From NCBI GenBank assembly GCA_963813065.1, contig CAWEXP010000009.1, forward strand, positions 1,931 through 65,930: a stretch of DNA of 64,000 bases, given 5' to 3'. Numbering within the stretch: position 1 is the first letter of the stretch; each line of letters begins with the position of its first letter. The position numbers and the translations under genes were made by a program. Below are positions 1 to 64,000 of this stretch, one piece after another. This DNA comes from Candidatus Kaiserbacteria bacterium (GTDB lineage Bacteria; Patescibacteriota; Minisyncoccia; Phycocordibacterales; Phycocordibacteraceae). The notes under the pieces were generated by a model. It saw only the letters and a program-made list of their open reading frames with translations, made no database searches and was not told the origin of the DNA.

Positions 1-210
1 GCCGGTCTTGGTGCGGCCGCGGCCGGGATCGAGCACGGGTAACGTGGTCTCGTCGGCGAACAGTTTTGGCCGCTCCTTGAGCTTGTCGAGCAGGCGTTGG
101 GTTTCCTCCCGGCGTGGACCGTCTGGTTTTGAGGACCTGATGCTCGGATAGATCGGGCATGAATGGCGCAATGATCGTGTCCATGTCAAATACAAGCGGA
201 CACTATCTGG

Positions 211-435
211 ATGTCGGGCGGCAAGGAGGATGATGGAGCGGCGCCCGGGCGCAGGCGTCGATCCTGGACCCTGGACGCGAAGCGTCGGATCGTTGACGAG
301 AGTTTGGTGGAAGGCGCATCGATCGCTGAGGTGGCTCGTCGGCACGAGCTCAACGCCAACCTGCTGTTCGCATGGCGGCGGAAAATGGGCTTTGTGGAGC
401 CGATCCGGAATAGCCGGCGCCGATCTTGCCAGTGA
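211..435 (+). CDS. tnpA: IS66 family accessory protein TnpA (orfA)
   Basis: 74 aa ...SWTLDAKRRIVDESLVEGASIAEVARRHELNANLLFAWRRK..., a typical IS66 OrfA HTH. Confidence 0.6.
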   Translation: MSGGKEDDGAAPGRRRRSWTLDAKRRIVDESLVEGASIAEVARRHELNANLLFAWRRKMGFVEPIRNSRRRSCQ

Positions 436-583
436 CCCTCATCGCCTATGGAGGCGTCAGAAGAATCCGGATCCAGGTCGGGCGGCCAGATTGAGATCGT
501 GCTCGCGAGGGTGATCGGATCATGGTGTGGTCGGACGTTGAGACAGCGGCGTTGTCGCGAGTTTTGAAGGCGCTGTCACGGCG

Positions 584-932
584 ATGATCCCAATTCCGAG
601 CGGCGTTAGGGTATGGATTGCGACTGGTCATACCGACATGCGGCGCGGCATGCAGGGTCTGGCGCTTCAGGTTCAGGAGAGTTCTAAACCGCGATCCCCA
701 TGCCGGCGATCTTTATATCTTCCGAGGTCGTCGCGGCGATCTCGCCAAGATCCTCTGGCACGACGGGATCGGGCTGTCGCTATACGCCAAACGACTGGAC
801 CGCGGAAAGTTCATCTGGCCGTCGGCATCAGGCGCCGCGGTGTCGATCTCGGCGGCGCAGATGGCGTACATGCTCGAAGGGATCGATTGGCGAAATCCGC
901 AACTGACGTGGCGGCCCAAGAGCGCGGGTTGA
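584..932 (+). pseudogene. tnpB: IS66 family TnpB (orfB), frameshifted
   Basis: The N-terminal part MIPIPSGVRVWIATGHTDMRRGMQGLALQVQE reads in the 584 frame. The remainder (...LYIFRGRRGDLAKILWHDGIGLSLYAKRLDRGKF...) reads in the 618 frame. A 1-nt frame change lies near 680-700. Confidence 0.55.
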
Positions 933-1002
933 TGAGCGCGGGCCGAACCGCAAAAATATTGGAGACAGTGCGCATTTTAGGACGCGCCAAATCGCGCGAT
1001 TT

Positions 1003-2473
1003 GTGATTCACTTCGACGCATGGATGCCGCTCGCGCCGTTCTTGCCGCAAGAAAACGCCGCCCTGAAAGCGGCGTTGACCGTTGCGCAGAACAAGGGCCT
1101 AAAGTCGGCGGAGCTGGCGGTCGCGCGCGCGAAGGCGTCAGAAGACATGGCGCTGATCGCGCAGCAGGAGCTTCGGATTGCGAAACTGGAGCGCCAGGTC
1201 TATGGGCAGCGCTCGGAACGCTCGGCGCGCCTGATCGATCAACTGGCGCTCAGCTTCGAAGATCTGGAAGCCAGCGCCACGGAAGACGAGCTGGCGGCAG
1301 AAAAGGCCGTCGCCAGCACGACCACGGTGGCCGGATTTACGCGCAAGCGTCCCGAGCGCAATACATTCCCCGACCATCTTCCCCGCGAGCGCGTGGTGAT
1401 CGATCCGCCGACGGCGTGTGCGTGCTGTGGCGGCAATCGTCTGCGCAAACTTGGCGAGGACGTGACGTGCACGCTGGAATCCATCCCCCGTCAGTGGAAG
1501 GTGGTCGAGACGGTTCGGGAGAAGTTCACCTGTCGGGATTGCGAGAAGATCTCGCAAGCACCGGCACCGTTCCATGTCATCGCGCGGGGCTGGGCGGGGG
1601 CAAGCCTGCTGGCGATGATTGTGTTCGAGAAATTTGGTCAGCACCAGCCTTTGAACCGTCAGGCCGAGCGTTATGCGCTGGAAGGCGTGCCAATCGCGCT
1701 GTCGACCATGGCCGACGCGGTGGGCTCGGTCTGTACGGCGCTCGATCCGCTCCTTCGCCTTGTGGAAACTCATGTGATGGCGGCCGAGCGCCTACATGGT
1801 GACGATACGACCGTGCCGGTTTTGGCTGAGGGCAAGACCGATACTGGGCGATGCTGGATCTATGTTCGAGACGACCAGCCCTTTGGCGGCGTCGGGCCGC
1901 CTGCGGCGATGTTCTACTACTCACGCGATCGCCGGGGCGAGCATCCGCAGGCGCATCTGGCCGGATATGCCGGCATCCTGCAGGCGGACGCCTATGACGG
2001 CTACAACAAGCTCTATCTGGCGGACCGCCGGCCCGGCCCGATCCGGGAGGCGGCGTGTTGGGTGCATGCGCGGCGACCATTCTTCGCCATGGCGGATCTT
2101 GAGGAGAACGCTCGCCGCAAAGCCGCAGGCAAGAAGGAAATCCCTCTATCGCCGATCGCGATCGAGGTCGTGCGCCGCATCGACGCGCTGTTCGAGATCG
2201 AGCGGTCCATCAACGGCAAGAGCGCCGAGGAGCGTATAGCGGTCCGACAAAACTTGAGCCGGCCGCTGGTTGATGATCTTCGGGTCTATATGCGTGAGCA
2301 GGCCGCCGGGCTCTCGCGCGGGCATGACCTGGTCAAGGCCATCAATTACATGCTCAAGCGTTGGCCGGCCTTCACCTTGTTCCTTGAAGATGGCCGCGTT
2401 TGTCTCTCAAACAACGCCGCCGAGCGAGGTCTGCGCGGCATCGCACTTGGGAAGAAAATCATGGCTGTTCTAA
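1003..2473 (+). pseudogene. tnpC: IS66 family transposase TnpC, 3' end disrupted
   Basis: Coiled-coil N-terminus, a CxxC...C zinc motif and a DDE core are typical of IS66 transposase. The conserved tail GRKSWLF-stop is found only in the +1 frame at 2452-2473. The in-frame continuation to 2760 is not transposase-like. Confidence 0.6.
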
Positions 2474-2740
2474 GTCTTCGTCAACGGGATTGTAGTCGTC
2501 TGGTCGAAGGAGTTTTACGACACCTTCACCGACAGCGATGCCCTTGGCGGGCCGATACACCTCGGTGCCTTCGCCGACAAGCTGCACGTACACCACTCGG
2601 ATCTTTTGCTGCGAAGTCTGTCATCGCGCGCTCCAACGGCAGGTCAAAGCATATCCCAGTCGCACTTCAGATTCACGATCACGCCGTCTCTCCATCGCAC
2701 GAATGCGACGCTGTCTTGCCAGCCACGTCATGCGGCGGGC

Positions 2741-2800
2741 AGGCCCGATCCCAAACCTAACCCCGATCCCAAACCCAAACCTAACCCACTCCTACCCGCG
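2741..2800 (+). repeat. short tandem repeat (CCCGATCCCAAACC(C/T)AA units; encodes PNPDPKPKPNP)
   Basis: Direct visual repeat at ccgatcccaaacctaaccccgatcccaaacccaaacctaaccc. Confidence 0.4.
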
Positions 2801-3445
2801 ATTGCCAATCACCGCCCACAGCCAAATCCACGGCAACAGCACGACGACGCGCCACTCGCGCGTGATCGCGTACATCGCACGGAAATCAGAAACACATAGC
2901 TTAGAAGAACAAGATGCGCGCTCTTGTCGACCATGATCTTCGCGCCGCCCCAGACCGCGAAGCCGACCGAGGCGAGTCCGAGAGACAATTGCAAGATTCG
3001 CCACGGGCGCGCGAGATACAGAGAGAGCATCGCCGTCGGCAAGAGCACCAACAAGAAGCCAATCACTCCGAGCACCAAGCGCTCCAACCCGATGAAGCCG
3101 GTGGCGCTTTGTTTGCAAGACCGGGAGTCGACGAATGGGCGGCTTCTTTTTTTGGCTCACAGGTTATTCGTTACGGGCAGGCGTATCGGCGGGGGATTCG
3201 AACGTGGGGGCAATGTTGAAACCGTTTGGGGATCGAGCGCTCCAAGCAGCGAGTGCGCGAGAGCCGATGTCACGCGAACAGGTACAATTTGGCCGAGATC
3301 AACGCGCGATAATCGCGCTCCAAAGGGGACATCAATATGCACGATCTCGTTTCGCTCGCTGCGGCCCATCACGCGGCTTGGGGTTCGCGATAGACGCACG
3401 CCGCCTGGGCGTGATTCGCCTTCGATCAACACATGCGCGCTACTG

Positions 3446-3724
3446 TCAACGAGCGACTGCAGATGCGCCCTCTGTTGTTTGTCGGAATGCTTCAAAAGGC
3501 TGTGCGAGCCGCGATTCTTTGATTTGTTCGGGCACGTTATCGGGCAGGTTCTGGGCGGGGGTTTGCGGGCGAACCGAGTACTTGAACCCAAAGAGCGCGC
3601 TGAATCCCGCTTCGGCGACCAACGAGAGTGTCTGCGCGAAGTCGTCGTCGGTCTCTCCCGAAAAGCCGACGATCACGTCGGTCGAAATCGTGATGTCAGG
3701 GCACGCCGTCTTGAGCGCGCGCAC
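3446..3724 (-). pseudogene. internal fragment of MiaB/RimO-like radical-SAM methylthiotransferase
   Basis: The 92-aa stretch ...TDVIVGFSGETDDDFAQTLSLVAEAGFSALFGFKYSVRPQTPA... matches the C-terminal half of MiaB-family enzymes. There is no N-terminal radical-SAM region. Confidence 0.5.
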
Positions 3725-3754
3725 TCCGTTTAAAATTGTTCGCGCGTGTAGCGA

Positions 3755-4150
3755 CGGATCATGCGACGTAAAATGGCGTTCGAACCCGATTGCACCGGCA
3801 GCTCAGAAATCGCCTTCAAGATCGCGGCATCAATGGCTTTCCAGGCGGCGGCCGAGCGCGCGAAGCCCGTTATCCTCGAGCCGATTATGAAGGTCGAGGT
3901 CGTCGCGCCGGACCAGTTCATGGGCGACATCACCGGCAACATCTCGGGCAAGCGCGGCGCCATCGAGAGCATCGAAGAGCGGGGCATGAACAAGGCGATT
4001 CACGCCAAGGTGCCACTCTCTGAAATGTTCGGCTACACCACCACGCTCCGTTCGATGACCGAGGGCCGCGGCTCGATGACGATGGAATTCGACCACTACG
4101 AGACTGTGCCAAACAATGTGGCGGCGGACATCATTGCTTCGCGCAAATAA
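3755..4150 (+). pseudogene. fusA: 3'-terminal fragment of elongation factor G (fusA), last ~130 aa only
   Basis: ...SSEIAFKIAASMAFQAAAERAKPVILEPIMKVEVVAPDQFMGDITGNISGKRG...VPLSEMFGYTTTLRSMTEGRGS... is the EF-G domain IV/V C-terminus. A stop lies immediately upstream at 3749. The miaB fragment abuts on the opposite strand. Confidence 0.65.
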
Positions 4151-4235
4151 CTCATAAAAAATCGAACGCACGCGCGCTTGCCGGGGGCAAGCGCGCGTGC
4201 TAGTTTCCAGAGCGGAACATCAGTGGAGAAGGTCA

Positions 4236-4720
4236 ATGAATAAAGCCGAGCCGATTGCCGCTCTTGCGAAAAAGTTCTTACAAGACAAAAGAGGAGAACC
4301 CTGTTTGCCGATGAAGGTAGTCGGGGATTCAGATTCGAAATGCCCCTTGCAGGAAAGCGTCGCGATTGTTGGTTCAACTACGATGGCTTCCAGCTTGTCC
4401 AGTTCAGCGCCGTTATCGGATCGGCACTGGTGAATCAAGCCGACTTCAACTTTAGAGAAGCTCTCGCCACTGCGGGCGAACGAGATCCTTTCTTCGGAAC
4501 ATTGGTGCTCATCAATGGCAATTTAACCCACGTCTTGAGCTACAAGTTTTCGCATCGCCATGAACATATCGACGAAGTGCTCAAAGCACTCCTCGATCAA
4601 GGAGCGTTCGAAGATCTCTATCGCCTCGACCTCATTCATCAACTATCGTTCAGGGGCGATGAACCATCGTACATTGTCCAGATGGATTTCCGTTTTGGAT
4701 ATCCTCAAGGGCATGCATGA
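4236..4720 (+). CDS. hypothetical protein, probable frameshift near 4380
   Basis: A GGAGAAGG Shine-Dalgarno precedes the ATG at 4236. The frame 4236-4433 and the frame 4340-4720 look like one gene split by a 1-nt indel. GC is lower than in neighbours. A terminator follows. Confidence 0.3.
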
Positions 4721-4729
4721 CCCTTTACT

Positions 4730-4761
4730 CTGCCGCCGGCGCAATGCCGGCGGTTTTTTTA
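4730..4761 (+). terminator. intrinsic terminator (GCCGCCGGCGCAATGCCGGCGG + T7)
   Basis: GC-rich hairpin followed by a T-run. Confidence 0.6.
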
Positions 4762-4783
4762 TTGCAGTTGTCCCCGCGGGGTA

Positions 4784-4812
4784 TTGCATGCGCACAACTT
4801 ATTCGCTATAGT
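4784..4812 (+). promoter_or_regulatory. candidate sigma70 promoter for tuf (TTGCAT-17-TATAGT)
   Basis: -35 and -10 hexamers with a 17-nt spacer, ~70 nt upstream of the tuf ATG. Confidence 0.45.
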
Positions 4813-4884
4813 GCCCCTAACGCATTATCGCGTGGCTCGACTCGCGTCGGGATTTATTCGTGTCTTTATCCTAAATTATTCACC

Positions 4885-6084
<1,200 letters not shown>

Positions 6085-6095
6085 GTCTCAACACA

Positions 6096-6133
6096 CAAAA
6101 TGCAAGACGCGCGCCCCGTTGCGGGGCGCGCGT
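6096..6133 (+). terminator. intrinsic terminator after tuf
   Basis: aagacgcgcgccccgttgcggggcgcgcgtctt followed by a T-run. Confidence 0.7.
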
Positions 6134-6177
6134 CTTGCATTTTTTAGCCCCCTAGTGCATACTCGTGGATACGTTCT

Positions 6178-6573
6178 ATGACAGCGGCACTTACAGAAAA
6201 ACCGAAGGCGAAGCGCGTGGCGAAACCACGCGTGGCTAAGGTTGCTACTGCCGCCGCTCTCCCCGAGGAGCACAAGCTCCGCATCCGCGTTCGCGCCTAC
6301 GAACACAAGATTCTCGACGTCTCGGTCAAGCAGATTATGGATACCGCCGCTCGCTTCGACGCGAAAGTCGTTGGCCCGGTGCCACTCCCGACCGAGATCA
6401 AGCGCTGGACCGTCAATCGCTCCACTTTCGTCCACAAGGACGCGCGCGAGCAGTTCGAGATGCGCATCCACAAGCGCCTTATCGATATTTTGAATCCCTC
6501 GCCGAAAGTTATCGAGGCACTCACTAATTTGAATCTTCCTTCCGGCGTCACGATTGATGTGAAGATGGTTTAA
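6178..6573 (+). CDS. rpsJ: 30S ribosomal protein S10 with ~29-aa basic N-terminal extension
   Basis: ...LRIRVRAYEHKILDVSVKQIMDTAARFDAKVVGPVPLPTEIKRWTVNRSTFVHKDAREQFEMRIHKRLIDI... Confidence 0.9.
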   Translation: MTAALTEKPKAKRVAKPRVAKVATAAALPEEHKLRIRVRAYEHKILDVSVKQIMDTAARFDAKVVGPVPLPTEIKRWTVNRSTFVHKDAREQFEMRIHKRLIDILNPSPKVIEALTNLNLPSGVTIDVKMV

Positions 6574-6593
6574 CCTGAGCGCAGTCGAAGGTT

Positions 6594-6622
6594 CGACAAA
6601 CCGCCCGCAAGGGCGGCTTTGC
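6594..6622 (+). terminator. intrinsic terminator directly after rpsJ
   Basis: aaaccgcccgcaagggcggctttgctattt. Confidence 0.55.
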
Positions 6623-6669
6623 TATTTCCGAAATAGAGCGTACTGTCTCGGCAGGGAAGAGAGGCACAT

Positions 6670-6921
6670 ATGTTCAAACAGCTACAGGCACTATGCCAGT
6701 ACATGGTACGTCGGTGGCGCGAAATGCGTCTCAGACAGCTCGAGAAACGCTTCCAACAGCTGGAGTGGGATTATAACCACTGGAGCTGGATGCGAGACGG
6801 ATCCGGCGCACTCATTGATTGTTGCGACGAGCGTCGAGAGGTTTACAGAAGGCGTGTTCGACTCAGCGACCTTCTCGGTCTGCCGGCACCCCAGCCGATC
6901 GATAATCCATGGGCATTTTAA
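6670..6921 (+). CDS. hypothetical small protein (Trp/Arg-rich), lower GC
   Basis: 83-aa ORF between rpsJ and rplC, followed by the hairpin aaccgggccctcgtggcccggtttt. Confidence 0.3.
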   Translation: MFKQLQALCQYMVRRWREMRLRQLEKRFQQLEWDYNHWSWMRDGSGALIDCCDERREVYRRRVRLSDLLGLPAPQPIDNPWAF

Positions 6922-6976
6922 ACAACCGGGCCCTCGTGGCCCGGTTTTCCATGCTCCCATGATATAATCACCCGCA

Positions 6977-7291
6977 ATGAAGAAGGTGAAACACGCGAAA
7001 AAATACGAGCCAACACTCACCGACGTGCTCGAGGCGGTGCAGGTTGGCTTTGGGAAACATGATGAACGATTTGATTCGATGGATAGACGATTCGATACTA
7101 TAGAACAACGGCTCGATAATCACGACAGATTGCTCAAGTCTCTCCACGGGGGCCAGGAAAATCTGAAAGAGCAGGTGCAGGATATCAACCATCGCCTAAT
7201 CAAGACCCAAAACCGCGTCGAAGATATTGCCGACATTCTCGAGGTTGACCACGAGCGCCGCATCACGCGGCTCGAGAAGGCCCGCGCTTGA
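6977..7291 (+). CDS. hypothetical coiled-coil protein (paralog of 12049..12426)
   Basis: 104 aa MKKV...EPTLTDVLEAV...FD.MDRRFDTIEQRLDNHDR...HERRITRLEK. It shares N-terminal and heptad-like motifs with the ORF at 12049. GC is ~49%. Confidence 0.5.
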   Translation: MKKVKHAKKYEPTLTDVLEAVQVGFGKHDERFDSMDRRFDTIEQRLDNHDRLLKSLHGGQENLKEQVQDINHRLIKTQNRVEDIADILEVDHERRITRLEKARA

Positions 7292-7439
7292 TTTCTGCTC
7301 CGTTTGCATCTTTTAAGGCCATCGTGTAGAGTGCCCTCATCGCTACGAACCCCATGAGACAGCGAAGCTGGCTTTTACGGGGGTCCTATGGCAGAGGGTT
7401 TTTCTAACCCCGCGCCATTTGGCGCGATTTGCTTAAAAA

Positions 7440-8054
7440 ATGAAATTCATCTTGGCTCGGAAGGCGAACATGACCCGTATCTACGGGGAGGATGGTCGTG
7501 CGCTCGCAGGCACCATCCTCGTCGCCGCGCCGCTGACCGTGACGCAGGTCAAGTCGGTCGAGGGCAAGGACGGCTATGCCGCGCTCCAGGTTGGCGAGGG
7601 GACTCGTAAGACCAAGAACATCGGCAAGGCGGTCTTGGGCCACACCAAGGGCAGAGGCTATGCGGCGATTCGCGAGTTCCGCTCTGATGCCTCCGCAGAG
7701 GTTGGGAGCGAGATCAGGGTCGACGCCTTTGCGGTCGGCGATGTGGTCGAGATTTCCGGCTTGTCCAAGGGCAAGGGCTTCGCGGGCGTGGTCAAGCGCC
7801 ACGGCTTCCACGGCGGTCCGCGTAGCCACGGCCAGAAGCACTCCGAGCGCGAGCCAGGTTCGATTGGTGGCTCGAGCGGTCGCGCCGGTGGTCGCGTCGC
7901 GAAGGGTATGCGCATGGCCGGCCGCCTTGGTTCTGATCGCGTCACCGTCAAAAATCTGAAAGTGCTTGCGGTCGATGCAAGCACGAACGAGATCGTCATC
8001 TCCGGCGCGGTGCCGGGCAAGCGCGGCACGCTCCTCGAGATTGTCTCAAAATAA
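7440..8054 (+). CDS. rplC: 50S ribosomal protein L3
   Basis: 204 aa, typical L3 (…GKGFAGVVKRHGF.GGP.SHG…). Confidence 0.9.
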   Translation: MKFILARKANMTRIYGEDGRALAGTILVAAPLTVTQVKSVEGKDGYAALQVGEGTRKTKNIGKAVLGHTKGRGYAAIREFRSDASAEVGSEIRVDAFAVGDVVEISGLSKGKGFAGVVKRHGFHGGPRSHGQKHSEREPGSIGGSSGRAGGRVAKGMRMAGRLGSDRVTVKNLKVLAVDASTNEIVISGAVPGKRGTLLEIVSK

Positions 8055-8064
8055 TTTTCATACT

Positions 8065-8829
8065 ATGGCCAATGCAAAGAAAAAATTGAATAAGAAGCTC
8101 CGCAGTCACGGGAAGCCGAAGTCCGTCGTGACGCCAGGCAAGGAAAAGGCCGCCGTTGCGGGCCCGATTGAACTCGCCGTCTACTCGATGGCAGGGAAGA
8201 AGATTTCGACCATGACTCTTCCCGAGAACCTTTTCGGTGCCAAGTGGCGCCCGGATCTCGTGCACCAAGTGACGACCGCGATGCAGGCCAACTTGCGCCA
8301 GAACCGCGCTCACACCAAGGATCGCGCCGAGGTGTCTGGCGGCGGCAAGAAGCCCTGGAAGCAGAAGGGTACCGGCCAGGCACGTCATGGTTCCTCGCGT
8401 AGCCCAATCTGGCGCCACGGCGGTGTCACTTTCGGTCCGCGCTCGGAGCGTGACTACAGCGAGAAGATTAATAAGAAGATGCGCAACCAGGCGCTCATCT
8501 CGGTACTCTCGCAGAAAGCGAAAGATGGTGAGTTGATTCTTATCGACTCCTTCTCCTTCGAGGCACCGAAGACGGCCCTCGCCATCAAGGCGCTTGGTGC
8601 CATCGCGAAGGCGACCTCGCCCTCCTTGGCGACCAAGCGCGTCAACGCGGCCCTCATCGCCCTCGCCTCGCACTCGGCGAACACCATCAAGTCGTTCCAG
8701 AATATCGGGAGCGTCGCGACCGAGGAGGCACGCAACTTGAATCCGGTCGAGATTCTTTCGCACCGCTATCTCATCATCGAGAACCCGGAAGTCTCGTTCG
8801 CGACACTCTCCGCTCGCCTTAAGAAATAA
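8065..8829 (+). CDS. rplD: 50S ribosomal protein L4 with lysine-rich N-terminal extension
   Basis: MANAKKKLNKK...GGGKKPWKQKGTGQARHGS...; ATG at 8065. Confidence 0.9.
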   Translation: MANAKKKLNKKLRSHGKPKSVVTPGKEKAAVAGPIELAVYSMAGKKISTMTLPENLFGAKWRPDLVHQVTTAMQANLRQNRAHTKDRAEVSGGGKKPWKQKGTGQARHGSSRSPIWRHGGVTFGPRSERDYSEKINKKMRNQALISVLSQKAKDGELILIDSFSFEAPKTALAIKALGAIAKATSPSLATKRVNAALIALASHSANTIKSFQNIGSVATEEARNLNPVEILSHRYLIIENPEVSFATLSARLKK

Positions 8830-8831
8830 GT

Positions 8832-9203
8832 ATGGCTATTTTCTCAACCAAAAAAGAGAGCAAGAAAAAGGAAGCGGCCAAGAAGCCGATTAAGAACGCG
8901 CTCGCGAACAAGCACGCGGCCGGTATCGCGCACGAGGTGATCCAGGCGCCGTGGTTCTCGGAGAAGGCGATTCTCGGCACCGAGAAGGGCGTCTACGTCT
9001 TCGCGATTCCGCGCACGGCGACCAAGGCTGATGTCGCGGGCGCCATCAAGGAGCTCTATAAGGTCTCGCCGCGCAAGATTAACATCGTGAACCTCCCCGG
9101 CGCCCGCGTTTCTCAGCGCCGCCGCGCGGGCCACGCGACGCGCGCACGCCGCCGCAAGGCCTATGTCTACCTGAACTCGGGCGACACCATCAATCTCGCC
9201 TAA
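8832..9203 (+). CDS. rplW: 50S ribosomal protein L23
   Basis: 123 aa, uL23 fold with a basic C-terminal tail. Confidence 0.85.
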   Translation: MAIFSTKKESKKKEAAKKPIKNALANKHAAGIAHEVIQAPWFSEKAILGTEKGVYVFAIPRTATKADVAGAIKELYKVSPRKINIVNLPGARVSQRRRAGHATRARRRKAYVYLNSGDTINLA

Positions 9204-9212
9204 TATTTACTT

Positions 9213-10064
9213 ATGAAATCTTATCGCCCCACCACCAAGAGTCGCCGTAGCATGACCACGCTTCCGTACCGAGAGCTCCTCTCGGGCGATGCGCCGCACA
9301 AGCCTCTCATGAAAGTGCAGAAGCGCGAGGGCGGACGCAACAACTTCGGTCGCATCACGACGCGTCACCAGGGCGGCGGGCACAAGCGCCGCTTCCGCGA
9401 CGTTGATTTCTCGTACGATAAGAAAAATATTCCGGCCAAGATCGAGACGATCGAATACGATCCGTTCCGTTCCGCCTTCATCGCACTGGCGCTCTACGCC
9501 GATGGCTCGCGCCGTTATCACCTCGTGCCCAAGGGGATGCAGGTGGGTGATCGCTTCACGGTTGGCGAGGACGCGCCGATTATTTCGGGCAATCGCGTTC
9601 CGCTCGGCAAGATCCCGGTCGGTACGTTCATCTACAACATCGAGCTCCGCCCCGGCGCGGGCGCCATCCTCGTCCGTTCGGCCGGCAATTTCGCTGAAGT
9701 GGTCGCGCACGATGCGGGCTACGCGCAGGTCAAGCTCCCCTCGACCGAGATTCGCCGCGTCAGCGACCTCTGCTGGGCTTCGATTGGTGCGGTTGGCAAT
9801 GAGGAATACAATCTCGTCGTCATCGGCAAGGCTGGTCGCTCGCGTTGGCTCGGCATCCGCCCGACGGTGCGCGGTACCGCGATGAACCCTGTCGACCATC
9901 CGCACGGCGGCGGCGAAGGACGCCAGGGTCGCGGCCTCAAGCGCGCCAAGAGCATGTGGGGCAAGCCGACGGGCAAGGGGCAGAAGACCCGCACACCGAA
10001 GAAGTACAGCAACGTCTTCATCGTCTCGCGCCGCAAGGTTGGGAAACGAAACAAGAAAGCGTAA
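9213..10064 (+). CDS. rplB: 50S ribosomal protein L2
   Basis: 283 aa, ...GRNNFGRITTRHQGGGHKRRFR...MNPVDHPHGGGEGR... Confidence 0.95.
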   Translation: MKSYRPTTKSRRSMTTLPYRELLSGDAPHKPLMKVQKREGGRNNFGRITTRHQGGGHKRRFRDVDFSYDKKNIPAKIETIEYDPFRSAFIALALYADGSRRYHLVPKGMQVGDRFTVGEDAPIISGNRVPLGKIPVGTFIYNIELRPGAGAILVRSAGNFAEVVAHDAGYAQVKLPSTEIRRVSDLCWASIGAVGNEEYNLVVIGKAGRSRWLGIRPTVRGTAMNPVDHPHGGGEGRQGRGLKRAKSMWGKPTGKGQKTRTPKKYSNVFIVSRRKVGKRNKKA

Positions 10065-10069
10065 TTTCA

Positions 10070-10110
10070 CAAGAAAACCCCCGCGCGCCGTCTCGGCGCG
10101 CGGGGGTTTT
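10070..10110 (+). terminator. intrinsic terminator after rplB (interrupts the S10 operon)
   Basis: aaaacccccgcgcgccgtctcggcgcgcgggggtttt. Confidence 0.7.
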
Positions 10111-10171
10111 CGTTGCAGTTCTTGCATTCTTGCGTTAGGCTCTCGCAAGATGAAGCCATAAGGAGGCCGCA

Positions 10172-10729
10172 ATGAGTGACCATAAAGAGCCTGTAAACCC
10201 AAACTTGGTGCAGGTAGAATTCATTCTTGTTGACATACCTGCCAAGACAGGAATCGAGTCCGATATCCAAACGCTTGCACTCGAGCTGGCCGGCAGGTTG
10301 CCGAAGCTCGTGGTGCGGTTCTTCGATGAGCGGGGACTGGTGACGAAGCTGGTGCAAGACTATGAAGCTACGCAGTCAGCCTACGGAGTGACCATAATCG
10401 AACTGGGGAAGATGAGTTTTGGTGGTCGATTTGCAGTCTCTGAGCAACGCGATGTCGCTCGTCTTTCGCGGAAAATGGACGCACTACGAGGCCAAGCGCG
10501 CTCACTCACAGTCGGCATGTTGAGTAGTGTCACGAAAGGGTCTCGCAGAATCGCCATCGAAGATTCGCCCGATCGACCTTTGCGCATGGCAGTCGAGGCC
10601 GAGTTCGACCACCTGGTCACCACGGCCAAGAAGGCAAAAGATGTGTTCATTTTCGTCTTCAAACCGAACGATCTTCTTTCCGAGAAGAACGAAGCTGTTG
10701 TCAGTATGGTATTTAAGCTCCAGCTGTAG
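10172..10729 (+). CDS. hypothetical protein (island gene, lower GC)
   Basis: An AGGAGG Shine-Dalgarno lies 6 nt upstream. 185 aa. The gene ends in TAG followed by the hairpin CCCCGCTCTGGCGGGGATTTTATTT. Confidence 0.5.
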   Translation: MSDHKEPVNPNLVQVEFILVDIPAKTGIESDIQTLALELAGRLPKLVVRFFDERGLVTKLVQDYEATQSAYGVTIIELGKMSFGGRFAVSEQRDVARLSRKMDALRGQARSLTVGMLSSVTKGSRRIAIEDSPDRPLRMAVEAEFDHLVTTAKKAKDVFIFVFKPNDLLSEKNEAVVSMVFKLQL

Positions 10730-10815
10730 CCCTCTCCCCGCTCTGGCGGGGATTTTATTTGCCTGTAACATGTCCTTGTGGTATAAGATGGCCAGAGCAA
10801 CCGAAGGAGAAACCA

Positions 10816-11199
10816 GTGATTATTCTTGAAAAGATGTCTCGCAAAATCTCGTTCTCTGCGGGCAATCATTTCCGTCGCGCCAATTTTATCGAAGAAATTG
10901 GCGATAGCTCAATGGTGGTGTGCGTTTGGTCGCAGTGTTCATTATGGGATACAGGCGTCTTCCGTGTCAGGCATGTGCCTGTCGTCGACACGGGCGTTGA
11001 AGTGTTCCAGCGTGGTCAGCCGATTCTCGACATCACCCAACAAATCAAGGGATATGCTCCCGCGAGCCTCATCACACCTCTTGAGCACCTCACTACCAAT
11101 GTTTCCTTGTGGAAACTGAAAGTGAGTCTTGAATCATCGGTCCTCGATGCGGTTGGCAAGGTATCGTTCCCAGACTTTCTTAACATCGAGTTCGAATAA
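10816..11199 (+). CDS. hypothetical protein (island gene)
   Basis: A GTG start with a perfect AAGGAG Shine-Dalgarno 7 nt upstream. The ORF track's upstream TTG at 10759 is the less likely start. Terminator CCCCGCGCAATGCGGGGATTTTTATT follows. Confidence 0.4.
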   Translation: MIILEKMSRKISFSAGNHFRRANFIEEIGDSSMVVCVWSQCSLWDTGVFRVRHVPVVDTGVEVFQRGQPILDITQQIKGYAPASLITPLEHLTTNVSLWKLKVSLESSVLDAVGKVSFPDFLNIEFE

Positions 11200-11228
11200 C
11201 GTGCCTGCCCCGCGCAATGCGGGGATTT

Positions 11229-11996
11229 TTATTGTTGATACTGCGGTTGAAGAATGGTGCGAATCTGCGAGACCGGGATGCGGAGCGTCTGCGGGCCCGA
11301 GGAGTACGGCGCGACCTGGTAGGGAGCGAAGAGGATAATGAAATCCTTGTTGTCGAAGAAGAAATTCTGGAAATTAGCGGCTTCGGGCGTCGTGCCGGGG
11401 TTGATGAAGGTCGGGTCAGCGCTATCGCCGATGATGGCGGGGAGCATCTGCCGCGCGAGGGTCGAGAGTGTGCCCAGATAATCGGAACCGCTCAAGAAAA
11501 TATCGCTCAAGGCGAGTGCTTGTCCGGTCGAGGTGTCGAAGGTGAGGGTCGAGAAGCTCGTGTTGGGGTGCGCGCCGAGCGTATCTTCGTAGGTGGTGAA
11601 GATGTAGGAAACCGTGCGGGGCGAAGAAGCGATGAGGTAGGTAATCTGGAGCGATTCTTTGCTTCCTTTATCGAATCCCATCATCGAAATGTCGCGCAGT
11701 GAGAGATGGTCGAAGTTGCCCTGCGTCTTGAAGTCGCTAATAATCCCGCTGACGAGCGATTGGATCTTCGCAATGGCGGCGCGGTCGGCCGCGGCACCCG
11801 CAGTTTCAGCGAGCGGGGTCGAGGTCGGATAGTTGGCGGCAATGTCGTAGTACGGCGCGTGCTCGGTGTCGCCGCCCTCTGGAAGCGTGAGAACGACGGG
11901 CGCCGAGACTGGCGTCGGCTTCACTGCCGCGTAGAACACAATCCCCACCACAATCACGACCAGCACCGCGCCACCGATAATCAGTTCTTTTTTCAT
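11229..11996 (-). CDS. membrane-anchored DUF3298/DUF4163-like (RsiV/PdaC-type) protein
   Basis: An N-terminal TM helix, then ...YYDIAANYP...ITYLIASSPRTVSYIFTTYEDTLGAHPNTSFSTLTFD... Confidence 0.5.
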   Translation of the reverse strand: MKKELIIGGAVLVVIVVGIVFYAAVKPTPVSAPVVLTLPEGGDTEHAPYYDIAANYPTSTPLAETAGAAADRAAIAKIQSLVSGIISDFKTQGNFDHLSLRDISMMGFDKGSKESLQITYLIASSPRTVSYIFTTYEDTLGAHPNTSFSTLTFDTSTGQALALSDIFLSGSDYLGTLSTLARQMLPAIIGDSADPTFINPGTTPEAANFQNFFFDNKDFIILFAPYQVAPYSSGPQTLRIPVSQIRTILQPQYQQ

Positions 11997-12048
11997 GTGA
12001 ACAGTCTAGCAAATCGGGCGAATATGGGCGCGTGATAGAATAACGAGC

Positions 12049-12426
12049 ATGAAGAAGGTCACAAAATCGATCGCGATTAAGGAGCCCACCCTTACGGAGG
12101 TTCTCGCTGTTATGAATGAGCGTTTCGACGTGGCTGAATCTCGTATGGAAAATAGATTTGGTGACATTGAAATCCGCATCGACAAACGTTTCAATTCTTT
12201 GAATGAGCGCTCGAACGGAATCGACGCGCGACTTGGTGTTATTGAAAGGCGGGCTGGTAAAATTGAGAACACTCTCGGCGATATACAAGATGATTTGACT
12301 TCCGCACTTGCCGCCACCGATAACGATGGTTCTGCGATTTTGAATCACGAACACCGCATCGCGCACCTAGAGAAATTGAGCAATATTAAAATCGTTCCAC
12401 CCCGGCATCTCGTCGGTCTTGAATAG
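12049..12426 (+). CDS. hypothetical coiled-coil protein (paralog of 6977..7291)
   Basis: MKKV...KEPTLTEVLAVMNERFD...RFGDIEIRIDKRFNSL...HEHRIAHLEK. A bidirectional terminator with a GATTAC loop follows. Confidence 0.5.
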   Translation: MKKVTKSIAIKEPTLTEVLAVMNERFDVAESRMENRFGDIEIRIDKRFNSLNERSNGIDARLGVIERRAGKIENTLGDIQDDLTSALAATDNDGSAILNHEHRIAHLEKLSNIKIVPPRHLVGLE

Positions 12427-12458
12427 AAAAACCCCGCCGATTACGGCGGGGTATCGTC

Positions 12459-12776
12459 TTACTCTTCGTTTGGGTTATAACTGAGTAAACGACCTCTTCT
12501 GGTTTGCGTGTTGTAAGTGCCTTTCAGGTATAAGTATTCACGATTTTTATACCGCTCAAGGGACGGTGCATTGACCAGATGGCCGTTACATACGATTTCC
12601 CACGGCTCGCCCTCACCAGAGCCTCGCTTAACTATGTCGATGGTTAGACTGTAGACATATTCTCCATCTCCGCCGTGGAAATGGAATTTCTGGGGAACGC
12701 CCTGAGCGAGTCCTGGAATTAACAACCCCCATTGCGAAGGACCGTTCACAACGAGATAATTCACTCCATGGGCCAT
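12459..12776 (-). CDS. hypothetical protein
   Basis: 105-aa ORF convergent with the 12049 ORF. Confidence 0.35.
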   Translation of the reverse strand: MAHGVNYLVVNGPSQWGLLIPGLAQGVPQKFHFHGGDGEYVYSLTIDIVKRGSGEGEPWEIVCNGHLVNAPSLERYKNREYLYLKGTYNTQTRRGRLLSYNPNEE

Positions 12777-12860
12777 CCGACCCTCCTTTGATACATGATC
12801 TCCTCATCGGTGCGGAAATCGAACACCCTGACTCCTCGCGGAGCGACCTACCCATACAGA

Positions 12861-13923
12861 CGCGCATTCTCATATGAATCCGAACACTCGCGGTATTGTG
12901 CGTGCATGAAAAAAGAAACGTTGGAAGCAGCTGAGCACGAGCGAGCGGTCTGAGATTTCAATACTGAAGCGCAAGAAGTATTCGCTCCGTGCGATTGCTC
13001 GAGCTCTTGGCCGCAGTGTTTCCAGCATCTCGGAAGAGTTGAAGAGGAATCGAGTGCGAGGTTTGTATGATGTACAGAAGGCTGCACACAAGGCGTATGC
13101 ACGAAGAAAGTACGCGAAGTATCAAGGCATGAAGATCGTCGGGCATGCGGGTCTGCGTTCACTCGTGGAAGAGCTGTTGTATGACGACCAATCGCCCGAG
13201 AACATCGCCGGAAGAGTCCGGAAGTATGCCAAGCGTCTGCCGACCATCTCGAAAGACGGCGTGTACCGATTCATCAAAAGCGTGTATGGCCGGAGAATTG
13301 AGTCGCATCGGAACGCGCGAAAGCAGAAACGAAGAAAGTATCACCCGAGAGTCGCGGCTCTTTCAGAGCGAACCTTCATCGACAAACGGCCCAGGCATAT
13401 CAACGCTCGTTCGAGGAGCGGAGATGTCGAGGCTGACTTCATTGTCTCGGGCAAGACTGGCAGAGGCATCCTGCTCGTGGTGGTCGACCGGAAGCTCCGC
13501 GTCACGTTCATCGAACGCATTCTCGATGTGTCAGTGGCGAACGTGCACCGGGCATTCCTCCGCATTCAACAGAGATTCCCCGAGCTCCGCACCATCACCA
13601 CTGACAACGATATTTTGTTCCAGATCATCAGGCACTCGCCACTCTTCTGGGGGTGCGCATCTATTTCTGTCGGCCGTATCACTCCTGGGAGAAAGGAACG
13701 GTTGAGAATACAAACGGCGTCATACGCAAAGACATACCGAAAGGCGCAAACATTTCTCGCTATTCAAAGGCATTTATACAAAAGCTCGAGGACAAGCTGA
13801 ACCGGAGGATACTGAAATGCCTCCAATACAAAACTCCGGCGGAAGCATTAGCTGCGGTACGGAAACGAAAAAAGCGCCGAGGCGCATGAAATTCGAGTGT
13901 TCGGATTGAGCCCGTCGAGCGGG
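12861..13923 (+). mobile_element. IS30-family insertion sequence, copy 1 (1063 bp; 3-bp TSD AGA)
   Basis: Ends CGCGCATTCTCATATGAATCCGAACACTCG ... CGAGTGTTCGGATTGAGCCCGTCGAGCGGG share the inverted core AATCCGAACACTCG. The flanks are acAGA|IS|AGAta. The copy is identical to 40332-41395 except for a 1-bp deletion. Confidence 0.85.
12906..13889 (+). pseudogene. IS30 family transposase, copy 1 (extra 1-bp deletion at ~13618 splits the DDE domain)
   Basis: The HTH region ...KKKRWKQLSTSERSEISILKRKKYSLRAIARALGRSVSSISEELKRN... lies in the +1 frame relative to the ATG at 12906. The DDE region ...TTDNDILF follows. This copy reads ttccagatc where copy 2 reads ttccgagatc. Confidence 0.8.
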
Positions 13924-14016
13924 AGATAGGAATTGATTTCAATATACACCCTTATGCAAATCTGTCAAAGTTTTAAAATGGGCTAGGGATTCTCGGGCAA
14001 TTTGGATTTGCCCGAG

Positions 14017-14045
14017 TTGACGGCTGGGAGAGACTCGTGTATCTT
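14017..14045 (+). promoter_or_regulatory. candidate promoter (TTGACG-17-TATCTT) re-initiating transcription of rpsS and downstream genes after the IS30/island insertion
   Basis: -35/-10-like hexamers with 17-nt spacing, 36 nt upstream of rpsS. Confidence 0.35.
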
Positions 14046-14049
14046 GCCT

Positions 14050-14078
14050 CTATCCCGTTCGGCGGGATATTTATTTCA
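14050..14078 (+). promoter_or_regulatory. terminator-like hairpin in the rpsS leader (possible attenuator)
   Basis: CCCGTTCGGCGGGATATTTATTT lies between the candidate promoter and the rpsS ATG. It is the same motif family as the hairpins at 10733 and 11204. Confidence 0.35.
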
Positions 14079-14080
14079 CT

Positions 14081-14485
14081 ATGGCACGATCACTCAAGAA
14101 GGGACCCTACGTGGACGTCAAACTCCTCAAAAAGGTCCAAAAAGCTCAGTCCCGCACCGCGGGGGTGATTAAGACGTGGGCGCGCGGAAGCCGAATCAGC
14201 CCGGAAATGGTTGGTTTCACCTTCGGCGTCCACAACGGCAAGAGCCACATTGAGGTCCTCGTCTCTGAGGAGATGGTGGGGCATCGGCTCGGTGAATTCT
14301 CGCCGACCAAGAAGTTCATCCGCCACGGTGGCAAGATGCAGAAGGAGCTCGAACAGAAGCGCCAGGAGTCGGAGGTCGCCGCCGCCAAGGCCGCCTCTGC
14401 CGCTCCGCCGCTAAGAAATAATTTGTATGAAAGCGACTCTCGAAAGCCACAATCAGTCCCCGCGCAAGGTCCGCCTCGTGGCTGA
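14081..14485 (+). CDS. rpsS: 30S ribosomal protein S19; 3' boundary uncertain (reads 59 nt into rplV)
   Basis: [19 protein letters not shown]...[45 protein letters not shown]... The ORF runs ~40 aa past the usual S19 end to a TGA at 14483. Confidence 0.7.
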
Positions 14486-14744
14486 CCTCGTGAAAGGGAA
14501 GAAGGTCCCGGCGGCGCTCTCGGCGCTCGCGTTCCTCCCCAAGCGCGCGAGCGAGCCAGTCGCCAAGCTCATCAAGAGCGCGGCCGCTAATGCCAAGGAC
14601 AAGGGCGAGAACCCGAAGAGCTCACGATAGGTCAATCACCCGTCGAGAGCGCGGAAATGTCGAAGCGTTTCATGCCGCCACGCCTTCGGCCGCGCCTCGG
14701 CGATTCGCCACAAGAAGAGCCGCATTAAGGTCGTCCTCGCGTAA
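14427..14744 (+). pseudogene. rplV: 50S ribosomal protein L22 with an in-frame TAG at 14628-14630
   Basis: [27 protein letters not shown]...[55 protein letters not shown]. Homology to L22 continues in the same frame across the stop. Confidence 0.7.
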
Positions 14745-14749
14745 CTTCT

Positions 14750-15439
14750 ATGACTCACACCGTACATCCCTATGCGCACCGCCTCGGCATCATCCGCGAC
14801 TGGAAGAGCCGTTGGTTCGCCGCCGACAAGAAGAGCTACCGCGAGAATATCAAGGTAGACGCCGCACTCCGCGCCTTCCTCGAGAAGAAGCTCCACGGTA
14901 CCTACACCTCGGGTATCGACATCGAGCGCTCGGCGACCGAGCTCCGCGTGATCCTGGCCACCGCCCGCCCCGGCTCGTGATTGGTCGCTCGGGCGAGAAC
15001 GCCGCCGAGCTCCGCGCCGAGATCACTAAGGTCGCCCGCAAGGTGGCGCCTCTTGATCGCCGCACGGTGAAGTTCGATATCGTCGAAGTGCGCCAGCCGG
15101 AGACAGACGCGGCGGTCGTCGCGGCGATGGTCGCCGAAGGCCTTGAGAAGCGTATGCCCTTCCGCCGCGTGCTCAAGCAGACGGTCGAGAAAGTGAAGGC
15201 CGTCCGCGAGGTCGAGGGCGTGCGCATCACGATCAGTGGCCGCCTCGGCGGCGCCGAGATGTCGCGCAAAGAGGAAATCAAGCGCGGACGCATCCCGCTC
15301 CAGACCTTCCGTGCGGACATCGACTGGCCTATGGCAAAGCTCCAGCTCCGTACGCGTCATCGACATCAAGGTTTGGATTTACCGCGGCAATATCTTCGCC
15401 GAGAAGAAGGCGGCAAGCCCGAGCCTCTCGCGGGCCTAA
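14750..15439 (+). pseudogene. rpsC: 30S ribosomal protein S3 with at least two frameshifts
   Basis: The N-terminus MTHTVHPYAHRLGIIRDWKSRWFA...ILATARPG ends at 14980. The next segment LVIGRSGENAAELRAEITK...GRLGGAEMSRKEEIKRGRIPLQTFRADID reads in another frame; a 1-nt deletion occurs at ggc(c)tcgtg. The C-terminus VIDIKVWIYRGNIF is in a third frame. Confidence 0.75.
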
Positions 15440-15448
15440 TACATTGCT

Positions 15449-15861
15449 ATGCTTTTCCCTAAAAAGTAAAACACCGCAAGTGGCAGACTCAGCGCAAGAG
15501 CGCTAGCGTCTCGCGCGCCCGGACACGCGCGGTACCTCAGTCTCTTCGGCTCCTTCGGACTCAAGGCGCTCACTTCGGCGCGTGTCACGAGCAACCAGAT
15601 TAAGCGGCGCGCAAAGTGCTCACCCGCGCAGTGGCCAAGAGCGGCAAGCTCTGATCGCATCTTCCCGATCGCCCCGTCACGGCGAAGCCGGCGGAGGTGG
15701 GCATGGGTTCGGGCAAGGGCGACCCGAAGCTCTACGTCTGAGGTGCGCCAGGTCGCGTACTCTTTGAGATTGACGGTGTCAGCGAGGCGGTGGCCCGCGC
15801 ACACCTCATCCAGGCAGGGTCGAAAGTGCCCGTGAAGACGAGCATCGTCGTGCGCCGTTAA
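15449..15861 (+). pseudogene. rplP: 50S ribosomal protein L16 with at least 2-3 frameshifts and two in-frame TGA codons
   Basis: MLFPKK then a stop. VKHRK... is in another frame and ...LSLFGSFGLKALTSARVTSNQI in a third. The segment [63 protein letters not shown]...VKTSIVVRR follows. The first TGA aligns with the conserved Trp of uL16. Confidence 0.7.
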
Positions 15862-15893
15862 TTGCAGTATTTCAATATATATGGCAAAGAGAG

Positions 15894-16085
15894 ATGACAT
15901 GCATAAGAAGACAGATCAGGAACATGCGCGCACTCCTCGCGAGCGAGCGGGTGAATCTGCACAAACTCCGCTTCGAGGCGGCGGGTGCGCGCCCCAAGGA
16001 TTCGAGCGCGCCGCGCGTGGCACGGAAGCAGATCGCACGTATACTGACCGAACAGCGTTCGCGCGTCATCAAGGCCACAAAATAA
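15894..16085 (+). CDS. rpmC: 50S ribosomal protein L29
   Basis: ...NLHKLRFEAAGARPKDSSAPRVARKQIARILT... has the uL29 LRFQ...G...VRR.IAR..T pattern. AAGAGAG lies upstream of the ATG. Confidence 0.55.
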   Translation: MTCIRRQIRNMRALLASERVNLHKLRFEAAGARPKDSSAPRVARKQIARILTEQRSRVIKATK

Positions 16086-16087
16086 AT

Positions 16088-16351
16088 ATGGAAAACAAAA
16101 CCCCTCGTCCCCAATCGTTCACTGGCACCGTCGTCAAGACGGCGATGAAGGTACGGCCACCGTGCGCGTCGACCGCTCGTGAAGCATGCGAAGTACAAGA
16201 AGTATTTCGTTCGCTCCAAGAAGTACTCGTGCACGATGCGGGCAACACGGCGGCGGTGGGCGACAAGGTCACTATCGTTGCGACGCGCCCCATTTCGAAG
16301 TTGAAGCGCTTCGCGATTGCTTCAACGACGCTCAGCACCGGCAAAAAATAA
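16088..16351 (+). pseudogene. rpsQ: 30S ribosomal protein S17 with three 1-nt deletions
   Basis: Homologous segments in three frames: MENKTPRPQSFTGTVVKTAMK, GTATVRVDRS, VKHAKYKKYFVRSKKYS, and VHDAGNTAAVGDKVTIVATRPISKLKRF. Every shift goes in the same -1 direction. Confidence 0.65.
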
Positions 16352-16352
16352 T

Positions 16353-16730
16353 ATGTTGCAACCTCAATCAATCGTCATGGTGGCAGATAACTCCGGAGGG
16401 CAGATTGCCCGCATCTTCAAGGTGCCCGGAGGTTCTAAGCGCCGCTATGCTGCCATCGGCGATATCGTCGTCGTTTCGATCCAGACCGCTCAGCCGCGCA
16501 AGGCGGTGAAAAAGAAAGAGATTTACAAGGCGGTGGTCGTCCGTCAGGTCAAGCCGTTTGCCCGCAAAGACGGTTCCTACATTCGCTTCGACGAGAACGC
16601 CGTGGTGCTGATCGAGAAGCAGGGCAAGGAGATGGGCCCCAAGGGTAACCGCGTCTTCGGTCCCGTACCGCGCGAGCTCACCGACCGCGGCTGGCACAAC
16701 ATCGCCTCGATTGCTCCGGAAGTCGTCTAA
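16353..16730 (+). CDS. rplN: 50S ribosomal protein L14
   Basis: MLQPQSIVMVADNSGG...GPVPREL...; intact. Confidence 0.9.
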   Translation: MLQPQSIVMVADNSGGQIARIFKVPGGSKRRYAAIGDIVVVSIQTAQPRKAVKKKEIYKAVVVRQVKPFARKDGSYIRFDENAVVLIEKQGKEMGPKGNRVFGPVPRELTDRGWHNIASIAPEVV

Positions 16731-16740
16731 TATTTTTAGT

Positions 16741-16965
16741 ATGAAACTCCACGTTAAAAAAGGCGACACGGTGAAGATTCTTTCCGGCAAGGACAAGGGC
16801 AAGAAAGGTCTCGTTATGCGCGCTCTGCCTAAGGAAGGGAAGGTTGTTGTCGAGGGCATTGCACTCGTCAAGCGCCATCTGCGCAAGCAGGGCGGCCAAT
16901 CGGGACACATCGTCGAGCGACCCGCCGCTATCGACGCTTCGAATGTCGCAAAGATCGAGAAATAA
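16741..16965 (+). CDS. rplX: 50S ribosomal protein L24
   Basis: MKLHVKKGDTVKILSGKDKGKKG...VEGIALVKRH... Confidence 0.9.
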   Translation: MKLHVKKGDTVKILSGKDKGKKGLVMRALPKEGKVVVEGIALVKRHLRKQGGQSGHIVERPAAIDASNVAKIEK

Positions 16966-16968
16966 TTT

Positions 16969-17541
16969 ATGAACATCACCAAACAACGCCAGCAAACCGC
17001 CTACGATGCGCTCCGCGCAGACTTCGGCTACACCTCGCCGATGCAGTCGCCGCGCGTGTTGAAGGCCATTGTCTCCACCGGCGTCGGTAAGAAGCGCGAT
17101 AAGAAGCAGATCGAGCTCATCAGCGAGCGCCTTGCCCGCATCACGGGACAGAAGGCGGCACCGCGCTCGGCCAAGCTCTCCATTGCATCCTTCAAGGTCC
17201 GCCAGGGCGATACGGTTGGCCTCCAGGTCACGCTCCATGGCGCACGCATGTTCGACTTCCTCGACAAGCTCATCCACATCGCGCTCCCGCGCACGCGCGA
17301 CTTCCGCGGTATTGCGGCCTCGGCCATCGACGACATGGGCAATATTACGATTGGCATCAAGGAGAACACCATCTTCCCGGAGACCTCCGATGAAGACCTT
17401 AAAGATGTCTTCGGTCTCGCCATCACCATCGTCACCACGGCCAAGTCGAAGAACGAGGCCGATGCCTTCCTCCGCCACCTCGGCGTCCCGCTCCGCCCGC
17501 TCGAAGAGCCCAAGGTGAAAGTACGAGCGAAGAAAAAATAA
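16969..17541 (+). CDS. rplE: 50S ribosomal protein L5
   Basis: 190 aa uL5; intact. Confidence 0.9.
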   Translation: MNITKQRQQTAYDALRADFGYTSPMQSPRVLKAIVSTGVGKKRDKKQIELISERLARITGQKAAPRSAKLSIASFKVRQGDTVGLQVTLHGARMFDFLDKLIHIALPRTRDFRGIAASAIDDMGNITIGIKENTIFPETSDEDLKDVFGLAITIVTTAKSKNEADAFLRHLGVPLRPLEEPKVKVRAKKK

Positions 17542-17760
17542 TCTCGTTTTACAAAAATTGAAATGGCCCGTGCGAGCGCGGGTCATTTCGTTTGCATTGT
17601 AGTACACGACGTTCTCACGGAGGCGCGCTATGCACAGGCATCCACTAAATACTGCTATAGCAGAAAATAAAGGATAGTGCGTAAAAGGATGGGAAGTTGC
17701 GTTTCTGCCAAGTTCGGGGTATGGTCGCGGCAGACGAAACGCTTACGAGAGGTGAATTCG

Positions 17761-17922
17761 ATGAGCATCTTTTCTATTTTAGGAATTGCGGCCTTGGTAA
17801 TAGGTCTACTCACACATCAAACTCCAAGTACTCGTGCCATCATTCTTTCCGCGTGTCTCGTCTTCTTCGGTATTGGATTCTTCTGGCCATCATTCTTGAT
17901 GGTGCCACCATACTGGAATTAA
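17761..17922 (+). CDS. small hydrophobic protein (2 TM) inserted between rplE and rpsN
   Basis: A GAGGTG Shine-Dalgarno precedes MSIFSILGIAALVIGLLTHQTPSTRAIILSACLVFFGIGFFWPSFLMVPPYWN. It is flanked by hairpins at 17563-17590 and 17931-17957. Confidence 0.3.
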   Translation: MSIFSILGIAALVIGLLTHQTPSTRAIILSACLVFFGIGFFWPSFLMVPPYWN

Positions 17923-18034
17923 GGACATCAAACCCCGCTTCGGTGGGGTCTTTTTATAGGCAGGGGAGCGACGTTTGACGCCGGAAACCCTTGGTGATAC
18001 AGTGCTCGCACGCTCCTCGGAGCTTTTATTTTGT

Positions 18035-18304
18035 ATGGCAAAGAAATCCCAGATTGCACGGCAGGCAAAACGCGAGAAGCTCGTGGCGAAATTCGCTACT
18101 AAGCGCGCGGCTCTTAAGTCTGCCGGTGACTGGGATGGCCTGCAGGCGCTCCCGAAGAACTCTTCGCCGGTGCGGTTGAAGAATCGTTGCTCCGCGACCG
18201 GTCGTAGCCGCGGGTATATGCGCGCCTTTGGGCTCTCGCGCATCGAGTTCCGCGAGCTCGCACGCGCGGGCAAGATTCCGGGCGTGAAGAAGGCTTCTTG
18301 GTAA
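18035..18304 (+). CDS. rpsN: 30S ribosomal protein S14 (long form)
   Basis: [20 protein letters not shown]...[39 protein letters not shown]. Confidence 0.85.
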
Positions 18305-18318
18305 TTTTCGATACTGCT

Positions 18319-18723
18319 ATGACCACCGACAAAGTTGGCGATTTCATCATCCGTTTGCAGAATGCGAGCATGATTGGCCGCGCTACGACGAGCGCACCGT
18401 ATTCCAAGCACCTCGAATCCATCGCGCGCAAGCTGAAGGCGCTCGGCTTTGTGAGCGAGGTTGCGGTCGATGCTAAAGATGAAGCGGGCGTGAAGAAGAA
18501 TCTCATCGTCACCCTCGCGTACGATGCGCGCGGCAAGGCGAAGATTCACGGTGTGAAGCGCATCTCTAAGCCGGGTCGCCGCCTCTATGTCGGTCACACT
18601 GACGCCCACTCGGTCGAGGGTGGCACGGGCGCACGCATCATCTCGACGCCTTCCGGTATCTACTCGGATCGCGACGCGCGCTCCAAGCGTGTCGGTGGCG
18701 AGAACATGTTCGAAATTTGGTAA
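18319..18723 (+). CDS. rpsH: 30S ribosomal protein S8
   Basis: MTTDKVGDFIIRLQNASMIG...; the ORF-track start at 18298 is an extension. Confidence 0.9.
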   Translation: MTTDKVGDFIIRLQNASMIGRATTSAPYSKHLESIARKLKALGFVSEVAVDAKDEAGVKKNLIVTLAYDARGKAKIHGVKRISKPGRRLYVGHTDAHSVEGGTGARIISTPSGIYSDRDARSKRVGGENMFEIW

Positions 18724-18725
18724 CT

Positions 18726-19256
18726 ATGAGCCGCCTCGCTAAAAAACCGATTGCCGTAGGGAAAGCCCAAGTCTCCTTCTCGGGCGACACCTTGACCATC
18801 AAGGGTGCGAAGGCGACGCTGAACAAGCGCGTGCATCCGGCTATCGGCATCGAGGTCACGCCAGAAGGCGTCGTCATTTCTGCGAAGAATACGTCCCGCC
18901 TCGCCAAGGCTCTGACCGGCACCTTCGCCTCGCACGTCCGCAACATGCTCAAGGGCGTCGACACGCCGTTCGTCACCAAGCTCATTCTCGAAGGCGTCGG
19001 CTACAAGGTCGAGGTAAAAGGGAAGGAGCTCGTCTTCCAGGTCGGTAAGTCGCATGCAGTCAAGCTTGCCATTCCTGAGGAGGTCTCTGCGACCGCCGAG
19101 AAGAATCTCATCACCCTCACGGGCGCGGACAAAGAGGTCGTCGGCCAGTTCGCCGCGAACATCCGCCGCGTGAAGCCGCCGGAGCCGTATCTCGGCAAGG
19201 GCATTCGCTACGAGGGCGAAGTCATCCGCCGCAAGCAGGGCAAGAAGGCCGTCTAA
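18726..19256 (+). CDS. rplF: 50S ribosomal protein L6
   Basis: MSRLAKKPIAVGKAQVSFSGDTLTIKG... Confidence 0.9.
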   Translation: MSRLAKKPIAVGKAQVSFSGDTLTIKGAKATLNKRVHPAIGIEVTPEGVVISAKNTSRLAKALTGTFASHVRNMLKGVDTPFVTKLILEGVGYKVEVKGKELVFQVGKSHAVKLAIPEEVSATAEKNLITLTGADKEVVGQFAANIRRVKPPEPYLGKGIRYEGEVIRRKQGKKAV

Positions 19257-19265
19257 TATATTTTT

Positions 19266-19616
19266 ATGAATCGCGCATCCACCACCAAAGAAGGACTCCG
19301 CCAGCGCCGCCACGCGCGCGTTCGCGCACGCATCTCGGGCACGGCGACGCGCCCGCGCCTCGCGGTCTTCAAGAGCAATCGTTTCGTCTCGGTACAGCTC
19401 ATCGACGACGTTGCGGGGAAGACCCTCGCGGCCGCGCATGGTCGCGCGACCAAGGGCTCTCAGCTCGTGCAGGCCAAGGCGGTCGGTGCAGAAATTGCCG
19501 GAGCGGCGAAGAAGCTCGGCGTCACGACGGTCGTCTTCGATCGTGGTGGTTATCAATATGCCGCGCTTATCAAGGCGCTCGCCGATGAGGCGCGCGCGGG
19601 CGGTCTCGCTTTTTAA
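19266..19616 (+). CDS. rplR: 50S ribosomal protein L18
   Basis: ...RPRLAVFKSNRFVSVQLIDDVAGKTLAAA...VVFDRGGYQYAALIKALADEARAGGLAF. Confidence 0.9.
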   Translation: MNRASTTKEGLRQRRHARVRARISGTATRPRLAVFKSNRFVSVQLIDDVAGKTLAAAHGRATKGSQLVQAKAVGAEIAGAAKKLGVTTVVFDRGGYQYAALIKALADEARAGGLAF

Positions 19617-19621
19617 ATAGT

Positions 19622-20230
19622 ATGGAACCTACAAAAGACACACCGGAAATCATCGCGACGCCCGCTGTCGCTGAAGCTATGGCGGGCAAGCCGGCGGCGC
19701 GCCCGACCTTCAATCGTAATGCGCGCGGTTCGATTCGCGGACGATCACCGCACGGCCGCGGCTCCGCGGGCGGCCGTGCTCCCCGCGAGCGCAGTGAGTT
19801 CGACCAGGTGACTATCGACGCCCGCCGCGTGGCGCGCGTGATGGCCGGCGGTCGCCGTTTCAATTTCTCTATTGCGGTCGTTATCGGCGACAAGAAGGGT
19901 CGTGTGGGCGTCGGACTCGGCAAGGCCGCTGACACCGCACTCGCCATCGAGAAGGCAACCCGCGACGCGAAGAAGAATCTCATCACGGTCGCGCGCACCA
20001 AGAATAATTCCATCCCGCATGCGGTTGGCGCCAAGTATGCATCCTCGACCGTTGAGATTCGCCCCAGCCCGGGTCGCGGTCTCGTCGCGGGCTCGGCGAT
20101 GCGCACCGTGCTCGACGCGGCCGGCATCACCGATGTCGTGACCAAGATCAGCACGCGTTCGAAAAATAAGCTCACCATCGCGCGTGCCACCGTCGCCGCG
20201 CTCACGACGCCTCCGCTCCTAATTCCACTT
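19622..20230 (+). CDS. rpsE: 30S ribosomal protein S5; 3' end uncertain
   Basis: ...RVMAGGRRFNFSIAVVIGDKKGRVGVGLGKAADTALAIEKATRDAKKN...KLTIARATVAAL... The reading frame has no stop until 20419, inside rplO, so a terminal indel is likely. No L30 gene lies between rpsE and rplO. Confidence 0.75.
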
Positions 20231-20232
20231 TT

Positions 20233-20700
20233 ATGCAACTCAACTCTCTCGCCCCCCGCACCAAGAACTACAAGAGCACGGCCGTCGGCCGTGGCGGCAA
20301 GCGTGGCAAGACCTCGGGTCACGGTGGCAAGGGCCAGACCGCTCGCGCCGGCCACAAAATTCGCCCCGAGATGCGCGACATCATCAAGAAGCTCCCGAAG
20401 CGCCGCGGCTATGGCGTGAATCGTTCGCGCACCGTGCGTATCGATCGCGTCCACTACACCGTCGTCAATCTCGCCGACATCGAGAAGGCCTTCGACGCGG
20501 GCAGTTTCATCACTCCCGGCTCGCTGAGGGACAAGGGCCTCATTCGCGGCCGCACACCCTCGGTGAAGATCCTCGGCACGGGCGCGGTCTCGAAGGCATT
20601 CGTCGTCCGCAACTGCGCGCTCTCCGCCTCGGCGCGTTCTGCAATTCTCTCAGCAGGCGGCACCATTCATGGTGAGCAGAGTCGAACCATCAATGATTAA
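20233..20700 (+). CDS. rplO: 50S ribosomal protein L15
   Basis: MQLNSLAPRTKNYKSTAVGRGGKRGKTSGHGGKGQTARAG... Confidence 0.85.
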   Translation: MQLNSLAPRTKNYKSTAVGRGGKRGKTSGHGGKGQTARAGHKIRPEMRDIIKKLPKRRGYGVNRSRTVRIDRVHYTVVNLADIEKAFDAGSFITPGSLRDKGLIRGRTPSVKILGTGAVSKAFVVRNCALSASARSAILSAGGTIHGEQSRTIND

Positions 20701-21967
20701 CCAATTCATACATAAAGCACAGATCGCGTTCTCCGACGCGGAGATCCGCGCGCGTATCCTCTTCGTGCTCGGCGCGCTCGCCGTCTTCCGCTTCCTCGCG
20801 GCGGTGCCGATCCCGGGCGTCGACAAGAGTGCACTCGCCGCGTTCTTTGCGAGCAACCAATTCTTCGGCCTTTTGAATATTTTCTCGGGTGGCGGACTCT
20901 CGCGTCTCTCGATCGTGATCCTCGGTGTCGGGCCCTACATCACTGCATCTATCATCATGCAACTCGCGACCATCATCTTCCCTGGAGTGAAGAATGCGTA
21001 CTTCGAAGAGGGTGAGGCGGGTCGCGCCAAGTTTATTGGGTGGAGTCGCATGCTCACCATCCCCATCGCTATCCTGCAGGGCATCGCCTTCCTCGTCCTC
21101 CTCGAGAGCCAGGGCGTCATCGCGCACCTCGGTACCATCGCGCTCATCGCGAATATTGTGCTCGTGGCCGCGGGCTCTATGCTTCTCATGTGGGTTGGCG
21201 AGCTCGTGACCGAGTTTGGCATCGGCAACGGCGTCTCGCTCCTCATCTTCGCGGGCATCATGTCGGGCGTCCCGACCGCCATCTCGCAGACGCTCTTTGC
21301 CGCGTCAGCCGCGAACATTCCTGCGTACCTCGCCTTCCTCGTCCTCGCCTTTGCGATGGTCTATGCGGTGGTGGTGGTCTCAGATGCCGAACGCTCGATC
21401 CCCATCGCCTACGCGCGTGCGGTGCGCGGCTCGGCGATGAGTCAGGGTGCGGCAACCTATCTCCCGATTCGCCTCTTGCAGGCCGGTGTGATTCCTATCA
21501 TCTTCGCACTCTCGCTCCTCCTCTTGCCGCAGATGGGACTCACGGTGCTCTCGAGCTTGCACCTCTCCTTCGCCGCTTCGGCATCGCTCTGGTACACCGC
21601 CTTCCTCTCTGACCCGTGGAAATATGGGGCGGCCTACTTCGTGCTCGTCGTTCTCTTTACCTACTTCTATACCGCGGTCACCTTCGAGCCCTCGCGCGTC
21701 GCCGAGAATCTCCAGAAGACCGGCGCCTTCGTCCCCGGCGTGCGCCCGGGCAAAGAGACCGAGAGCTATATCGCGGGCGTGGTGAATCGTGTCACGCTCC
21801 CCGGCGCGCTCTTCCTCGGCCTCCTCGCGGTCGCACCATCAATCATCCAAGGATTGACGGGCATCACGACGCTCATCCTCGGCGGCACCGCGCTCCTCAT
21901 CGCGGTGCAGGTCGTCCTCGACCTCGCGCGCAAAATCGACGCGCAAGTTTCCCTCCGCGAGTACTAA
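20693..21967 (+). CDS. secY: preprotein translocase subunit SecY
   Basis: 10-TM protein with typical SecY segments; start at MINQFIHKAQ. Confidence 0.9.
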   Translation: MINQFIHKAQIAFSDAEIRARILFVLGALAVFRFLAAVPIPGVDKSALAAFFASNQFFGLLNIFSGGGLSRLSIVILGVGPYITASIIMQLATIIFPGVKNAYFEEGEAGRAKFIGWSRMLTIPIAILQGIAFLVLLESQGVIAHLGTIALIANIVLVAAGSMLLMWVGELVTEFGIGNGVSLLIFAGIMSGVPTAISQTLFAASAANIPAYLAFLVLAFAMVYAVVVVSDAERSIPIAYARAVRGSAMSQGAATYLPIRLLQAGVIPIIFALSLLLLPQMGLTVLSSLHLSFAASASLWYTAFLSDPWKYGAAYFVLVVLFTYFYTAVTFEPSRVAENLQKTGAFVPGVRPGKETESYIAGVVNRVTLPGALFLGLLAVAPSIIQGLTGITTLILGGTALLIAVQVVLDLARKIDAQVSLREY

Positions 21968-21983
21968 TTTCAGCAGTGCCAAA

Positions 21984-22016
21984 CAAGCCCGCGCCGATTA
22001 CGGCGCGGGCTTGTTT
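21984..22016 (+). terminator. intrinsic terminator after secY (GCGCCGATTACGGCGC stem-loop)
   Basis: aagcccgcgccgattacggcgcgggcttgttttt. Confidence 0.7.
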
Positions 22017-22077
22017 TTATTCTGCATATGTTGTACTCTATTCCCCAGAGCAATCTCGCTCATTGAAGGAGTGCGCG

Positions 22078-22899
22078 ATGCGCAGAGGCTATAACGACGT
22101 TGGCATCCTGTCCGACGACCATGGCCAAGTAATTGGCATTTGTTTTGGATGGGATCATACCGCCGAGCATGAGTGGGGTATCCGAGGAATCCTATCTGCC
22201 TTCGGGATTCCTGGAATGCCAGAACGGCGACCAGGAAATACTGTCGGTGATCTCATTGGCGCCGATACTCGTGCCGTAACGAAAGTCCCCGCTGAACTGA
22301 AATTGTTTGGGTTCAAGAAGGCGGCGTATCTTGTCTATAGTTCGGCGTTTGCGTGGCGAGATCCACCACCGGCGACCGAGAAAGAACTCGATCAACTTCT
22401 CGATCTAAGTTCTGTCGATGACGACAAAGAGATCGTAGCTAGTTGGAGCGGCGAAGATTTCGGCATCCGAATCAAGAACGGGTCTTCCAAGAAGGGGCTT
22501 ATCGTTCTTAGGCAAATCAATACGGCACTTCAGATCAAAGACGCTCTCATTTGTCTTGCGGGCCCTGGTGGCCCGTTCCGTAATCGCGGATTGCACATCC
22601 TCATCCATTCGCGGCTTCCTCAAGAAATGTTTACGCTTATGCATGACGCAGATGCAAGTTATCTGGATCTTACAGAAGCGGCCGTAAAAACCGGCATTCG
22701 TGCACGAGTCGACGCGGCGAAGAAAGGATATTTTGCCCTCTCTCCACGCTGGGTCGATGAGGAAGAAAAACCAAAGACGAAACACCCCGTTATTTTTTGG
22801 TTGAATCCCGAACAACAACATAGTAACAATTATGGGTGGTTCACGGTCGAAGAACTCGATCAATGGATTGCTGGTAAAGGACCGATACCGAAGAATTAA
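22078..22899 (+). CDS. hypothetical 273-aa protein inserted between secY and adk; lower GC (~50%)
   Basis: AAGGAG Shine-Dalgarno and its own terminator (22903-22930). No recognisable family. A clear compositional contrast with flanking genes. Confidence 0.5.
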   Translation: MRRGYNDVGILSDDHGQVIGICFGWDHTAEHEWGIRGILSAFGIPGMPERRPGNTVGDLIGADTRAVTKVPAELKLFGFKKAAYLVYSSAFAWRDPPPATEKELDQLLDLSSVDDDKEIVASWSGEDFGIRIKNGSSKKGLIVLRQINTALQIKDALICLAGPGGPFRNRGLHILIHSRLPQEMFTLMHDADASYLDLTEAAVKTGIRARVDAAKKGYFALSPRWVDEEEKPKTKHPVIFWLNPEQQHSNNYGWFTVEELDQWIAGKGPIPKN

Positions 22900-22962
22900 T
22901 ACAGTGCGCCGGCTATATCGCCGGCGCTTTTTCTATATGCCCCGCAGTGATACACTCGACAG

Positions 22963-23532
22963 ATGCAAGACACGCGCACCATATTCTTCGTCGGCAAGCC
23001 CGGATGCGGGAAGGGGACCCAGGCCGACCTCTTGAGCAAAGAGACCGGCTGGCCGGTCTTCGCCTCCGGCAAGCTCTTCCGCAACTTGGCCAAGGAAGAA
23101 ACGCCCCTTGGTCGCCGACTGCAGGAAGAAGTGAATGTACACGGACTACTCGGTCCCCACTGGCTCGCGATGTATCTCTACCTGAATTCTCTTTTTTCTA
23201 TCGCGCCAGGGCAAAGTGCCGTCTTTGATGGATTTAATAGGAAAATTCCTGAAGCGGAGCTCATCGTGGATTCTCTACGCTGGTTCAAGCGCGGCTTTAC
23301 CGTCATCAATATTGCGGTTTCAGATGAGGAAGTAAGAAAACGTATCGAATTACGTAAAGCAACCTCAGGGCGACTCGATGATATGAGTGTGGACGAACGA
23401 CTCGAGGAGTACGAGAAGTTCACTGAGCCAGCTATCGAAGTCTTCCGTAAGTCTGGTGCTTTGATCGAGATTAACGGCGAACAGACGCCGGAGAAAATCG
23501 CAGAGGATATTCGCGCGGCGCTCCAGGTATGA
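22963..23532 (+). CDS. adk: adenylate kinase (short form)
   Basis: GKPGCGKGTQ P-loop; 189 aa. Confidence 0.9.
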   Translation: MQDTRTIFFVGKPGCGKGTQADLLSKETGWPVFASGKLFRNLAKEETPLGRRLQEEVNVHGLLGPHWLAMYLYLNSLFSIAPGQSAVFDGFNRKIPEAELIVDSLRWFKRGFTVINIAVSDEEVRKRIELRKATSGRLDDMSVDERLEEYEKFTEPAIEVFRKSGALIEINGEQTPEKIAEDIRAALQV

Positions 23533-24296
23533 CCATCAGGAATCCAGAGCAGCGCGCGGCGCTCGTCGAGGGCGGCCGCCGACTCGGCGCTCTGCTCCAG
23601 GCTCTGCGAGAGAGGGTGGCGCCGGGCGTGACCGCCGAAGAGCTCGACGCCTTCGCCGAGGCGACGATTCGCGCAGGCGGCGACCTGCCCGCCTTCAAGG
23701 GCTACACGCCCGAGGGCGCGCGTCGGGCATATCCCGCGACGCTCTGTGTCTCGATTAACGACGAGGTCGTGCACGGCATCCCGAACGAAGAAAAAAAGAT
23801 TTTGAAACAAGGCGACATTGTCTCGCTCGACCTCGGGCTCACTCACGAGGGCATCATCGTCGATGCGGCAATCACCGTGCCGGTGGGGGCGGTGAGCGAG
23901 GAGAATATGAAGCTGATTCGCGCCTGCGACGAAGCCCTCCTTGCAGGTATCGCGGCCGCCCGAGTCGGCGGCCGCGTGGGCGACATCAGCAACGCGATTG
24001 AGAAGAGTTTTAAAAACACGAAGTTTTCCATCGTGAAGGATCTCGGCGGCCACGCCGTAGGCGATAGAGTCCACGAGGAGCCCTTTATCGCCAACTATGG
24101 CCACGCGGGCACGGGCGAGGAGCTCGTCGAGGGCATGGTACTCGCTCTCGAACCCATCGCCTCACTGGGCAAGGGCGCCATCATCCTCGCGCCCGATGGC
24201 TACACCTACCGCACCCGTGACGGCTCTCGCGCCGCGCATTCCGAGCACACCATTTTGATCGAGAAGGGCGGGGCACTCGTGGTGACTAAGGTATAA
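23529..24296 (+). CDS. map: type I methionine aminopeptidase
   Basis: ...VVHGIPNEE...DIVSLDLGLTHEGIIVDAAITVPVG...HAVGDRVHEEP...LALEPIA...; overlaps adk by 4 nt. Confidence 0.9.
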   Translation: MTIRNPEQRAALVEGGRRLGALLQALRERVAPGVTAEELDAFAEATIRAGGDLPAFKGYTPEGARRAYPATLCVSINDEVVHGIPNEEKKILKQGDIVSLDLGLTHEGIIVDAAITVPVGAVSEENMKLIRACDEALLAGIAAARVGGRVGDISNAIEKSFKNTKFSIVKDLGGHAVGDRVHEEPFIANYGHAGTGEELVEGMVLALEPIASLGKGAIILAPDGYTYRTRDGSRAAHSEHTILIEKGGALVVTKV

Positions 24297-24303
24297 TTTC
24301 GTT

Positions 24304-24882
24304 ATGAAACGCGTCATCCTCGTGCACGGATGGGGCGATTCACCGAAGAAGCACTGGATTCCGTGGCTTTCGAAAGAACTTGAGTCCAATGGCTTTGAGG
24401 TGATCGCACCGCAATTGCCGAACACGGAAGAGCCACACATAGAGGCCTGGGTTCCCGCGCTCGCGGCCGCGGTCGGTACGGCAGACGCGGACACGTACTT
24501 CGTCGGGCACTCGATGGGCTGCCAAACTATCGCACGCTACCTTGCGGGACTACCCGAGGGAGCAAAAGTCGGCGGGGTGGTGTATATCGCGGGCTTCTTC
24601 AAGCGCCTCACCAATCTCGAAGGCCCACCTGAGGAGGCACTCTGGGAATCGTGGCGAGCGACACCGATTGATTTCGAGAAGGTGCAGGCGCGTGCGCCGA
24701 AAAGCGTCGCAATTTTCTCTGACAACGATCCATTTGTGCCACTTGATAACCAAGACGATTTCCGCGATAAACTCGGTTCGAAAATCATTATTAAACACGA
24801 GCAAGGCCACTTCACCGAAAGTGTCAGATGTCTTGAACTCTCCGACGCCTTGGAGGCAATACTGAAACTTGCGTCCGCCTGA
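24304..24882 (+). CDS. alpha/beta hydrolase (YdeN/RBBP9-like serine hydrolase)
   Basis: ILVHGWGDSPKKHW...VGHSMGCQTIARYL... nucleophile elbow GHSMG. Confidence 0.65.
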   Translation: MKRVILVHGWGDSPKKHWIPWLSKELESNGFEVIAPQLPNTEEPHIEAWVPALAAAVGTADADTYFVGHSMGCQTIARYLAGLPEGAKVGGVVYIAGFFKRLTNLEGPPEEALWESWRATPIDFEKVQARAPKSVAIFSDNDPFVPLDNQDDFRDKLGSKIIIKHEQGHFTESVRCLELSDALEAILKLASA

Positions 24883-24948
24883 ATCGCGGCTATACTGCTC
24901 GCATACCTGCCGCAGGCTCCGCCAGCTGGCGGATTAATTTTTACCCTT

Positions 24949-25425
24949 ATGGCACATCCCAAAGAAGAGAAGACCCTTATCATCCTGAAGCCGGACGCGG
25001 TGCATCGCGGCCTCATGGGCGAAGTGATTAGCCGTTTCGAGAAGAAGGGGCTCAAGATTGTCGGCATGAAGATGATGCAACTTAAGGATGCGATTCTGGA
25101 CGCACACTATGCACACATCAAGGACAAGCCATTTTTTGCGGGCATTAAGGCGTATATGACTTCGGCGCCGGTTGTCGTTATGGCGCTCTCGGGCATCGGT
25201 GCCGTCGCGGCGACGCGGCTCATCGTCGGCCCGACCAAGGGCTACGAGGCATCTGCAGGCACCATCCGCGGTGACTTCTCGCTCTCGACACAATCCAACC
25301 TCGTCCACGCCTCCGACTCGGTCGAGAACGCGGCCATCGAAGTGGCACGTTTCTTCAAAGACGAAGAAATTCTTGACTACACGCGCAACGATTTCAATTA
25401 CATCAACGCCGAGGAAGTGTTCTAA
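24949..25425 (+). CDS. ndk: nucleoside diphosphate kinase
   Basis: ...TLIILKPDAVHRGLMGEVISRFEKKGLKIVGMKMM...NLVHASDS... Confidence 0.9.
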   Translation: MAHPKEEKTLIILKPDAVHRGLMGEVISRFEKKGLKIVGMKMMQLKDAILDAHYAHIKDKPFFAGIKAYMTSAPVVVMALSGIGAVAATRLIVGPTKGYEASAGTIRGDFSLSTQSNLVHASDSVENAAIEVARFFKDEEILDYTRNDFNYINAEEVF

Positions 25426-25593
25426 TGTTTTCTATCCACAGACCGCTCCGGGCGAGGAGGTATAATTGCTCTCGGAGTCGTTCCTTATAGAAGCAACTGC
25501 TTATATCTAGGGAGCTCTATATTCGCTTGTCCCTTGGGCCAAGCATGCGAGCACCCACTTTACATTTCCAGTTGCACCTTGGAACGACTCCAC

Positions 25594-25628
25594 GAAAAAT
25601 CCGCTCCTTAGAGGAGCGGATTTTTCGT
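25594..25628. terminator. bidirectional intrinsic terminator (perfect palindrome AAAAATCCGCTCC..GGAGCGGATTTTT)
   Basis: A symmetric hairpin with A/T runs on both sides. Confidence 0.65.
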
Positions 25629-25642
25629 GTCATACTGTCTCC

Positions 25643-27110
25643 ATGCGTTTAACTATGTGCGGCGGGGCAGGGACGGTCACCGGCTCGAATTTTTTGGTGA
25701 GTGAAGGCACCGCGAAGATGCTGGTCGATTGCGGCATCGAGCAAGGAGCCGATTTTTCTGTCGAAGAAATGTATGGGCCGTTCCCCTACGATCCGCGAGA
25801 CATTTCTGCGCTGGTCGTCACGCACGCGCATCTCGACCATGTCGGCCGGATACCGAAGTTGGTCAAAGAAGGTTTCAATAAAAAGATTTATTCCACGCCG
25901 CCGACCAAGGATTCTCGCCGAGCTCATCATGCGTGACTCGGCGGGCATCCTCGCCGACGAAGCGCGTCGGCTCGGTCGCCAGCCGCTCTACCAGGATTCA
26001 GACGTTGATGCGGCCCTGCGGCTCTGGGAGCCGCTTGAGTATCATGTCGAGCACGAAGTCGCCCCAGGTCTCTCAATCTACTTGCGCAATACCGGCCACA
26101 TCCTCGGCTCCGCGAGTGTGCGAATTAATTCGAGCGACCCGTCCGGTGGCCGGGCAGGCGGCACTGTGCTCGTGTTGACGGGCGACATTGGCAATTCGCC
26201 CTCGCCCCTCTTGCCCGATTGGGAGCCGGTTCCCGACGCCGATGCGCTCCTGATGGAGAGCACGTACGGCAATCGTTCGCACCCGCCACATGCAGAGCGC
26301 GTCGCTCAGCTCCACGATGTCTTAGAGAAGGCGATAGCAAAAAAGGGCGCAATTTTGATTCCTGCTTTCTCGCTCGAACGCACCCAGCTCATGCTCTACG
26401 AGCTCTCGAACTTCTTTGCCGATGGTTCTTTGCCCAAGGTCCCGGTCTTCCTCGATTCTCCGCTTGCGATTAGCGTCACCGAGATTTATGAGAAATATGG
26501 TCCGACGTATTTCAAAAAGGAGACCGAAGATGAGATGAAACGCGAGGGGAGCATTTTTAATTTCCCATTCCTCAAGAAAACAAAATCGCGGCAAGAATCA
26601 GAGGCGATTGCAGAAACGCCGAACCCGAAAATTATCATCGCGGGCGCGGGCATGAGTCATGGTGGCCGCATCGGTGCACACGAGATCAAGTATCTCCCCG
26701 ACCCGACGACGACGCTCGTTATCGTTGGGTACCAGGCGCCCGGCTCACCCGGCCGGCTCATCCAAGAAGGTGTTTCGAGTGTGCGCATCAACGGTCAACA
26801 GGTCGCGGCTAAGGCGCACGTCGAGAGCCTCGAGGGCTGGTCTGCGCACGCCGACCAAGATGAGCTCTTGAAGTTCGCTACAGCCGCACTTGCGCAAAAA
26901 AAGCCGAAGGCAATTTTTTGTGCGCTCGGCGAGCCCGCGGCCGAACGTTTCCTCGCCCAGCGCATCCACGACTATGCCAGCGGCAATGCCATCGTCCCCC
27001 TTGCGGGGCAGACGTGGGAGGTCAGCACAACGAAGCGTCAAGAAAATTTAAAAAGATTCAATATCAAAAAGATTGCGAAGATACCAAGCGCGATGCCGAG
27101 CCATTGTTGA
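25643..27110 (+). CDS. MBL-fold beta-CASP family hydrolase (RNA-processing nuclease-like); carries a 1-nt insertion near 25905
   Basis: HAHLDHVGRIP, ...KIYSTPPTKD | LAELIMRDSAG...; gat(t)ctcgcc restores the frame. beta-CASP motifs are downstream. Confidence 0.65.
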
Positions 27111-27376
27111 AGGAGGATTGGCTCTTTGAATACAATCGCGCCAATACTGACATTAAGGATGATAGTGAGAATGAGTACCACCGCCGAGGTTATGGCGAGG
27201 CCACCGGTCCGGATGACGAGCATGAAGCTCACCATCGTGAAAAGGTTGATGCCGAGCCCGATGTAGAACCAGTTGATCAGCCCACTCACGCCCCAGAGCT
27301 CCGCACACACGTCGCCGAGGGTGGAGAAGGTGAGGTTCGCTACCACGAACCCCACCAGCGCCCAATTTATTTTCAT
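27038..27376 (-). CDS. small 4-TM DMT/SMR-like transporter
   Basis: 112 aa, four hydrophobic helices. Confidence 0.5.
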   Translation of the reverse strand: MKINWALVGFVVANLTFSTLGDVCAELWGVSGLINWFYIGLGINLFTMVSFMLVIRTGGLAITSAVVLILTIILNVSIGAIVFKEPILLQQWLGIALGIFAIFLILNLFKFS

Positions 27377-27414
27377 ACTGGCAGTATAGCAAGCATTTAG
27401 GCTATACTTTAGGC

Positions 27415-27876
27415 ATGGGACATGAAGACCCGATTGAGTTCCGTGAGATATCGACAGGCGACGAGGCCACCTGCACAGAGATTGCGGGCCTCATTACGAA
27501 GTATTCGTGGTTCGCGGGGTATCCCGTCGACCCGTACAACGAGGTCAAAGAAGCCGAATATATCATCGGTGCATACGCGGGCGAGCGACTCGTCGGTTTC
27601 GCGACGGTCACTCGCAACGCGAGCCCAGACCAGGAGGGCAATGGCGAACTCTGGTTTGCTGATACGGTTGTCCTGCTCGAGTTCCGCCGCCGCGGCGTCC
27701 TCAAAGAGGTTTATCAACGGGCGATGACTTATCTGCTCGCGCAACCGGGCCGCATCTTCTCATGCACCGAGACCGCGGTTATGAGCGATTTCCTTATCGC
27801 CCGCGGTTGGAAAAAGGTTCGCGATACCAAGGACGAGTCGGGAGGAGAGTGCGAGGTGTACGAATTTCCTCGATGA
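27415..27876 (+). CDS. GNAT family N-acetyltransferase
   Basis: ...LVGFATVTRN...LEFRRRGVLKEVYQRA... acetyl-CoA binding motif. Confidence 0.65.
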   Translation: MGHEDPIEFREISTGDEATCTEIAGLITKYSWFAGYPVDPYNEVKEAEYIIGAYAGERLVGFATVTRNASPDQEGNGELWFADTVVLLEFRRRGVLKEVYQRAMTYLLAQPGRIFSCTETAVMSDFLIARGWKKVRDTKDESGGECEVYEFPR

Positions 27877-29069
27877 GCGCAATGAACTCGAGCGTTCGCC
27901 GTCTCCTCCTCTCGAATTCTTTTGAGATTATCGCTGGGCCCATCGGCAGTATCGGCAATCTCTTTCTCACTGCCTTCGTGTGGCGCGCGAGCGACTCCTT
28001 ACTCGCTGTTGCGTTATACTCGATCGGCAGTTTTGTGTGTCTGCCTATCGCGTTCTGGATTGATGGTCATCTTTTGAGGGTCTGGAACATCCGTCACATC
28101 TTCTGGCTCGGGGCGGCCTGTGCGGGTTTTGCCATGGCCGGAGTTATCTTTCTGGTGCTCAGTCCGGTCTGGTTCTTTGTATACGGCTGTCTCTACGGAC
28201 TCGGCTGGGGTATGTACTGGTCGAATCGTAATTATCTTGAGCTCCAAGAAACGGACGATGGCATACGCAACTACTACTTCGGCATTCTCTATACGCTCCA
28301 ACAACTAGCAGGAGTCGTGACTCCGTTTCTTGCCGGATGGTTTATCGTTCTTTCCGTGCAGTTCGGTCTGCTCTCATCCATTCATGCGTACTGGATACTC
28401 TTCCTCTTGGCGTTTGTGCTCATGCTGGCATCCGCTTTTGTCATCGCTGGCGGTGATTTTAAAACGGTCCCGCCCGCCCCAATTACCCGATTCACTCGCG
28501 GGAGTTGGTTCAACGAGCGGCGTCTCCTCAACATGGGAGGCGGTGCCGTCGACGGCGTCGGATTTCTCTCGGCGCTCATCATCTTGGTATTTCTTGGCAA
28601 CGAGGGCACGCTCGGCACTATTGTCGCCGTGGTCTCGATCGCAACCGCTTGCTCAATGTATGCATACGGAAGATTCGGCAATGGGCGCCATCGCTACGCG
28701 ACCATGATGGTGTGTGCCGCCATTTTCCTCGCCTGTGCGCTGACACTCGCGTTCGGCCCGCGCCCGCTCGGCGCCATTCTCTACACGCTCGTTGCCAGCA
28801 CAGCGACCAATTTTTATTTCCTCGTCTCGGCGCCGATCCTCCTGAATCTCTGCGATCGGGAAATGGCAGGGGATGCTCGCCAGCGCTACTCCCTCATTCT
28901 CGATAGCGAAGCATTCTTGAATTTTGGAAGAATTGTGTCGGTGCTGGTGGTGATAGGACTCGCCATTCTGGTGTCACCCACTGCAGGACTTATTGGTGGG
29001 GCCGTCTTCGGCGGAACGGCACTGCTTCTTGCGGTTGTGTGGGTGTCTGTGCGACGGCGAAGTGTATGA
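27873..29069 (+). CDS. MFS transporter
   Basis: 12 predicted TM segments; ATG at 27873 overlapping the GNAT stop. Confidence 0.65.
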   Translation: MSAMNSSVRRLLLSNSFEIIAGPIGSIGNLFLTAFVWRASDSLLAVALYSIGSFVCLPIAFWIDGHLLRVWNIRHIFWLGAACAGFAMAGVIFLVLSPVWFFVYGCLYGLGWGMYWSNRNYLELQETDDGIRNYYFGILYTLQQLAGVVTPFLAGWFIVLSVQFGLLSSIHAYWILFLLAFVLMLASAFVIAGGDFKTVPPAPITRFTRGSWFNERRLLNMGGGAVDGVGFLSALIILVFLGNEGTLGTIVAVVSIATACSMYAYGRFGNGRHRYATMMVCAAIFLACALTLAFGPRPLGAILYTLVASTATNFYFLVSAPILLNLCDREMAGDARQRYSLILDSEAFLNFGRIVSVLVVIGLAILVSPTAGLIGGAVFGGTALLLAVVWVSVRRRSV

Positions 29070-29419
29070 ATGCAACCGAACTCGAAAAAATAAAAAGTTT
29101 GTATGCGCAGACCGAGTACTGGCACGGTACGGGCCGCTACTGCTACGCCGAGGATGGTAGCGTCGTCGATATTTTGAAAGGCATTATCAAAGATGGTGGA
29201 CTTGTCCCGCACGAGGACGATTGGGATAGAAAAAGAGGGAAGATTCAATCTATATCAATGGCTCCAGCTCGCATGTATGCACGCCTCTACGCCTGCATGT
29301 ATATGCCAAATGGTGAGCGAATCGAAAATGAGTTCGGCTCACGTAATCTATGGGGCTACTACTTCTTCGGCACCGCAAAGGCTGTCGCGCTCATCGAGTA
29401 CCGGGAGCGCGAGGAGTAG
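29066..29419 (+). CDS. hypothetical protein
   Basis: ORF MNATELEKIKSLYAQTEYWHGTGRY... It overlaps an alternative minus-strand ORF, so coding strand is uncertain. Confidence 0.25.
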   Translation: MNATELEKIKSLYAQTEYWHGTGRYCYAEDGSVVDILKGIIKDGGLVPHEDDWDRKRGKIQSISMAPARMYARLYACMYMPNGERIENEFGSRNLWGYYFFGTAKAVALIEYREREE

Positions 29420-29660
29420 GGTGATGTCAAAGGTGGAGGTGAGGAGTCCGGCACTCGCGAAGGTGCCGGTGAGGCTCATGATGAGCACGGGTATCAGCGC
29501 TTCGCCGAAACCCCATCCCACCCAGCGGATGGTACGCATCCAGGCAATAAGACGTACCCCAGAAGGTAAAGAACGATCGCGACGCATGGTGAACAGTATA
29601 CCTTGCACCGCCATGCATTTCGGAGTAGGGTTTTGCAGGACGTAATCAAAGGAGCGCCTC

Positions 29661-30137
29661 ATGAGTCAAGAAGGGCCGATAGTAACTTTATATCTGGTCA
29701 ATCCCGTACCGATCAATCCGACGGTTACGAGCCAATCGGGCGACCGCATCGAACATCCGCTCTCATCGCTCGGCACGGCCGCAATGGATGACATTGCGCG
29801 ACGCATGCGTTTCGACGAGATCAAACCAGGATCAGTGACGCACGCGCCCAGCGTCGCCGCCACGCAAGCCGCTGTGCTTCTCTCTGCCGCGTTTGCAGTT
29901 CCCGCAGAAGAAACGGACGAGTTGTCGCCGCAGAAGGCGAACGAGACCGCCGATATTTTTTCTGCTCGGGTGCGAGGATTTCTCACGCAGTTTGTCGAAG
30001 AGCATCCGAGTGGCGAATTTGTACTTGTGGTCACGCGCGAGGTAATCGCGAAACTACATTCGATGTGGTATCCCGCATGCGCAAAGTTAATCCCGCTCTG
30101 GTTCGACAATGAACACGTGTTCGCGCTCTATGGATAA
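29661..30137 (+). CDS. hypothetical protein
   Basis: 158-aa ORF followed by a bidirectional terminator at 30145-30180. Confidence 0.3.
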   Translation: MSQEGPIVTLYLVNPVPINPTVTSQSGDRIEHPLSSLGTAAMDDIARRMRFDEIKPGSVTHAPSVAATQAAVLLSAAFAVPAEETDELSPQKANETADIFSARVRGFLTQFVEEHPSGEFVLVVTREVIAKLHSMWYPACAKLIPLWFDNEHVFALYG

Positions 30138-30195
30138 CATAAAAAAGCCCCGCCGCGGTTACGCGGCGGGATTTCTTTTTCCTCGCTCGAATTTT

Positions 30196-30543
30196 TTACG
30201 CGACCTTCTTTGCGATGCGCGTGAAGATCTCGGGATGCTCAGTGGCAAATTGCGCGAGCACCTTGCGGTCGAGGGCGAAACCGTTTTTCTTCAACTTCGC
30301 GATGAAGGTGGAGTACGACTGGTGGCCCTCAGCGCGTACCGCCGCGTTGAGACGGACAATCCAGAGCTGGCGGAAGTCGGTCTTCTTATTCTTGCGATGG
30401 TCAAACGCGTAGTGGCCAGCGTGGAGGAGTGCCTCGTGCGCGTAGCGCTCCTTCTTGGAGCGGAGACCGCGATAGCCCTTCGCTCGCGCGAGCGTATTTT
30501 TGCGGCGCTTCTGCGCCATCAGCCCTCCTTTAACTCGTGCCAT
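30196..30543 (-). CDS. rplT: 50S ribosomal protein L20
   Basis: MARVKGGLMAQKRRKNTLARAKGYRG... Confidence 0.9.
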   Translation of the reverse strand: MARVKGGLMAQKRRKNTLARAKGYRGLRSKKERYAHEALLHAGHYAFDHRKNKKTDFRQLWIVRLNAAVRAEGHQSYSTFIAKLKKNGFALDRKVLAQFATEHPEIFTRIAKKVA

Positions 30544-30566
30544 ATCAGATTAATTACAAAAATAAA

Positions 30567-30758
30567 TTACGCACCGGTGCCGGGGAGGAAGCGATTCCTG
30601 TTGCGTGCGGTCATGTGGAGCGTGACCGAGCGGCGCTTCTGGCTCCTCTTCGAGCCGCTCTGCTTCGCGTTGAAGTGGAGCTGGCCCGGCTTGCGCACCA
30701 TCAGCTTCCCATTGCGGGTAACGCGGATTCTCTTGGAATACGATTTGTTGGTTTTCAT
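30567..30758 (-). CDS. rpmI: 50S ribosomal protein L35
   Basis: MKTNKSYSKRIRVTRNGKLMVRKPGQLHFNAKQSGSKRSQKRR... Confidence 0.85.
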   Translation of the reverse strand: MKTNKSYSKRIRVTRNGKLMVRKPGQLHFNAKQSGSKRSQKRRSVTLHMTARNRNRFLPGTGA

Positions 30759-31357
30759 TTTGTTGGTTCGATTTTTTGCGGTGTCTCGCCTTTGGCGGAC
30801 TCCTTTTCGCGGCGGGCTTGGGTGACGGCATCGCGCTCAATGACACCCGCGTAGCCCTTGGGGCTCTTGGCGACCGGCTCCGCCATCTTATAGGCGTAGG
30901 GGATACGGAGCAAGAACTTCTCGAGGCGTCCCTTGAGGAACTCCTCGCTCATGCCCTTGTAGCGCCCCTTCAGGAAGAGTTCGGCGCGAACGCGATGCCC
31001 CTCGGCGAGCCATTCGGCCGCTTTCTTGGCCTTCAACGCCATGTCGTTGTCGCCGGTGCCGACCTTGATCTGCACCTCCTTGGTCTCGGAGATCTTGACC
31101 TTGGACTTGGCGACTTTCTCCTTCTTACTCCGCTCGTACTCGAATTTACCATAATCCGTGATCTTCGCAACCGGCGGGACGGCCGAGGGCGAGATCTCGA
31201 TAAGGTCGAGGCCGGCCGCCTTGGCCGCCGCGAGCGCCTCGGCGACCGAGAGCACACCCAGGTTCTCGCCAGCCGCACCAATCACGCGCAGTTCCTGCGC
31301 GCGAATCTCGTTATTAATGCGAAGCCGTTCGGTACTCAAGCTCCGGTAATGTAGCAC
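30755..31357 (-). CDS. infC: translation initiation factor IF-3 (non-ATG start likely)
   Basis: ...RINNEIRAQELRVIGAAGENLGVLSVAEALAAAKAAGLDLIEISP...KITDYGKFEYE...; start codon uncertain (GTG at 31357 or upstream). Confidence 0.8.
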   Translation of the reverse strand: MLHYRSLSTERLRINNEIRAQELRVIGAAGENLGVLSVAEALAAAKAAGLDLIEISPSAVPPVAKITDYGKFEYERSKKEKVAKSKVKISETKEVQIKVGTGDNDMALKAKKAAEWLAEGHRVRAELFLKGRYKGMSEEFLKGRLEKFLLRIPYAYKMAEPVAKSPKGYAGVIERDAVTQARREKESAKGETPQKIEPTK

Positions 31358-31412
31358 GAATCTGCGGTGTATGCTAGGTTTCCGGCAGGAAACCCGCACC
31401 TTGGAGAAACGA

Positions 31413-32186
31413 ATGGACGCGCATCCATATATCGGCCTTACCGGCTCCACGACCGACGACCACGTCTTCGCGGCGCTCGACGCCTTTCCGCCGAATCACC
31501 CGACACACTTGCTCATGCTCGGCTTCTTGCTGAGCAACAAGTCGGTGCGGGGCATACCGCTCAACCATCCTTGGGATAAGCGCACGCCCAAGCTCGACGA
31601 GCTCGGCGATTTACTCCGCCATGACACGCGTGTCATCAACATGGTGCACTATGCCCGCGGGAACGCGAGCGACGAAGAAGCATTCGCTGATTTGAAGTTG
31701 ATTATGCAGGAATGCGGACTCTGTCTCGACGGATTCCAGCTCAATGGGCCTCTTCCGAGCCCGTCACTGCTCCGTCGTTGTCGCGATTCATTTCCGCGTG
31801 CACCGCGCTTCGTCTTGCAGATCAATCGTAAGACACTCGACGACGCGGGCGGCACCATCGAAGCGGTGCTGGAAGAGCTCGAAGTGTACGAAGGCCTCGC
31901 GCACTATGTCCTCTTCGATATGAGCGGTGGGTTGGGGAGACTGCTCGACGTTGATCAGACGCTCAAGTTCCTTTCAGCATATCGCCAGAGTGGCCTCACC
32001 ATGCGTCCGGTCGTCGCCGGCGGCATCGGGCCTAAAACGCTTGATCTCCTTGTGCCGATTATCGCCGCATTCCCCGGCGTCTCGACCGACATGGAAGGTG
32101 CGTGCATGGGTAAGAACGGCGCGCTCTCGACGCGCAGGACCCGCACGGCCGTTGGTGACCTGAGCACGCTCTTCGCAAAAAAATAA
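31413..32186 (+). CDS. TIM-barrel protein, distant phosphoribosylanthranilate isomerase (TrpF)-like
   Basis: The C-terminal ...PVVAGGIGPKTLDLLVPIIAAFPGVSTDMEGAC... resembles the TrpF C-terminus. Weak call. Confidence 0.3.
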   Translation: MDAHPYIGLTGSTTDDHVFAALDAFPPNHPTHLLMLGFLLSNKSVRGIPLNHPWDKRTPKLDELGDLLRHDTRVINMVHYARGNASDEEAFADLKLIMQECGLCLDGFQLNGPLPSPSLLRRCRDSFPRAPRFVLQINRKTLDDAGGTIEAVLEELEVYEGLAHYVLFDMSGGLGRLLDVDQTLKFLSAYRQSGLTMRPVVAGGIGPKTLDLLVPIIAAFPGVSTDMEGACMGKNGALSTRRTRTAVGDLSTLFAKK

Positions 32187-32234
32187 ACCACACGCCCCCC
32201 ACTCGGGGGCGTTTTTATTAGGTATACTGGGGGC

Positions 32235-32726
32235 ATGCCTGAGCCGATGGAAATCGAGCGCAAGTATCTCGTACGCCCGCCCATTCCGCTCCAGAAGTTA
32301 GGAACTCATCGAGTGATTGATATCGAACAATTTTATCTCGCCTCGAACAAGCCGGAAGGGAAGCTCCGCTATCGCAAGTGCGTGGAGCGGGGCGGCGCCA
32401 CTTTTTTCAGTACGCTCAAACGGCCGGGACCGAATGCGCGAACACGCTTCGAGAGTGAGTCGCCCATCACCGCGGAAGAATACGCGCTCGGTACGCAGAC
32501 CATGGTTCCCGGTTCGCATCGGGTGCACAAACAGCGAATCGTTTTCACCTATGACGGCCAAGAATTTGAGCTCGACCAGTTCACCGAGCCGGCGCTCGAC
32601 TACCAGATACTCGAAATCGAACTCGACTCTGCAGACGAGGAGGTGCGGCTCCCGCCATTTCTCACCATTGTGCGCGAAGTGACGAGCGAAAAAGAATTTA
32701 GCAATTACAAACTTGCATTCCGCTAG
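32235..32726 (+). CDS. CYTH-domain protein (triphosphate tunnel metalloenzyme)
   Basis: N-terminal EIERKYLV motif (ExExK). Confidence 0.65.
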   Translation: MPEPMEIERKYLVRPPIPLQKLGTHRVIDIEQFYLASNKPEGKLRYRKCVERGGATFFSTLKRPGPNARTRFESESPITAEEYALGTQTMVPGSHRVHKQRIVFTYDGQEFELDQFTEPALDYQILEIELDSADEEVRLPPFLTIVREVTSEKEFSNYKLAFR

Positions 32727-33637
32727 TGCAGTTGGCTTGGCTCGGTCAATTTTATTTCCGCATTTCCCTGATAGGAAGAAATCATGCCAGTGACGGTGAT
32801 CGTTTTCCCGGCAAAGCGCGAGAGGTCGCCGAAACTTTTCACATTGTCGGCGAAGATGACGCCGGAGAAGGGGCACGTCTTATAACTTTTGCAGAAATCG
32901 AGAAAGACGGTGCCCGAGGAGCTCGTGTAGGCGTCGATGAGGACCCCGCGCACGGCGGCGTACTCGCCGACATGCGCGCTCGCCTGGGTGTAGTCGTAGG
33001 TGCCTTGTAAAACATTCGCGGCGGCGCCCTGCGCCGCCGCGGTAGTGCCTTTGTATGCAGAGAATAATTTTTGCAATATGCCCTCGTAGGTTGCGACCAT
33101 TGCGGGGTCAGTCCCGATCTCGAGGAGCTCATCATTCTCGGTCGTCGCCGAGCCAGTCCAGTTGTAGCTCCCGATCGCGTAGGCCGAGTCGGTGACAATC
33201 GCTTTAATATGCATGATGCCATTGGCGTCGGCGTGCTTCTCCGTTTCTACCGGGATACCGGCCGCAAGGAGTTCTTTCATAATCGGTTGGTCGTAGCTGT
33301 TGGCGCTTTCTCCGGCATCGACGAGTCCGCGCACCTCGACGCCGCGCGCTTTTGCCGTCACGAGTGCATCAGCGATATCTTTGAGCGTGAATTCGTAGAT
33401 CGCGAAATAAATGTGCGTCTTCGCTCCCGTGATGAGCGCGATGATTTCTTTATCATTCTGTTTTTGATCCAAACTATAGAGCACGCGCGTCGTGCCCGCG
33501 GCGGGCGCGGCGACATTTGCAGGAGGAATATTCGGCGCGGCGGGAGCCACACTGCTCTTGCCGAGTATGAATCCGGCGCTTCCCGCCGCCACTGCGAGCA
33601 CCAGCGCGGCCATTCCCCGTTTGAGTTGCGAGCTCAT
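32723..33637 (-). CDS. PLD-family (HKD) nuclease-like protein with N-terminal signal/anchor
   Basis: Signal/TM MAALVLAVAAGSAGFILG. The single HKD motif HIKAIVTDSAYAIGSYNWT is Nuc-like. A C-terminal extra domain is present. Confidence 0.65.
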   Translation of the reverse strand: MSSQLKRGMAALVLAVAAGSAGFILGKSSVAPAAPNIPPANVAAPAAGTTRVLYSLDQKQNDKEIIALITGAKTHIYFAIYEFTLKDIADALVTAKARGVEVRGLVDAGESANSYDQPIMKELLAAGIPVETEKHADANGIMHIKAIVTDSAYAIGSYNWTGSATTENDELLEIGTDPAMVATYEGILQKLFSAYKGTTAAAQGAAANVLQGTYDYTQASAHVGEYAAVRGVLIDAYTSSSGTVFLDFCKSYKTCPFSGVIFADNVKSFGDLSRFAGKTITVTGMISSYQGNAEIKLTEPSQLH

Positions 33638-33728
33638 TACTAAATAGTATACGGCATAAAATTAAAATAATTGACGACGAACTGCTTCGACGGTAGTCTG
33701 CCCGCAGATAGCCAGCGAGGAGAAACGC

Positions 33729-34139
33729 ATGGACCGAAAGATAACTGAAGTTTGTGAACAGTTGTTTCAACGGGCACTGAAAGAAGGCGTGTGGACCGCG
33801 AACGCCGATAACAGCGATAACGGTAATGGTCCGTATATTGGTGGTTGGCAGAAATATTTCACGTATGCCACACTCCAACAAAACGAGATCACCATCAAGG
33901 CAACGCGCACCAACTGGAGAACCTTCAATCTGAGCATCGACCGCGAAGGAACCAACTACCATATTGAAGTGTTCCAAGGTACGGAATGTATCTTCGCCGC
34001 TAAGCGCAAAGGATTCATGCGCACAAAAAGCTTTACCGGCTCCTCTGAACGCTTCGCGAGCCGGAGCGTCATACCCGAGACGGCTTGGCAGGTGACTGAG
34101 GGAACGCTTCCCGAACCACTACTCGTCGCATCCGTTTGA
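33729..34139 (+). CDS. hypothetical protein, tandem paralog A
   Basis: 136 aa, ~60% identical to the next gene. It has its own promoter-like region and a terminator (34150-34180). Confidence 0.5.
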   Translation: MDRKITEVCEQLFQRALKEGVWTANADNSDNGNGPYIGGWQKYFTYATLQQNEITIKATRTNWRTFNLSIDREGTNYHIEVFQGTECIFAAKRKGFMRTKSFTGSSERFASRSVIPETAWQVTEGTLPEPLLVASV

Positions 34140-34250
34140 TTCGACCCAACCCCGCCAATGGCGGGGTTTTCTTTGCCAGTGTGAAATACATTTGACAATG
34201 AACTGCCCGAAGCGTAGCCTGCGCACAGGTAACCAATCTGGGAGAAACTG

Positions 34251-34664
34251 ATGGACAACAAGATCGTTGACGCCTGTGAGCAACTGTATCAGCGAGCAAT
34301 GAAAGAAGGAGTGCGGACCACAAGCTCTGATGGCGACCGTGAAAGCGACGGTTCGTATGTGAGGGGTTGGCAGAAATATTTTACGTATGCCACGCTCCAG
34401 CAGGACGACAACGTCATCAAGGCCACACACGCCGATTGGAAGACATTTAACCTAAATTCTGATCGTGAAGGAACTAGCTTCCGTATCGAAGTTTCCAAGG
34501 GTACGGAAGTTGTCTTCGCTGCCGAGCGTGAAGGATTCTTACGGACAAACAATTTCTCAGGTTCCGACGAGCGGTTTGCGGGTCGAAGTGTAACGCCCGA
34601 GACGGCTTGGAAAGTAGTGCAAGGAACATTTCCTGAGCAATTGCTTATTGCGCCACCAGCCTGA
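34251..34664 (+). CDS. hypothetical protein, tandem paralog B
   Basis: 137 aa. The upstream 60 nt are conserved with paralog A. Terminator 34670-34700. Confidence 0.5.
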   Translation: MDNKIVDACEQLYQRAMKEGVRTTSSDGDRESDGSYVRGWQKYFTYATLQQDDNVIKATHADWKTFNLNSDREGTSFRIEVSKGTEVVFAAEREGFLRTNNFSGSDERFAGRSVTPETAWKVVQGTFPEQLLIAPPA

Positions 34665-34718
34665 TTCATTACGTCACCCCGCTCACAAAGCGGGGTTTTT
34701 GTTTGCTATGCTAGTGGC

Positions 34719-35441
34719 ATGGCACTCGTATTCGATATTGAAACGGTAGGGGAAGAATGGGATGCGCTCGACGAGCCCACGCAAGGCGCGCTCACGCGGT
34801 GGATTAAACGCGAAAGCAAGACGGAGGAGGAATATACAGTCGCGCTCGCCGACATGCAACTCGGGCTCGGCCTCTCGCCCTTGACCGGGAGCATCGTCGC
34901 GATTGGCGTCTACGACACGGAGAAGAAAAAGGGCGCCGTGTACTTTTCTGCGCCCGACAAGAAAATAAAAGAGAGCGAGATTGAATATCCCGAGCAGGGC
35001 AGGGCAGTCATCAAATATAAAGCGATGGAAGAAAAGGAGATGCTCGAAAACTTTTGGCAGGGTGCGAAAGGCTACGAAGAATTCGTCACCTACAATGGTC
35101 GCGGTTTCGATGCGCCCTTCCTCGCCATCCGCTCGATTGCGCATCACGTGAAGCCGACGCGCGATCTCCTCGCCGGTCGCTACCTCTACCAGCAGAGAGG
35201 CTGTCTGCACATCGACCTCCAGGACCAGCTCACCTTCTACGGCGCGTGGAATAAAAAGCCCTCGCTCCACCTCTTCTGCCGCGCCTTCGGCATACCGAGC
35301 CCCAAGGCCTCGGGCACCACGGGCGACGACGTCGCGCTCCTCTACCAGGAGAAAAAATATCTCGAGATTGCGACCTATAACGCCGGTGACCTTTTCGCCA
35401 CCGCGGCGCTTTACGAGCGATGGAAGGAGAGTGTACGGTAG
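34719..35441 (+). CDS. predicted 3'-5' exonuclease of the PolB-exonuclease-like (RNase H-fold) family
   Basis: Exo I motif FDIET. ...YNGRGFDAPFL... and ...YNAGDLFATAALYERW... match Exo II/III. Confidence 0.6.
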   Translation: MALVFDIETVGEEWDALDEPTQGALTRWIKRESKTEEEYTVALADMQLGLGLSPLTGSIVAIGVYDTEKKKGAVYFSAPDKKIKESEIEYPEQGRAVIKYKAMEEKEMLENFWQGAKGYEEFVTYNGRGFDAPFLAIRSIAHHVKPTRDLLAGRYLYQQRGCLHIDLQDQLTFYGAWNKKPSLHLFCRAFGIPSPKASGTTGDDVALLYQEKKYLEIATYNAGDLFATAALYERWKESVR

Positions 35442-35516
35442 TCTCGCCCCGGGGAATCCTTTTTCGGGGGTTATCCCCACCAGCGCAATTTTCTAGAAGC
35501 GGTAGAGTAGTGGGAT

Positions 35517-36050
35517 ATGAAAATACTTGCCATTTCGGGGAGCTTGAGAAAGGACTCGTTTAATAGCGCATTGGTGCGGGCATTGGCGCAATTGGCGCCC
35601 GCGGGCGTGGAGGTTGAGCAGGCAGAGATTGGCAATTTGCCACTCTACAATACCGATCTCGAGGCTGCATTCCCGGCCGAGGCGACGGCGCTGAAGCAGA
35701 AGATAGAATCTGCCGACCGAATCATTTTTGTGACACCGGAGTATAACCGCTCGATTTCTGGAGTGTTGAAGAACGCCATCGACTGGGCGAGCCGCCCGTG
35801 GGGCAAAAATTCTTTTGCCGGCAAGGTGGCACTCATCGCAGGTGTCTCGGTAGGGAAGACGGGCACTGCGCTCGCGCAGGCGCACTTGAAGGACATTTTG
35901 CTCTATCTCGATATGAAAGTGTTGGGGCAACCCGAGCTCTATCTCGGCCCTGCCTCGGCAATCTTCGATGAGCACGGCATGATTAAAGAAGAGTCGACGA
36001 AGGAGTTGCTGAGTAAAGCTATCGCGACGCTGGTCGCTCACGCGGCATAG
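35517..36050 (+). CDS. NAD(P)H-dependent FMN reductase
   Basis: MKILAISGSLRKDSFNSAL...FVTPEYNRSISGVLKNAIDWASRP... Confidence 0.8.
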   Translation: MKILAISGSLRKDSFNSALVRALAQLAPAGVEVEQAEIGNLPLYNTDLEAAFPAEATALKQKIESADRIIFVTPEYNRSISGVLKNAIDWASRPWGKNSFAGKVALIAGVSVGKTGTALAQAHLKDILLYLDMKVLGQPELYLGPASAIFDEHGMIKEESTKELLSKAIATLVAHAA

Positions 36051-36157
36051 TTCCTGCGAACGGTACGCAATTTCTTTGCTAAGAAATTGCTCAGTCCTCA
36101 CGCCGTCGCGTTGCGGAGCCCGTTCTCGGAACTATGCCGTGTTCGCGAGTTACACTG
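36042..36157 (+). ncRNA. copy 1 of a ~115-nt structured repeat (candidate small RNA / 3'-UTR element); overlaps the fre stop codon
   Basis: ~80% identical to 46714-46828. Two hairpins, GCAATTTCTT-TGCT-AAGAAATTGC and ACGC-CGTC-GCGT, are maintained in the other copy by compensatory substitutions. Confidence 0.5.
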
Positions 36158-36180
36158 CGCGATTATGATAAGGTGTAACT

Positions 36181-36648
36181 ATGAATCGCGAACGGGATCT
36201 GCTCTGGTTTTTTGATCTCGCGCTCGTGTTGAAGATCGTCAACGGCGCGCTCGAGATGCTCGGCGCGTTCTTGATACTCGTCGTGCCGCCCATGTTTATT
36301 GTGCGGATTATCGAGATTGCGACCGCTGGTGAACTGGCGAACGATCCTGATGACTTCGTCGCGACGCACCTGCGCTCTGCGGCACAGACGTTCGCTGTCC
36401 ATACGCATTTCCTCATCGCGATTTATCTCATTCTCCACGGCGCCATCAAGATAGCGCTCGTGCTCGGCATCTTCGCGAAGAAACGCATCGCGTATCCGCT
36501 CTTCATGCTGGCGCTCGGCATCTTTGGCAGTTACGAGGCATATCTGGGGATAACGCGGCATGAGAATTTGCTTGGGGTGCTCGCCGTTTTCGACTGCATG
36601 TTGCTGGTCCTCACGCTCTACGAGTATCGTCGCCGTCTGGTATACTAA
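36181..36648 (+). CDS. DUF2127-like integral membrane protein
   Basis: 4-5 hydrophobic helices. The antisense ORF 36163-36687 is rejected. Confidence 0.45.
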   Translation: MNRERDLLWFFDLALVLKIVNGALEMLGAFLILVVPPMFIVRIIEIATAGELANDPDDFVATHLRSAAQTFAVHTHFLIAIYLILHGAIKIALVLGIFAKKRIAYPLFMLALGIFGSYEAYLGITRHENLLGVLAVFDCMLLVLTLYEYRRRLVY

Positions 36649-36674
36649 ACATATTATCCGTAGCATATGTTGAT

Positions 36675-36953
36675 ATGAGAAACGCATGGTTGTGGGTGCT
36701 CGCGGTGCTGGTTCTGCTCGCGCTCGCCGGAGGGTATTGGTATATGCAGATGAGTCAGGGCGCAGGAGCGAACACCGAGCCAGCTACGGCTGTGTCGACC
36801 ACGACACCTGATCAGAGCGCGGCAACGAACGTGACTCCCGCCGCCGCACTTTCGGCGCGTGACAATTCAGATGCGTCGCTCAACACGGACCTAGGCGACA
36901 TTAACAGCCAGATGACCGGTCTCGCCTCTGACTCGCAGGCGGCCGCGCAATAA
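36675..36953 (+). CDS. small exported/anchored protein
   Basis: N-terminal TM/signal, then a low-complexity Ala/Thr/Ser-rich region. Confidence 0.3.
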   Translation: MRNAWLWVLAVLVLLALAGGYWYMQMSQGAGANTEPATAVSTTTPDQSAATNVTPAAALSARDNSDASLNTDLGDINSQMTGLASDSQAAAQ

Positions 36954-36957
36954 TCCT

Positions 36958-37777
36958 ATGAAGCACTTCAATTCTTCGCTCATCGCGAGCATCGTCGCTG
37001 GGCTCGTACTCGCAACGCCTGTCTTTGCGCAGTCGGTCACGGCGACCGCCTCGGTTACCAGTGGCACGATGATGCCCGTCGGTGTCAGCGCACGCGCCGC
37101 GCGTCTCGCCTCCACCACGGCCGCGCGCGCGGTCCTCGCAGAGAGCGCGCTCGCGAAGGCAATCGCAAATGCGAACCAGCAAATCGAGATGCGTGTTGCG
37201 AGCCTCAATCAGCTCGGCACGCGTATCCAAGCGATGGCGCACCTTACCGCCGACGAGAAAACGTCTATCGCTGGCATTATCTCGGGCGACCTCTCCTCGC
37301 TTGGTGATCTGCAAGCCAAGATCGATAGCGACGCGACTTCGAGCGTGAAGGCCGACATTCAATCGATTACCAAGGGCGAGCGCATCTATATGCTCGTCGA
37401 ACCACAGACCAACATTCTCGCGGCCGCCGATCGCGCCGCGTCGATTGGCGACATGCTGACTGCGCTCGCAGGGAAAATCGAGACGCGTTTGAGCGCGACA
37501 CCGAATGCGACGGCATCCTCGCTTCTCGCCGACCTCCAGGCGAAGGTCGCAGATGCCCAGACACAGGCCTCCGCCGCAATCTCTGAGACCTCGACGCCTC
37601 CAGCCGGACAACGGCAATACGACCATCGCCGCGAGCAACACTTCTGCGTTGAAGGATGCGCGGAGCAAAATTAAAACCGCACAAGCCGACTTACAGGCCG
37701 CCGACAAAGATGCGAGCGGCGTCGTGAAGGCGCTCAAGGGTTCTGCCAGTGCCAGTGCAACCACGACCGTACAATAA
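36958..37777 (+). CDS. secreted Ala/Thr-rich protein, frameshift near 37605
   Basis: Signal peptide MKHFNSSLIASIVAGLVLATPVFA. The C-terminus continues in another frame (…QPDNGNTTIAASNTSALKDARSKIKTAQADLQ…). Confidence 0.4.
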
Positions 37778-37831
37778 TTACCAAACAAAAACACCGCGCG
37801 GCCGGAGGCCGCGCGGTGTTTTTCGTGCTCG

Positions 37832-38131
37832 TTATTTCGTGCTCGGTGCACCTGCCGCTGTGTTCGTTACGGTCGGCGGAATCATCTGGGTGCGCATGAC
37901 GCCGGTGTCGCCGGAATACATGACACCGCCGCCCCACCCCTGACTTTGCATCATGCGATAGCCCTCGTGCATACCGCCGCCGATGGTCGCGCGGATTTCG
38001 CCGAACTCGAAGCCGCACCAGAAGATGAAGAGCGCGATGACCACGGCAGTCAGGCCGCGTATCGCGCGGTGGTGATGCCACTGGCACTTCCCGTCGCACT
38101 TCATTCCATTCTCACCGTTGTTCATGTCCAT
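37832..38131 (-). CDS. small Cys/His-containing membrane protein divergent from the sigma factor
   Basis: 99 aa with CDGKCQWHHH and a TM helix. A terminator lies at 37790-37830. Confidence 0.3.
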   Translation of the reverse strand: MDMNNGENGMKCDGKCQWHHHRAIRGLTAVVIALFIFWCGFEFGEIRATIGGGMHEGYRMMQSQGWGGGVMYSGDTGVMRTQMIPPTVTNTAAGAPSTK

Positions 38132-38231
38132 AGGAGTTCAAAAAGGATTAAGGCGAGCTGGCTCGCTTACTCAATACTACCCCATAGACGAATGTTTGTT
38201 TCAAGGATTGCGTAGTAAGATAGGCGGACCT

Positions 38232-38801
38232 ATGCCAGGGGAATTCACCGACGAGCAAATAGTCCGCCGTACGCTCGCCAACAAGGACGAGTTTGCGCTT
38301 CTTATCGAGCGATACGAGGCCAAGTTGAATCGCTATCTCCAGCGCCTCGGCCTCGCTCTGCCCGAGGATAGGGAAGATGTCTTGCAGAACGCGTTCATCA
38401 AGGCCTACAAAAATCTGAACAGCTTCGACCCCGATCTCTCGTTCTCGTCGTGGATCTATCGTATCGCGCACAACGAGGCGATGAGCTTCTTCCGCTCGCG
38501 ACAGGCGCGGCCGCAAGTCACCCTCTCTGAGGATTCGGAAAGTCTGCTTACGGAGCTTCGCGACGATTCAGCGGATACGGCGGCACTCTCGGAGCTCCGG
38601 CTCTCGAGCGCCGAGCTCGCGAAAGCCTTTGCGACGCTTGAACCGAAGTATCGCGATGTGCTGACTCTCCGCTTCTTCGAGGAACGCTCCTACACTGACA
38701 TGTCTGATATCCTACAAGTGCCGGTGGGGACCGTTTCAACCATGATTCATCGGGCCAAGAAAGCGCTCCGCTCTGCACTGCCAAAACATTTCATGCCATG
38801 A
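38232..38801 (+). CDS. ECF-type RNA polymerase sigma factor
   Basis: Regions 2 and 4: ...LQNAFIKAYKNLNSFDP...SSWIYRIAHNEAMSFFR... and ...VLTLRFFEERSYTDMSDILQVPVGTVSTMIHRAKKAL... Confidence 0.8.
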   Translation: MPGEFTDEQIVRRTLANKDEFALLIERYEAKLNRYLQRLGLALPEDREDVLQNAFIKAYKNLNSFDPDLSFSSWIYRIAHNEAMSFFRSRQARPQVTLSEDSESLLTELRDDSADTAALSELRLSSAELAKAFATLEPKYRDVLTLRFFEERSYTDMSDILQVPVGTVSTMIHRAKKALRSALPKHFMP

Positions 38802-39652
38802 CCGACCATTTTCACGAACAGAACATAATTCCCGACCCGCTCGCGCGGCGCGTGCTTGACCGTATCGACGCCGAGAAGGTCGCGCCGCGTCCGCGGTGGG
38901 AATTCGTCGGCGAGAATTATTTGTTCTGGAGCCTCGGCGCGCTCGCGGTGGTGCTCGGCGCATTCGCGTTCTCGGCCGCGCTCTTCGAGGTAACGAACGC
39001 GAGTTGGACATTGTATGCGGCGACGCACTCCAGCTTCATCGCCTTTTTTCTCTCGGTTGCGCCATTCCTCTGGGCCCTCGTGCTCGTGGTCTTCATCGGC
39101 ATCGGCTACGCGAACATTCGCCACACGAAGCGCGGCTATCGTTACTCGCTCGCCGTCATTGCGCTCGGCGCGGTGCTTACCTCGATAACACTCGGCACGG
39201 CGCTCTATGCGAGCGGGTGGGGTGGGGCAGTTGAGGAATCAATCGGCGACCACCCGCCCTTCTATCGACCGATTATGGTTGCAGAGCGCAATTGGTGGGA
39301 GGCGCCGGCACAAGGCGTTCTCGCGGGCGAGGTGCTCTCGGTGGCGAGCGATACTTCCTCGTTCGTGGTGAAAGATTTTTCCGGCACCATTCGCATTATT
39401 GACGCCGACGACCTGCGTGCACCTGACCTGCGGGAGCTTATCGTCGGCGCAACGGTGAGGATTATTGGTGCACCAGCGTCCGCGACGAGCACCGAGCACC
39501 TGTTCCACGCCTGTTTCGTCTTCCCCTGGAATGCGGACCAAGAAGTGGTCGTCCCACCTCCGGCGGGCGAAAGAAGTCCTGCTCCGGAGCGTAGTGATGA
39601 GTGTAAGGGCATCCGCCCTTACGGAGCGCTCCATGCGCTTCATGGAGAATAG
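38798..39652 (+). CDS. putative membrane anti-sigma factor
   Basis: Overlaps the sigma stop (ATGA). Has TM helices and a C-terminal extracytoplasmic domain. Confidence 0.5.
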   Translation: MTDHFHEQNIIPDPLARRVLDRIDAEKVAPRPRWEFVGENYLFWSLGALAVVLGAFAFSAALFEVTNASWTLYAATHSSFIAFFLSVAPFLWALVLVVFIGIGYANIRHTKRGYRYSLAVIALGAVLTSITLGTALYASGWGGAVEESIGDHPPFYRPIMVAERNWWEAPAQGVLAGEVLSVASDTSSFVVKDFSGTIRIIDADDLRAPDLRELIVGATVRIIGAPASATSTEHLFHACFVFPWNADQEVVVPPPAGERSPAPERSDECKGIRPYGALHALHGE

Positions 39653-39729
39653 TTAGGTTTTTACCTTGCTAGGGGCGATGCGCCGTTGCGAGCCGGTGCG
39701 TCGCCCTCTCCGTACCTGCTTTCTTTGCT

Positions 39730-40086
39730 ATGCTTAAATCTATGGTAAAAACGATATCACTCATCTTTGGCGTCATCCTGGCACTCCTCGGACTCCTGGG
39801 GTTCGTCAGTAACCCGCTCATTGGGGTGAACGCCATCTTTGCCACTGATGCGGTGCACAACGGTATCTATCTCCTCGTCGGCCTCGCGCTCCTCGGCGCC
39901 GGACGCTGGGCCAGCCCACGCGCTACGAGCCTCTGGCTCAAGAGCATCGGCATTTTTATATTTCTGCTGGGATTTATTTCGACGAACACCAACGCCGGCT
40001 GGCTCAATATTGCGCTCGGATTTGGCATCTTCTCGGCAAGCTATTGGCGGACTGATTCGGTACCCGTCAACGCGCGTGTGTCTTGA
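39730..40086 (+). CDS. small 4-TM membrane protein (DUF4383-like)
   Basis: 118 aa, hydrophobic. Confidence 0.4.
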   Translation: MLKSMVKTISLIFGVILALLGLLGFVSNPLIGVNAIFATDAVHNGIYLLVGLALLGAGRWASPRATSLWLKSIGIFIFLLGFISTNTNAGWLNIALGFGIFSASYWRTDSVPVNARVS

Positions 40087-40331
40087 GTAGTGCCGCGAAT
40101 TGTTCCTGCACTTTCTGTAATTTCGGCGCAATGATCACCTGGCAGTAGCCCTGGTTCTGGTTTTTCTCGTAGAAGTCGCGGTGGTATGCCTCGGCGGGGT
40201 AGAACTTCGTGAGTGGTGCAACCTCAGTAGCGATGGGCGCGCCCGTTTTCGCCGAAGCGTTGAGGCCGGCAATGAAATTCTCTGCAGAGTGTTTCTGCGC
40301 CTCAGAGGTATAGAGAATCAGCGAGCGATAC
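40082..40331 (-). pseudogene. msrA: msrA 3' half (split by IS30 copy 2)
   Basis: ...YRSLILYTSEAQKHSAENFIAGLNASAKTGAPIATEVAPLTKFYPAEAYHRDFYEKNQNQGYC... resumes directly after the IS end. Confidence 0.8.
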
Positions 40332-41395
40332 CCCGCTCGACGGGCTCAATCCGAACACTCGAATTTCATGCGCCTCGGCGCTTTTTTCGTTTCCGTACCG
40401 CAGCTAATGCTTCCGCCGGAGTTTTGTATTGGAGGCATTTCAGTATCCTCCGGTTCAGCTTGTCCTCGAGCTTTTGTATAAATGCCTTTGAATAGCGAGA
40501 AATGTTTGCGCCTTTCGGTATGTCTTTGCGTATGACGCCGTTTGTATTCTCAACCGTTCCTTTCTCCCAGGAGTGATACGGCCGACAGAAATAGATGCGC
40601 ACCCCCAGAAGAGTGGCGAGTGCCTGATGATCTCGGAACAAAATATCGTTGTCAGTGGTGATGGTGCGGAGCTCGGGGAATCTCTGTTGAATGCGGAGGA
40701 ATGCCCGGTGCACGTTCGCCACTGACACATCGAGAATGCGTTCGATGAACGTGACGCGGAGCTTCCGGTCGACCACCACGAGCAGGATGCCTCTGCCAGT
40801 CTTGCCCGAGACAATGAAGTCAGCCTCGACATCTCCGCTCCTCGAACGAGCGTTGATATGCCTGGGCCGTTTGTCGATGAAGGTTCGCTCTGAAAGAGCC
40901 GCGACTCTCGGGTGATACTTTCTTCGTTTCTGCTTTCGCGCGTTCCGATGCGACTCAATTCTCCGGCCATACACGCTTTTGATGAATCGGTACACGCCGT
41001 CTTTCGAGATGGTCGGCAGACGCTTGGCATACTTCCGGACTCTTCCGGCGATGTTCTCGGGCGATTGGTCGTCATACAACAGCTCTTCCACGAGTGAACG
41101 CAGACCCGCATGCCCGACGATCTTCATGCCTTGATACTTCGCGTACTTTCTTCGTGCATACGCCTTGTGTGCAGCCTTCTGTACATCATACAAACCTCGC
41201 ACTCGATTCCTCTTCAACTCTTCCGAGATGCTGGAAACACTGCGGCCAAGAGCTCGAGCAATCGCACGGAGCGAATACTTCTTGCGCTTCAGTATTGAAA
41301 TCTCAGACCGCTCGCTCGTGCTCAGCTGCTTCCAACGTTTCTTTTTTCATGCACGCACAATACCGCGAGTGTTCGGATTCATATGAGAATGCGCG
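40332..41395 (-). mobile_element. IS30-family insertion sequence, copy 2 (1064 bp; 3-bp TSD GTA), inserted in msrA
   Basis: Identical to copy 1 apart from one base. The flanks ...gagGTA|IS|GTAtcgc reconstruct the msrA codons G-T-E-Y-R-S. Confidence 0.9.
40366..41349 (-). CDS. IS30 family transposase, copy 2 (HTH in +1 frame after an A6 tract; 283-aa DDE ORF intact)
   Basis: The ORF 40366-41217 is intact, including ...TTDNDILFRDHQALATLLGVRIYFCRPYHSWEKGTVENTNGVIRKD... The N-terminal HTH lies upstream in the +1 frame relative to the ATG at 41349. Confidence 0.8.
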
Positions 41396-41679
41396 TACTC
41401 GGTACCCGTGTCGGGGCCCTGGCGATTGACCTGCGTCGCATCATGCGACCCGAAGAAGACCGTGAGCAGATTGGTATAGCTAATCTGGTTGGGGTCGAAC
41501 TCAACTTTGATGACCTCGGCGTGGCCCGTGCGGCCGCTCGCGACCCGTTCGTACGTCGGCGCTTCACTCGTACCGCCCGCGTATCCCGGCTCAACGCTCT
41601 CGATACCTCGCAACATTTTAAAAACAGCTTCTGTGCACCAGAAGCACCCACTCCCGAAAACGGCTGTTTCTGTGTTCAT
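41396..41679 (-). pseudogene. msrA: msrA 5' half (fused to the IS30 terminus)
   Basis: MNTETAVFGSGCFWCTEAVF...GHAEVIKVEFDP...NRQGPDTGTEY, then IS-derived AHSHMNPNTRGIVRA-stop. Confidence 0.8.
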
Positions 41680-41728
41680 GCACGTATCGTAGCAAATAAA
41701 AAACGGGCCCCGTGGGGCCCGTCGAAGG

Positions 41729-42487
41729 TTATGTGTGGTGAGCATCTGGTAGAGATTGCATAAGATCAGCGAAGGAACCGCCATCTTCTTCATCATTCCA
41801 GTCGAGGAGTGCGGCGGCCGTGAGTTGCATGGCCGTGTCGCTCCCGCCGCGCCGGAAGAGCCACTTCACCGCGTCGGACATCTCAATGCCACTGTCATGG
41901 AAAAGGCATCCGATGCCCTGAAAGAAATGACGATCCAGATAGTCGTCCAGGAGTGGACCACCAACAACCGTTTCGATCTTGTCGAACACGCGTCCTTCGG
42001 CATCGTCTCCGAAGCCAGAGGTGAGTGCATGCCGCACTAATTCGTGGCGCATCTCGAGCGAGGATTTTTCTTCGGCAAAGTCGAGTGCGAATTCAAGCGC
42101 GTCACGCCAGTCCCGCATCAATGCTTCATCGAACGCAACGGCATAAATAATCGCGTCGGCATCGAGTTCGGAGAGATACGACGCGAGCTCGAACGCTTTT
42201 GCATCGTCGCCGCCATCGCCGAACACCTCGTAGAATGCCCGTGCGGCTTCCGAGAGTTTGTCCGGGTTGAAGTCATCGCGCGACCAGTCGCCGACTTCCA
42301 TGACCAGCTCTGTGATGCGCTCCTCGAGCATGGCGAAGTGCGCCTGCATTTCGTCGAAATACGCGGTGTCGCTTTTCGAGAGAGGGCCGGCGATTCGTTC
42401 GAGTCGCTGGCGCTGTACCTCAGTCAGGTGATACCGCTGTTTTGCTTCGGCGAGCACGACGGCGTCGAACATGTTTCTATCGAACAT
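41729..42487 (-). CDS. hypothetical acidic protein
   Basis: 252-aa ORF. A terminator lies at 41700-41725 on this strand. Confidence 0.4.
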   Translation of the reverse strand: MFDRNMFDAVVLAEAKQRYHLTEVQRQRLERIAGPLSKSDTAYFDEMQAHFAMLEERITELVMEVGDWSRDDFNPDKLSEAARAFYEVFGDGGDDAKAFELASYLSELDADAIIYAVAFDEALMRDWRDALEFALDFAEEKSSLEMRHELVRHALTSGFGDDAEGRVFDKIETVVGGPLLDDYLDRHFFQGIGCLFHDSGIEMSDAVKWLFRRGGSDTAMQLTAAALLDWNDEEDGGSFADLMQSLPDAHHT

Positions 42488-42565
42488 CGGGGTCTCCTTT
42501 GGAACCGTTCGTTCTGGGCAGGACTATAGCTCAATACCAGCCGACTGTCATGCTAGACTGGTGGC

Positions 42566-42856
42566 ATGTTTGGCGATCGGCCCCGCGTCACCCCTACCGA
42601 ATGGAAGGAGTACGTCCGACCACATTTGAGCAATCAGGGACTTACCGACCACCAGCTCGACCGGCTCGAGAGTCTGTTCGAGCAGAGTTTCCAGGCCAAT
42701 CCCTCAATTCCCGACTGGAAGCCGGGCATCGACCAGGCCGCGCTGGATCAAACCATGCAGTATCTTCGCGCACACAAGGAGGAATCGCTGTTTGACGATC
42801 ATCAGCTCGACCTCGTGCAGGCTGAGCTCTTGAAGTACATCAGTATTGCGACGTAG
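42566..42856 (+). CDS. hypothetical protein
   Basis: 96-aa ORF. Confidence 0.3.
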   Translation: MFGDRPRVTPTEWKEYVRPHLSNQGLTDHQLDRLESLFEQSFQANPSIPDWKPGIDQAALDQTMQYLRAHKEESLFDDHQLDLVQAELLKYISIAT

Positions 42857-43228
42857 TTATTTCTTCTCTTCTTTTTCGAAGTCGAGACAGACCGAATTGA
42901 TGCAGTAACGTTTGCCGCCCTTCTCGCGCGGACCGTCATCGAAGACATGGCCCAGGTGCCCACCACAATTCTTGCAGTAGACTTCGGTGCGCATGCCGTC
43001 GTGGTCGAGGCGCGTGCCGACGTGCGCGGCGACCGCCGGGTCAGTGAATGAAGGCCAGCCCGTGCCAGAATCGAATTTTGCTGAAGAATCGAAAAGTACC
43101 GTACCGCATTGCTTACAGCGATACACGCCCGCCTCATGATTGTCGAGGTATGCGCCCGAGAAGGGCGCCTCCGTCCCGCCCTCGACCAGCACTGCGCGCT
43201 CTTCTGGGGTGAGTTCTTTCATGTCCAA
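42857..43228 (-). CDS. msrB: peptide-methionine (R)-S-oxide reductase MsrB
   Basis: CxxC...CxxC zinc site and the RYCINS active site. Confidence 0.85.
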   Translation of the reverse strand: MDMKELTPEERAVLVEGGTEAPFSGAYLDNHEAGVYRCKQCGTVLFDSSAKFDSGTGWPSFTDPAVAAHVGTRLDHDGMRTEVYCKNCGGHLGHVFDDGPREKGGKRYCINSVCLDFEKEEKK

Positions 43229-43273
43229 ATTATATCATTTGCGCCTTAAGCGCTCGGCGGGTAGGATAGAGGT

Positions 43274-43708
43274 ATGAAACGAATTGGTGTGGTGCTGATA
43301 CTCGTGTGCGCATTCCTCGGGCTCGCCGATTCTGTCTATCTCACCCAGAACGAAGTCGCGGGGACGCCGCTGCTCTGCAATATCCAACATCTCACCGGCT
43401 GTAACATCGTCGCGCAGAGTGCCTATTCTTATATGTTCGGCGTTCCGACCGCCGAGTACGGACTTATCTTCTACGGTCTGCTCTTCGTGCTCGCGGCCGT
43501 GGAGTTGGCCGTCTTCAACTGGCTCTTGCGTCGTGTTCTGCAGGTGATGGCGATTGGCGGCGTCACCTTCTCGCTCTACAGCGTTCTCCTGCAATTTTTC
43601 GTCATTCACGCACTCTGTATCTACTGCCTCGCCTCGGCCGTACTCGCGCTTCTCGTTTTCATTTTCGCCTGCTTCATCGAGCCGCTCCCTCCGCCACAGC
43701 GAACCTAG
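43274..43708 (+). CDS. vitamin K epoxide reductase (VKOR) family protein
   Basis: 4 TM with a CIYC active-site motif. Confidence 0.6.
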   Translation: MKRIGVVLILVCAFLGLADSVYLTQNEVAGTPLLCNIQHLTGCNIVAQSAYSYMFGVPTAEYGLIFYGLLFVLAAVELAVFNWLLRRVLQVMAIGGVTFSLYSVLLQFFVIHALCIYCLASAVLALLVFIFACFIEPLPPPQRT

Positions 43709-43710
43709 CC

Positions 43711-44880
43711 ATGCGCCTTTCATTACTCATCCTACTCGCCGCGCTTGCACTGCCGGGGAGCGCTTTTGCGGCGACTGCGCACGAGGCGACCTTCCTCGCG
43801 GGGCGTTCGCTCTTCATCGCGAGCTCGTCGCCCGCAAATGAATACCTTGCAGGCGCGACCATCACCGTCACGGGAGCAACCAAGGGTGATCTCACTGCGC
43901 TCGGTGGCACCAACACCATCGCCGCGCCGGTCGGTGGTGACCTGCTCGTGCTCGGCGGCTCCGCAACACTCCGTTCAACAGTCGCGGGTGATGTGCGCGC
44001 AATTGCGGGTACATTCTCTGCCGAGCAATCAATCGCGGGCGACCTGGTGGTGCTCGCGGGTTCGGTGCAGGCGGCGGGGCACGTTGGCGGGAGTATCTTC
44101 ATCGCCGGCTCAACCGTGTCGCTCACGGGCGGCGCAGGAGGGCCAGTGACCATTTACGGCAATACCGTCACGCTCGGTGGAACTTTTGCTGGTGATGTCA
44201 CCATCGTTTCGAGTGGTGCAGTCTCGCTCGAGTCCGGCACGCACATCAAGGGCAATTTCTCGTACTCAGCATCAGAGGCGGCGCAGGTGCCTGCTGATGC
44301 GACGATTAGTGGAACGATTACCTACCAGGGCTCCTCGAATCTCCCGACTTCGAGCGAGGCCCATGCGCTGGCGCTCGCGAGTGTCGGCGTTTTCCTCCTC
44401 ACCCGCATCATCGCGTCGCTCATTCTCGCGGGTCTCTTGGCCGGCCTCTTCCCGCGACTCGCGATTGACCTCACGCGCCGCGCCGCGCGGGGCAGTGCGC
44501 GTTCGATTCTCCTCACCACGCTCCTCGGCTTTGCCGTACTCGTCGCAACACCCGCGCTGATCCTCCTGTTCTCGATCAGTTTCGTCGGATTCGGCGTCGC
44601 ACTTCTCGTGCTCATTGTCTACGCACTCCTCGTTCTTTTGGCACTAGTCTACGCCGGCATACTGATTGGTGCGCTCGGTGCGTGGCGCTTCGCACGTCGC
44701 GAGACGGTCATCTGGCGTGACGGTGTCCTCGGGATGCTCGTGCTTTCGCTCCTCCTCCTCATCCCCATTCTGGGTGTTGTCCTCCTCGCATTCCTCGCAA
44801 CCTTCGCGGCCGGGGCACTCGTCCTACAATTTTTCCACGTCGCTTTTCCCCAAGAACCAGAAACGGCCGAATTGCTATAA
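43711..44880 (+). CDS. secreted repetitive (bactofilin-like GD-repeat) protein with C-terminal multi-TM domain
   Basis: Signal peptide, then repeated ...GGD..V.G... units, then hydrophobic C-terminal helices. Confidence 0.4.
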   Translation: MRLSLLILLAALALPGSAFAATAHEATFLAGRSLFIASSSPANEYLAGATITVTGATKGDLTALGGTNTIAAPVGGDLLVLGGSATLRSTVAGDVRAIAGTFSAEQSIAGDLVVLAGSVQAAGHVGGSIFIAGSTVSLTGGAGGPVTIYGNTVTLGGTFAGDVTIVSSGAVSLESGTHIKGNFSYSASEAAQVPADATISGTITYQGSSNLPTSSEAHALALASVGVFLLTRIIASLILAGLLAGLFPRLAIDLTRRAARGSARSILLTTLLGFAVLVATPALILLFSISFVGFGVALLVLIVYALLVLLALVYAGILIGALGAWRFARRETVIWRDGVLGMLVLSLLLLIPILGVVLLAFLATFAAGALVLQFFHVAFPQEPETAELL

Positions 44881-44887
44881 TTCCACT

Positions 44888-45358
44888 ATGACTATTCCAT
44901 CCGTTGGTACCGCCGCTCCTGCGTTTACGCTCCCTGACCAGGATGGCAAAGAGCACACGCTTGCCGATTATCGGGGAAAATGGGTTTTGCTCTATTTCTA
45001 CCCCAAGGACGATACTCCTGGTTGCACCATAGAAGCCTGCACCATCCGTGATCAGTTCAAAGATTTCAAAACGATTGGCGCGGTCGTGCTCGGCGTCTCG
45101 ACTGACTCGGTCGCGAGCCACAAGAAGTTCGCGAGCGCCTACGAGCTCCCCTTCACTCTCCTCGCAGACGTACACAAAGAAGTCGTGGGGAAGTACGGCG
45201 TCTTCGGCGAGAAGAAGTTTATGGGCCGCACCTACATGGGCACCGCACGCACGTCATTTCTGATTGATCCCAAAGGCACCGTCGCAAAAGTGTACGAGCA
45301 CGTGAAGCCGGAGAAACACGCCGCCGAGGTCATTGCGGATTTGAAAGCATTGTCATGA
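44888..45358 (+). CDS. bcp: thiol peroxidase / peroxiredoxin Bcp
   Basis: ...VLLYFYPKDDTPGCTIEAC... Confidence 0.8.
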   Translation: MTIPSVGTAAPAFTLPDQDGKEHTLADYRGKWVLLYFYPKDDTPGCTIEACTIRDQFKDFKTIGAVVLGVSTDSVASHKKFASAYELPFTLLADVHKEVVGKYGVFGEKKFMGRTYMGTARTSFLIDPKGTVAKVYEHVKPEKHAAEVIADLKALS

Positions 45359-46020
45359 CGCTATCGCTCGCAGAGCGGAAAGCACGCCCTACTTCGCTAA
45401 AGCTACGTAGGGCAAGGGCGAAGAAAATTGTCGCATACCTGAAGAAGACGTACCCGGTGCCCAAGAGCGAATTGCGGTACTCGACGCCCCTGCAATTCCT
45501 CGTGGCGGTGATGCTCTCGGCGCAATGTACCGACAAGACGGTGAATCGCGTCACGGAAAAACTCTGGAAGAAATACAAAACGGCGAAAGACTTTGCAAAG
45601 GCCAAGCCCGCTGTTTTCCAGAAAGAAATTTCGAGTATCACTTTTTTCCGCAACAAGACGAAAGCGATTATCAGTACCGCCAAAATCATTCAAAATGATT
45701 TTGGCGGTACGGTTCCACATACTGAAGCCGAGCTCGTCACTCTGCCTGGTGTCGGCTACAAGACCGCGCACGTCGTGCTCGGCGAGCTCTATGGCATCTG
45801 GGAGGGCATCGCGACCGACACGCACGTCAAGCGATTCGCGAAACGTTTTGACCTAACCGACAACGACGACCTTAAAAAGATTTCCAAAGACTTGGAGGTG
45901 CTTATACCGAAAAAAGACTGGAAATACGTCAACAACGGCCTTGTCCTCTACGGCCGCTACGTCTGTCCGGCCCGCCCGCATGATTGCTCTAGGCATCCGC
46001 TGACGCTGGCGGTACGATAG
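45355..46020 (+). CDS. nth: endonuclease III (HhH-GPD, 4Fe-4S)
   Basis: ...LVAVMLSAQCTDKTVN...LPGVGYKTAHVVL...DTHVKR...C.ARPHDC... It contains a 28-bp repeat at 45387-45414 in its N-terminal tail. Confidence 0.8.
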   Translation: MTLSLAERKARPTSLKLRRARAKKIVAYLKKTYPVPKSELRYSTPLQFLVAVMLSAQCTDKTVNRVTEKLWKKYKTAKDFAKAKPAVFQKEISSITFFRNKTKAIISTAKIIQNDFGGTVPHTEAELVTLPGVGYKTAHVVLGELYGIWEGIATDTHVKRFAKRFDLTDNDDLKKISKDLEVLIPKKDWKYVNNGLVLYGRYVCPARPHDCSRHPLTLAVR

Positions 46021-46024
46021 CGGC

Positions 46025-46709
46025 ATGCAAAAGGTCGCCGTATTCGACATCGACGGAACCGTCTTCCGCTCCTCGCTTCTGATTGAACTGGTCGAGCGGC
46101 TGGTGAAAGAAGGTGTGTTCCCACCCGAGACGCGTGCCGCGTATGAGGTCGAGCGCGTGCGTTGGCTCGACCGGAAGGGCGACTACCCGAGCTATATCAA
46201 TAAGGTCGTACAAGTTTTTGCAAAACAACTGAAAGGCGTGCCCTACGAGACGGTCGCGGACATTGCGGGCGAGGTGATTGAAGAGCAGAAGGACCGCGTC
46301 TATCGCTACACCCGCGACCTGATTCGCGAAGTGAAAAAGAAAAAATATTTCCTGCTCGCCATCTCGCACTCGCCCAAGTTTATTGCCGATGGCTTCTGTC
46401 ACGAGCAAGGGTTCGACAAGGTCTACGGCACCTTCTACTCGACCGGCCCCTCGGGCAACTTCACCGGCCTGATGGAGGATGAAGCGTTAATAAAAAATAA
46501 AGCGGCGGTACTCACGCGCGCGGTGCGGAAGGAGAGCCTGACACTCGAAGGCTCGATTGGCGTTGGTGACACCGAGAGCGACATCGGTATGCTCGATCTC
46601 GTCGAGCGTCCGATTTGTTTCAATCCGAATCAAGAACTCTACACGCATGCGAAGTCGTCGCGGATGGGAAGTGGTGGTGGAACGAAAAGATGTTATCTAC
46701 CAAATCTGA
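46025..46709 (+). CDS. HAD-superfamily phosphatase, frameshift near 46660
   Basis: FDIDGTVF DxDxT motif. The C-terminus continues in another frame (...RRGWEVVVERKDVIYQI-stop at 46707-46709). Confidence 0.55.
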
Positions 46710-47685
46710 GAAGCTGCGGCATATTTCTCGAAGGGTACGCGATTTTTCTGCTGAAAAATCGCTCAGTCCTCGTGCCAGTCGCACTGCGGAGCCCCTTCTC
46801 GCAACATGCCGCACCTTCTCGAACACTGTCTGGAGATTTTGGCGCGCACAGGGCCGTCATGATTTGCCGTGGAGGAAGACCAAAGACCCGTACCGAATTC
46901 TGGTGTCAGAAGTGATGCTCCAACAGACCCAAGTCGAGCGCGTGGTGCCGTTTTATCACCATTTCATAAAACAGTTCCCGACGGCGAAAAAGTTGGCGCG
47001 AGCACCGCTCGCAGATGTGTTGAAAAGTTGGCAAGGGCTCGGTTACAATCGTCGCGCGAAGATGTTGCACGAGGCGGCGCAAGAATTATCGAGGTTAAAC
47101 CTCGATATAACAAGGTCGAACCTTGTTGCGACGCTGGAAAAATTGCCTGGGGTAGGGCCGTACACGGCGCGCGCGGTGGCGGCGTTTGCCTACAATCAGG
47201 ACGTCGTTTTTGTTGAGACGAATATCCGGACGGCGATTTTGCACCATTTTTTTCCACGCGAGGCAGAAATGTCCCCGGCTCAGGGTGCTCCGGCCGCTAG
47301 GCCAATTCAACCCTTCGCCAAGGACATTTTTGCCTCGCGCGTTGACGACGCGCAGATTTCAACAGTCCTCGAAAAACTTTTGCCGAAAGGGAAGTCGCGC
47401 GAATGGTACAGCGCGCTGATGGACTATGGTGCACATTTAAAAAAGTCCGGTATACAAGTAAATGCAAAAAGTTCGCATTATATAAAACAATCGCGGTTTT
47501 CTGGCTCGAAGAGGGAAGCGCGTGGCGCGATCTTGAAGGAGCTGGCGCATGGCTCGCGGAGTGAGTCGCGCGTACTCGGGCTTCTCGGCCCCGACCGCGT
47601 CCCGCAGATGAGAGAAGCGCTCGCGGCGCTCCTCGCCGAGCAGTTGGTACAAAAAAACGGCAAGGTCTTCACCTTGCCGCGTTGA
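46690..47685 (+). CDS. A/G-specific adenine glycosylase-like (MutY / HhH-GPD) protein; start uncertain
   Basis: ...LPWRKTKDPYRILVSEVMLQQTQVERVVPFYHHFIKQFPT...LGYNRRAKMLHEAAQ...LPGVGPYTARAV... The ORF as read spans the repeat element. The true start may be downstream of it. Confidence 0.6.
   Translation: MLSTKSEKLRHISRRVRDFSAEKSLSPRASRTAEPLLATCRTFSNTVWRFWRAQGRHDLPWRKTKDPYRILVSEVMLQQTQVERVVPFYHHFIKQFPTAKKLARAPLADVLKSWQGLGYNRRAKMLHEAAQELSRLNLDITRSNLVATLEKLPGVGPYTARAVAAFAYNQDVVFVETNIRTAILHHFFPREAEMSPAQGAPAARPIQPFAKDIFASRVDDAQISTVLEKLLPKGKSREWYSALMDYGAHLKKSGIQVNAKSSHYIKQSRFSGSKREARGAILKELAHGSRSESRVLGLLGPDRVPQMREALAALLAEQLVQKNGKVFTLPR
46714..46828 (+). ncRNA. copy 2 of the ~115-nt structured repeat, 3' of the HAD gene
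   Basis: GCGATTTTTC-TGCT-GAAAAATCGC and GTGC-CAGTC-GCAC hairpins, with covarying pairs relative to copy 1. Confidence 0.5.
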
Positions 47686-47982
47686 CCGCTTTTGCGCGCA
47701 GTCCTTTCGTCCGATGCATACGGATGAATGCGCGCGATTTGAACGGTGCTGGTTTCGAGCCGTGTCCGCCACAGTCGGTACGTTTCTTGAACCATGTTTT
47801 GACTGGTGTGCCAGGAACGGGCCGAAGCAAGGTTCCCGATCCAGTACAACGCTTGCAGATTGCCATCGTTCCCTCACGAATTTTTACCTCGCCTTCTCTT
47901 ATTAGATTACCATTTTATACATAAATCACAACCCCCGCGGCTCTGCCACGGGGGTTGTGTTCGATTTTTAATTTCTTTTCAT

Positions 47983-49956
47983 CTACATCCCGATCAAGAC
48001 GGGGATTACCATCGGCGCTTTGTTGGTGCGCTGGAAGAGGAATCCGGCGACGACATCGGTGAGATTATTTTTCACGTAGTCGAGGTCGATCGGATTCATG
48101 TTGTGCGTCGAATCCTCGATCGTTTTCTTGATCAGCACGCGCGCCTCGTTGAGGAGCATCTGTGATTCACGCAGATAGATGAATCCGCGGCTGATAATGT
48201 CCGGCGACTTGCGGAGCTTGCCGGTCTTAAGGTTGACCGAGGCGATGATGACGAACATGCCATCCTTGGCGAGCGCTTGGCGGTCGCGGATGACCACCTC
48301 CTGCAGGCCGCCGATGGTGAAGCCGTCGACGACGAGCGGAGAATTCGGCACGCGCTGTTTGTGGACGTGCAGTTTCTCGCCCGCTTCGATGTCGACCACG
48401 GTGCCGTTGTCGCCCATGATGATCGTGTCCTTCGGGCGGCCCGATTGCTCGACTGCCTTCGCGTGGCAGGCGGTCATGGAGCGGAAGCCGTAGCTCGGCA
48501 TGAAGTATTTCGCGTTCACCTGCTTGTTGAACCAGACGAGTTCGCCCGTGTTGGCGTGTCCGGTCGAGTGGACGTCGCTCGAGCGGTAGTGGATGAGCGT
48601 GACATTCTGGCGGTAGAGATTGTCCTTCAATTTCTGGACGTTCAGCTCGTTGCCCGGAATCACCGACGAGGAGAGCACCACCGTATCACGCTCGCCGAGC
48701 GTGATGAACTTGTGCTGTTTCGTTGCGATGCGCATCAGCGCGGCGAATTCCTCACCCTGTGCGCCGGTGGAGATGATGACAATCTTGTCCGGTGAATAAT
48801 CACTCATCGCCTGCGCGGGGATGATGGTGCCTTTCTCGATTTTCAAGAGGCCCGTCTTCTCGGCAATTTCGATGTTGGTGCGGATCGAGCGGCCCTCGGT
48901 GACGACTTTCTTGCCGTACTTCTCGGCGCTCTGGATGATGTGCACCATGCGCTCGAACTGCGAGGCGAAGGTGCCGATAATCAGGCGGCCTTTCACCGTC
49001 TTGATAATCTCTTCGAGCGTTTCATGGACACGGCGCTCGGGAATCGAGAAGCCGTCTTTGTCTGCGTTGGTCGAGTCGGCAACGAAGAACAGATTTTTGT
49101 CCTTGCCGAGCTCGCCCCAGACCTTTTGCTCCTTCTCGCTCGCGATGCCGTTGTCGTGATCGAGCTTGAGGTCGCCGGTGATGACGACATTGCCCTGTGG
49201 TGTCTCGACCGAGATACCCATCGAGTCGGGAATCGAGTGCGTGACCGGGAAGAACTTCACTTTCGTGTGACCGATGGTCACCGACTGGCCGACTTCGACG
49301 ACTTTAATATCGAGCGGAGGCAGGTCGGGATATTCCTCCTGGCGGCGCTGGATCATCAGGCTCGTCAGATTCTGTGTGTAGATCGGCGGATTGCCGAAAC
49401 GCGGGAGCAGGAAGGGGATACCGCCGATGTGGTCGAGGTGGCCGTGCGTGATAATCACCGCGCGGACGCGCTCTTTATTTTTCTCGAGATAGGCGGTGTT
49501 GGGGAGAATGTAGTCAACGCCTGCGGTCGAGCCGTCTTCAGAGACGAACTGGAAGCCGGCGTCGAAGACGAGAATATCGCCATTCGCCTCGACGGCGAGC
49601 ATGTTGCGGCCGACCTCTTCGATGCCGCCGAGCGGAATGATGCGGACGGTCTCCGGTGCGGGGAGCTCGGGATAGTAGTCGGCGGACGGTACGTCGCGGC
49701 GCGGATTGGCACCCGGGCGGCGCAAGATGCGCTGGATGCGACGCGTGGCGCCACCGGGGCGACCGGCACCGCGGTCACTCCGCGGGCCGCGCGGTGCTCC
49801 ACTGCCGTGGTGTGGCGGTCGCGTGCCGCGATGCGGCGGACGTGCGCCAAAGCCCTGCCTATCGGCAGACAGGGGACGCCGATCCTCGCGCGGAGGATAC
49901 GGTCGTGAACTGGGGGCGGGGCTTGGGGCCGGCGCCGGTGCTGATGCGTGATTCAT
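47983..49956 (-). CDS. rnj: ribonuclease J with ~100-aa Arg/Gly/Pro-rich N-terminal extension
   Basis: ...IPLGGIEEVGRNMLAVE...ITHGHLDHIGGIP... MBL/beta-CASP/C-terminal domains are present. ATG at 49956 (MNHASAPAPAPSPAPSS...RPPHRGTRPPHHGSGAPRGPRSDRGAGRPGG...). Confidence 0.85.
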   Translation of the reverse strand: MNHASAPAPAPSPAPSSRPYPPREDRRPLSADRQGFGARPPHRGTRPPHHGSGAPRGPRSDRGAGRPGGATRRIQRILRRPGANPRRDVPSADYYPELPAPETVRIIPLGGIEEVGRNMLAVEANGDILVFDAGFQFVSEDGSTAGVDYILPNTAYLEKNKERVRAVIITHGHLDHIGGIPFLLPRFGNPPIYTQNLTSLMIQRRQEEYPDLPPLDIKVVEVGQSVTIGHTKVKFFPVTHSIPDSMGISVETPQGNVVITGDLKLDHDNGIASEKEQKVWGELGKDKNLFFVADSTNADKDGFSIPERRVHETLEEIIKTVKGRLIIGTFASQFERMVHIIQSAEKYGKKVVTEGRSIRTNIEIAEKTGLLKIEKGTIIPAQAMSDYSPDKIVIISTGAQGEEFAALMRIATKQHKFITLGERDTVVLSSSVIPGNELNVQKLKDNLYRQNVTLIHYRSSDVHSTGHANTGELVWFNKQVNAKYFMPSYGFRSMTACHAKAVEQSGRPKDTIIMGDNGTVVDIEAGEKLHVHKQRVPNSPLVVDGFTIGGLQEVVIRDRQALAKDGMFVIIASVNLKTGKLRKSPDIISRGFIYLRESQMLLNEARVLIKKTIEDSTHNMNPIDLDYVKNNLTDVVAGFLFQRTNKAPMVIPVLIGM

Positions 49957-50020
49957 ATATCGATTGGTTAGTTTCGGGCTTATAAATTGATAAAATAATT
50001 TGAAACCCGTACGTAAATAG

Positions 50021-51751
50021 TTATCGGTTCTTACTTTCAAAAATAGGCCAGACGCGATCGGTGACCAAGTACCAATCTGCAACGGTCGCGAAACGGTCGG
50101 CAGGCGTCGTGATCTGCGGAAGCTCGACCCCGCCGAGATTCTTCGGCACTGCGTAGACGAAGTCCGGTGCGTGCGTGAAGGCGGCGGGGTAGTCGGCCGA
50201 GACGGCGTCCTCAATCTTCTGCAGAGTCTCGACACGTTGAGTGGGATCAATTGCGCCCCGCGCCGCTTCGAGGAGGGTGTCGACATTTTTGTTGGCGTAG
50301 AGCGCGATGTTGAGGCCCGGGTCATTTCGCTCTTGCGAATCCCAGAAGGCGTAGAGGTCCTGATCGCGACCGATCACTTCGCCGAAGAGGAGTGCATCAT
50401 ACTTACGCGGTCGAATGACGTTCTGATTCAGGTCGCCGGGCTCGTAGAGCTCAATGTCGGTCGGGATGCCGAGCTGTTCCCAGTCGTGTTTAACCGCGCT
50501 CGCGACCGCCTTCAACTCGGGCACGTTCGACGTCTTAATCGTGATGTTCGTGAGCGATTGTTTCGCGGATGCATTTTTCCAGACATGTGCGTCGCCGTCG
50601 TAGCTCCAGCCCGCCGCTTCAAGGATGCCTGCGGCCGTCGCGGTCGGATTGGCGAGGGTGGGAATGGGTGTCTGCGCGACGCCACCGCCCGGAGGAATAG
50701 GCCCGATGATGGGCGTCGCGTAGCCGCCGAGCGCATTCTGGACGATGTGATCGCGGTCGATTGCGAGCGAGAGTGCCTTGCGCACCGGGAGCGAAGCAAA
50801 GACTTGGTCCTGGTTCGGATTGAAGAAGACGCCGAAGACGCGTGCGTAGGGCGCCGTGAGCACGTTTGAGGCTGGTGTGCCGTAGGCGCTCTCGATGGTG
50901 CCGTTCGTGAGCGCCTGGGCGAGGTCGTCATTGCCGGTGTAGAAGAGGAACTCCATCCCGTCGAGGTACGGACGTCCGAGCACGTAGCGATTATTCTCAG
51001 CAAGCGAGACACTCTGGATGAGGCCCGATGCATCAAGCGACACGCTCCGCACCGTGAAGGGCCCAGCGCCCACCGGACTCGTCTCGAGGGTCGAGAAAGG
51101 GAACTCCTCGTCGGAGACATTCTTCCAGAGGTGCGCCGGCAAGATGCCGAGCGTGGTCACTTCGAGGAAGGGCGCATACGCCTTGGGCAGAGTGAATTGC
51201 ACCGTCTGTGCATTGAGCGCCGTCGCCACCACACCCGACCAGTCCGCATACTCCGGGCTCTTCAACGCCGGATCTTCGGCTTTGTCGACGGTGAAGACGA
51301 CATCGTCGGCGGTCACGGGCGTTCCATCCGAGAACAGCACATCTTTTTTTAAGGTAAACGTATAGGTTTTCCCATCCGGCGAGAGTACGTAGTGGTCGGC
51401 AAGTATCGGTACGAGCGATCCGTCACTGGAGATCCCCATGAGTCCCGCGTAGGCGAGTGCGGAGAGGTCACGATCAGAATCAGAGATGGCAAGGAGCGGG
51501 TTGATGAAGCGTGGCGAACCAATCTCGCCCTCAACCAACGTACCGCCGTAGCTGGGGACGGTGACGAGGAGCGAATCCTCAAGTGCGTAGAGGCCCAAGA
51601 GGGCGGAGAAGCCGACGAGCACCGCAAGCACCCAGAAGATGACGCGGTCACCTGGCGAGAGCGCGGCGATGCGCTCCTCAAGCCGTACGAGTGCGCGAAT
51701 CGAGCGCGTCTCCTTGAGCCGCTCCAGCAAACGCGTAAATCGGTCGTTCAT
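50021..51751 (-). CDS. ABC transporter substrate-binding protein, family 5 (peptide/nickel)
   Basis: 576 aa with an N-terminal anchor and a SBP_bac_5-like core. Confidence 0.75.
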   Translation of the reverse strand: MNDRFTRLLERLKETRSIRALVRLEERIAALSPGDRVIFWVLAVLVGFSALLGLYALEDSLLVTVPSYGGTLVEGEIGSPRFINPLLAISDSDRDLSALAYAGLMGISSDGSLVPILADHYVLSPDGKTYTFTLKKDVLFSDGTPVTADDVVFTVDKAEDPALKSPEYADWSGVVATALNAQTVQFTLPKAYAPFLEVTTLGILPAHLWKNVSDEEFPFSTLETSPVGAGPFTVRSVSLDASGLIQSVSLAENNRYVLGRPYLDGMEFLFYTGNDDLAQALTNGTIESAYGTPASNVLTAPYARVFGVFFNPNQDQVFASLPVRKALSLAIDRDHIVQNALGGYATPIIGPIPPGGGVAQTPIPTLANPTATAAGILEAAGWSYDGDAHVWKNASAKQSLTNITIKTSNVPELKAVASAVKHDWEQLGIPTDIELYEPGDLNQNVIRPRKYDALLFGEVIGRDQDLYAFWDSQERNDPGLNIALYANKNVDTLLEAARGAIDPTQRVETLQKIEDAVSADYPAAFTHAPDFVYAVPKNLGGVELPQITTPADRFATVADWYLVTDRVWPIFESKNR

Positions 51752-51987
51752 TATCCTTGCAGAAGGAAGTTCGCGACTGCGGCAAGCACGAGGAGAACGG
51801 CAATTGCGATCGTCGCGTTGAAAAGAAATTTCTCGGCGCCTCTGCGCTTGTAAAAGGTCGACGCGAAATTATCGCCTCCGAATGCTCCCCCCAGTGTCGC
51901 GCCGCGCTGTTGGAGCGCGATGCCGGCAATGAGCAGGAGAGAGAGGATGATGATCGCGTACGGCAGTGCCGGTACGAGTGCCTCCAT
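51751..51987 (-). CDS. secG: preprotein translocase subunit SecG
   Basis: MEALVPALPYAIIILSLLLIAGIALQQRGATLGGAFGG... two TM helices with a Gly-rich loop. Confidence 0.55.
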   Translation of the reverse strand: MEALVPALPYAIIILSLLLIAGIALQQRGATLGGAFGGDNFASTFYKRRGAEKFLFNATIAIAVLLVLAAVANFLLQG

Positions 51988-52076
51988 CTGTAATGGCAAG
52001 ACTACCACGGTCGAATAATCTCTGCAAACCGAGGCGGGGATAAAATAAAAACCGGCGCGGAGACCGCGCCGGCTGA

Positions 52077-52334
52077 CTAATTTGGAGCAACTGCTCGATA
52101 TGCACCGATGAGGCACCCGACGACCATGCCGAAGATTGCGAGTAGGACGTACTCACGGCCGACGCTGTGCACGACGGCCAGCAGGACGGCGAAGATGATG
52201 ATCATGCTGAGCGCCAACCCACGGAGGATTTTCGCGATATCTGCCGCGACAATCCACTGACCGAGATAGAACGTTGCAAAGCCAGCGATAAGCGCGGCGA
52301 TGACCAATACCGAAACTACGTATCCAATGACCAT
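52077..52334 (-). CDS. small membrane protein
   Basis: 85 aa, two hydrophobic helices. Confidence 0.3.
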   Translation of the reverse strand: MVIGYVVSVLVIAALIAGFATFYLGQWIVAADIAKILRGLALSMIIIFAVLLAVVHSVGREYVLLAIFGMVVGCLIGAYRAVAPN

Positions 52335-52469
52335 GACTTTCCCTTTCCAGAACGCCGAATTAAACTTACCATAAGTATTTCAGACTGTCAAACCTCGTGA
52401 GCTTGCCTCGGTTCAATAATTTCCTTATACTCAATCCACCCGTTCGATTATTCATTTATATAAAGCAAT

Positions 52470-52772
52470 ATGGCAAAGAAGATTCCTATTACGCCCTTGG
52501 GCGACCGGATTGTGGTCCAGCCTGCGGAAAAAGAAGGCGAGAAGAAGCTCGCTTCGGGTATCATCATTCCCGACACGGCGAATAAGGAGAAGCCTGCGAA
52601 AGGTACGGTAGTCGCCGTTGGCGCGGGGAAATATGAAGACGGCAAGCGTGTGCCCATGACCGTGAAAGTGGGTGACCAGGTGTTGTTCTCCAAATATGGA
52701 TTCGACGAGGTGAAGGTCGGTGGCGAGGAATATTACATTCTCTCGGAGTCGAGCGTATTGGCGGTTATTTAA
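52470..52772 (+). CDS. groES: co-chaperonin GroES
   Basis: [37 protein letters not shown]... Confidence 0.95.
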
Positions 52773-52777
52773 TCTAG

Positions 52778-54418
<1,641 letters not shown>

Positions 54419-54649
54419 TTGTTTTACAGAAAAAAGACGCTCTTGTGCAAGGGGCGTCTTTTTCTTTCTGTGCGTGCTAGATTTCTCCTTGGAACGCCCC
54501 GGGAGGTTCCCATGCGCCTCGTTCGAAACTACATTCTGTATTCAGCTTGGATTGTGCTTGGTCTCGTCTTTCTCCTCGTCGCCTTTCTGCCGGCCATGTA
54601 TATCCTATTCATGCTGTAGTCCTAACCGCCGCGAGTACGCGGCGGTTTT

Positions 54650-55402
54650 TTATTCCACCGTTTCGTTGAAGGAGACTACCTCCCAGCCACGTTTTTTATT
54701 CCAGAAATGCCACGGATGATATTCGACAATCGAGATGCCGCCATTGTCGGAGGTATTGAAAAACGAGAGCTTCACATAGTCTGCAGAGTGGAGCGCGCGA
54801 CGGTACTGCATATACGCGAGCAACATTTTAAGAAACGCATGATGCGTCACGACGCACGTGTGGCGCGTGCCGTTGTGCGCAAGATAGCGGAGGCATTTCT
54901 GTGCGCGGCGCGCGAGGTCAAGGAAATTTTCTTCGTCGCGGTGGCGGTAGTCGTCGGCATGATACGCGAGATCCATCTCGTCGATGATGTGCATCACCTC
55001 AGGATCATGCGTTGATTTCCCCAGCACATCGCTCGGATTCCGGCGTTCGGCGAGGAGTGGGGAATAACGAATCGACGCATGTACATGCGTGCGGATAATC
55101 TCGGCGGTTTCTCGTGCGCGCTCGTAGGGGCTCGCGAGGATGCGCTCAATACCGAAGGGCGCGAGTGCGGTACCGACGCGCTCCGCCTGCTCTTTTCCTT
55201 TTTCGCTCAGGCCGCCCTCCGGCCCTTGTTTGCGGTGCGCCACATTCAGCAAGGTCTCGCCGTGGCGGACGAGGTAGAAACGCTTCGGGCGCATGCGGAG
55301 CACGATGAGCCATACGACCAGTATCGCGAGGATGGCGAGGCCGACCTCGCGCGTGAAGAAAGGCGCGAGTGCATAGCGGATGAGTTCAGGAGTCGTGGGC
55401 AT
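54650..55402 (-). CDS. membrane-anchored histidine phosphatase (phosphoglycerate mutase family)
   Basis: N-terminal TM, then FYLVRHGETLLN (RHG motif). Confidence 0.65.
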   Translation of the reverse strand: MPTTPELIRYALAPFFTREVGLAILAILVVWLIVLRMRPKRFYLVRHGETLLNVAHRKQGPEGGLSEKGKEQAERVGTALAPFGIERILASPYERARETAEIIRTHVHASIRYSPLLAERRNPSDVLGKSTHDPEVMHIIDEMDLAYHADDYRHRDEENFLDLARRAQKCLRYLAHNGTRHTCVVTHHAFLKMLLAYMQYRRALHSADYVKLSFFNTSDNGGISIVEYHPWHFWNKKRGWEVVSFNETVE

Positions 55403-55427
55403 GGAGCGGATATAGTATACTCGCCCT

Positions 55428-56936
55428 ATGATGTCGCTGAAACATTTTGCGCGTGCGTATTGGAAATATATTCTGCTTGCGGTGGTGGTTGTGGGTGTTG
55501 GCGGGTATTTCTTTTTTGGTTCTAGCCAATCACTCGGGGCGACGATGACCATTGCACCCGCAGACTTCCCGACGCAGGTCGCCGTCTCGGGGACCGTTAA
55601 GGCCGCCGAGAATGTGGCACTCGGCTTCGCGGCGAGTGGACGCGTCTCGGGCGTGTATGCGGCCGTGGGTGCGCATGTTTCTGCCGGCGATCTCCTTGCG
55701 ACGGTCGAGAATGGCGATATCGCGGCCGGTGTCGCGGGTAAGCAGGCGGCCGTTGCAGAAGCGCAAGCCAATCTCGACTCGCTCCTTGCCGGGACGCGCC
55801 CCGAGCAACTCGCCGTCGCTTCGACCTCGGTCGCGAGCGCACAGTCCGCATTAGTAAATGCGCTCCAGAGTGCCTACACCGCGAGCGATGCCGCCGTGCA
55901 CAACACCGTCGATGCTTTTTTCACCAACCCACGCGTCGCTCCGAAGCTCGCGTTTACGGTTTCTAATGCAACGTTGAAAACAACCGTCGAGAACGATCGC
56001 TCTACAGTCGAGACCGTGCTCTCGAACTGGGCGCTCGCGAACGCAAATCTCTCGAATGCGAATGTCGATGCGTCTGCACCGACCGGGCAGACCGCGCTCA
56101 CCCAAGTGATCGCACTTCTCGCCGATGCCAACAGTGCATTGAATCAGGCGGTGCCCGACCAGACCACGTCGTCGGCAACCCTCGCGGGCTATGCCACGGC
56201 GCTCGCCACGGCACGTGCCAATGTGAATGGCGCCGCGAGTACGGTGACCGCCGATCAGTCGGCGCTCGCCAGCGCAGAAAAGAATTTTGCACTGCTCCAG
56301 GCCGGCGCGACCGCGAATGATATCGCCGCCGCGCGTGCCGCGGTGGCCGCCGCCGAAGCAGATGTGGCGAATACCCAAGCCGCACTCGCCAAGACCCAGG
56401 TTCGCGCGCCCTTCTCGGGCACGGTGACGCAGATGGATGCGAAGGTGGGCGAAGTTATCTCACCCTCCGATTCGCAAATCTCTCTCCAGAGCGATGGCGT
56501 CTTCGAGATCGAGACGTATGTGCCCGAAGTTTCAATCGCTGGTGTTCTCCCGGGTGATTCTGCGAGCACAACGCTCGATGCGTATGGCACCAGCGTCATC
56601 TTCCCAACGAAGGTCGTCTCGGTCGATCCTGCCGAGACGGTGAAAGATGGTGTGCCGACCTACAAGACAACACTCACCTTCCTCTCTGCTGATCCGCGTA
56701 TCCGGAGCGGCATGACAGCCAACGTGGCTATCACCACCAGCACGCTCCGTGATGCTATTGTCATCCCCGCGGCCGCCGTCGGTATGAAAAATGGTCAACC
56801 CTATGTCTCGATACTCGCGGGAGGGAAGGTGATGGCGCGAACGGTCTCGACCGGCGTTTCTCCCTCCCTCGGCGAGACCGAGATTACGAATGGCCTCTCG
56901 GCAGGCGACGTCATTCTGCTCGCGCCGACTCCCTAA
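55428..56936 (+). CDS. efflux transporter periplasmic adaptor subunit (HlyD/MacA-like)
   Basis: N-terminal TM, a long Ala-rich coiled coil, and a C-terminal beta-barrel/MPD. Confidence 0.75.
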   Translation: MMSLKHFARAYWKYILLAVVVVGVGGYFFFGSSQSLGATMTIAPADFPTQVAVSGTVKAAENVALGFAASGRVSGVYAAVGAHVSAGDLLATVENGDIAAGVAGKQAAVAEAQANLDSLLAGTRPEQLAVASTSVASAQSALVNALQSAYTASDAAVHNTVDAFFTNPRVAPKLAFTVSNATLKTTVENDRSTVETVLSNWALANANLSNANVDASAPTGQTALTQVIALLADANSALNQAVPDQTTSSATLAGYATALATARANVNGAASTVTADQSALASAEKNFALLQAGATANDIAAARAAVAAAEADVANTQAALAKTQVRAPFSGTVTQMDAKVGEVISPSDSQISLQSDGVFEIETYVPEVSIAGVLPGDSASTTLDAYGTSVIFPTKVVSVDPAETVKDGVPTYKTTLTFLSADPRIRSGMTANVAITTSTLRDAIVIPAAAVGMKNGQPYVSILAGGKVMARTVSTGVSPSLGETEITNGLSAGDVILLAPTP

Positions 56937-56939
56937 CGC

Positions 56940-58199
56940 ATGTTCTCGGAGCTGAATCTACGCGTCGGATTCTATCTCGCTCTACGACAGATTCGTCGCG
57001 CGAGCGTCTGGACGACCGCACTCATCGTCTTCGTGATGCTCCTCACGTTTCTTAATCTCGTGGTAGTCACCGGACTCTTGGTCGGCATCGTTGTCGGCAT
57101 CTCGGATCAGTATCGCGATCAGGAAACGGGCGACGTCGTCGTCTCGGCACTCGATACCAAGGATTACATCCAGAACAGCCCGCAAGTCATCGCGTTTATT
57201 CGCTCACTCCCGGGCGTCGAGAAATATAGTGCGCGTTATATCGCGGGCGGCACCCTCGAGGCTAATTATCTGACGCGCACGGATATGAACGAGAAACCGA
57301 ATCAGACCGGCGCGACCATCGACGGCATTGATCCGGTGGCCGAGAATCAATTCTCGAATCTCGCCAGCTTCGTGAAAGAGGGGAGCTATCTCGCGCCCGG
57401 CGACTATGATGAAGTCCTGCTCGGGAGCCAACTCATCGATCGCTACTCCTTCGGCAAAGAGCCCGGGCTGACCCCGCTTGAAAATGTCTATCCGGGCACG
57501 AAGATTCGGCTGACGATTAATGGTTCGACGCGCGAGGTGACCGTGAAGGGCATCATCAGTGTGCCGGCGAACTCACCACTTGCGGCGCGCGCTTTCATGC
57601 CCGCGGCCGAAGTGCGCTCGCTCATGGGCCGTACCGACTACGATGTGAACGAGATTGGCATCTTGCTCACGCCGGGCACCGACCCCGCAGGCTTCCGCGA
57701 TTTGCTCGTGAAGAGTGGCATTGGTGCTGACGCGCTGGTGCAGACCTTCGCCGAGGCGACACCAAACGGCGTGGTCGATATCGAGAACACCTTCGGCGAG
57801 ATCGGCAATGCCATCGGCTCGGTCGGCCTCATCGTCGCCTCAATCACGATTTTCATCGTCATCTTCATCAACGCGATTACGCGCCGCAAGTTTATCGGCA
57901 TCTTGCAGGGCATCGGTATCTCGGGCGAGGCCATCGAGATCGCCTATGTCTTCCAATCACTCTTCTATGCGGCGCTCGGCTCGGGCGTTGGGCTTTTGAT
58001 TCTGTATGGATTCCTTGTGCCCTATATTGGCGCGCACCCGATTGTCTTGCCGATCAGTAACGCCATCATTGTCGCACCGGTGGCGGACACGGCGGTGCGG
58101 GTGCTCCTGCTCGTTATCGCCACCGTCATCGCCGGGTACCTGCCTGCGCGGATGATTGTGCGCAAGAATACGCTCGACTCAATTCTCGGTCGTTCCTAA
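56940..58199 (+). CDS. ABC transporter permease (FtsX/MacB-like)
   Basis: 419 aa with a large periplasmic loop and 4 TM. Confidence 0.75.
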   Translation: MFSELNLRVGFYLALRQIRRASVWTTALIVFVMLLTFLNLVVVTGLLVGIVVGISDQYRDQETGDVVVSALDTKDYIQNSPQVIAFIRSLPGVEKYSARYIAGGTLEANYLTRTDMNEKPNQTGATIDGIDPVAENQFSNLASFVKEGSYLAPGDYDEVLLGSQLIDRYSFGKEPGLTPLENVYPGTKIRLTINGSTREVTVKGIISVPANSPLAARAFMPAAEVRSLMGRTDYDVNEIGILLTPGTDPAGFRDLLVKSGIGADALVQTFAEATPNGVVDIENTFGEIGNAIGSVGLIVASITIFIVIFINAITRRKFIGILQGIGISGEAIEIAYVFQSLFYAALGSGVGLLILYGFLVPYIGAHPIVLPISNAIIVAPVADTAVRVLLLVIATVIAGYLPARMIVRKNTLDSILGRS

Positions 58200-58203
58200 T
58201 CCC

Positions 58204-58878
58204 ATGATTGATGTAAAAAATTTGGTAAAGACGTTCAAGGATGGTCCGCGCGAGACGCGCGTGCTGAAGGGCATCAATTTCAAAGTCGAGGATGGCGAGT
58301 TCGTCGCCATCATGGGCCGTTCGGGCGCGGGCAAGAGCACCTTTATGTACCAAATGTCGCTTCTCGACGAGCCGACCAGCGGCGAAATTCATATCAATGG
58401 TATCGAGGCGCACACCATGACGAGTCGCGAGAAAATGCATCTCCGCCTCACCGAGTTCGGCTACGTCTTCCAGGATTATGCGCTCCTGCCCGAGTTGACC
58501 GCGCTCGAGAACGTCGTCGTGCCACTTCTCATGCAAGGACTCTCGGTGAGCCACGCCGAGGCGGAGGCGGGGAAGGCGCTCGGCCGCGTCGGACTCGAGG
58601 GTCGCCTCGACAATCTCCCGAGCCAGCTCTCGGGCGGCGAACAACAGCGCGTCTCGATTGCGCGCGCCGTTGCCCACAACCCCTCGGTCCTTTTCGCCGA
58701 CGAACCGACCGCAAACCTCGATCGCGAATCCTCGGGCACCGTCATGCAACTTTTCAAAAATCTCCACGACGCGGGGCAGACCATCATCATGGTAACGCAC
58801 GAAGAAGAGTACGCGCGCCTCGCGAGTCGGCTGGTCAAGCTCGACGACGGCAATATCGTTTCAGAAGAGAAGTTATAA
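58204..58878 (+). CDS. ABC transporter ATP-binding protein (MacB/LolD-like)
   Basis: Walker A GRSGAGKST, signature LSGGEQQR, Walker B LFADEPT. Confidence 0.85.
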   Translation: MIDVKNLVKTFKDGPRETRVLKGINFKVEDGEFVAIMGRSGAGKSTFMYQMSLLDEPTSGEIHINGIEAHTMTSREKMHLRLTEFGYVFQDYALLPELTALENVVVPLLMQGLSVSHAEAEAGKALGRVGLEGRLDNLPSQLSGGEQQRVSIARAVAHNPSVLFADEPTANLDRESSGTVMQLFKNLHDAGQTIIMVTHEEEYARLASRLVKLDDGNIVSEEKL

Positions 58879-58885
58879 TAGAGCG

Positions 58886-59059
58886 ATGAGTAGCAAAGCG
58901 TGGGTCTGGGGCGGAGCGGCAATCGGCTCGACCGTCGGGAGTATCCTGCCGTACTTCTGGAACGGCGACTGGTTCTCCTATTCACTCTGGGGCACCATCG
59001 GCGCCATAGTCGGGATTTGGTGTGGCTTCAAACTCGCGAAGGCGACCGGAGCATTCTGA
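58886..59059 (+). CDS. 57-aa glycine-zipper small membrane protein
   Basis: MSSKAWVWGGAAIGSTVGSILPYFWNGDWFSYSLWGTIGAIVGIWCGFKLAKATGAF. Below the ORF-track cut-off. A terminator at 59080-59110 follows. Confidence 0.3.
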   Translation: MSSKAWVWGGAAIGSTVGSILPYFWNGDWFSYSLWGTIGAIVGIWCGFKLAKATGAF

Positions 59060-59117
59060 CTGAATACAAAACACCCGCGGCGGTACTCCGCCGCGGGTGT
59101 TTTTTGATTGAATCTAA

Positions 59118-59507
59118 TTACCCGATGAATCCGCTGTAGGCGAGGTAGGCACCGACCACGAACACGATGATGCCGATCAGCGACCAGAGCTTCTCGATCA
59201 TCTCGGCTCGGTAGAGGCCGCGCAGTCCGGCCGGAGGGACGAGGAGGAAGGCCGCACCTTTCACCACCATCGCCCAACCGATGAGGGTGACCACGAAGGC
59301 GAGCACACCGGCGTTCCAAATATTGTGGGTCAGCACGACGACGAGACCGAGGAAGAGCGTCACGAACCCGGTCATCATCAGGGTGCCACGATGTTCGAGC
59401 AGGTCGTGCGTGGCCTGCTTCATCATGTTTCGGTTAATCAGCATCGCGAGGCCGAGGGCACCATAGAGAAAGCCGAAGATTTCTGCGTAGAAATAAGTAA
59501 GTGGCAT
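59118..59507 (-). CDS. integral membrane protein
   Basis: 4 TM; start probably MPLTYFYAEIF. Confidence 0.35.
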   Translation of the reverse strand: MPLTYFYAEIFGFLYGALGLAMLINRNMMKQATHDLLEHRGTLMMTGFVTLFLGLVVVLTHNIWNAGVLAFVVTLIGWAMVVKGAAFLLVPPAGLRGLYRAEMIEKLWSLIGIIVFVVGAYLAYSGFIG

Positions 59508-59578
59508 AGGGGGGAATAGGTGTATAAGCGAACCCAGATAGTATAGAACAAAAAACTTTGATACAGTGCCTTGGCACT

Positions 59579-59667
59579 GGAGGGGTCGCATAGAGGCCTA
59601 GTGCGGCGGGTTGCTAACTCGCTATACGGGTTAAACCGTATCGAGGGTTCGAATCCCTCCCCCTCCG
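59579..59667 (+). tRNA. tRNA-Ser (anticodon GCU), CCA not encoded
   Basis: Acceptor GGAGGGG/CCCCTCC. Anticodon loop TTGCTAA. Long variable arm TATACGGGTTAAACCGTATC. T-arm GAGGG-TTCGAAT-CCCTC. Confidence 0.85.
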
Positions 59668-59736
59668 CCCGTACTTGCTTTTATCTATATACTGTGGTAT
59701 CGTCTCCTTCAGGAAAGTTTCAGAGGAGAAAAAGTC

Positions 59737-60325
59737 ATGTGCACGGTCGTAGGAAAAGATGCCGCCATCGCGGTCTCGATTGACGATTTGCAAACGTTCG
59801 GTTGTCCGTACTGCGGCTACCGTTCGGGCTATACGCCAATTTCTGGCTATGGCACAGCGGTGTGGGTGTGCGGAGAATGCGGAAAGACCTCGTGTGTGCT
59901 CGCAAAGGGTCTCGAAGTCTCCCGCATCAGCTTCGGCAGTCCGCCAGTCTACCCGAAACTCGTCGAACATCCGCGCAAAGGAATCCCCGCGCACGGCGCA
60001 CTCGACACGAGGCCCGAGCATGGAGAATTTTTCCGTCCACGAGAGATTGGGAGCGGCGTTACGCCTGGCTGTTTCGTTTGTGGCGGCCCTGAGCGCTTGT
60101 ACACCGATATGGCCGGGTTCGTGCAGTGCAAGGACGCGGGCGAACGCGTGGTCAAGCTCTTTGAGCACGGCGCGTGGCTCGACTATCGCGAGTACGAGCC
60201 CGACCGCGTGCAGGTCAAGATTGGCGCATGCGATACGCACGTGCCGAATCTCAAGCGTCTTGTACGAGCTCGTGCGGGACGCCGTCATCACGCCAGAACT
60301 CATCAAAGAAGCTCAAGAAACATAA
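59737..60325 (+). CDS. multi-CxxC zinc-ribbon protein; frameshift near 60250
   Basis: CPYCGY...CGECGKTSC...CFVCGG... The last ~25 aa (…LYELVRDAVITPELIKEAQET-stop at 60325) are in another frame. Terminator at 60335. Confidence 0.4.
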
Positions 60326-60382
60326 GAGTAACGCGCCCGGATTCGTCCGGGCGCTTTTTATATCCGGTGCTATAGTTCCCGC

Positions 60383-61468
60383 ATGGACATCGCTCACTCG
60401 CTCTACAAAGCCGCCAAGCCGCTTATTTATATGACCGATCCGGAGATGGCGCACGAGGCGATGCTCTTCGCCGGCGAGCTCTCGGGCTCGACACTACTTA
60501 CGCGCGCAGTCATCGCGAGCATGTATCGCTATCGCGGAGAGGATATTTCGAAAGTAGTCGATGGAGTGAAATACGAGACGCCCGTGCTCCTCTCCGCTGG
60601 GTTCGACCCGAACGGCCGCCTCACGCGCGTAATGCGCGATATGTCCTTCGGTGGCGAAGAGATCGGCTCGACAACGGCGTATCCCTGCATTGGGAACCCC
60701 AAGCCGCGCATGACGCGCTTGCCCAAGAACGAGAGCATCATCGTCTACAAGGGCCTGCGCAATCACGGCGTCGACACGCTGATTAAGAAATTACAGAGGA
60801 CGAAGAGCGCGCCGGGCTACGTGCTCGGCATCTCGATTGCACTCACCAATTATCGCAAGGAGAGTTGTGCGACGATCGAGGGCGCGATCGAGGATTACGT
60901 CATCTCATTTAAAAAATTGAACGAGGCAAAAGTGGGCGATTACTACACGCTCAATATTTCTTGCCCCAACACCAACGGCGGCGTCGAGGAGATGTTGCAA
61001 GAGCCGGAGAATTTCGAAAAACTGCTCGTCGCGATTAAAAAAATCCCGAGCACCCAGCCGCTCTATATCAAGATGCCGATTAACCTAACGATGGACCACT
61101 TCGATGCGCTTCTCGACGTCGCGGATAAAAATGGTGTCGACGGCGTCATCTGCGGCAACCTTAATAAAAACTGGGACGAACTCGACGATCGGAGCGAAGC
61201 GCCCAAAGCGTGGCGTGGCGGCCTCTCGGGCAAGCCCTGCTGGGCGCGCTCGACCGCACTCGTGCGTCACACGCGCGAGAAATATGGAAAGCGGTTTACG
61301 ATTATCGGCACGGGCGGCATCCTCTCGCCCGAGGACGCGATGGAAAAATTCCGCGCGGGCGCCGACCTCGTGCAGATGATTTCCGGCATGATTTTCGATT
61401 CGCCTTCAATCATGAAGCACATCTGCGAACGGTACGCAAAAGAGCGTCCAGGTTATACTCACCCGTAA
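60383..61468 (+). CDS. pyrD: dihydroorotate dehydrogenase (quinone; class 2)
   Basis: 361 aa with ...GFDPNG...NISCPNT...IIGTGGI... Confidence 0.85.
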   Translation: MDIAHSLYKAAKPLIYMTDPEMAHEAMLFAGELSGSTLLTRAVIASMYRYRGEDISKVVDGVKYETPVLLSAGFDPNGRLTRVMRDMSFGGEEIGSTTAYPCIGNPKPRMTRLPKNESIIVYKGLRNHGVDTLIKKLQRTKSAPGYVLGISIALTNYRKESCATIEGAIEDYVISFKKLNEAKVGDYYTLNISCPNTNGGVEEMLQEPENFEKLLVAIKKIPSTQPLYIKMPINLTMDHFDALLDVADKNGVDGVICGNLNKNWDELDDRSEAPKAWRGGLSGKPCWARSTALVRHTREKYGKRFTIIGTGGILSPEDAMEKFRAGADLVQMISGMIFDSPSIMKHICERYAKERPGYTHP

Positions 61469-61471
61469 CGT

Positions 61472-61822
61472 ATGAATCCCGAAGCCCATAAAATTATTCC
61501 CGAGACCGTCGCAGATGCGGCAGTGCTCTATGAGGGCAAAGTATTTCAGGGAACTACACACGGGCACGCCCTCGGCAAATTGCTTGAATATCTAAAAGGT
61601 GCGGATCCAGATTTATATACCAAGGTTGGTGGAGAGGAGTATGGGCTCGTCGAGGAGCTCGAACACCGTTCGCCGGGTACTTATGACTTCGAAGGATTTG
61701 TTACTAGTACCGGTCGATACATCAATCGAACCGAGGCAAATACCATCGCCGAAAGGAATGGTCAGCGCATCGGCTGGAAGCCTCCCGGTAGTGATTTGTA
61801 TTCGGAAGAACTAAGAGGCTAG
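61472..61822 (+). CDS. hypothetical protein
   Basis: 116-aa ORF translationally coupled to pyrD. Confidence 0.35.
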   Translation: MNPEAHKIIPETVADAAVLYEGKVFQGTTHGHALGKLLEYLKGADPDLYTKVGGEEYGLVEELEHRSPGTYDFEGFVTSTGRYINRTEANTIAERNGQRIGWKPPGSDLYSEELRG

Positions 61823-61862
61823 ATTTTTATATAAAAAAGGACACCCGAGGGTGTCCGTGTCG

Positions 61863-62366
61863 TTAGTGTTTGTTGTCGGCGATAATTTGCGACGCCGCTT
61901 TGAGAATCGCGGTGGTCGAGGAATAGTCCACGACATCGCGAATGATTTTTGTGCCCCTTCGCGCATGTTCTCGCCCGACGATGGTGTGTTCAAGATTGCG
62001 GAACTCGTCATTCTTGAAGATCCAGTCTGGCTCGGTGAGTTTCGCCACGAGGCCGAAGTCCTCAACGCTGTTGATGATGCATGAGAATGTTACCTGCTTG
62101 AGCGCGTCGACGATCGCGACACGACGCGAGTCGTAGATTACGGGGCGTCCCTCGCCCTTATGCGCACGCACCAGCTCGTCCGAGTCGACGCCGACGATGA
62201 GCACGTCGCACCACCGCTGACATTTGATGAGATAGTCGAGATGCAGGCAGTGGAATAGGTCGAAGGAGCCGGAGGTGAGACCGATAGTCTGATTTTTCTC
62301 TTGAGTTTGCTTGAGATAGGACTGAACCACCTCGACCGAAGTCGATTCTTTCAGATCAAAGAGCAT
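61863..62366 (-). CDS. cytidylyltransferase-like nucleotidyltransferase (HxGH family)
   Basis: TSGSFDLFHCLHLDYL (HxGH-type motif) ... ISST-like region. Confidence 0.6.
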   Translation of the reverse strand: MLFDLKESTSVEVVQSYLKQTQEKNQTIGLTSGSFDLFHCLHLDYLIKCQRWCDVLIVGVDSDELVRAHKGEGRPVIYDSRRVAIVDALKQVTFSCIINSVEDFGLVAKLTEPDWIFKNDEFRNLEHTIVGREHARRGTKIIRDVVDYSSTTAILKAASQIIADNKH

Positions 62367-62404
62367 TATCGTTTCCTCCAGAAACCGCCAGAGTTATACC
62401 ATGC

Positions 62405-63067
62405 TTAGTGCGCCCAGGCAATTGCGAGGACATTTTGTGCTCCCGCAGATTTGAGCGCAGAACACGCCGAGGCGAGTGTCGCGCCGGTGGTAACGACGTC
62501 GTCGCAGACAATGTAGGTATGCTCGGCCCCACTTCGCTCTTCGAGCCTTGTCGGGCATTGGAAGGCGCCGCGCATGTTGCTCAAGCGTTCTCGGCGGGGG
62601 AGCGAGACTTGGGATGTGGTTTCTCTTGTGCGCACTAACAAATTGGGGCTCGTGATTATTTTAACGTCTGTTGTCCCTACTTCGCTAAAGCTACGTAGGG
62701 CACGGCGCGTCACTTCTTCGACCTGATTGAATCCGCGCTCACGTCGCCGCTCTTTCCCTAGTGGCACCGGCACGAGTACGATGTTGGGTTTCGTAAACCC
62801 TACATTCTCGCTTACGAGCTCATGCAGATATTCGGCGAGTGCCGAAGCGAGAAGCATAAATGCTTTCTCGTTGCCGTGATATTTTGCCTCGTGGATTGCC
62901 GCGCGGACGGAATCGTCGGGGAAGGGTAGGAGTGCGGTTACGATGAGGCCGCCCCCGCCGACGATTTCCGGCGCGAGGAGTGCGAGGAAGTCGTCGGGCG
63001 AGCAATCGCGCACTCTTTTTTCATCGGCGCGGGTGGGGAAAAGCAGTTCGAACAGGCGAGCGAGCAT
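62405..63067 (-). CDS. comF: ComF-family phosphoribosyltransferase-like competence protein
   Basis: ...RGFNQVEE... and the PRTase motif YIVCDDVVTTGATL. It contains the 28-bp repeat at 62675-62702. Confidence 0.75.
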   Translation of the reverse strand: MLARLFELLFPTRADEKRVRDCSPDDFLALLAPEIVGGGGLIVTALLPFPDDSVRAAIHEAKYHGNEKAFMLLASALAEYLHELVSENVGFTKPNIVLVPVPLGKERRRERGFNQVEEVTRRALRSFSEVGTTDVKIITSPNLLVRTRETTSQVSLPRRERLSNMRGAFQCPTRLEERSGAEHTYIVCDDVVTTGATLASACSALKSAGAQNVLAIAWAH

Positions 63068-63086
63068 TGGACGTAGTATACTGTCG

Positions 63087-64000
63087 GCATGTCACTGTTC
63101 GGAAATCTCTTCGGTGCAAAAAAGGGCGGCAGTGTACTCGGCGTGGACATCGGCTCCTCGTCCTTGAAGGTCGTGCAATTGAAAAAGCAGGGTGGCAAAG
63201 CGGTGCTCGAGACCTATGGCGAACTCTCGCTCGGTCCCTACGGCGGCGGCAAGGTGGGGCAGGCGACGAATCTTGCACCCGAGCAGATTGCCGAGACCTT
63301 GAAGGATCTCTTGCGCGAAGCGAAGGTGACGACCGCCAACTGCGGCGTCTCGATTCCGTATGCGCGCTCGCTCCTCACGCTTGTTGATCTCCCGCGCCGC
63401 AAGGATCCGGCGGAGCAGAAGACGATCATCGAGCTCGAAGCGCGTAAATTTATTCCCGTGCCAATCGAGGAAGTCCAGCTCGACTGGTTCCTGGTGCCTG
63501 ATGCGGCGCCGGGCAAGCAGGATCCGCAGGATACTGAGAAAGTGAAAGTGCTGATTGTCGCGGTCCACAACGACGAACTCAAGCTCCTCGAGAGCGTCAT
63601 GAAAAATGCGAATCTTGCCGCCAGTTTTTATGAAATCGAAATTTTCAGCACCATCCGCGCGGTGATCGACGAGCCCGTGAAGCCGGTGATGGTGCTCGAC
63701 ATTGGTGCGGCCTCGACCAAGGCGTACATCGTCGAACGCGGCGTCGTCGCGCTCTCGCACGCCATCGCGGTCGGGAGTCAGGACATCACGCGCGCCATCG
63801 CCGCCTCAGGCAACCTCACGCTCGAACGCGCCGAAGCACTGAAGAAGGAAGAAGGCTTGGGCGAAGACGGTGAGCGTTCGGCGCTCGAGCAGGTCTTCAA
63901 TCGCATCTTCACCGAGGCGCGGCGCGTGGTGACCGAGTTCGAGACTGCCAATAACAAATCGATTACCTCGATTGTGCTCACTGGCGGTGGCGGGGTGACG
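63087..64000 (+). CDS. pilM: type IV pilus assembly protein PilM (3' partial, runs off window)
   Basis: MSLFGN...GVDIGSSSLKVVQL...VLDIGAASTKAYIVERG... actin-like ATPase. Confidence 0.75.

Follow-up and report, generated by a model that had tools for sequence, protein, structure and literature searches.

A 28-bp sequence present in both nth and comF of a Candidatus Kaiserbacteria genome belongs to a family of ~30-nt hairpin repeats

In the 64-kb stretch of a Candidatus Kaiserbacteria genome analysed here (the window), two identical 28-bp copies located in nth and comF belong to a large family of hairpin repeats of ~30 nt, made up of a 26-nt hairpin plus a tail. These repeats occur in Patescibacteria, Planctomycetota (Sedimentisphaerales) and the candidate division FCPU426, and also in numerous phage-like contigs of uncultivated origin. 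The closest known kind are the REP elements, including those found within genes, and we consider it probable that the 28-mer is one variant of a REP-like palindromic family that is mobile and whose copies within a genome are kept alike. Repeats are considered scarce in the very small, streamlined genomes of Patescibacteria, and yet the hairpin is present in genes for DNA repair, competence and a ribosomal protein, in the last case in the leader or N-terminal tail.

The 28-mer, CCCTACTTCGCTAAAGCTACGTAGGGCA, has exactly two matches in the window, both on the forward strand and at the positions given in the initial annotation, and no further match was found in the 64 kb with up to three mismatches allowed. 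A chance match, which that annotation had also discounted, is not expected for a sequence of this length and was absent from 100 dinucleotide shuffles. The flanks of the two copies are unrelated, with only GG at +2/+3 in common beyond the 28-mer. The covariance model of the family finds three copies in the window, spaced 17-26 kb apart:

45387..45414, forward strand: copy A, the canonical 28-mer, in frame in nth and encoding PTSLKLRRA
45355..46020, forward strand: nth (endonuclease III), host of copy A (Pfam HhH-GPD, 2e-21; PDB 1p59, 2e-39)
62675..62702, forward strand: copy B, identical to copy A, antisense within comF and read there as ALRSFSEVG
62405..63067, reverse strand: gene for a comF-family phosphoribosyltransferase, host of copy B
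19659..19692, forward strand: copy C, diverged (CCCGCTGTCGCTGAAGCTATGGCGGGCA), at the 5' end of rpsE
19622..20419, forward strand: ORF of rpsE (ribosomal protein S5), which contains or adjoins copy C

The model matches extend over 45385-45418 for copy A (50.4 bits, E 3e-9) and 62673-62706 for copy B (49.2 bits, E 5e-9), and copy C, which was itself among the training sequences of the model, scores 40.7 bits. The earlier gene calls are correct, the second gene being that of a ComF-family phosphoribosyltransferase. The start codon of nth overlaps the stop of the upstream peroxiredoxin gene (ATGA), and copy A encodes residues 12-20, which, as had been proposed, lie in an N-terminal tail that precedes the homology with solved Nth structures. 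The placement of copy B in a variable loop likewise holds, since it covers ComF residues 123-131 in a segment of variable length. Copy C differs from the other two at 8 positions, with a compensated stem (CCCGC/GCGGG) and an intact GCT-GA-AGC tip, and is common only to the window rpsE and the closest S5 orthologue; it lies either in the N-terminal tail of S5 (PAVAEAMAGK) or, should the ATG within the element (19679) be the S5 start codon, in the leader. The three copies are read in three different frames, each of which stays open. This third copy goes beyond the initial annotation, as do the range across phyla, the use of the same sites in relatives and the identity of copies in this genome only.

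The terminal inverted symmetry previously described for the 28-mer (CCCTAC/GTAGGG) is real. Across the family the outer stem has 6 bp, and its sequence differs between genomes while complementarity is kept; the GTAG of the window variant is part of this stem and is not conserved. The family further has an asymmetric 3x3 internal loop in which TTC facing TNC is conserved, a tip in which a 3-bp GC clamp (GCY/RGC), also covarying, surrounds a 2-nt RA centre (GCY-RA-RGC), an unpaired 3' tail, CA-R-G(-C), which reads G-C-Y-T-G on the other strand, and a weakly G-A 5' flank. The degenerate search pattern had left the stem positions free, and these free positions proved to be complementary. Positions 12 and 15 are C..G or T..A in all 80 copies, double-change cells number 94 against 37.5 ± 4.2 in shuffles (none of 500 as high), and 94.9% of cells are paired, compared with 26-56% when the stem partners are slid. 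Several Nth orthologues have decayed stems with A.A or C.A mismatches, which indicates that pairing is not maintained everywhere. Around copy A nothing in Rfam matched at E<=10, and at gathering thresholds over the whole window Rfam gave one tRNA and no match for the repeat.

The exact 28-mer is also found in genomes of Falkowbacteria, Saccharibacteria, Sedimentisphaerales and FCPU426. It is present in 6 GTDB contigs, which represent 3 phyla, and in 11 metagenome contigs, in all of which the flanks are unrelated, and the degenerate pattern detected family variants in 72 IMG/VR contigs. No real family matches were present in GenBank/RefSeq-derived collections of plasmids (7.3 Gb) and phages (2.3 Gb). 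In ~785 kb of fetched loci the covariance model counts 127 copies, at densities that reach 10 per 14.5 kb (L067) and 6 per 8 kb (L004); the window, with 3 per 64 kb, is low, and related loci have ~1 copy per 20 kb or fewer. Copies in the same contig are more alike than copies in different contigs (3.9 versus 5.7 mismatches), and only 1.1% of the between-contig pairs are identical. The occurrence of the same repeat and loop in Planctomycetota, FCPU426 and phage-like contigs suggests either a horizontally spreading micro-element that has escaped recognition or a nucleic-acid motif recognised by machinery that is conserved very widely.

A DNA uptake sequence, or a genome-marking or polar motif of the DUS/USS, Chi or KOPS kind serving competence or recombination in bacteria that are naturally competent, is a highly improbable identity for the repeat at such densities, which are far too low. 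One copy does lie in comF, which adjoins type IV pilus genes in relatives; the uptake sequences of Haemophilus and Neisseria sit in tolerated coding positions; and the tail GGGCA(G/A)G resembles the E. coli KOPS motif, GGGNAGGG. However, a sequence common to different phyla and phages would defeat self-recognition, an apparent same-strand bias within contigs vanished with the sensitive search, and the association with GC skew is weak (55/85).

At the nth site, 36 of 121 orthologues are filled and ~70% lack the Nth peptide entirely. Two pairs of close orthologues, each with one filled and one empty member, differ by an exact indel of 30 nt (10 codons), the missing segment corresponding to codons 12-21 (about 45388-45417), in agreement with the 9-10-aa insertion envisaged before. 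The state of the site barely tracks the gene phylogeny, with a nearest-neighbour concordance of 0.66 against 0.58 for random. Among orthologues, nucleotide identity is 87% in the element and 70% in the core, third-position identity is 80% in the element and 47% in the rest of the gene, and the rare codons CTA, AGG, TCG and ACT are kept while other synonymous sites are saturated. At the DNA level the element in nth is conserved far more strongly than its peptide would demand.

This pattern bears on the possibility that the likeness is one of proteins, with PTSLKLRRA as an N-terminal motif conserved in patescibacterial Nth, ALRS(L/F)(G/S)E(E/V)G as a conserved loop of ComF, and codon choice producing the DNA identity by coincidence. 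Many orthologues do have identical or similar peptides at these positions, some with synonymous differences, and orthologues with the same residues in different codons had been named in advance as a sign of coincidence. They exist, with codons that differ in part, and yet the synonymous sites of the element are conserved as described; the two peptides, unrelated as proteins, come from a single DNA sequence read in exact reverse complement, and as translations of the two strands of one element family they deprive such codon differences of that meaning. The absence of the peptide from most Nth orthologues and the rare codons add to this, and the occurrence of the same 28-mer in non-coding DNA of other phyla, together with the covariation of free stem positions in non-coding copies, effectively refutes this very unlikely explanation.

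At the comF site, filled orthologues are longer than empty ones by 6 aa and not 10, so this is not a simple 30-nt insertion, and the expected 9-10-aa difference was borne out for nth only. Many patescibacterial orthologues have diverged versions of the element at the same nth and comF positions, so these sites are old or recurrently used. In ComF orthologues the versions have the form CCCTTC...GAAG(A/T)G and the peptide consensus ALRSLGEEG, and the V (GTA) is restricted to the window, where the comF copy combines this GTA with the paired synonymous change and the T12-A15 pair, reproducing the nth copy. Only in this genome are the copies at the two sites identical to each other. Retention of an ancestral sequence at both is unlikely, and the compensatory changes in comF, which are derived relative to all ComF orthologues, point instead to homogenisation within the genome or to re-insertion.

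The initial interpretation holds in part. Of the explanations it offered, the data support a miniature inserted element, given a multi-copy hairpin family found in many genomes and the 30-nt presence/absence at nth, and an assembly or contamination artefact is rejected. Such an artefact would be a chimeric assembly, contamination or a synthetic oligonucleotide in the reads, and an exact short repeat common to unrelated phyla could suggest a shared contaminant. However, both copies are in frame at positions where orthologues from dozens of independent assemblies have related, diverged versions, and variants with compensatory stem changes cannot stem from one oligonucleotide. In the independent Logan assembly P0121, Nth scored 100% identity, with the N-terminal 51 residues, including PTSLKLRRA, identical, which also argues against an assembly artefact. 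Together these data effectively refute this explanation, the least credible of those considered.

Elsewhere, copies of the 28-mer and its variants are intergenic, sit nested within one another or abut the 5' ends of tRNAs, with an overlap of 1-3 nt at four loci. Intergenic placement is common, and copies between cistrons lie directly 3' of stop codons, just before ribosome-binding sites; those in coding sequences sit wherever one of the three open frames of the element keeps the reading frame, and the repeat can reside in frame inside essential genes. In many phage-contig copies TGA directly precedes the element and SD-ATG directly follows it, which recalls the mycobacterial interspersed repetitive units (MIRUs), located between the cistrons of operons with flanking stop and start codons that overlap the repeat. 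MIRUs, however, measure 40-100 bp, are tandemly repeated, keep a single orientation with respect to transcription and do not form hairpins whose stems covary.

Such placement would also suit a functional cis-element that is not mobile, its loop being bound or processed by a host factor that is widely conserved (for example an RNase, an enzyme that binds single-stranded DNA, or a protein that binds RNA or belongs to the ribosome) under purifying selection, with the nth and comF copies having regulatory roles. The loop and tip conserved across phyla and phage contigs, stems covarying as in structured nucleic acids, the high synonymous-site conservation inside nth and the lack of an associated transposase among the genes next to copies (or with a weak probe, in 1.04 Mb) are all in its favour. 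Nevertheless, we consider it unlikely, as copies run with and against transcription at about the same frequency (45 sense and 35 antisense, by crude gene calls) and the comF copy is antisense; presence or absence at the same site among close relatives is nearly independent of phylogeny; the host genes (for a repair enzyme, a competence protein, a ribosomal protein and a phage portal) have no functional coherence; and no Rfam family matches. Rearranged copies also speak against it: some are nested in the loops of others (L021, L085 and L091), and L004 has a foreign hairpin in the loop of one copy, a duplicated left half and tandem 37-nt units.

The mobile, REP-like reading agrees with several properties of known repeats. 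The GTAG- and CGTC-tagged REP superfamilies (Di Nocera, De Gregorio and Rocco 2013, PMC3733652) are likewise palindromes of 20-40 bp with stems of 6-9 bp, their subfamilies also differ by complementary stem changes, and the GTAG-3 type has a similar architecture, in which trinucleotides that are not complementary separate the stem from a short GC-flanked loop. REPs too occur as singletons, dimers and clusters and near ORF ends, a minority lie within ORFs, notably of DNA repair genes and at N-termini, with ~10 extra residues per unit, and CGTC REPs similarly have no associated transposase (PMC3733652). In contrast, the window family lacks the terminal GTAG or CGTC tag that defines these superfamilies (PMC3733652) and ends in CA-R-G(-C), its loop and internal loop are conserved across phyla and phage contigs rather than confined to a genus or order, its copy number in the patescibacterial window is low, and the plasmids (7.3 Gb) and phages (2.3 Gb) searched contain no real members.

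As in the REPIN-RAYT system (Bertels and Rainey 2011, PMC3116915; PMC3337134), the hairpin populations are genome-specific and closer within than between genomes, inverted doublets exist (here at L088 and the Sedimentisphaerales locus only) and there is no target-site duplication. Most copies here are singletons, whereas the mobile unit of REPINs is the inverted doublet, no RAYT was found among the genes neighbouring any copy, and the inheritance of REPINs is described as vertical, within lineages (PMC3116915; PMC3337134), whereas the present family spans phyla and viruses. Rickettsia palindromic elements (RPEs; PMC10969869), of which RPE-4/6 have been equated with CGTC REPs (PMC3733652), also form in-frame palindromes in conserved protein genes, with presence or absence among orthologues and peptides in tolerated surface or terminal positions, and, like the family here, they have no known mobilising enzyme. 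RPEs occur solely in Rickettsia and its relatives, RPE-1 has a length of about 100-150 bp compared with ~30 nt here, and the sequences are unrelated; with such differences in sequence and length, the resemblance is one of behaviour and not of membership.

Two other classes were rejected. MITEs need terminal inverted repeats, a fixed-length target-site duplication and ~50-500 bp, and here the unit has ~30 nt without duplication, no systematic flanking direct repeats having been found at any offset. CRISPR repeats need a regular array with spacers of ~26-72 nt, and the window copies are 17-26 kb apart, the tandem units outside the window having spacers of 7-9 nt. Genes next to copies (n=149) were not enriched in transposases, and a weak IS200-type probe matched nothing in 1.04 Mb; such an enzyme could be encoded elsewhere in the genomes.

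Mobilisation could occur in trans, without target duplication, on a hairpin of single-stranded DNA, by a HUH/RAYT-like enzyme as candidate mover or, alternatively, by template switching driven by the hairpin, with junctional microhomology. Copies in one genome may be kept alike through conversion specific to the element or because a single master variant was the source of recent re-insertions, and the inserted peptides would be tolerated passengers in the disordered N-terminal tail of Nth and the variable loop of ComF. It is possible, though doubtful, that the repeats are a new cross-phylum class of ~30-nt hairpins with a conserved loop that repeatedly inserts at, or is overwritten at, the same codon-level sites in nth and comF and the 5' ends of tRNAs, resident copies being renewed to the master sequence of the genome by a loop-recognising enzyme or by templated repair or template switching with 1-5 nt of microhomology. 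The filled and empty nth alleles of co-occurring relatives offer a testable system for the movement of REP-type elements that have no known transposase.

The conservation of the loop across phyla is not obviously needed by a purely selfish element, and counts against mobility. The six-frame readings of the element explain recurrent peptides of low-complexity appearance in predicted metagenome proteins, and the element can mislead start-codon calling and the alignment of orthologues.

The 28-mer shared by the nth and comF genes is real, and in kind it is one of the REP-type palindromic repeats. The sequence CCCTACTTCGCTAAAGCTACGTAGGGCA occurs exactly at 45387-45414 and at 62675-62702 of the window, both times on the + strand, with no other match in the window when up to three mismatches are allowed and none in 100 dinucleotide-preserving shuffles, which bears out the report of two exact copies in the initial annotation. 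No alignable sequence flanks the two copies, which lie within the following genes:

45355..46020, + strand: nth, endonuclease III (HhH-GPD 2e-21; PDB 1p59 2e-39), host of copy A
62405..63067, - strand: comF, ComF-family phosphoribosyltransferase, host of copy B

Copy A encodes residues 12-20 of Nth (PTSLKLRRA), N-terminal to the region homologous with solved Nth structures (residue 3 of Escherichia coli Nth corresponds to residue 19 of the query), and copy B, read antisense to the element strand, encodes the ComF peptide ALRSFSEVG. The 28-mer has one stop-free frame per strand, and these are the frames used in nth, on one strand, and in comF, on the other; the third + frame contains a TAG. The names borne by the best homologues point to a Patescibacteria genome (Paceibacteria/Kaiserbacteria-like) as the source of the window. 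In an independent Logan assembly (P0121) Nth scored 100% identical, with no difference over the N-terminal region that holds the inserted peptide. This assembly, together with the orthologues described below, rules out the assembly or contamination artefact that had been raised as an explanation.

The 28-mer belongs to a repeat family, for which IMG/VR was searched with a degenerate pattern in which the loop was fixed and stem positions 3-5 and 22-24 were free. It matched 72 contigs, and in most matches the free positions are complementary (CCCGCC/GGCGGG, CCCTGC/GCAGGG, CCCTCC/GGAGGG, CCATAC/GTATGG and others). Every non-redundant copy (80/80) has C..G or T..A at positions 12 and 15, though the pattern also permitted C..A and T..G. 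In an alignment of 83 sequences, 94.9% of the cells pair, against 26-56% with the partners displaced by one to three columns, and there are 94 double-sided changes, compared with 37.5+-4.2 in shuffles (0/500 as high). From the covariation, the complementarity of the free positions and the 12/15 pairing, the anatomy of the hairpin is therefore as follows: a variable, covarying outer stem of 6 bp, a conserved 3x3 internal loop with TTC opposite T-N-C, and a tip in which an inner GCY/RGC clamp surrounds a 2-nt RA centre, followed by CA-R-G(-C) as unpaired 3' tail; just 5' of the element, G-A is weakly preferred. As single-stranded DNA the hairpin has moderate stability (-3.5 to -6.4 kcal/mol).

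With R1, a covariance model of the family, copies A and B score 50.4 and 49.2 bits, and a third site in the window (copy C, 19659-19692, CCCGCTGTCGCTGAAGCTATGGCGGGCA) scores 40.7 bits, a value that is not independent because this site is in the training set; the next best match in the window has 16 bits. Copy C has eight mismatches to copies A and B, with a compensated stem (CCCGC/GCGGG) and an intact tip, and no match with eight or fewer mismatches was found in shuffles of about 270 kb. It is located at the 5' end of rpsE, where it lies either within the N-terminal tail of S5 (PAVAEAMAGK) or, if S5 starts at an ATG within the element, within the leader. PAVAEAMAGK is read from the element's third frame. 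The three window copies use three reading frames. A peptide matching PAVAEAMAGK was found only in the closest S5 orthologue (91% identical). Upstream of rplR, within the ribosomal protein cluster, R1 gives a weak match at 18893-18925 (13.7 bits, E 0.5; GTCCCGCCTCGCCAAGGCTCTGACCGGCACC with a CTCGCCAAGGCT core), which may be a fourth copy in decay or a product of chance.

The nth site was compared among 121 sequences, including the 120 best Nth homologues (74-84% identical). RPTSLKLRRA or one of its variants (PTSPKLRRT, PTSLELRRA, PTSQELRR) is present at exactly the same position in 36/121, and the remaining sequences cleanly lack the ten residues. Whether a site is filled or empty is nearly uncorrelated with the similarity of the rest of Nth (nearest-neighbour concordance 0.66, against 0.58 when shuffled), and an empty protein can be 92% identical to a filled one. 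In two close filled/empty pairs the DNA differs by an exact 30-nt indel, the filled gene reading ...GAATCACGC/CCTACTTCGCTGAAGCTACGAAGGGCACGT/GCGAAG... and the empty one ...GAATCACGC/GCGAAG.... Filled and empty nth alleles occur side by side in one sample, JGI 3300013232 (Ga0170573_10418321 and Ga0170573_10032683). The presence or absence of these 30 nt at nth is dynamic, and together with the multi-copy hairpin family it shows that the "miniature inserted element" suggested at the outset was right in kind. A short CACG(Y) lies on both sides of the indel (compare locus L015); considered as a target-site duplication, it was rejected in favour of a site-specific microhomology.

Among seven filled nth genes, nucleotide identity is 87% in the element and 70% in the next 450 nt, and at third positions of codons for the same amino acid the element reaches 80% and the core 47%, indicating that the element DNA is constrained, or younger, beyond the needs of the peptide. 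Several nth orthologues have decayed stems. A protein-level coincidence, in which orthologues would simply share the same residues, is refuted by this synonymous-site conservation, by the covariation and by the existence of non-coding copies. Related Patescibacteria have a second HhH-GPD glycosylase gene at a distance of 1.5-2 kb downstream of nth, and a YafQ/ParE-type toxin pair often separates the two:

L014, 7469-8167 and 9715-10398: glycosylase gene pair of the nth region
L015, 9504-10181 and 11311-12273: glycosylase gene pair of the nth region
L101, 3001-3699 and 5232-6128: glycosylase gene pair of the nth region

Neither R1 nor mismatch searches gave a match in the second genes of these three loci, so only nth appears to bear the repeat.

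The insertion of 9-10 residues that was to be looked for in orthologues is thus seen at nth, as a clean ten residues, but not at comF, where a longer segment (consensus ALRSLGEEG) is present in 35/120 orthologues, typically as six additional residues and with intermediates. On the element strand the orthologue DNA reads CCCTTC..TTCGC(T/C)..GAAG(A/T)G; in one relative the right half alone is present at this site. The insertion sites in nth and comF are old or recurrently used. The V (GTA) of the ComF element peptide is found in the window copy only, the others having E, A, K or G, and three changes give copy B both a perfect hairpin and identity to this genome's copy A: the V codon, its partner in a Leu codon (CTT to CTA), and the T12-A15 pair (SFS replacing SLG). 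These changes are derived and compensatory. The identity of copies A and B may come from a process that renews the copies in a genome from a shared master sequence, or converts them to it. In GCA_030681015, the sole other genome in which nth and comF could be compared, the two copies share a 15-nt right half, which is suggestive only. No closer relative of the organism was found (the next ComF is 58% identical), nor any contig from a relative with the exact 28-mer. RecA-type conversion between homeologous tracts of 28 nt seems unlikely on general grounds, and an element-specific route or hairpin template switching would, speculatively, be more natural.

In the GTDB species set (185,579 species genomes) the exact 28-mer is found in 6 contigs, from Falkowbacteria, Saccharibacteria, two Sedimentisphaerales MAGs and one FCPU426 MAG (two contigs), and it also occurs in eleven metagenome contigs; its flanks are unrelated in every one of them. 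It is too rare for an origin as a tRNA or rRNA fragment, which was rejected. The hairpin repeat is multi-copy and crosses phyla, its stems covarying and its loop conserved. An FCPU426 locus (L004) has several variants in 8 kb, among them tandem units of 37 nt, a copy whose loop holds a foreign hairpin, and a duplicated left half, and a phage-like contig with 48% GC and co-directional genes (L067) has ten copies in short inter-ORF gaps. The low density of the family and its sharing across phyla refute an uptake or polar sequence. Copies within a contig, taken as a proxy for the genome, resemble one another more closely (3.9 mismatches) than copies from different contigs (5.7), and only 1.1% of between-contig pairs are identical.

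A TGA immediately precedes the element in about 12-14/79 cases (about 1 expected), and a Shine-Dalgarno-like sequence and an ATG often lie a few bases 3' of it. At four independent loci the element, always antisense, reaches 1-3 nt into the 5' end of a tRNA gene, with its CCC pairing with the GGG of the tRNA:

L001, 4649-4676: family member overlapping tRNA-Glu (4675-4747)
L006, 5873-5900: family member overlapping tRNA-Ile (5797-5873)
L028, 1034-1061: family member overlapping tRNA-Val (1060-1132)
L094, 888-915: family member overlapping tRNA-Ile (817-890)

Two of these four tRNAs are tRNA-Ile(UAU), and at such antisense overlaps the transcript would bear the hairpin as the final part of its 5' leader, through targeting of these sites, perhaps, or with a possible effect on processing by RNase P. 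This tRNA-adjacent and intercistronic placement, like the loop conserved across phyla, is what a functional binding or processing motif would display, but we consider such a motif improbable as the main explanation, given that presence and absence are independent of phylogeny and that copies occur in mixed orientation, nested and as halves. Copies are nested in the loop of another copy at L021, L085 and L091, and inverted doublets are found at L088 and at a Sedimentisphaerales locus. Relative to flanking or enclosing genes (crude ORF calls), 45 copies are sense and 35 antisense, with no clear bias. A rule of one orientation per contig, seen with the strict pattern and hinting at a replication-strand rule, was broken by the R1 search, which found mixed strands in L067 (6 plus, 4 minus), L056 and L088; the association with GC skew is weak (55/85).

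Tandem heptanucleotide repeats directly adjoin some family members, with a sequence that differs per locus (TAGCCGG, CGATACT, GTTCATA, TAGCTGN, CCAGCGA, CGTTGGA, CACGGGA):

L029, about 5070-5111: heptanucleotide repeats
L051, about 4580-4660: heptanucleotide repeats
L049, about 6875-6902: heptanucleotide repeats
L067, about 7290-7330: heptanucleotide repeats
L003, 5516-5565: heptanucleotide repeats
L004, 3238-3360 and 7060-7160: heptanucleotide repeats

About 1-4% of flanks show strong 7-nt periodicity, compared with 0.1% of control positions; the repeats are real but, concerning a few per cent of copies, were rejected as a general feature of the flanks.

The closest described kind is that of the REP elements catalogued by Di Nocera et al. 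(PMC3733652), which are 20-40-bp palindromes with 6-9-bp stems and complementary stem variants, loops of GTAG-3 type that combine non-complementary trinucleotides with short loops between GC residues, dimers as well as clusters, and a location at ORF ends, with a minority within ORFs, notably in DNA repair genes and at N-termini; the catalogue includes a CGTC superfamily of REPs without an associated transposase (PMC3733652). Our family is alike in all these respects. It differs from REP elements in having no defining GTAG/CGTC tag, no RAYT found near its copies, and a loop that is conserved across phyla and in phage contigs. The family is unusual in this loop conservation, in the recurrent use of identical sites in genes that are conserved and belong to streamlined genomes, and in what appears to be renewal within genomes. 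REPIN-RAYT populations (PMC3116915) share the within-genome similarity, but their units are doublets and they have a RAYT, and Rickettsia palindromic elements (PMC10969869) are likewise in-frame insertions, polymorphic among orthologues, but longer and unrelated in sequence. No Rfam family matches the hairpin, plasmid and phage collections (GenBank/RefSeq-derived) gave marginal matches only (E>=0.02), literature searches by element sequence or peptide retrieved unrelated primers, and no paper describing repeats of this sort from the candidate phyla radiation was found.

The elements may move in trans, without target duplication, probably with single-stranded DNA as substrate and with microhomology at the junctions. 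No systematic flanking direct repeat or target-site duplication was found, transposases are not enriched among 149 neighbouring ORFs of the copies (phage portal and housekeeping genes), and a weak IS200-type tblastn probe had no match in 1.04 Mb. Only one gene in the window is transposase-like; it belongs to a separate IS, its product is of DDE/rve type, and no link between it and the hairpin was found:

12860-13923 and 40332-41396: inverted copies of a 1,064-bp segment, perfect (99-100%)
40366..41217, - strand: ORF on this segment, 283 aa, weak integrase-core match (rve, DDE transposase)

Because of this integrase-core match the segment is probably an insertion sequence. One copy, immediately upstream of rpsS, lies among the clustered ribosomal protein genes; the other adjoins msrA. 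Such inverted copies are unusual in a streamlined Patescibacteria genome, and the pair could instead be an assembly duplication.

The window also holds an unrelated second repeat of about 95 nt and about 80% identity, at about 36040-36135 and about 46715-46810, one copy falling where the HAD-hydrolase ORF that adjoins nth is extended at its 3' end. No Rfam match to it was found in a scan of the whole window. It contains a 10-bp hairpin in which compensatory changes keep the pairing (GCAATTTCTT..AAGAAATTGC in one copy, GCGATTTTTC..GAAAAATCGC in the other), and it is possibly a small RNA or another mobile hairpin.
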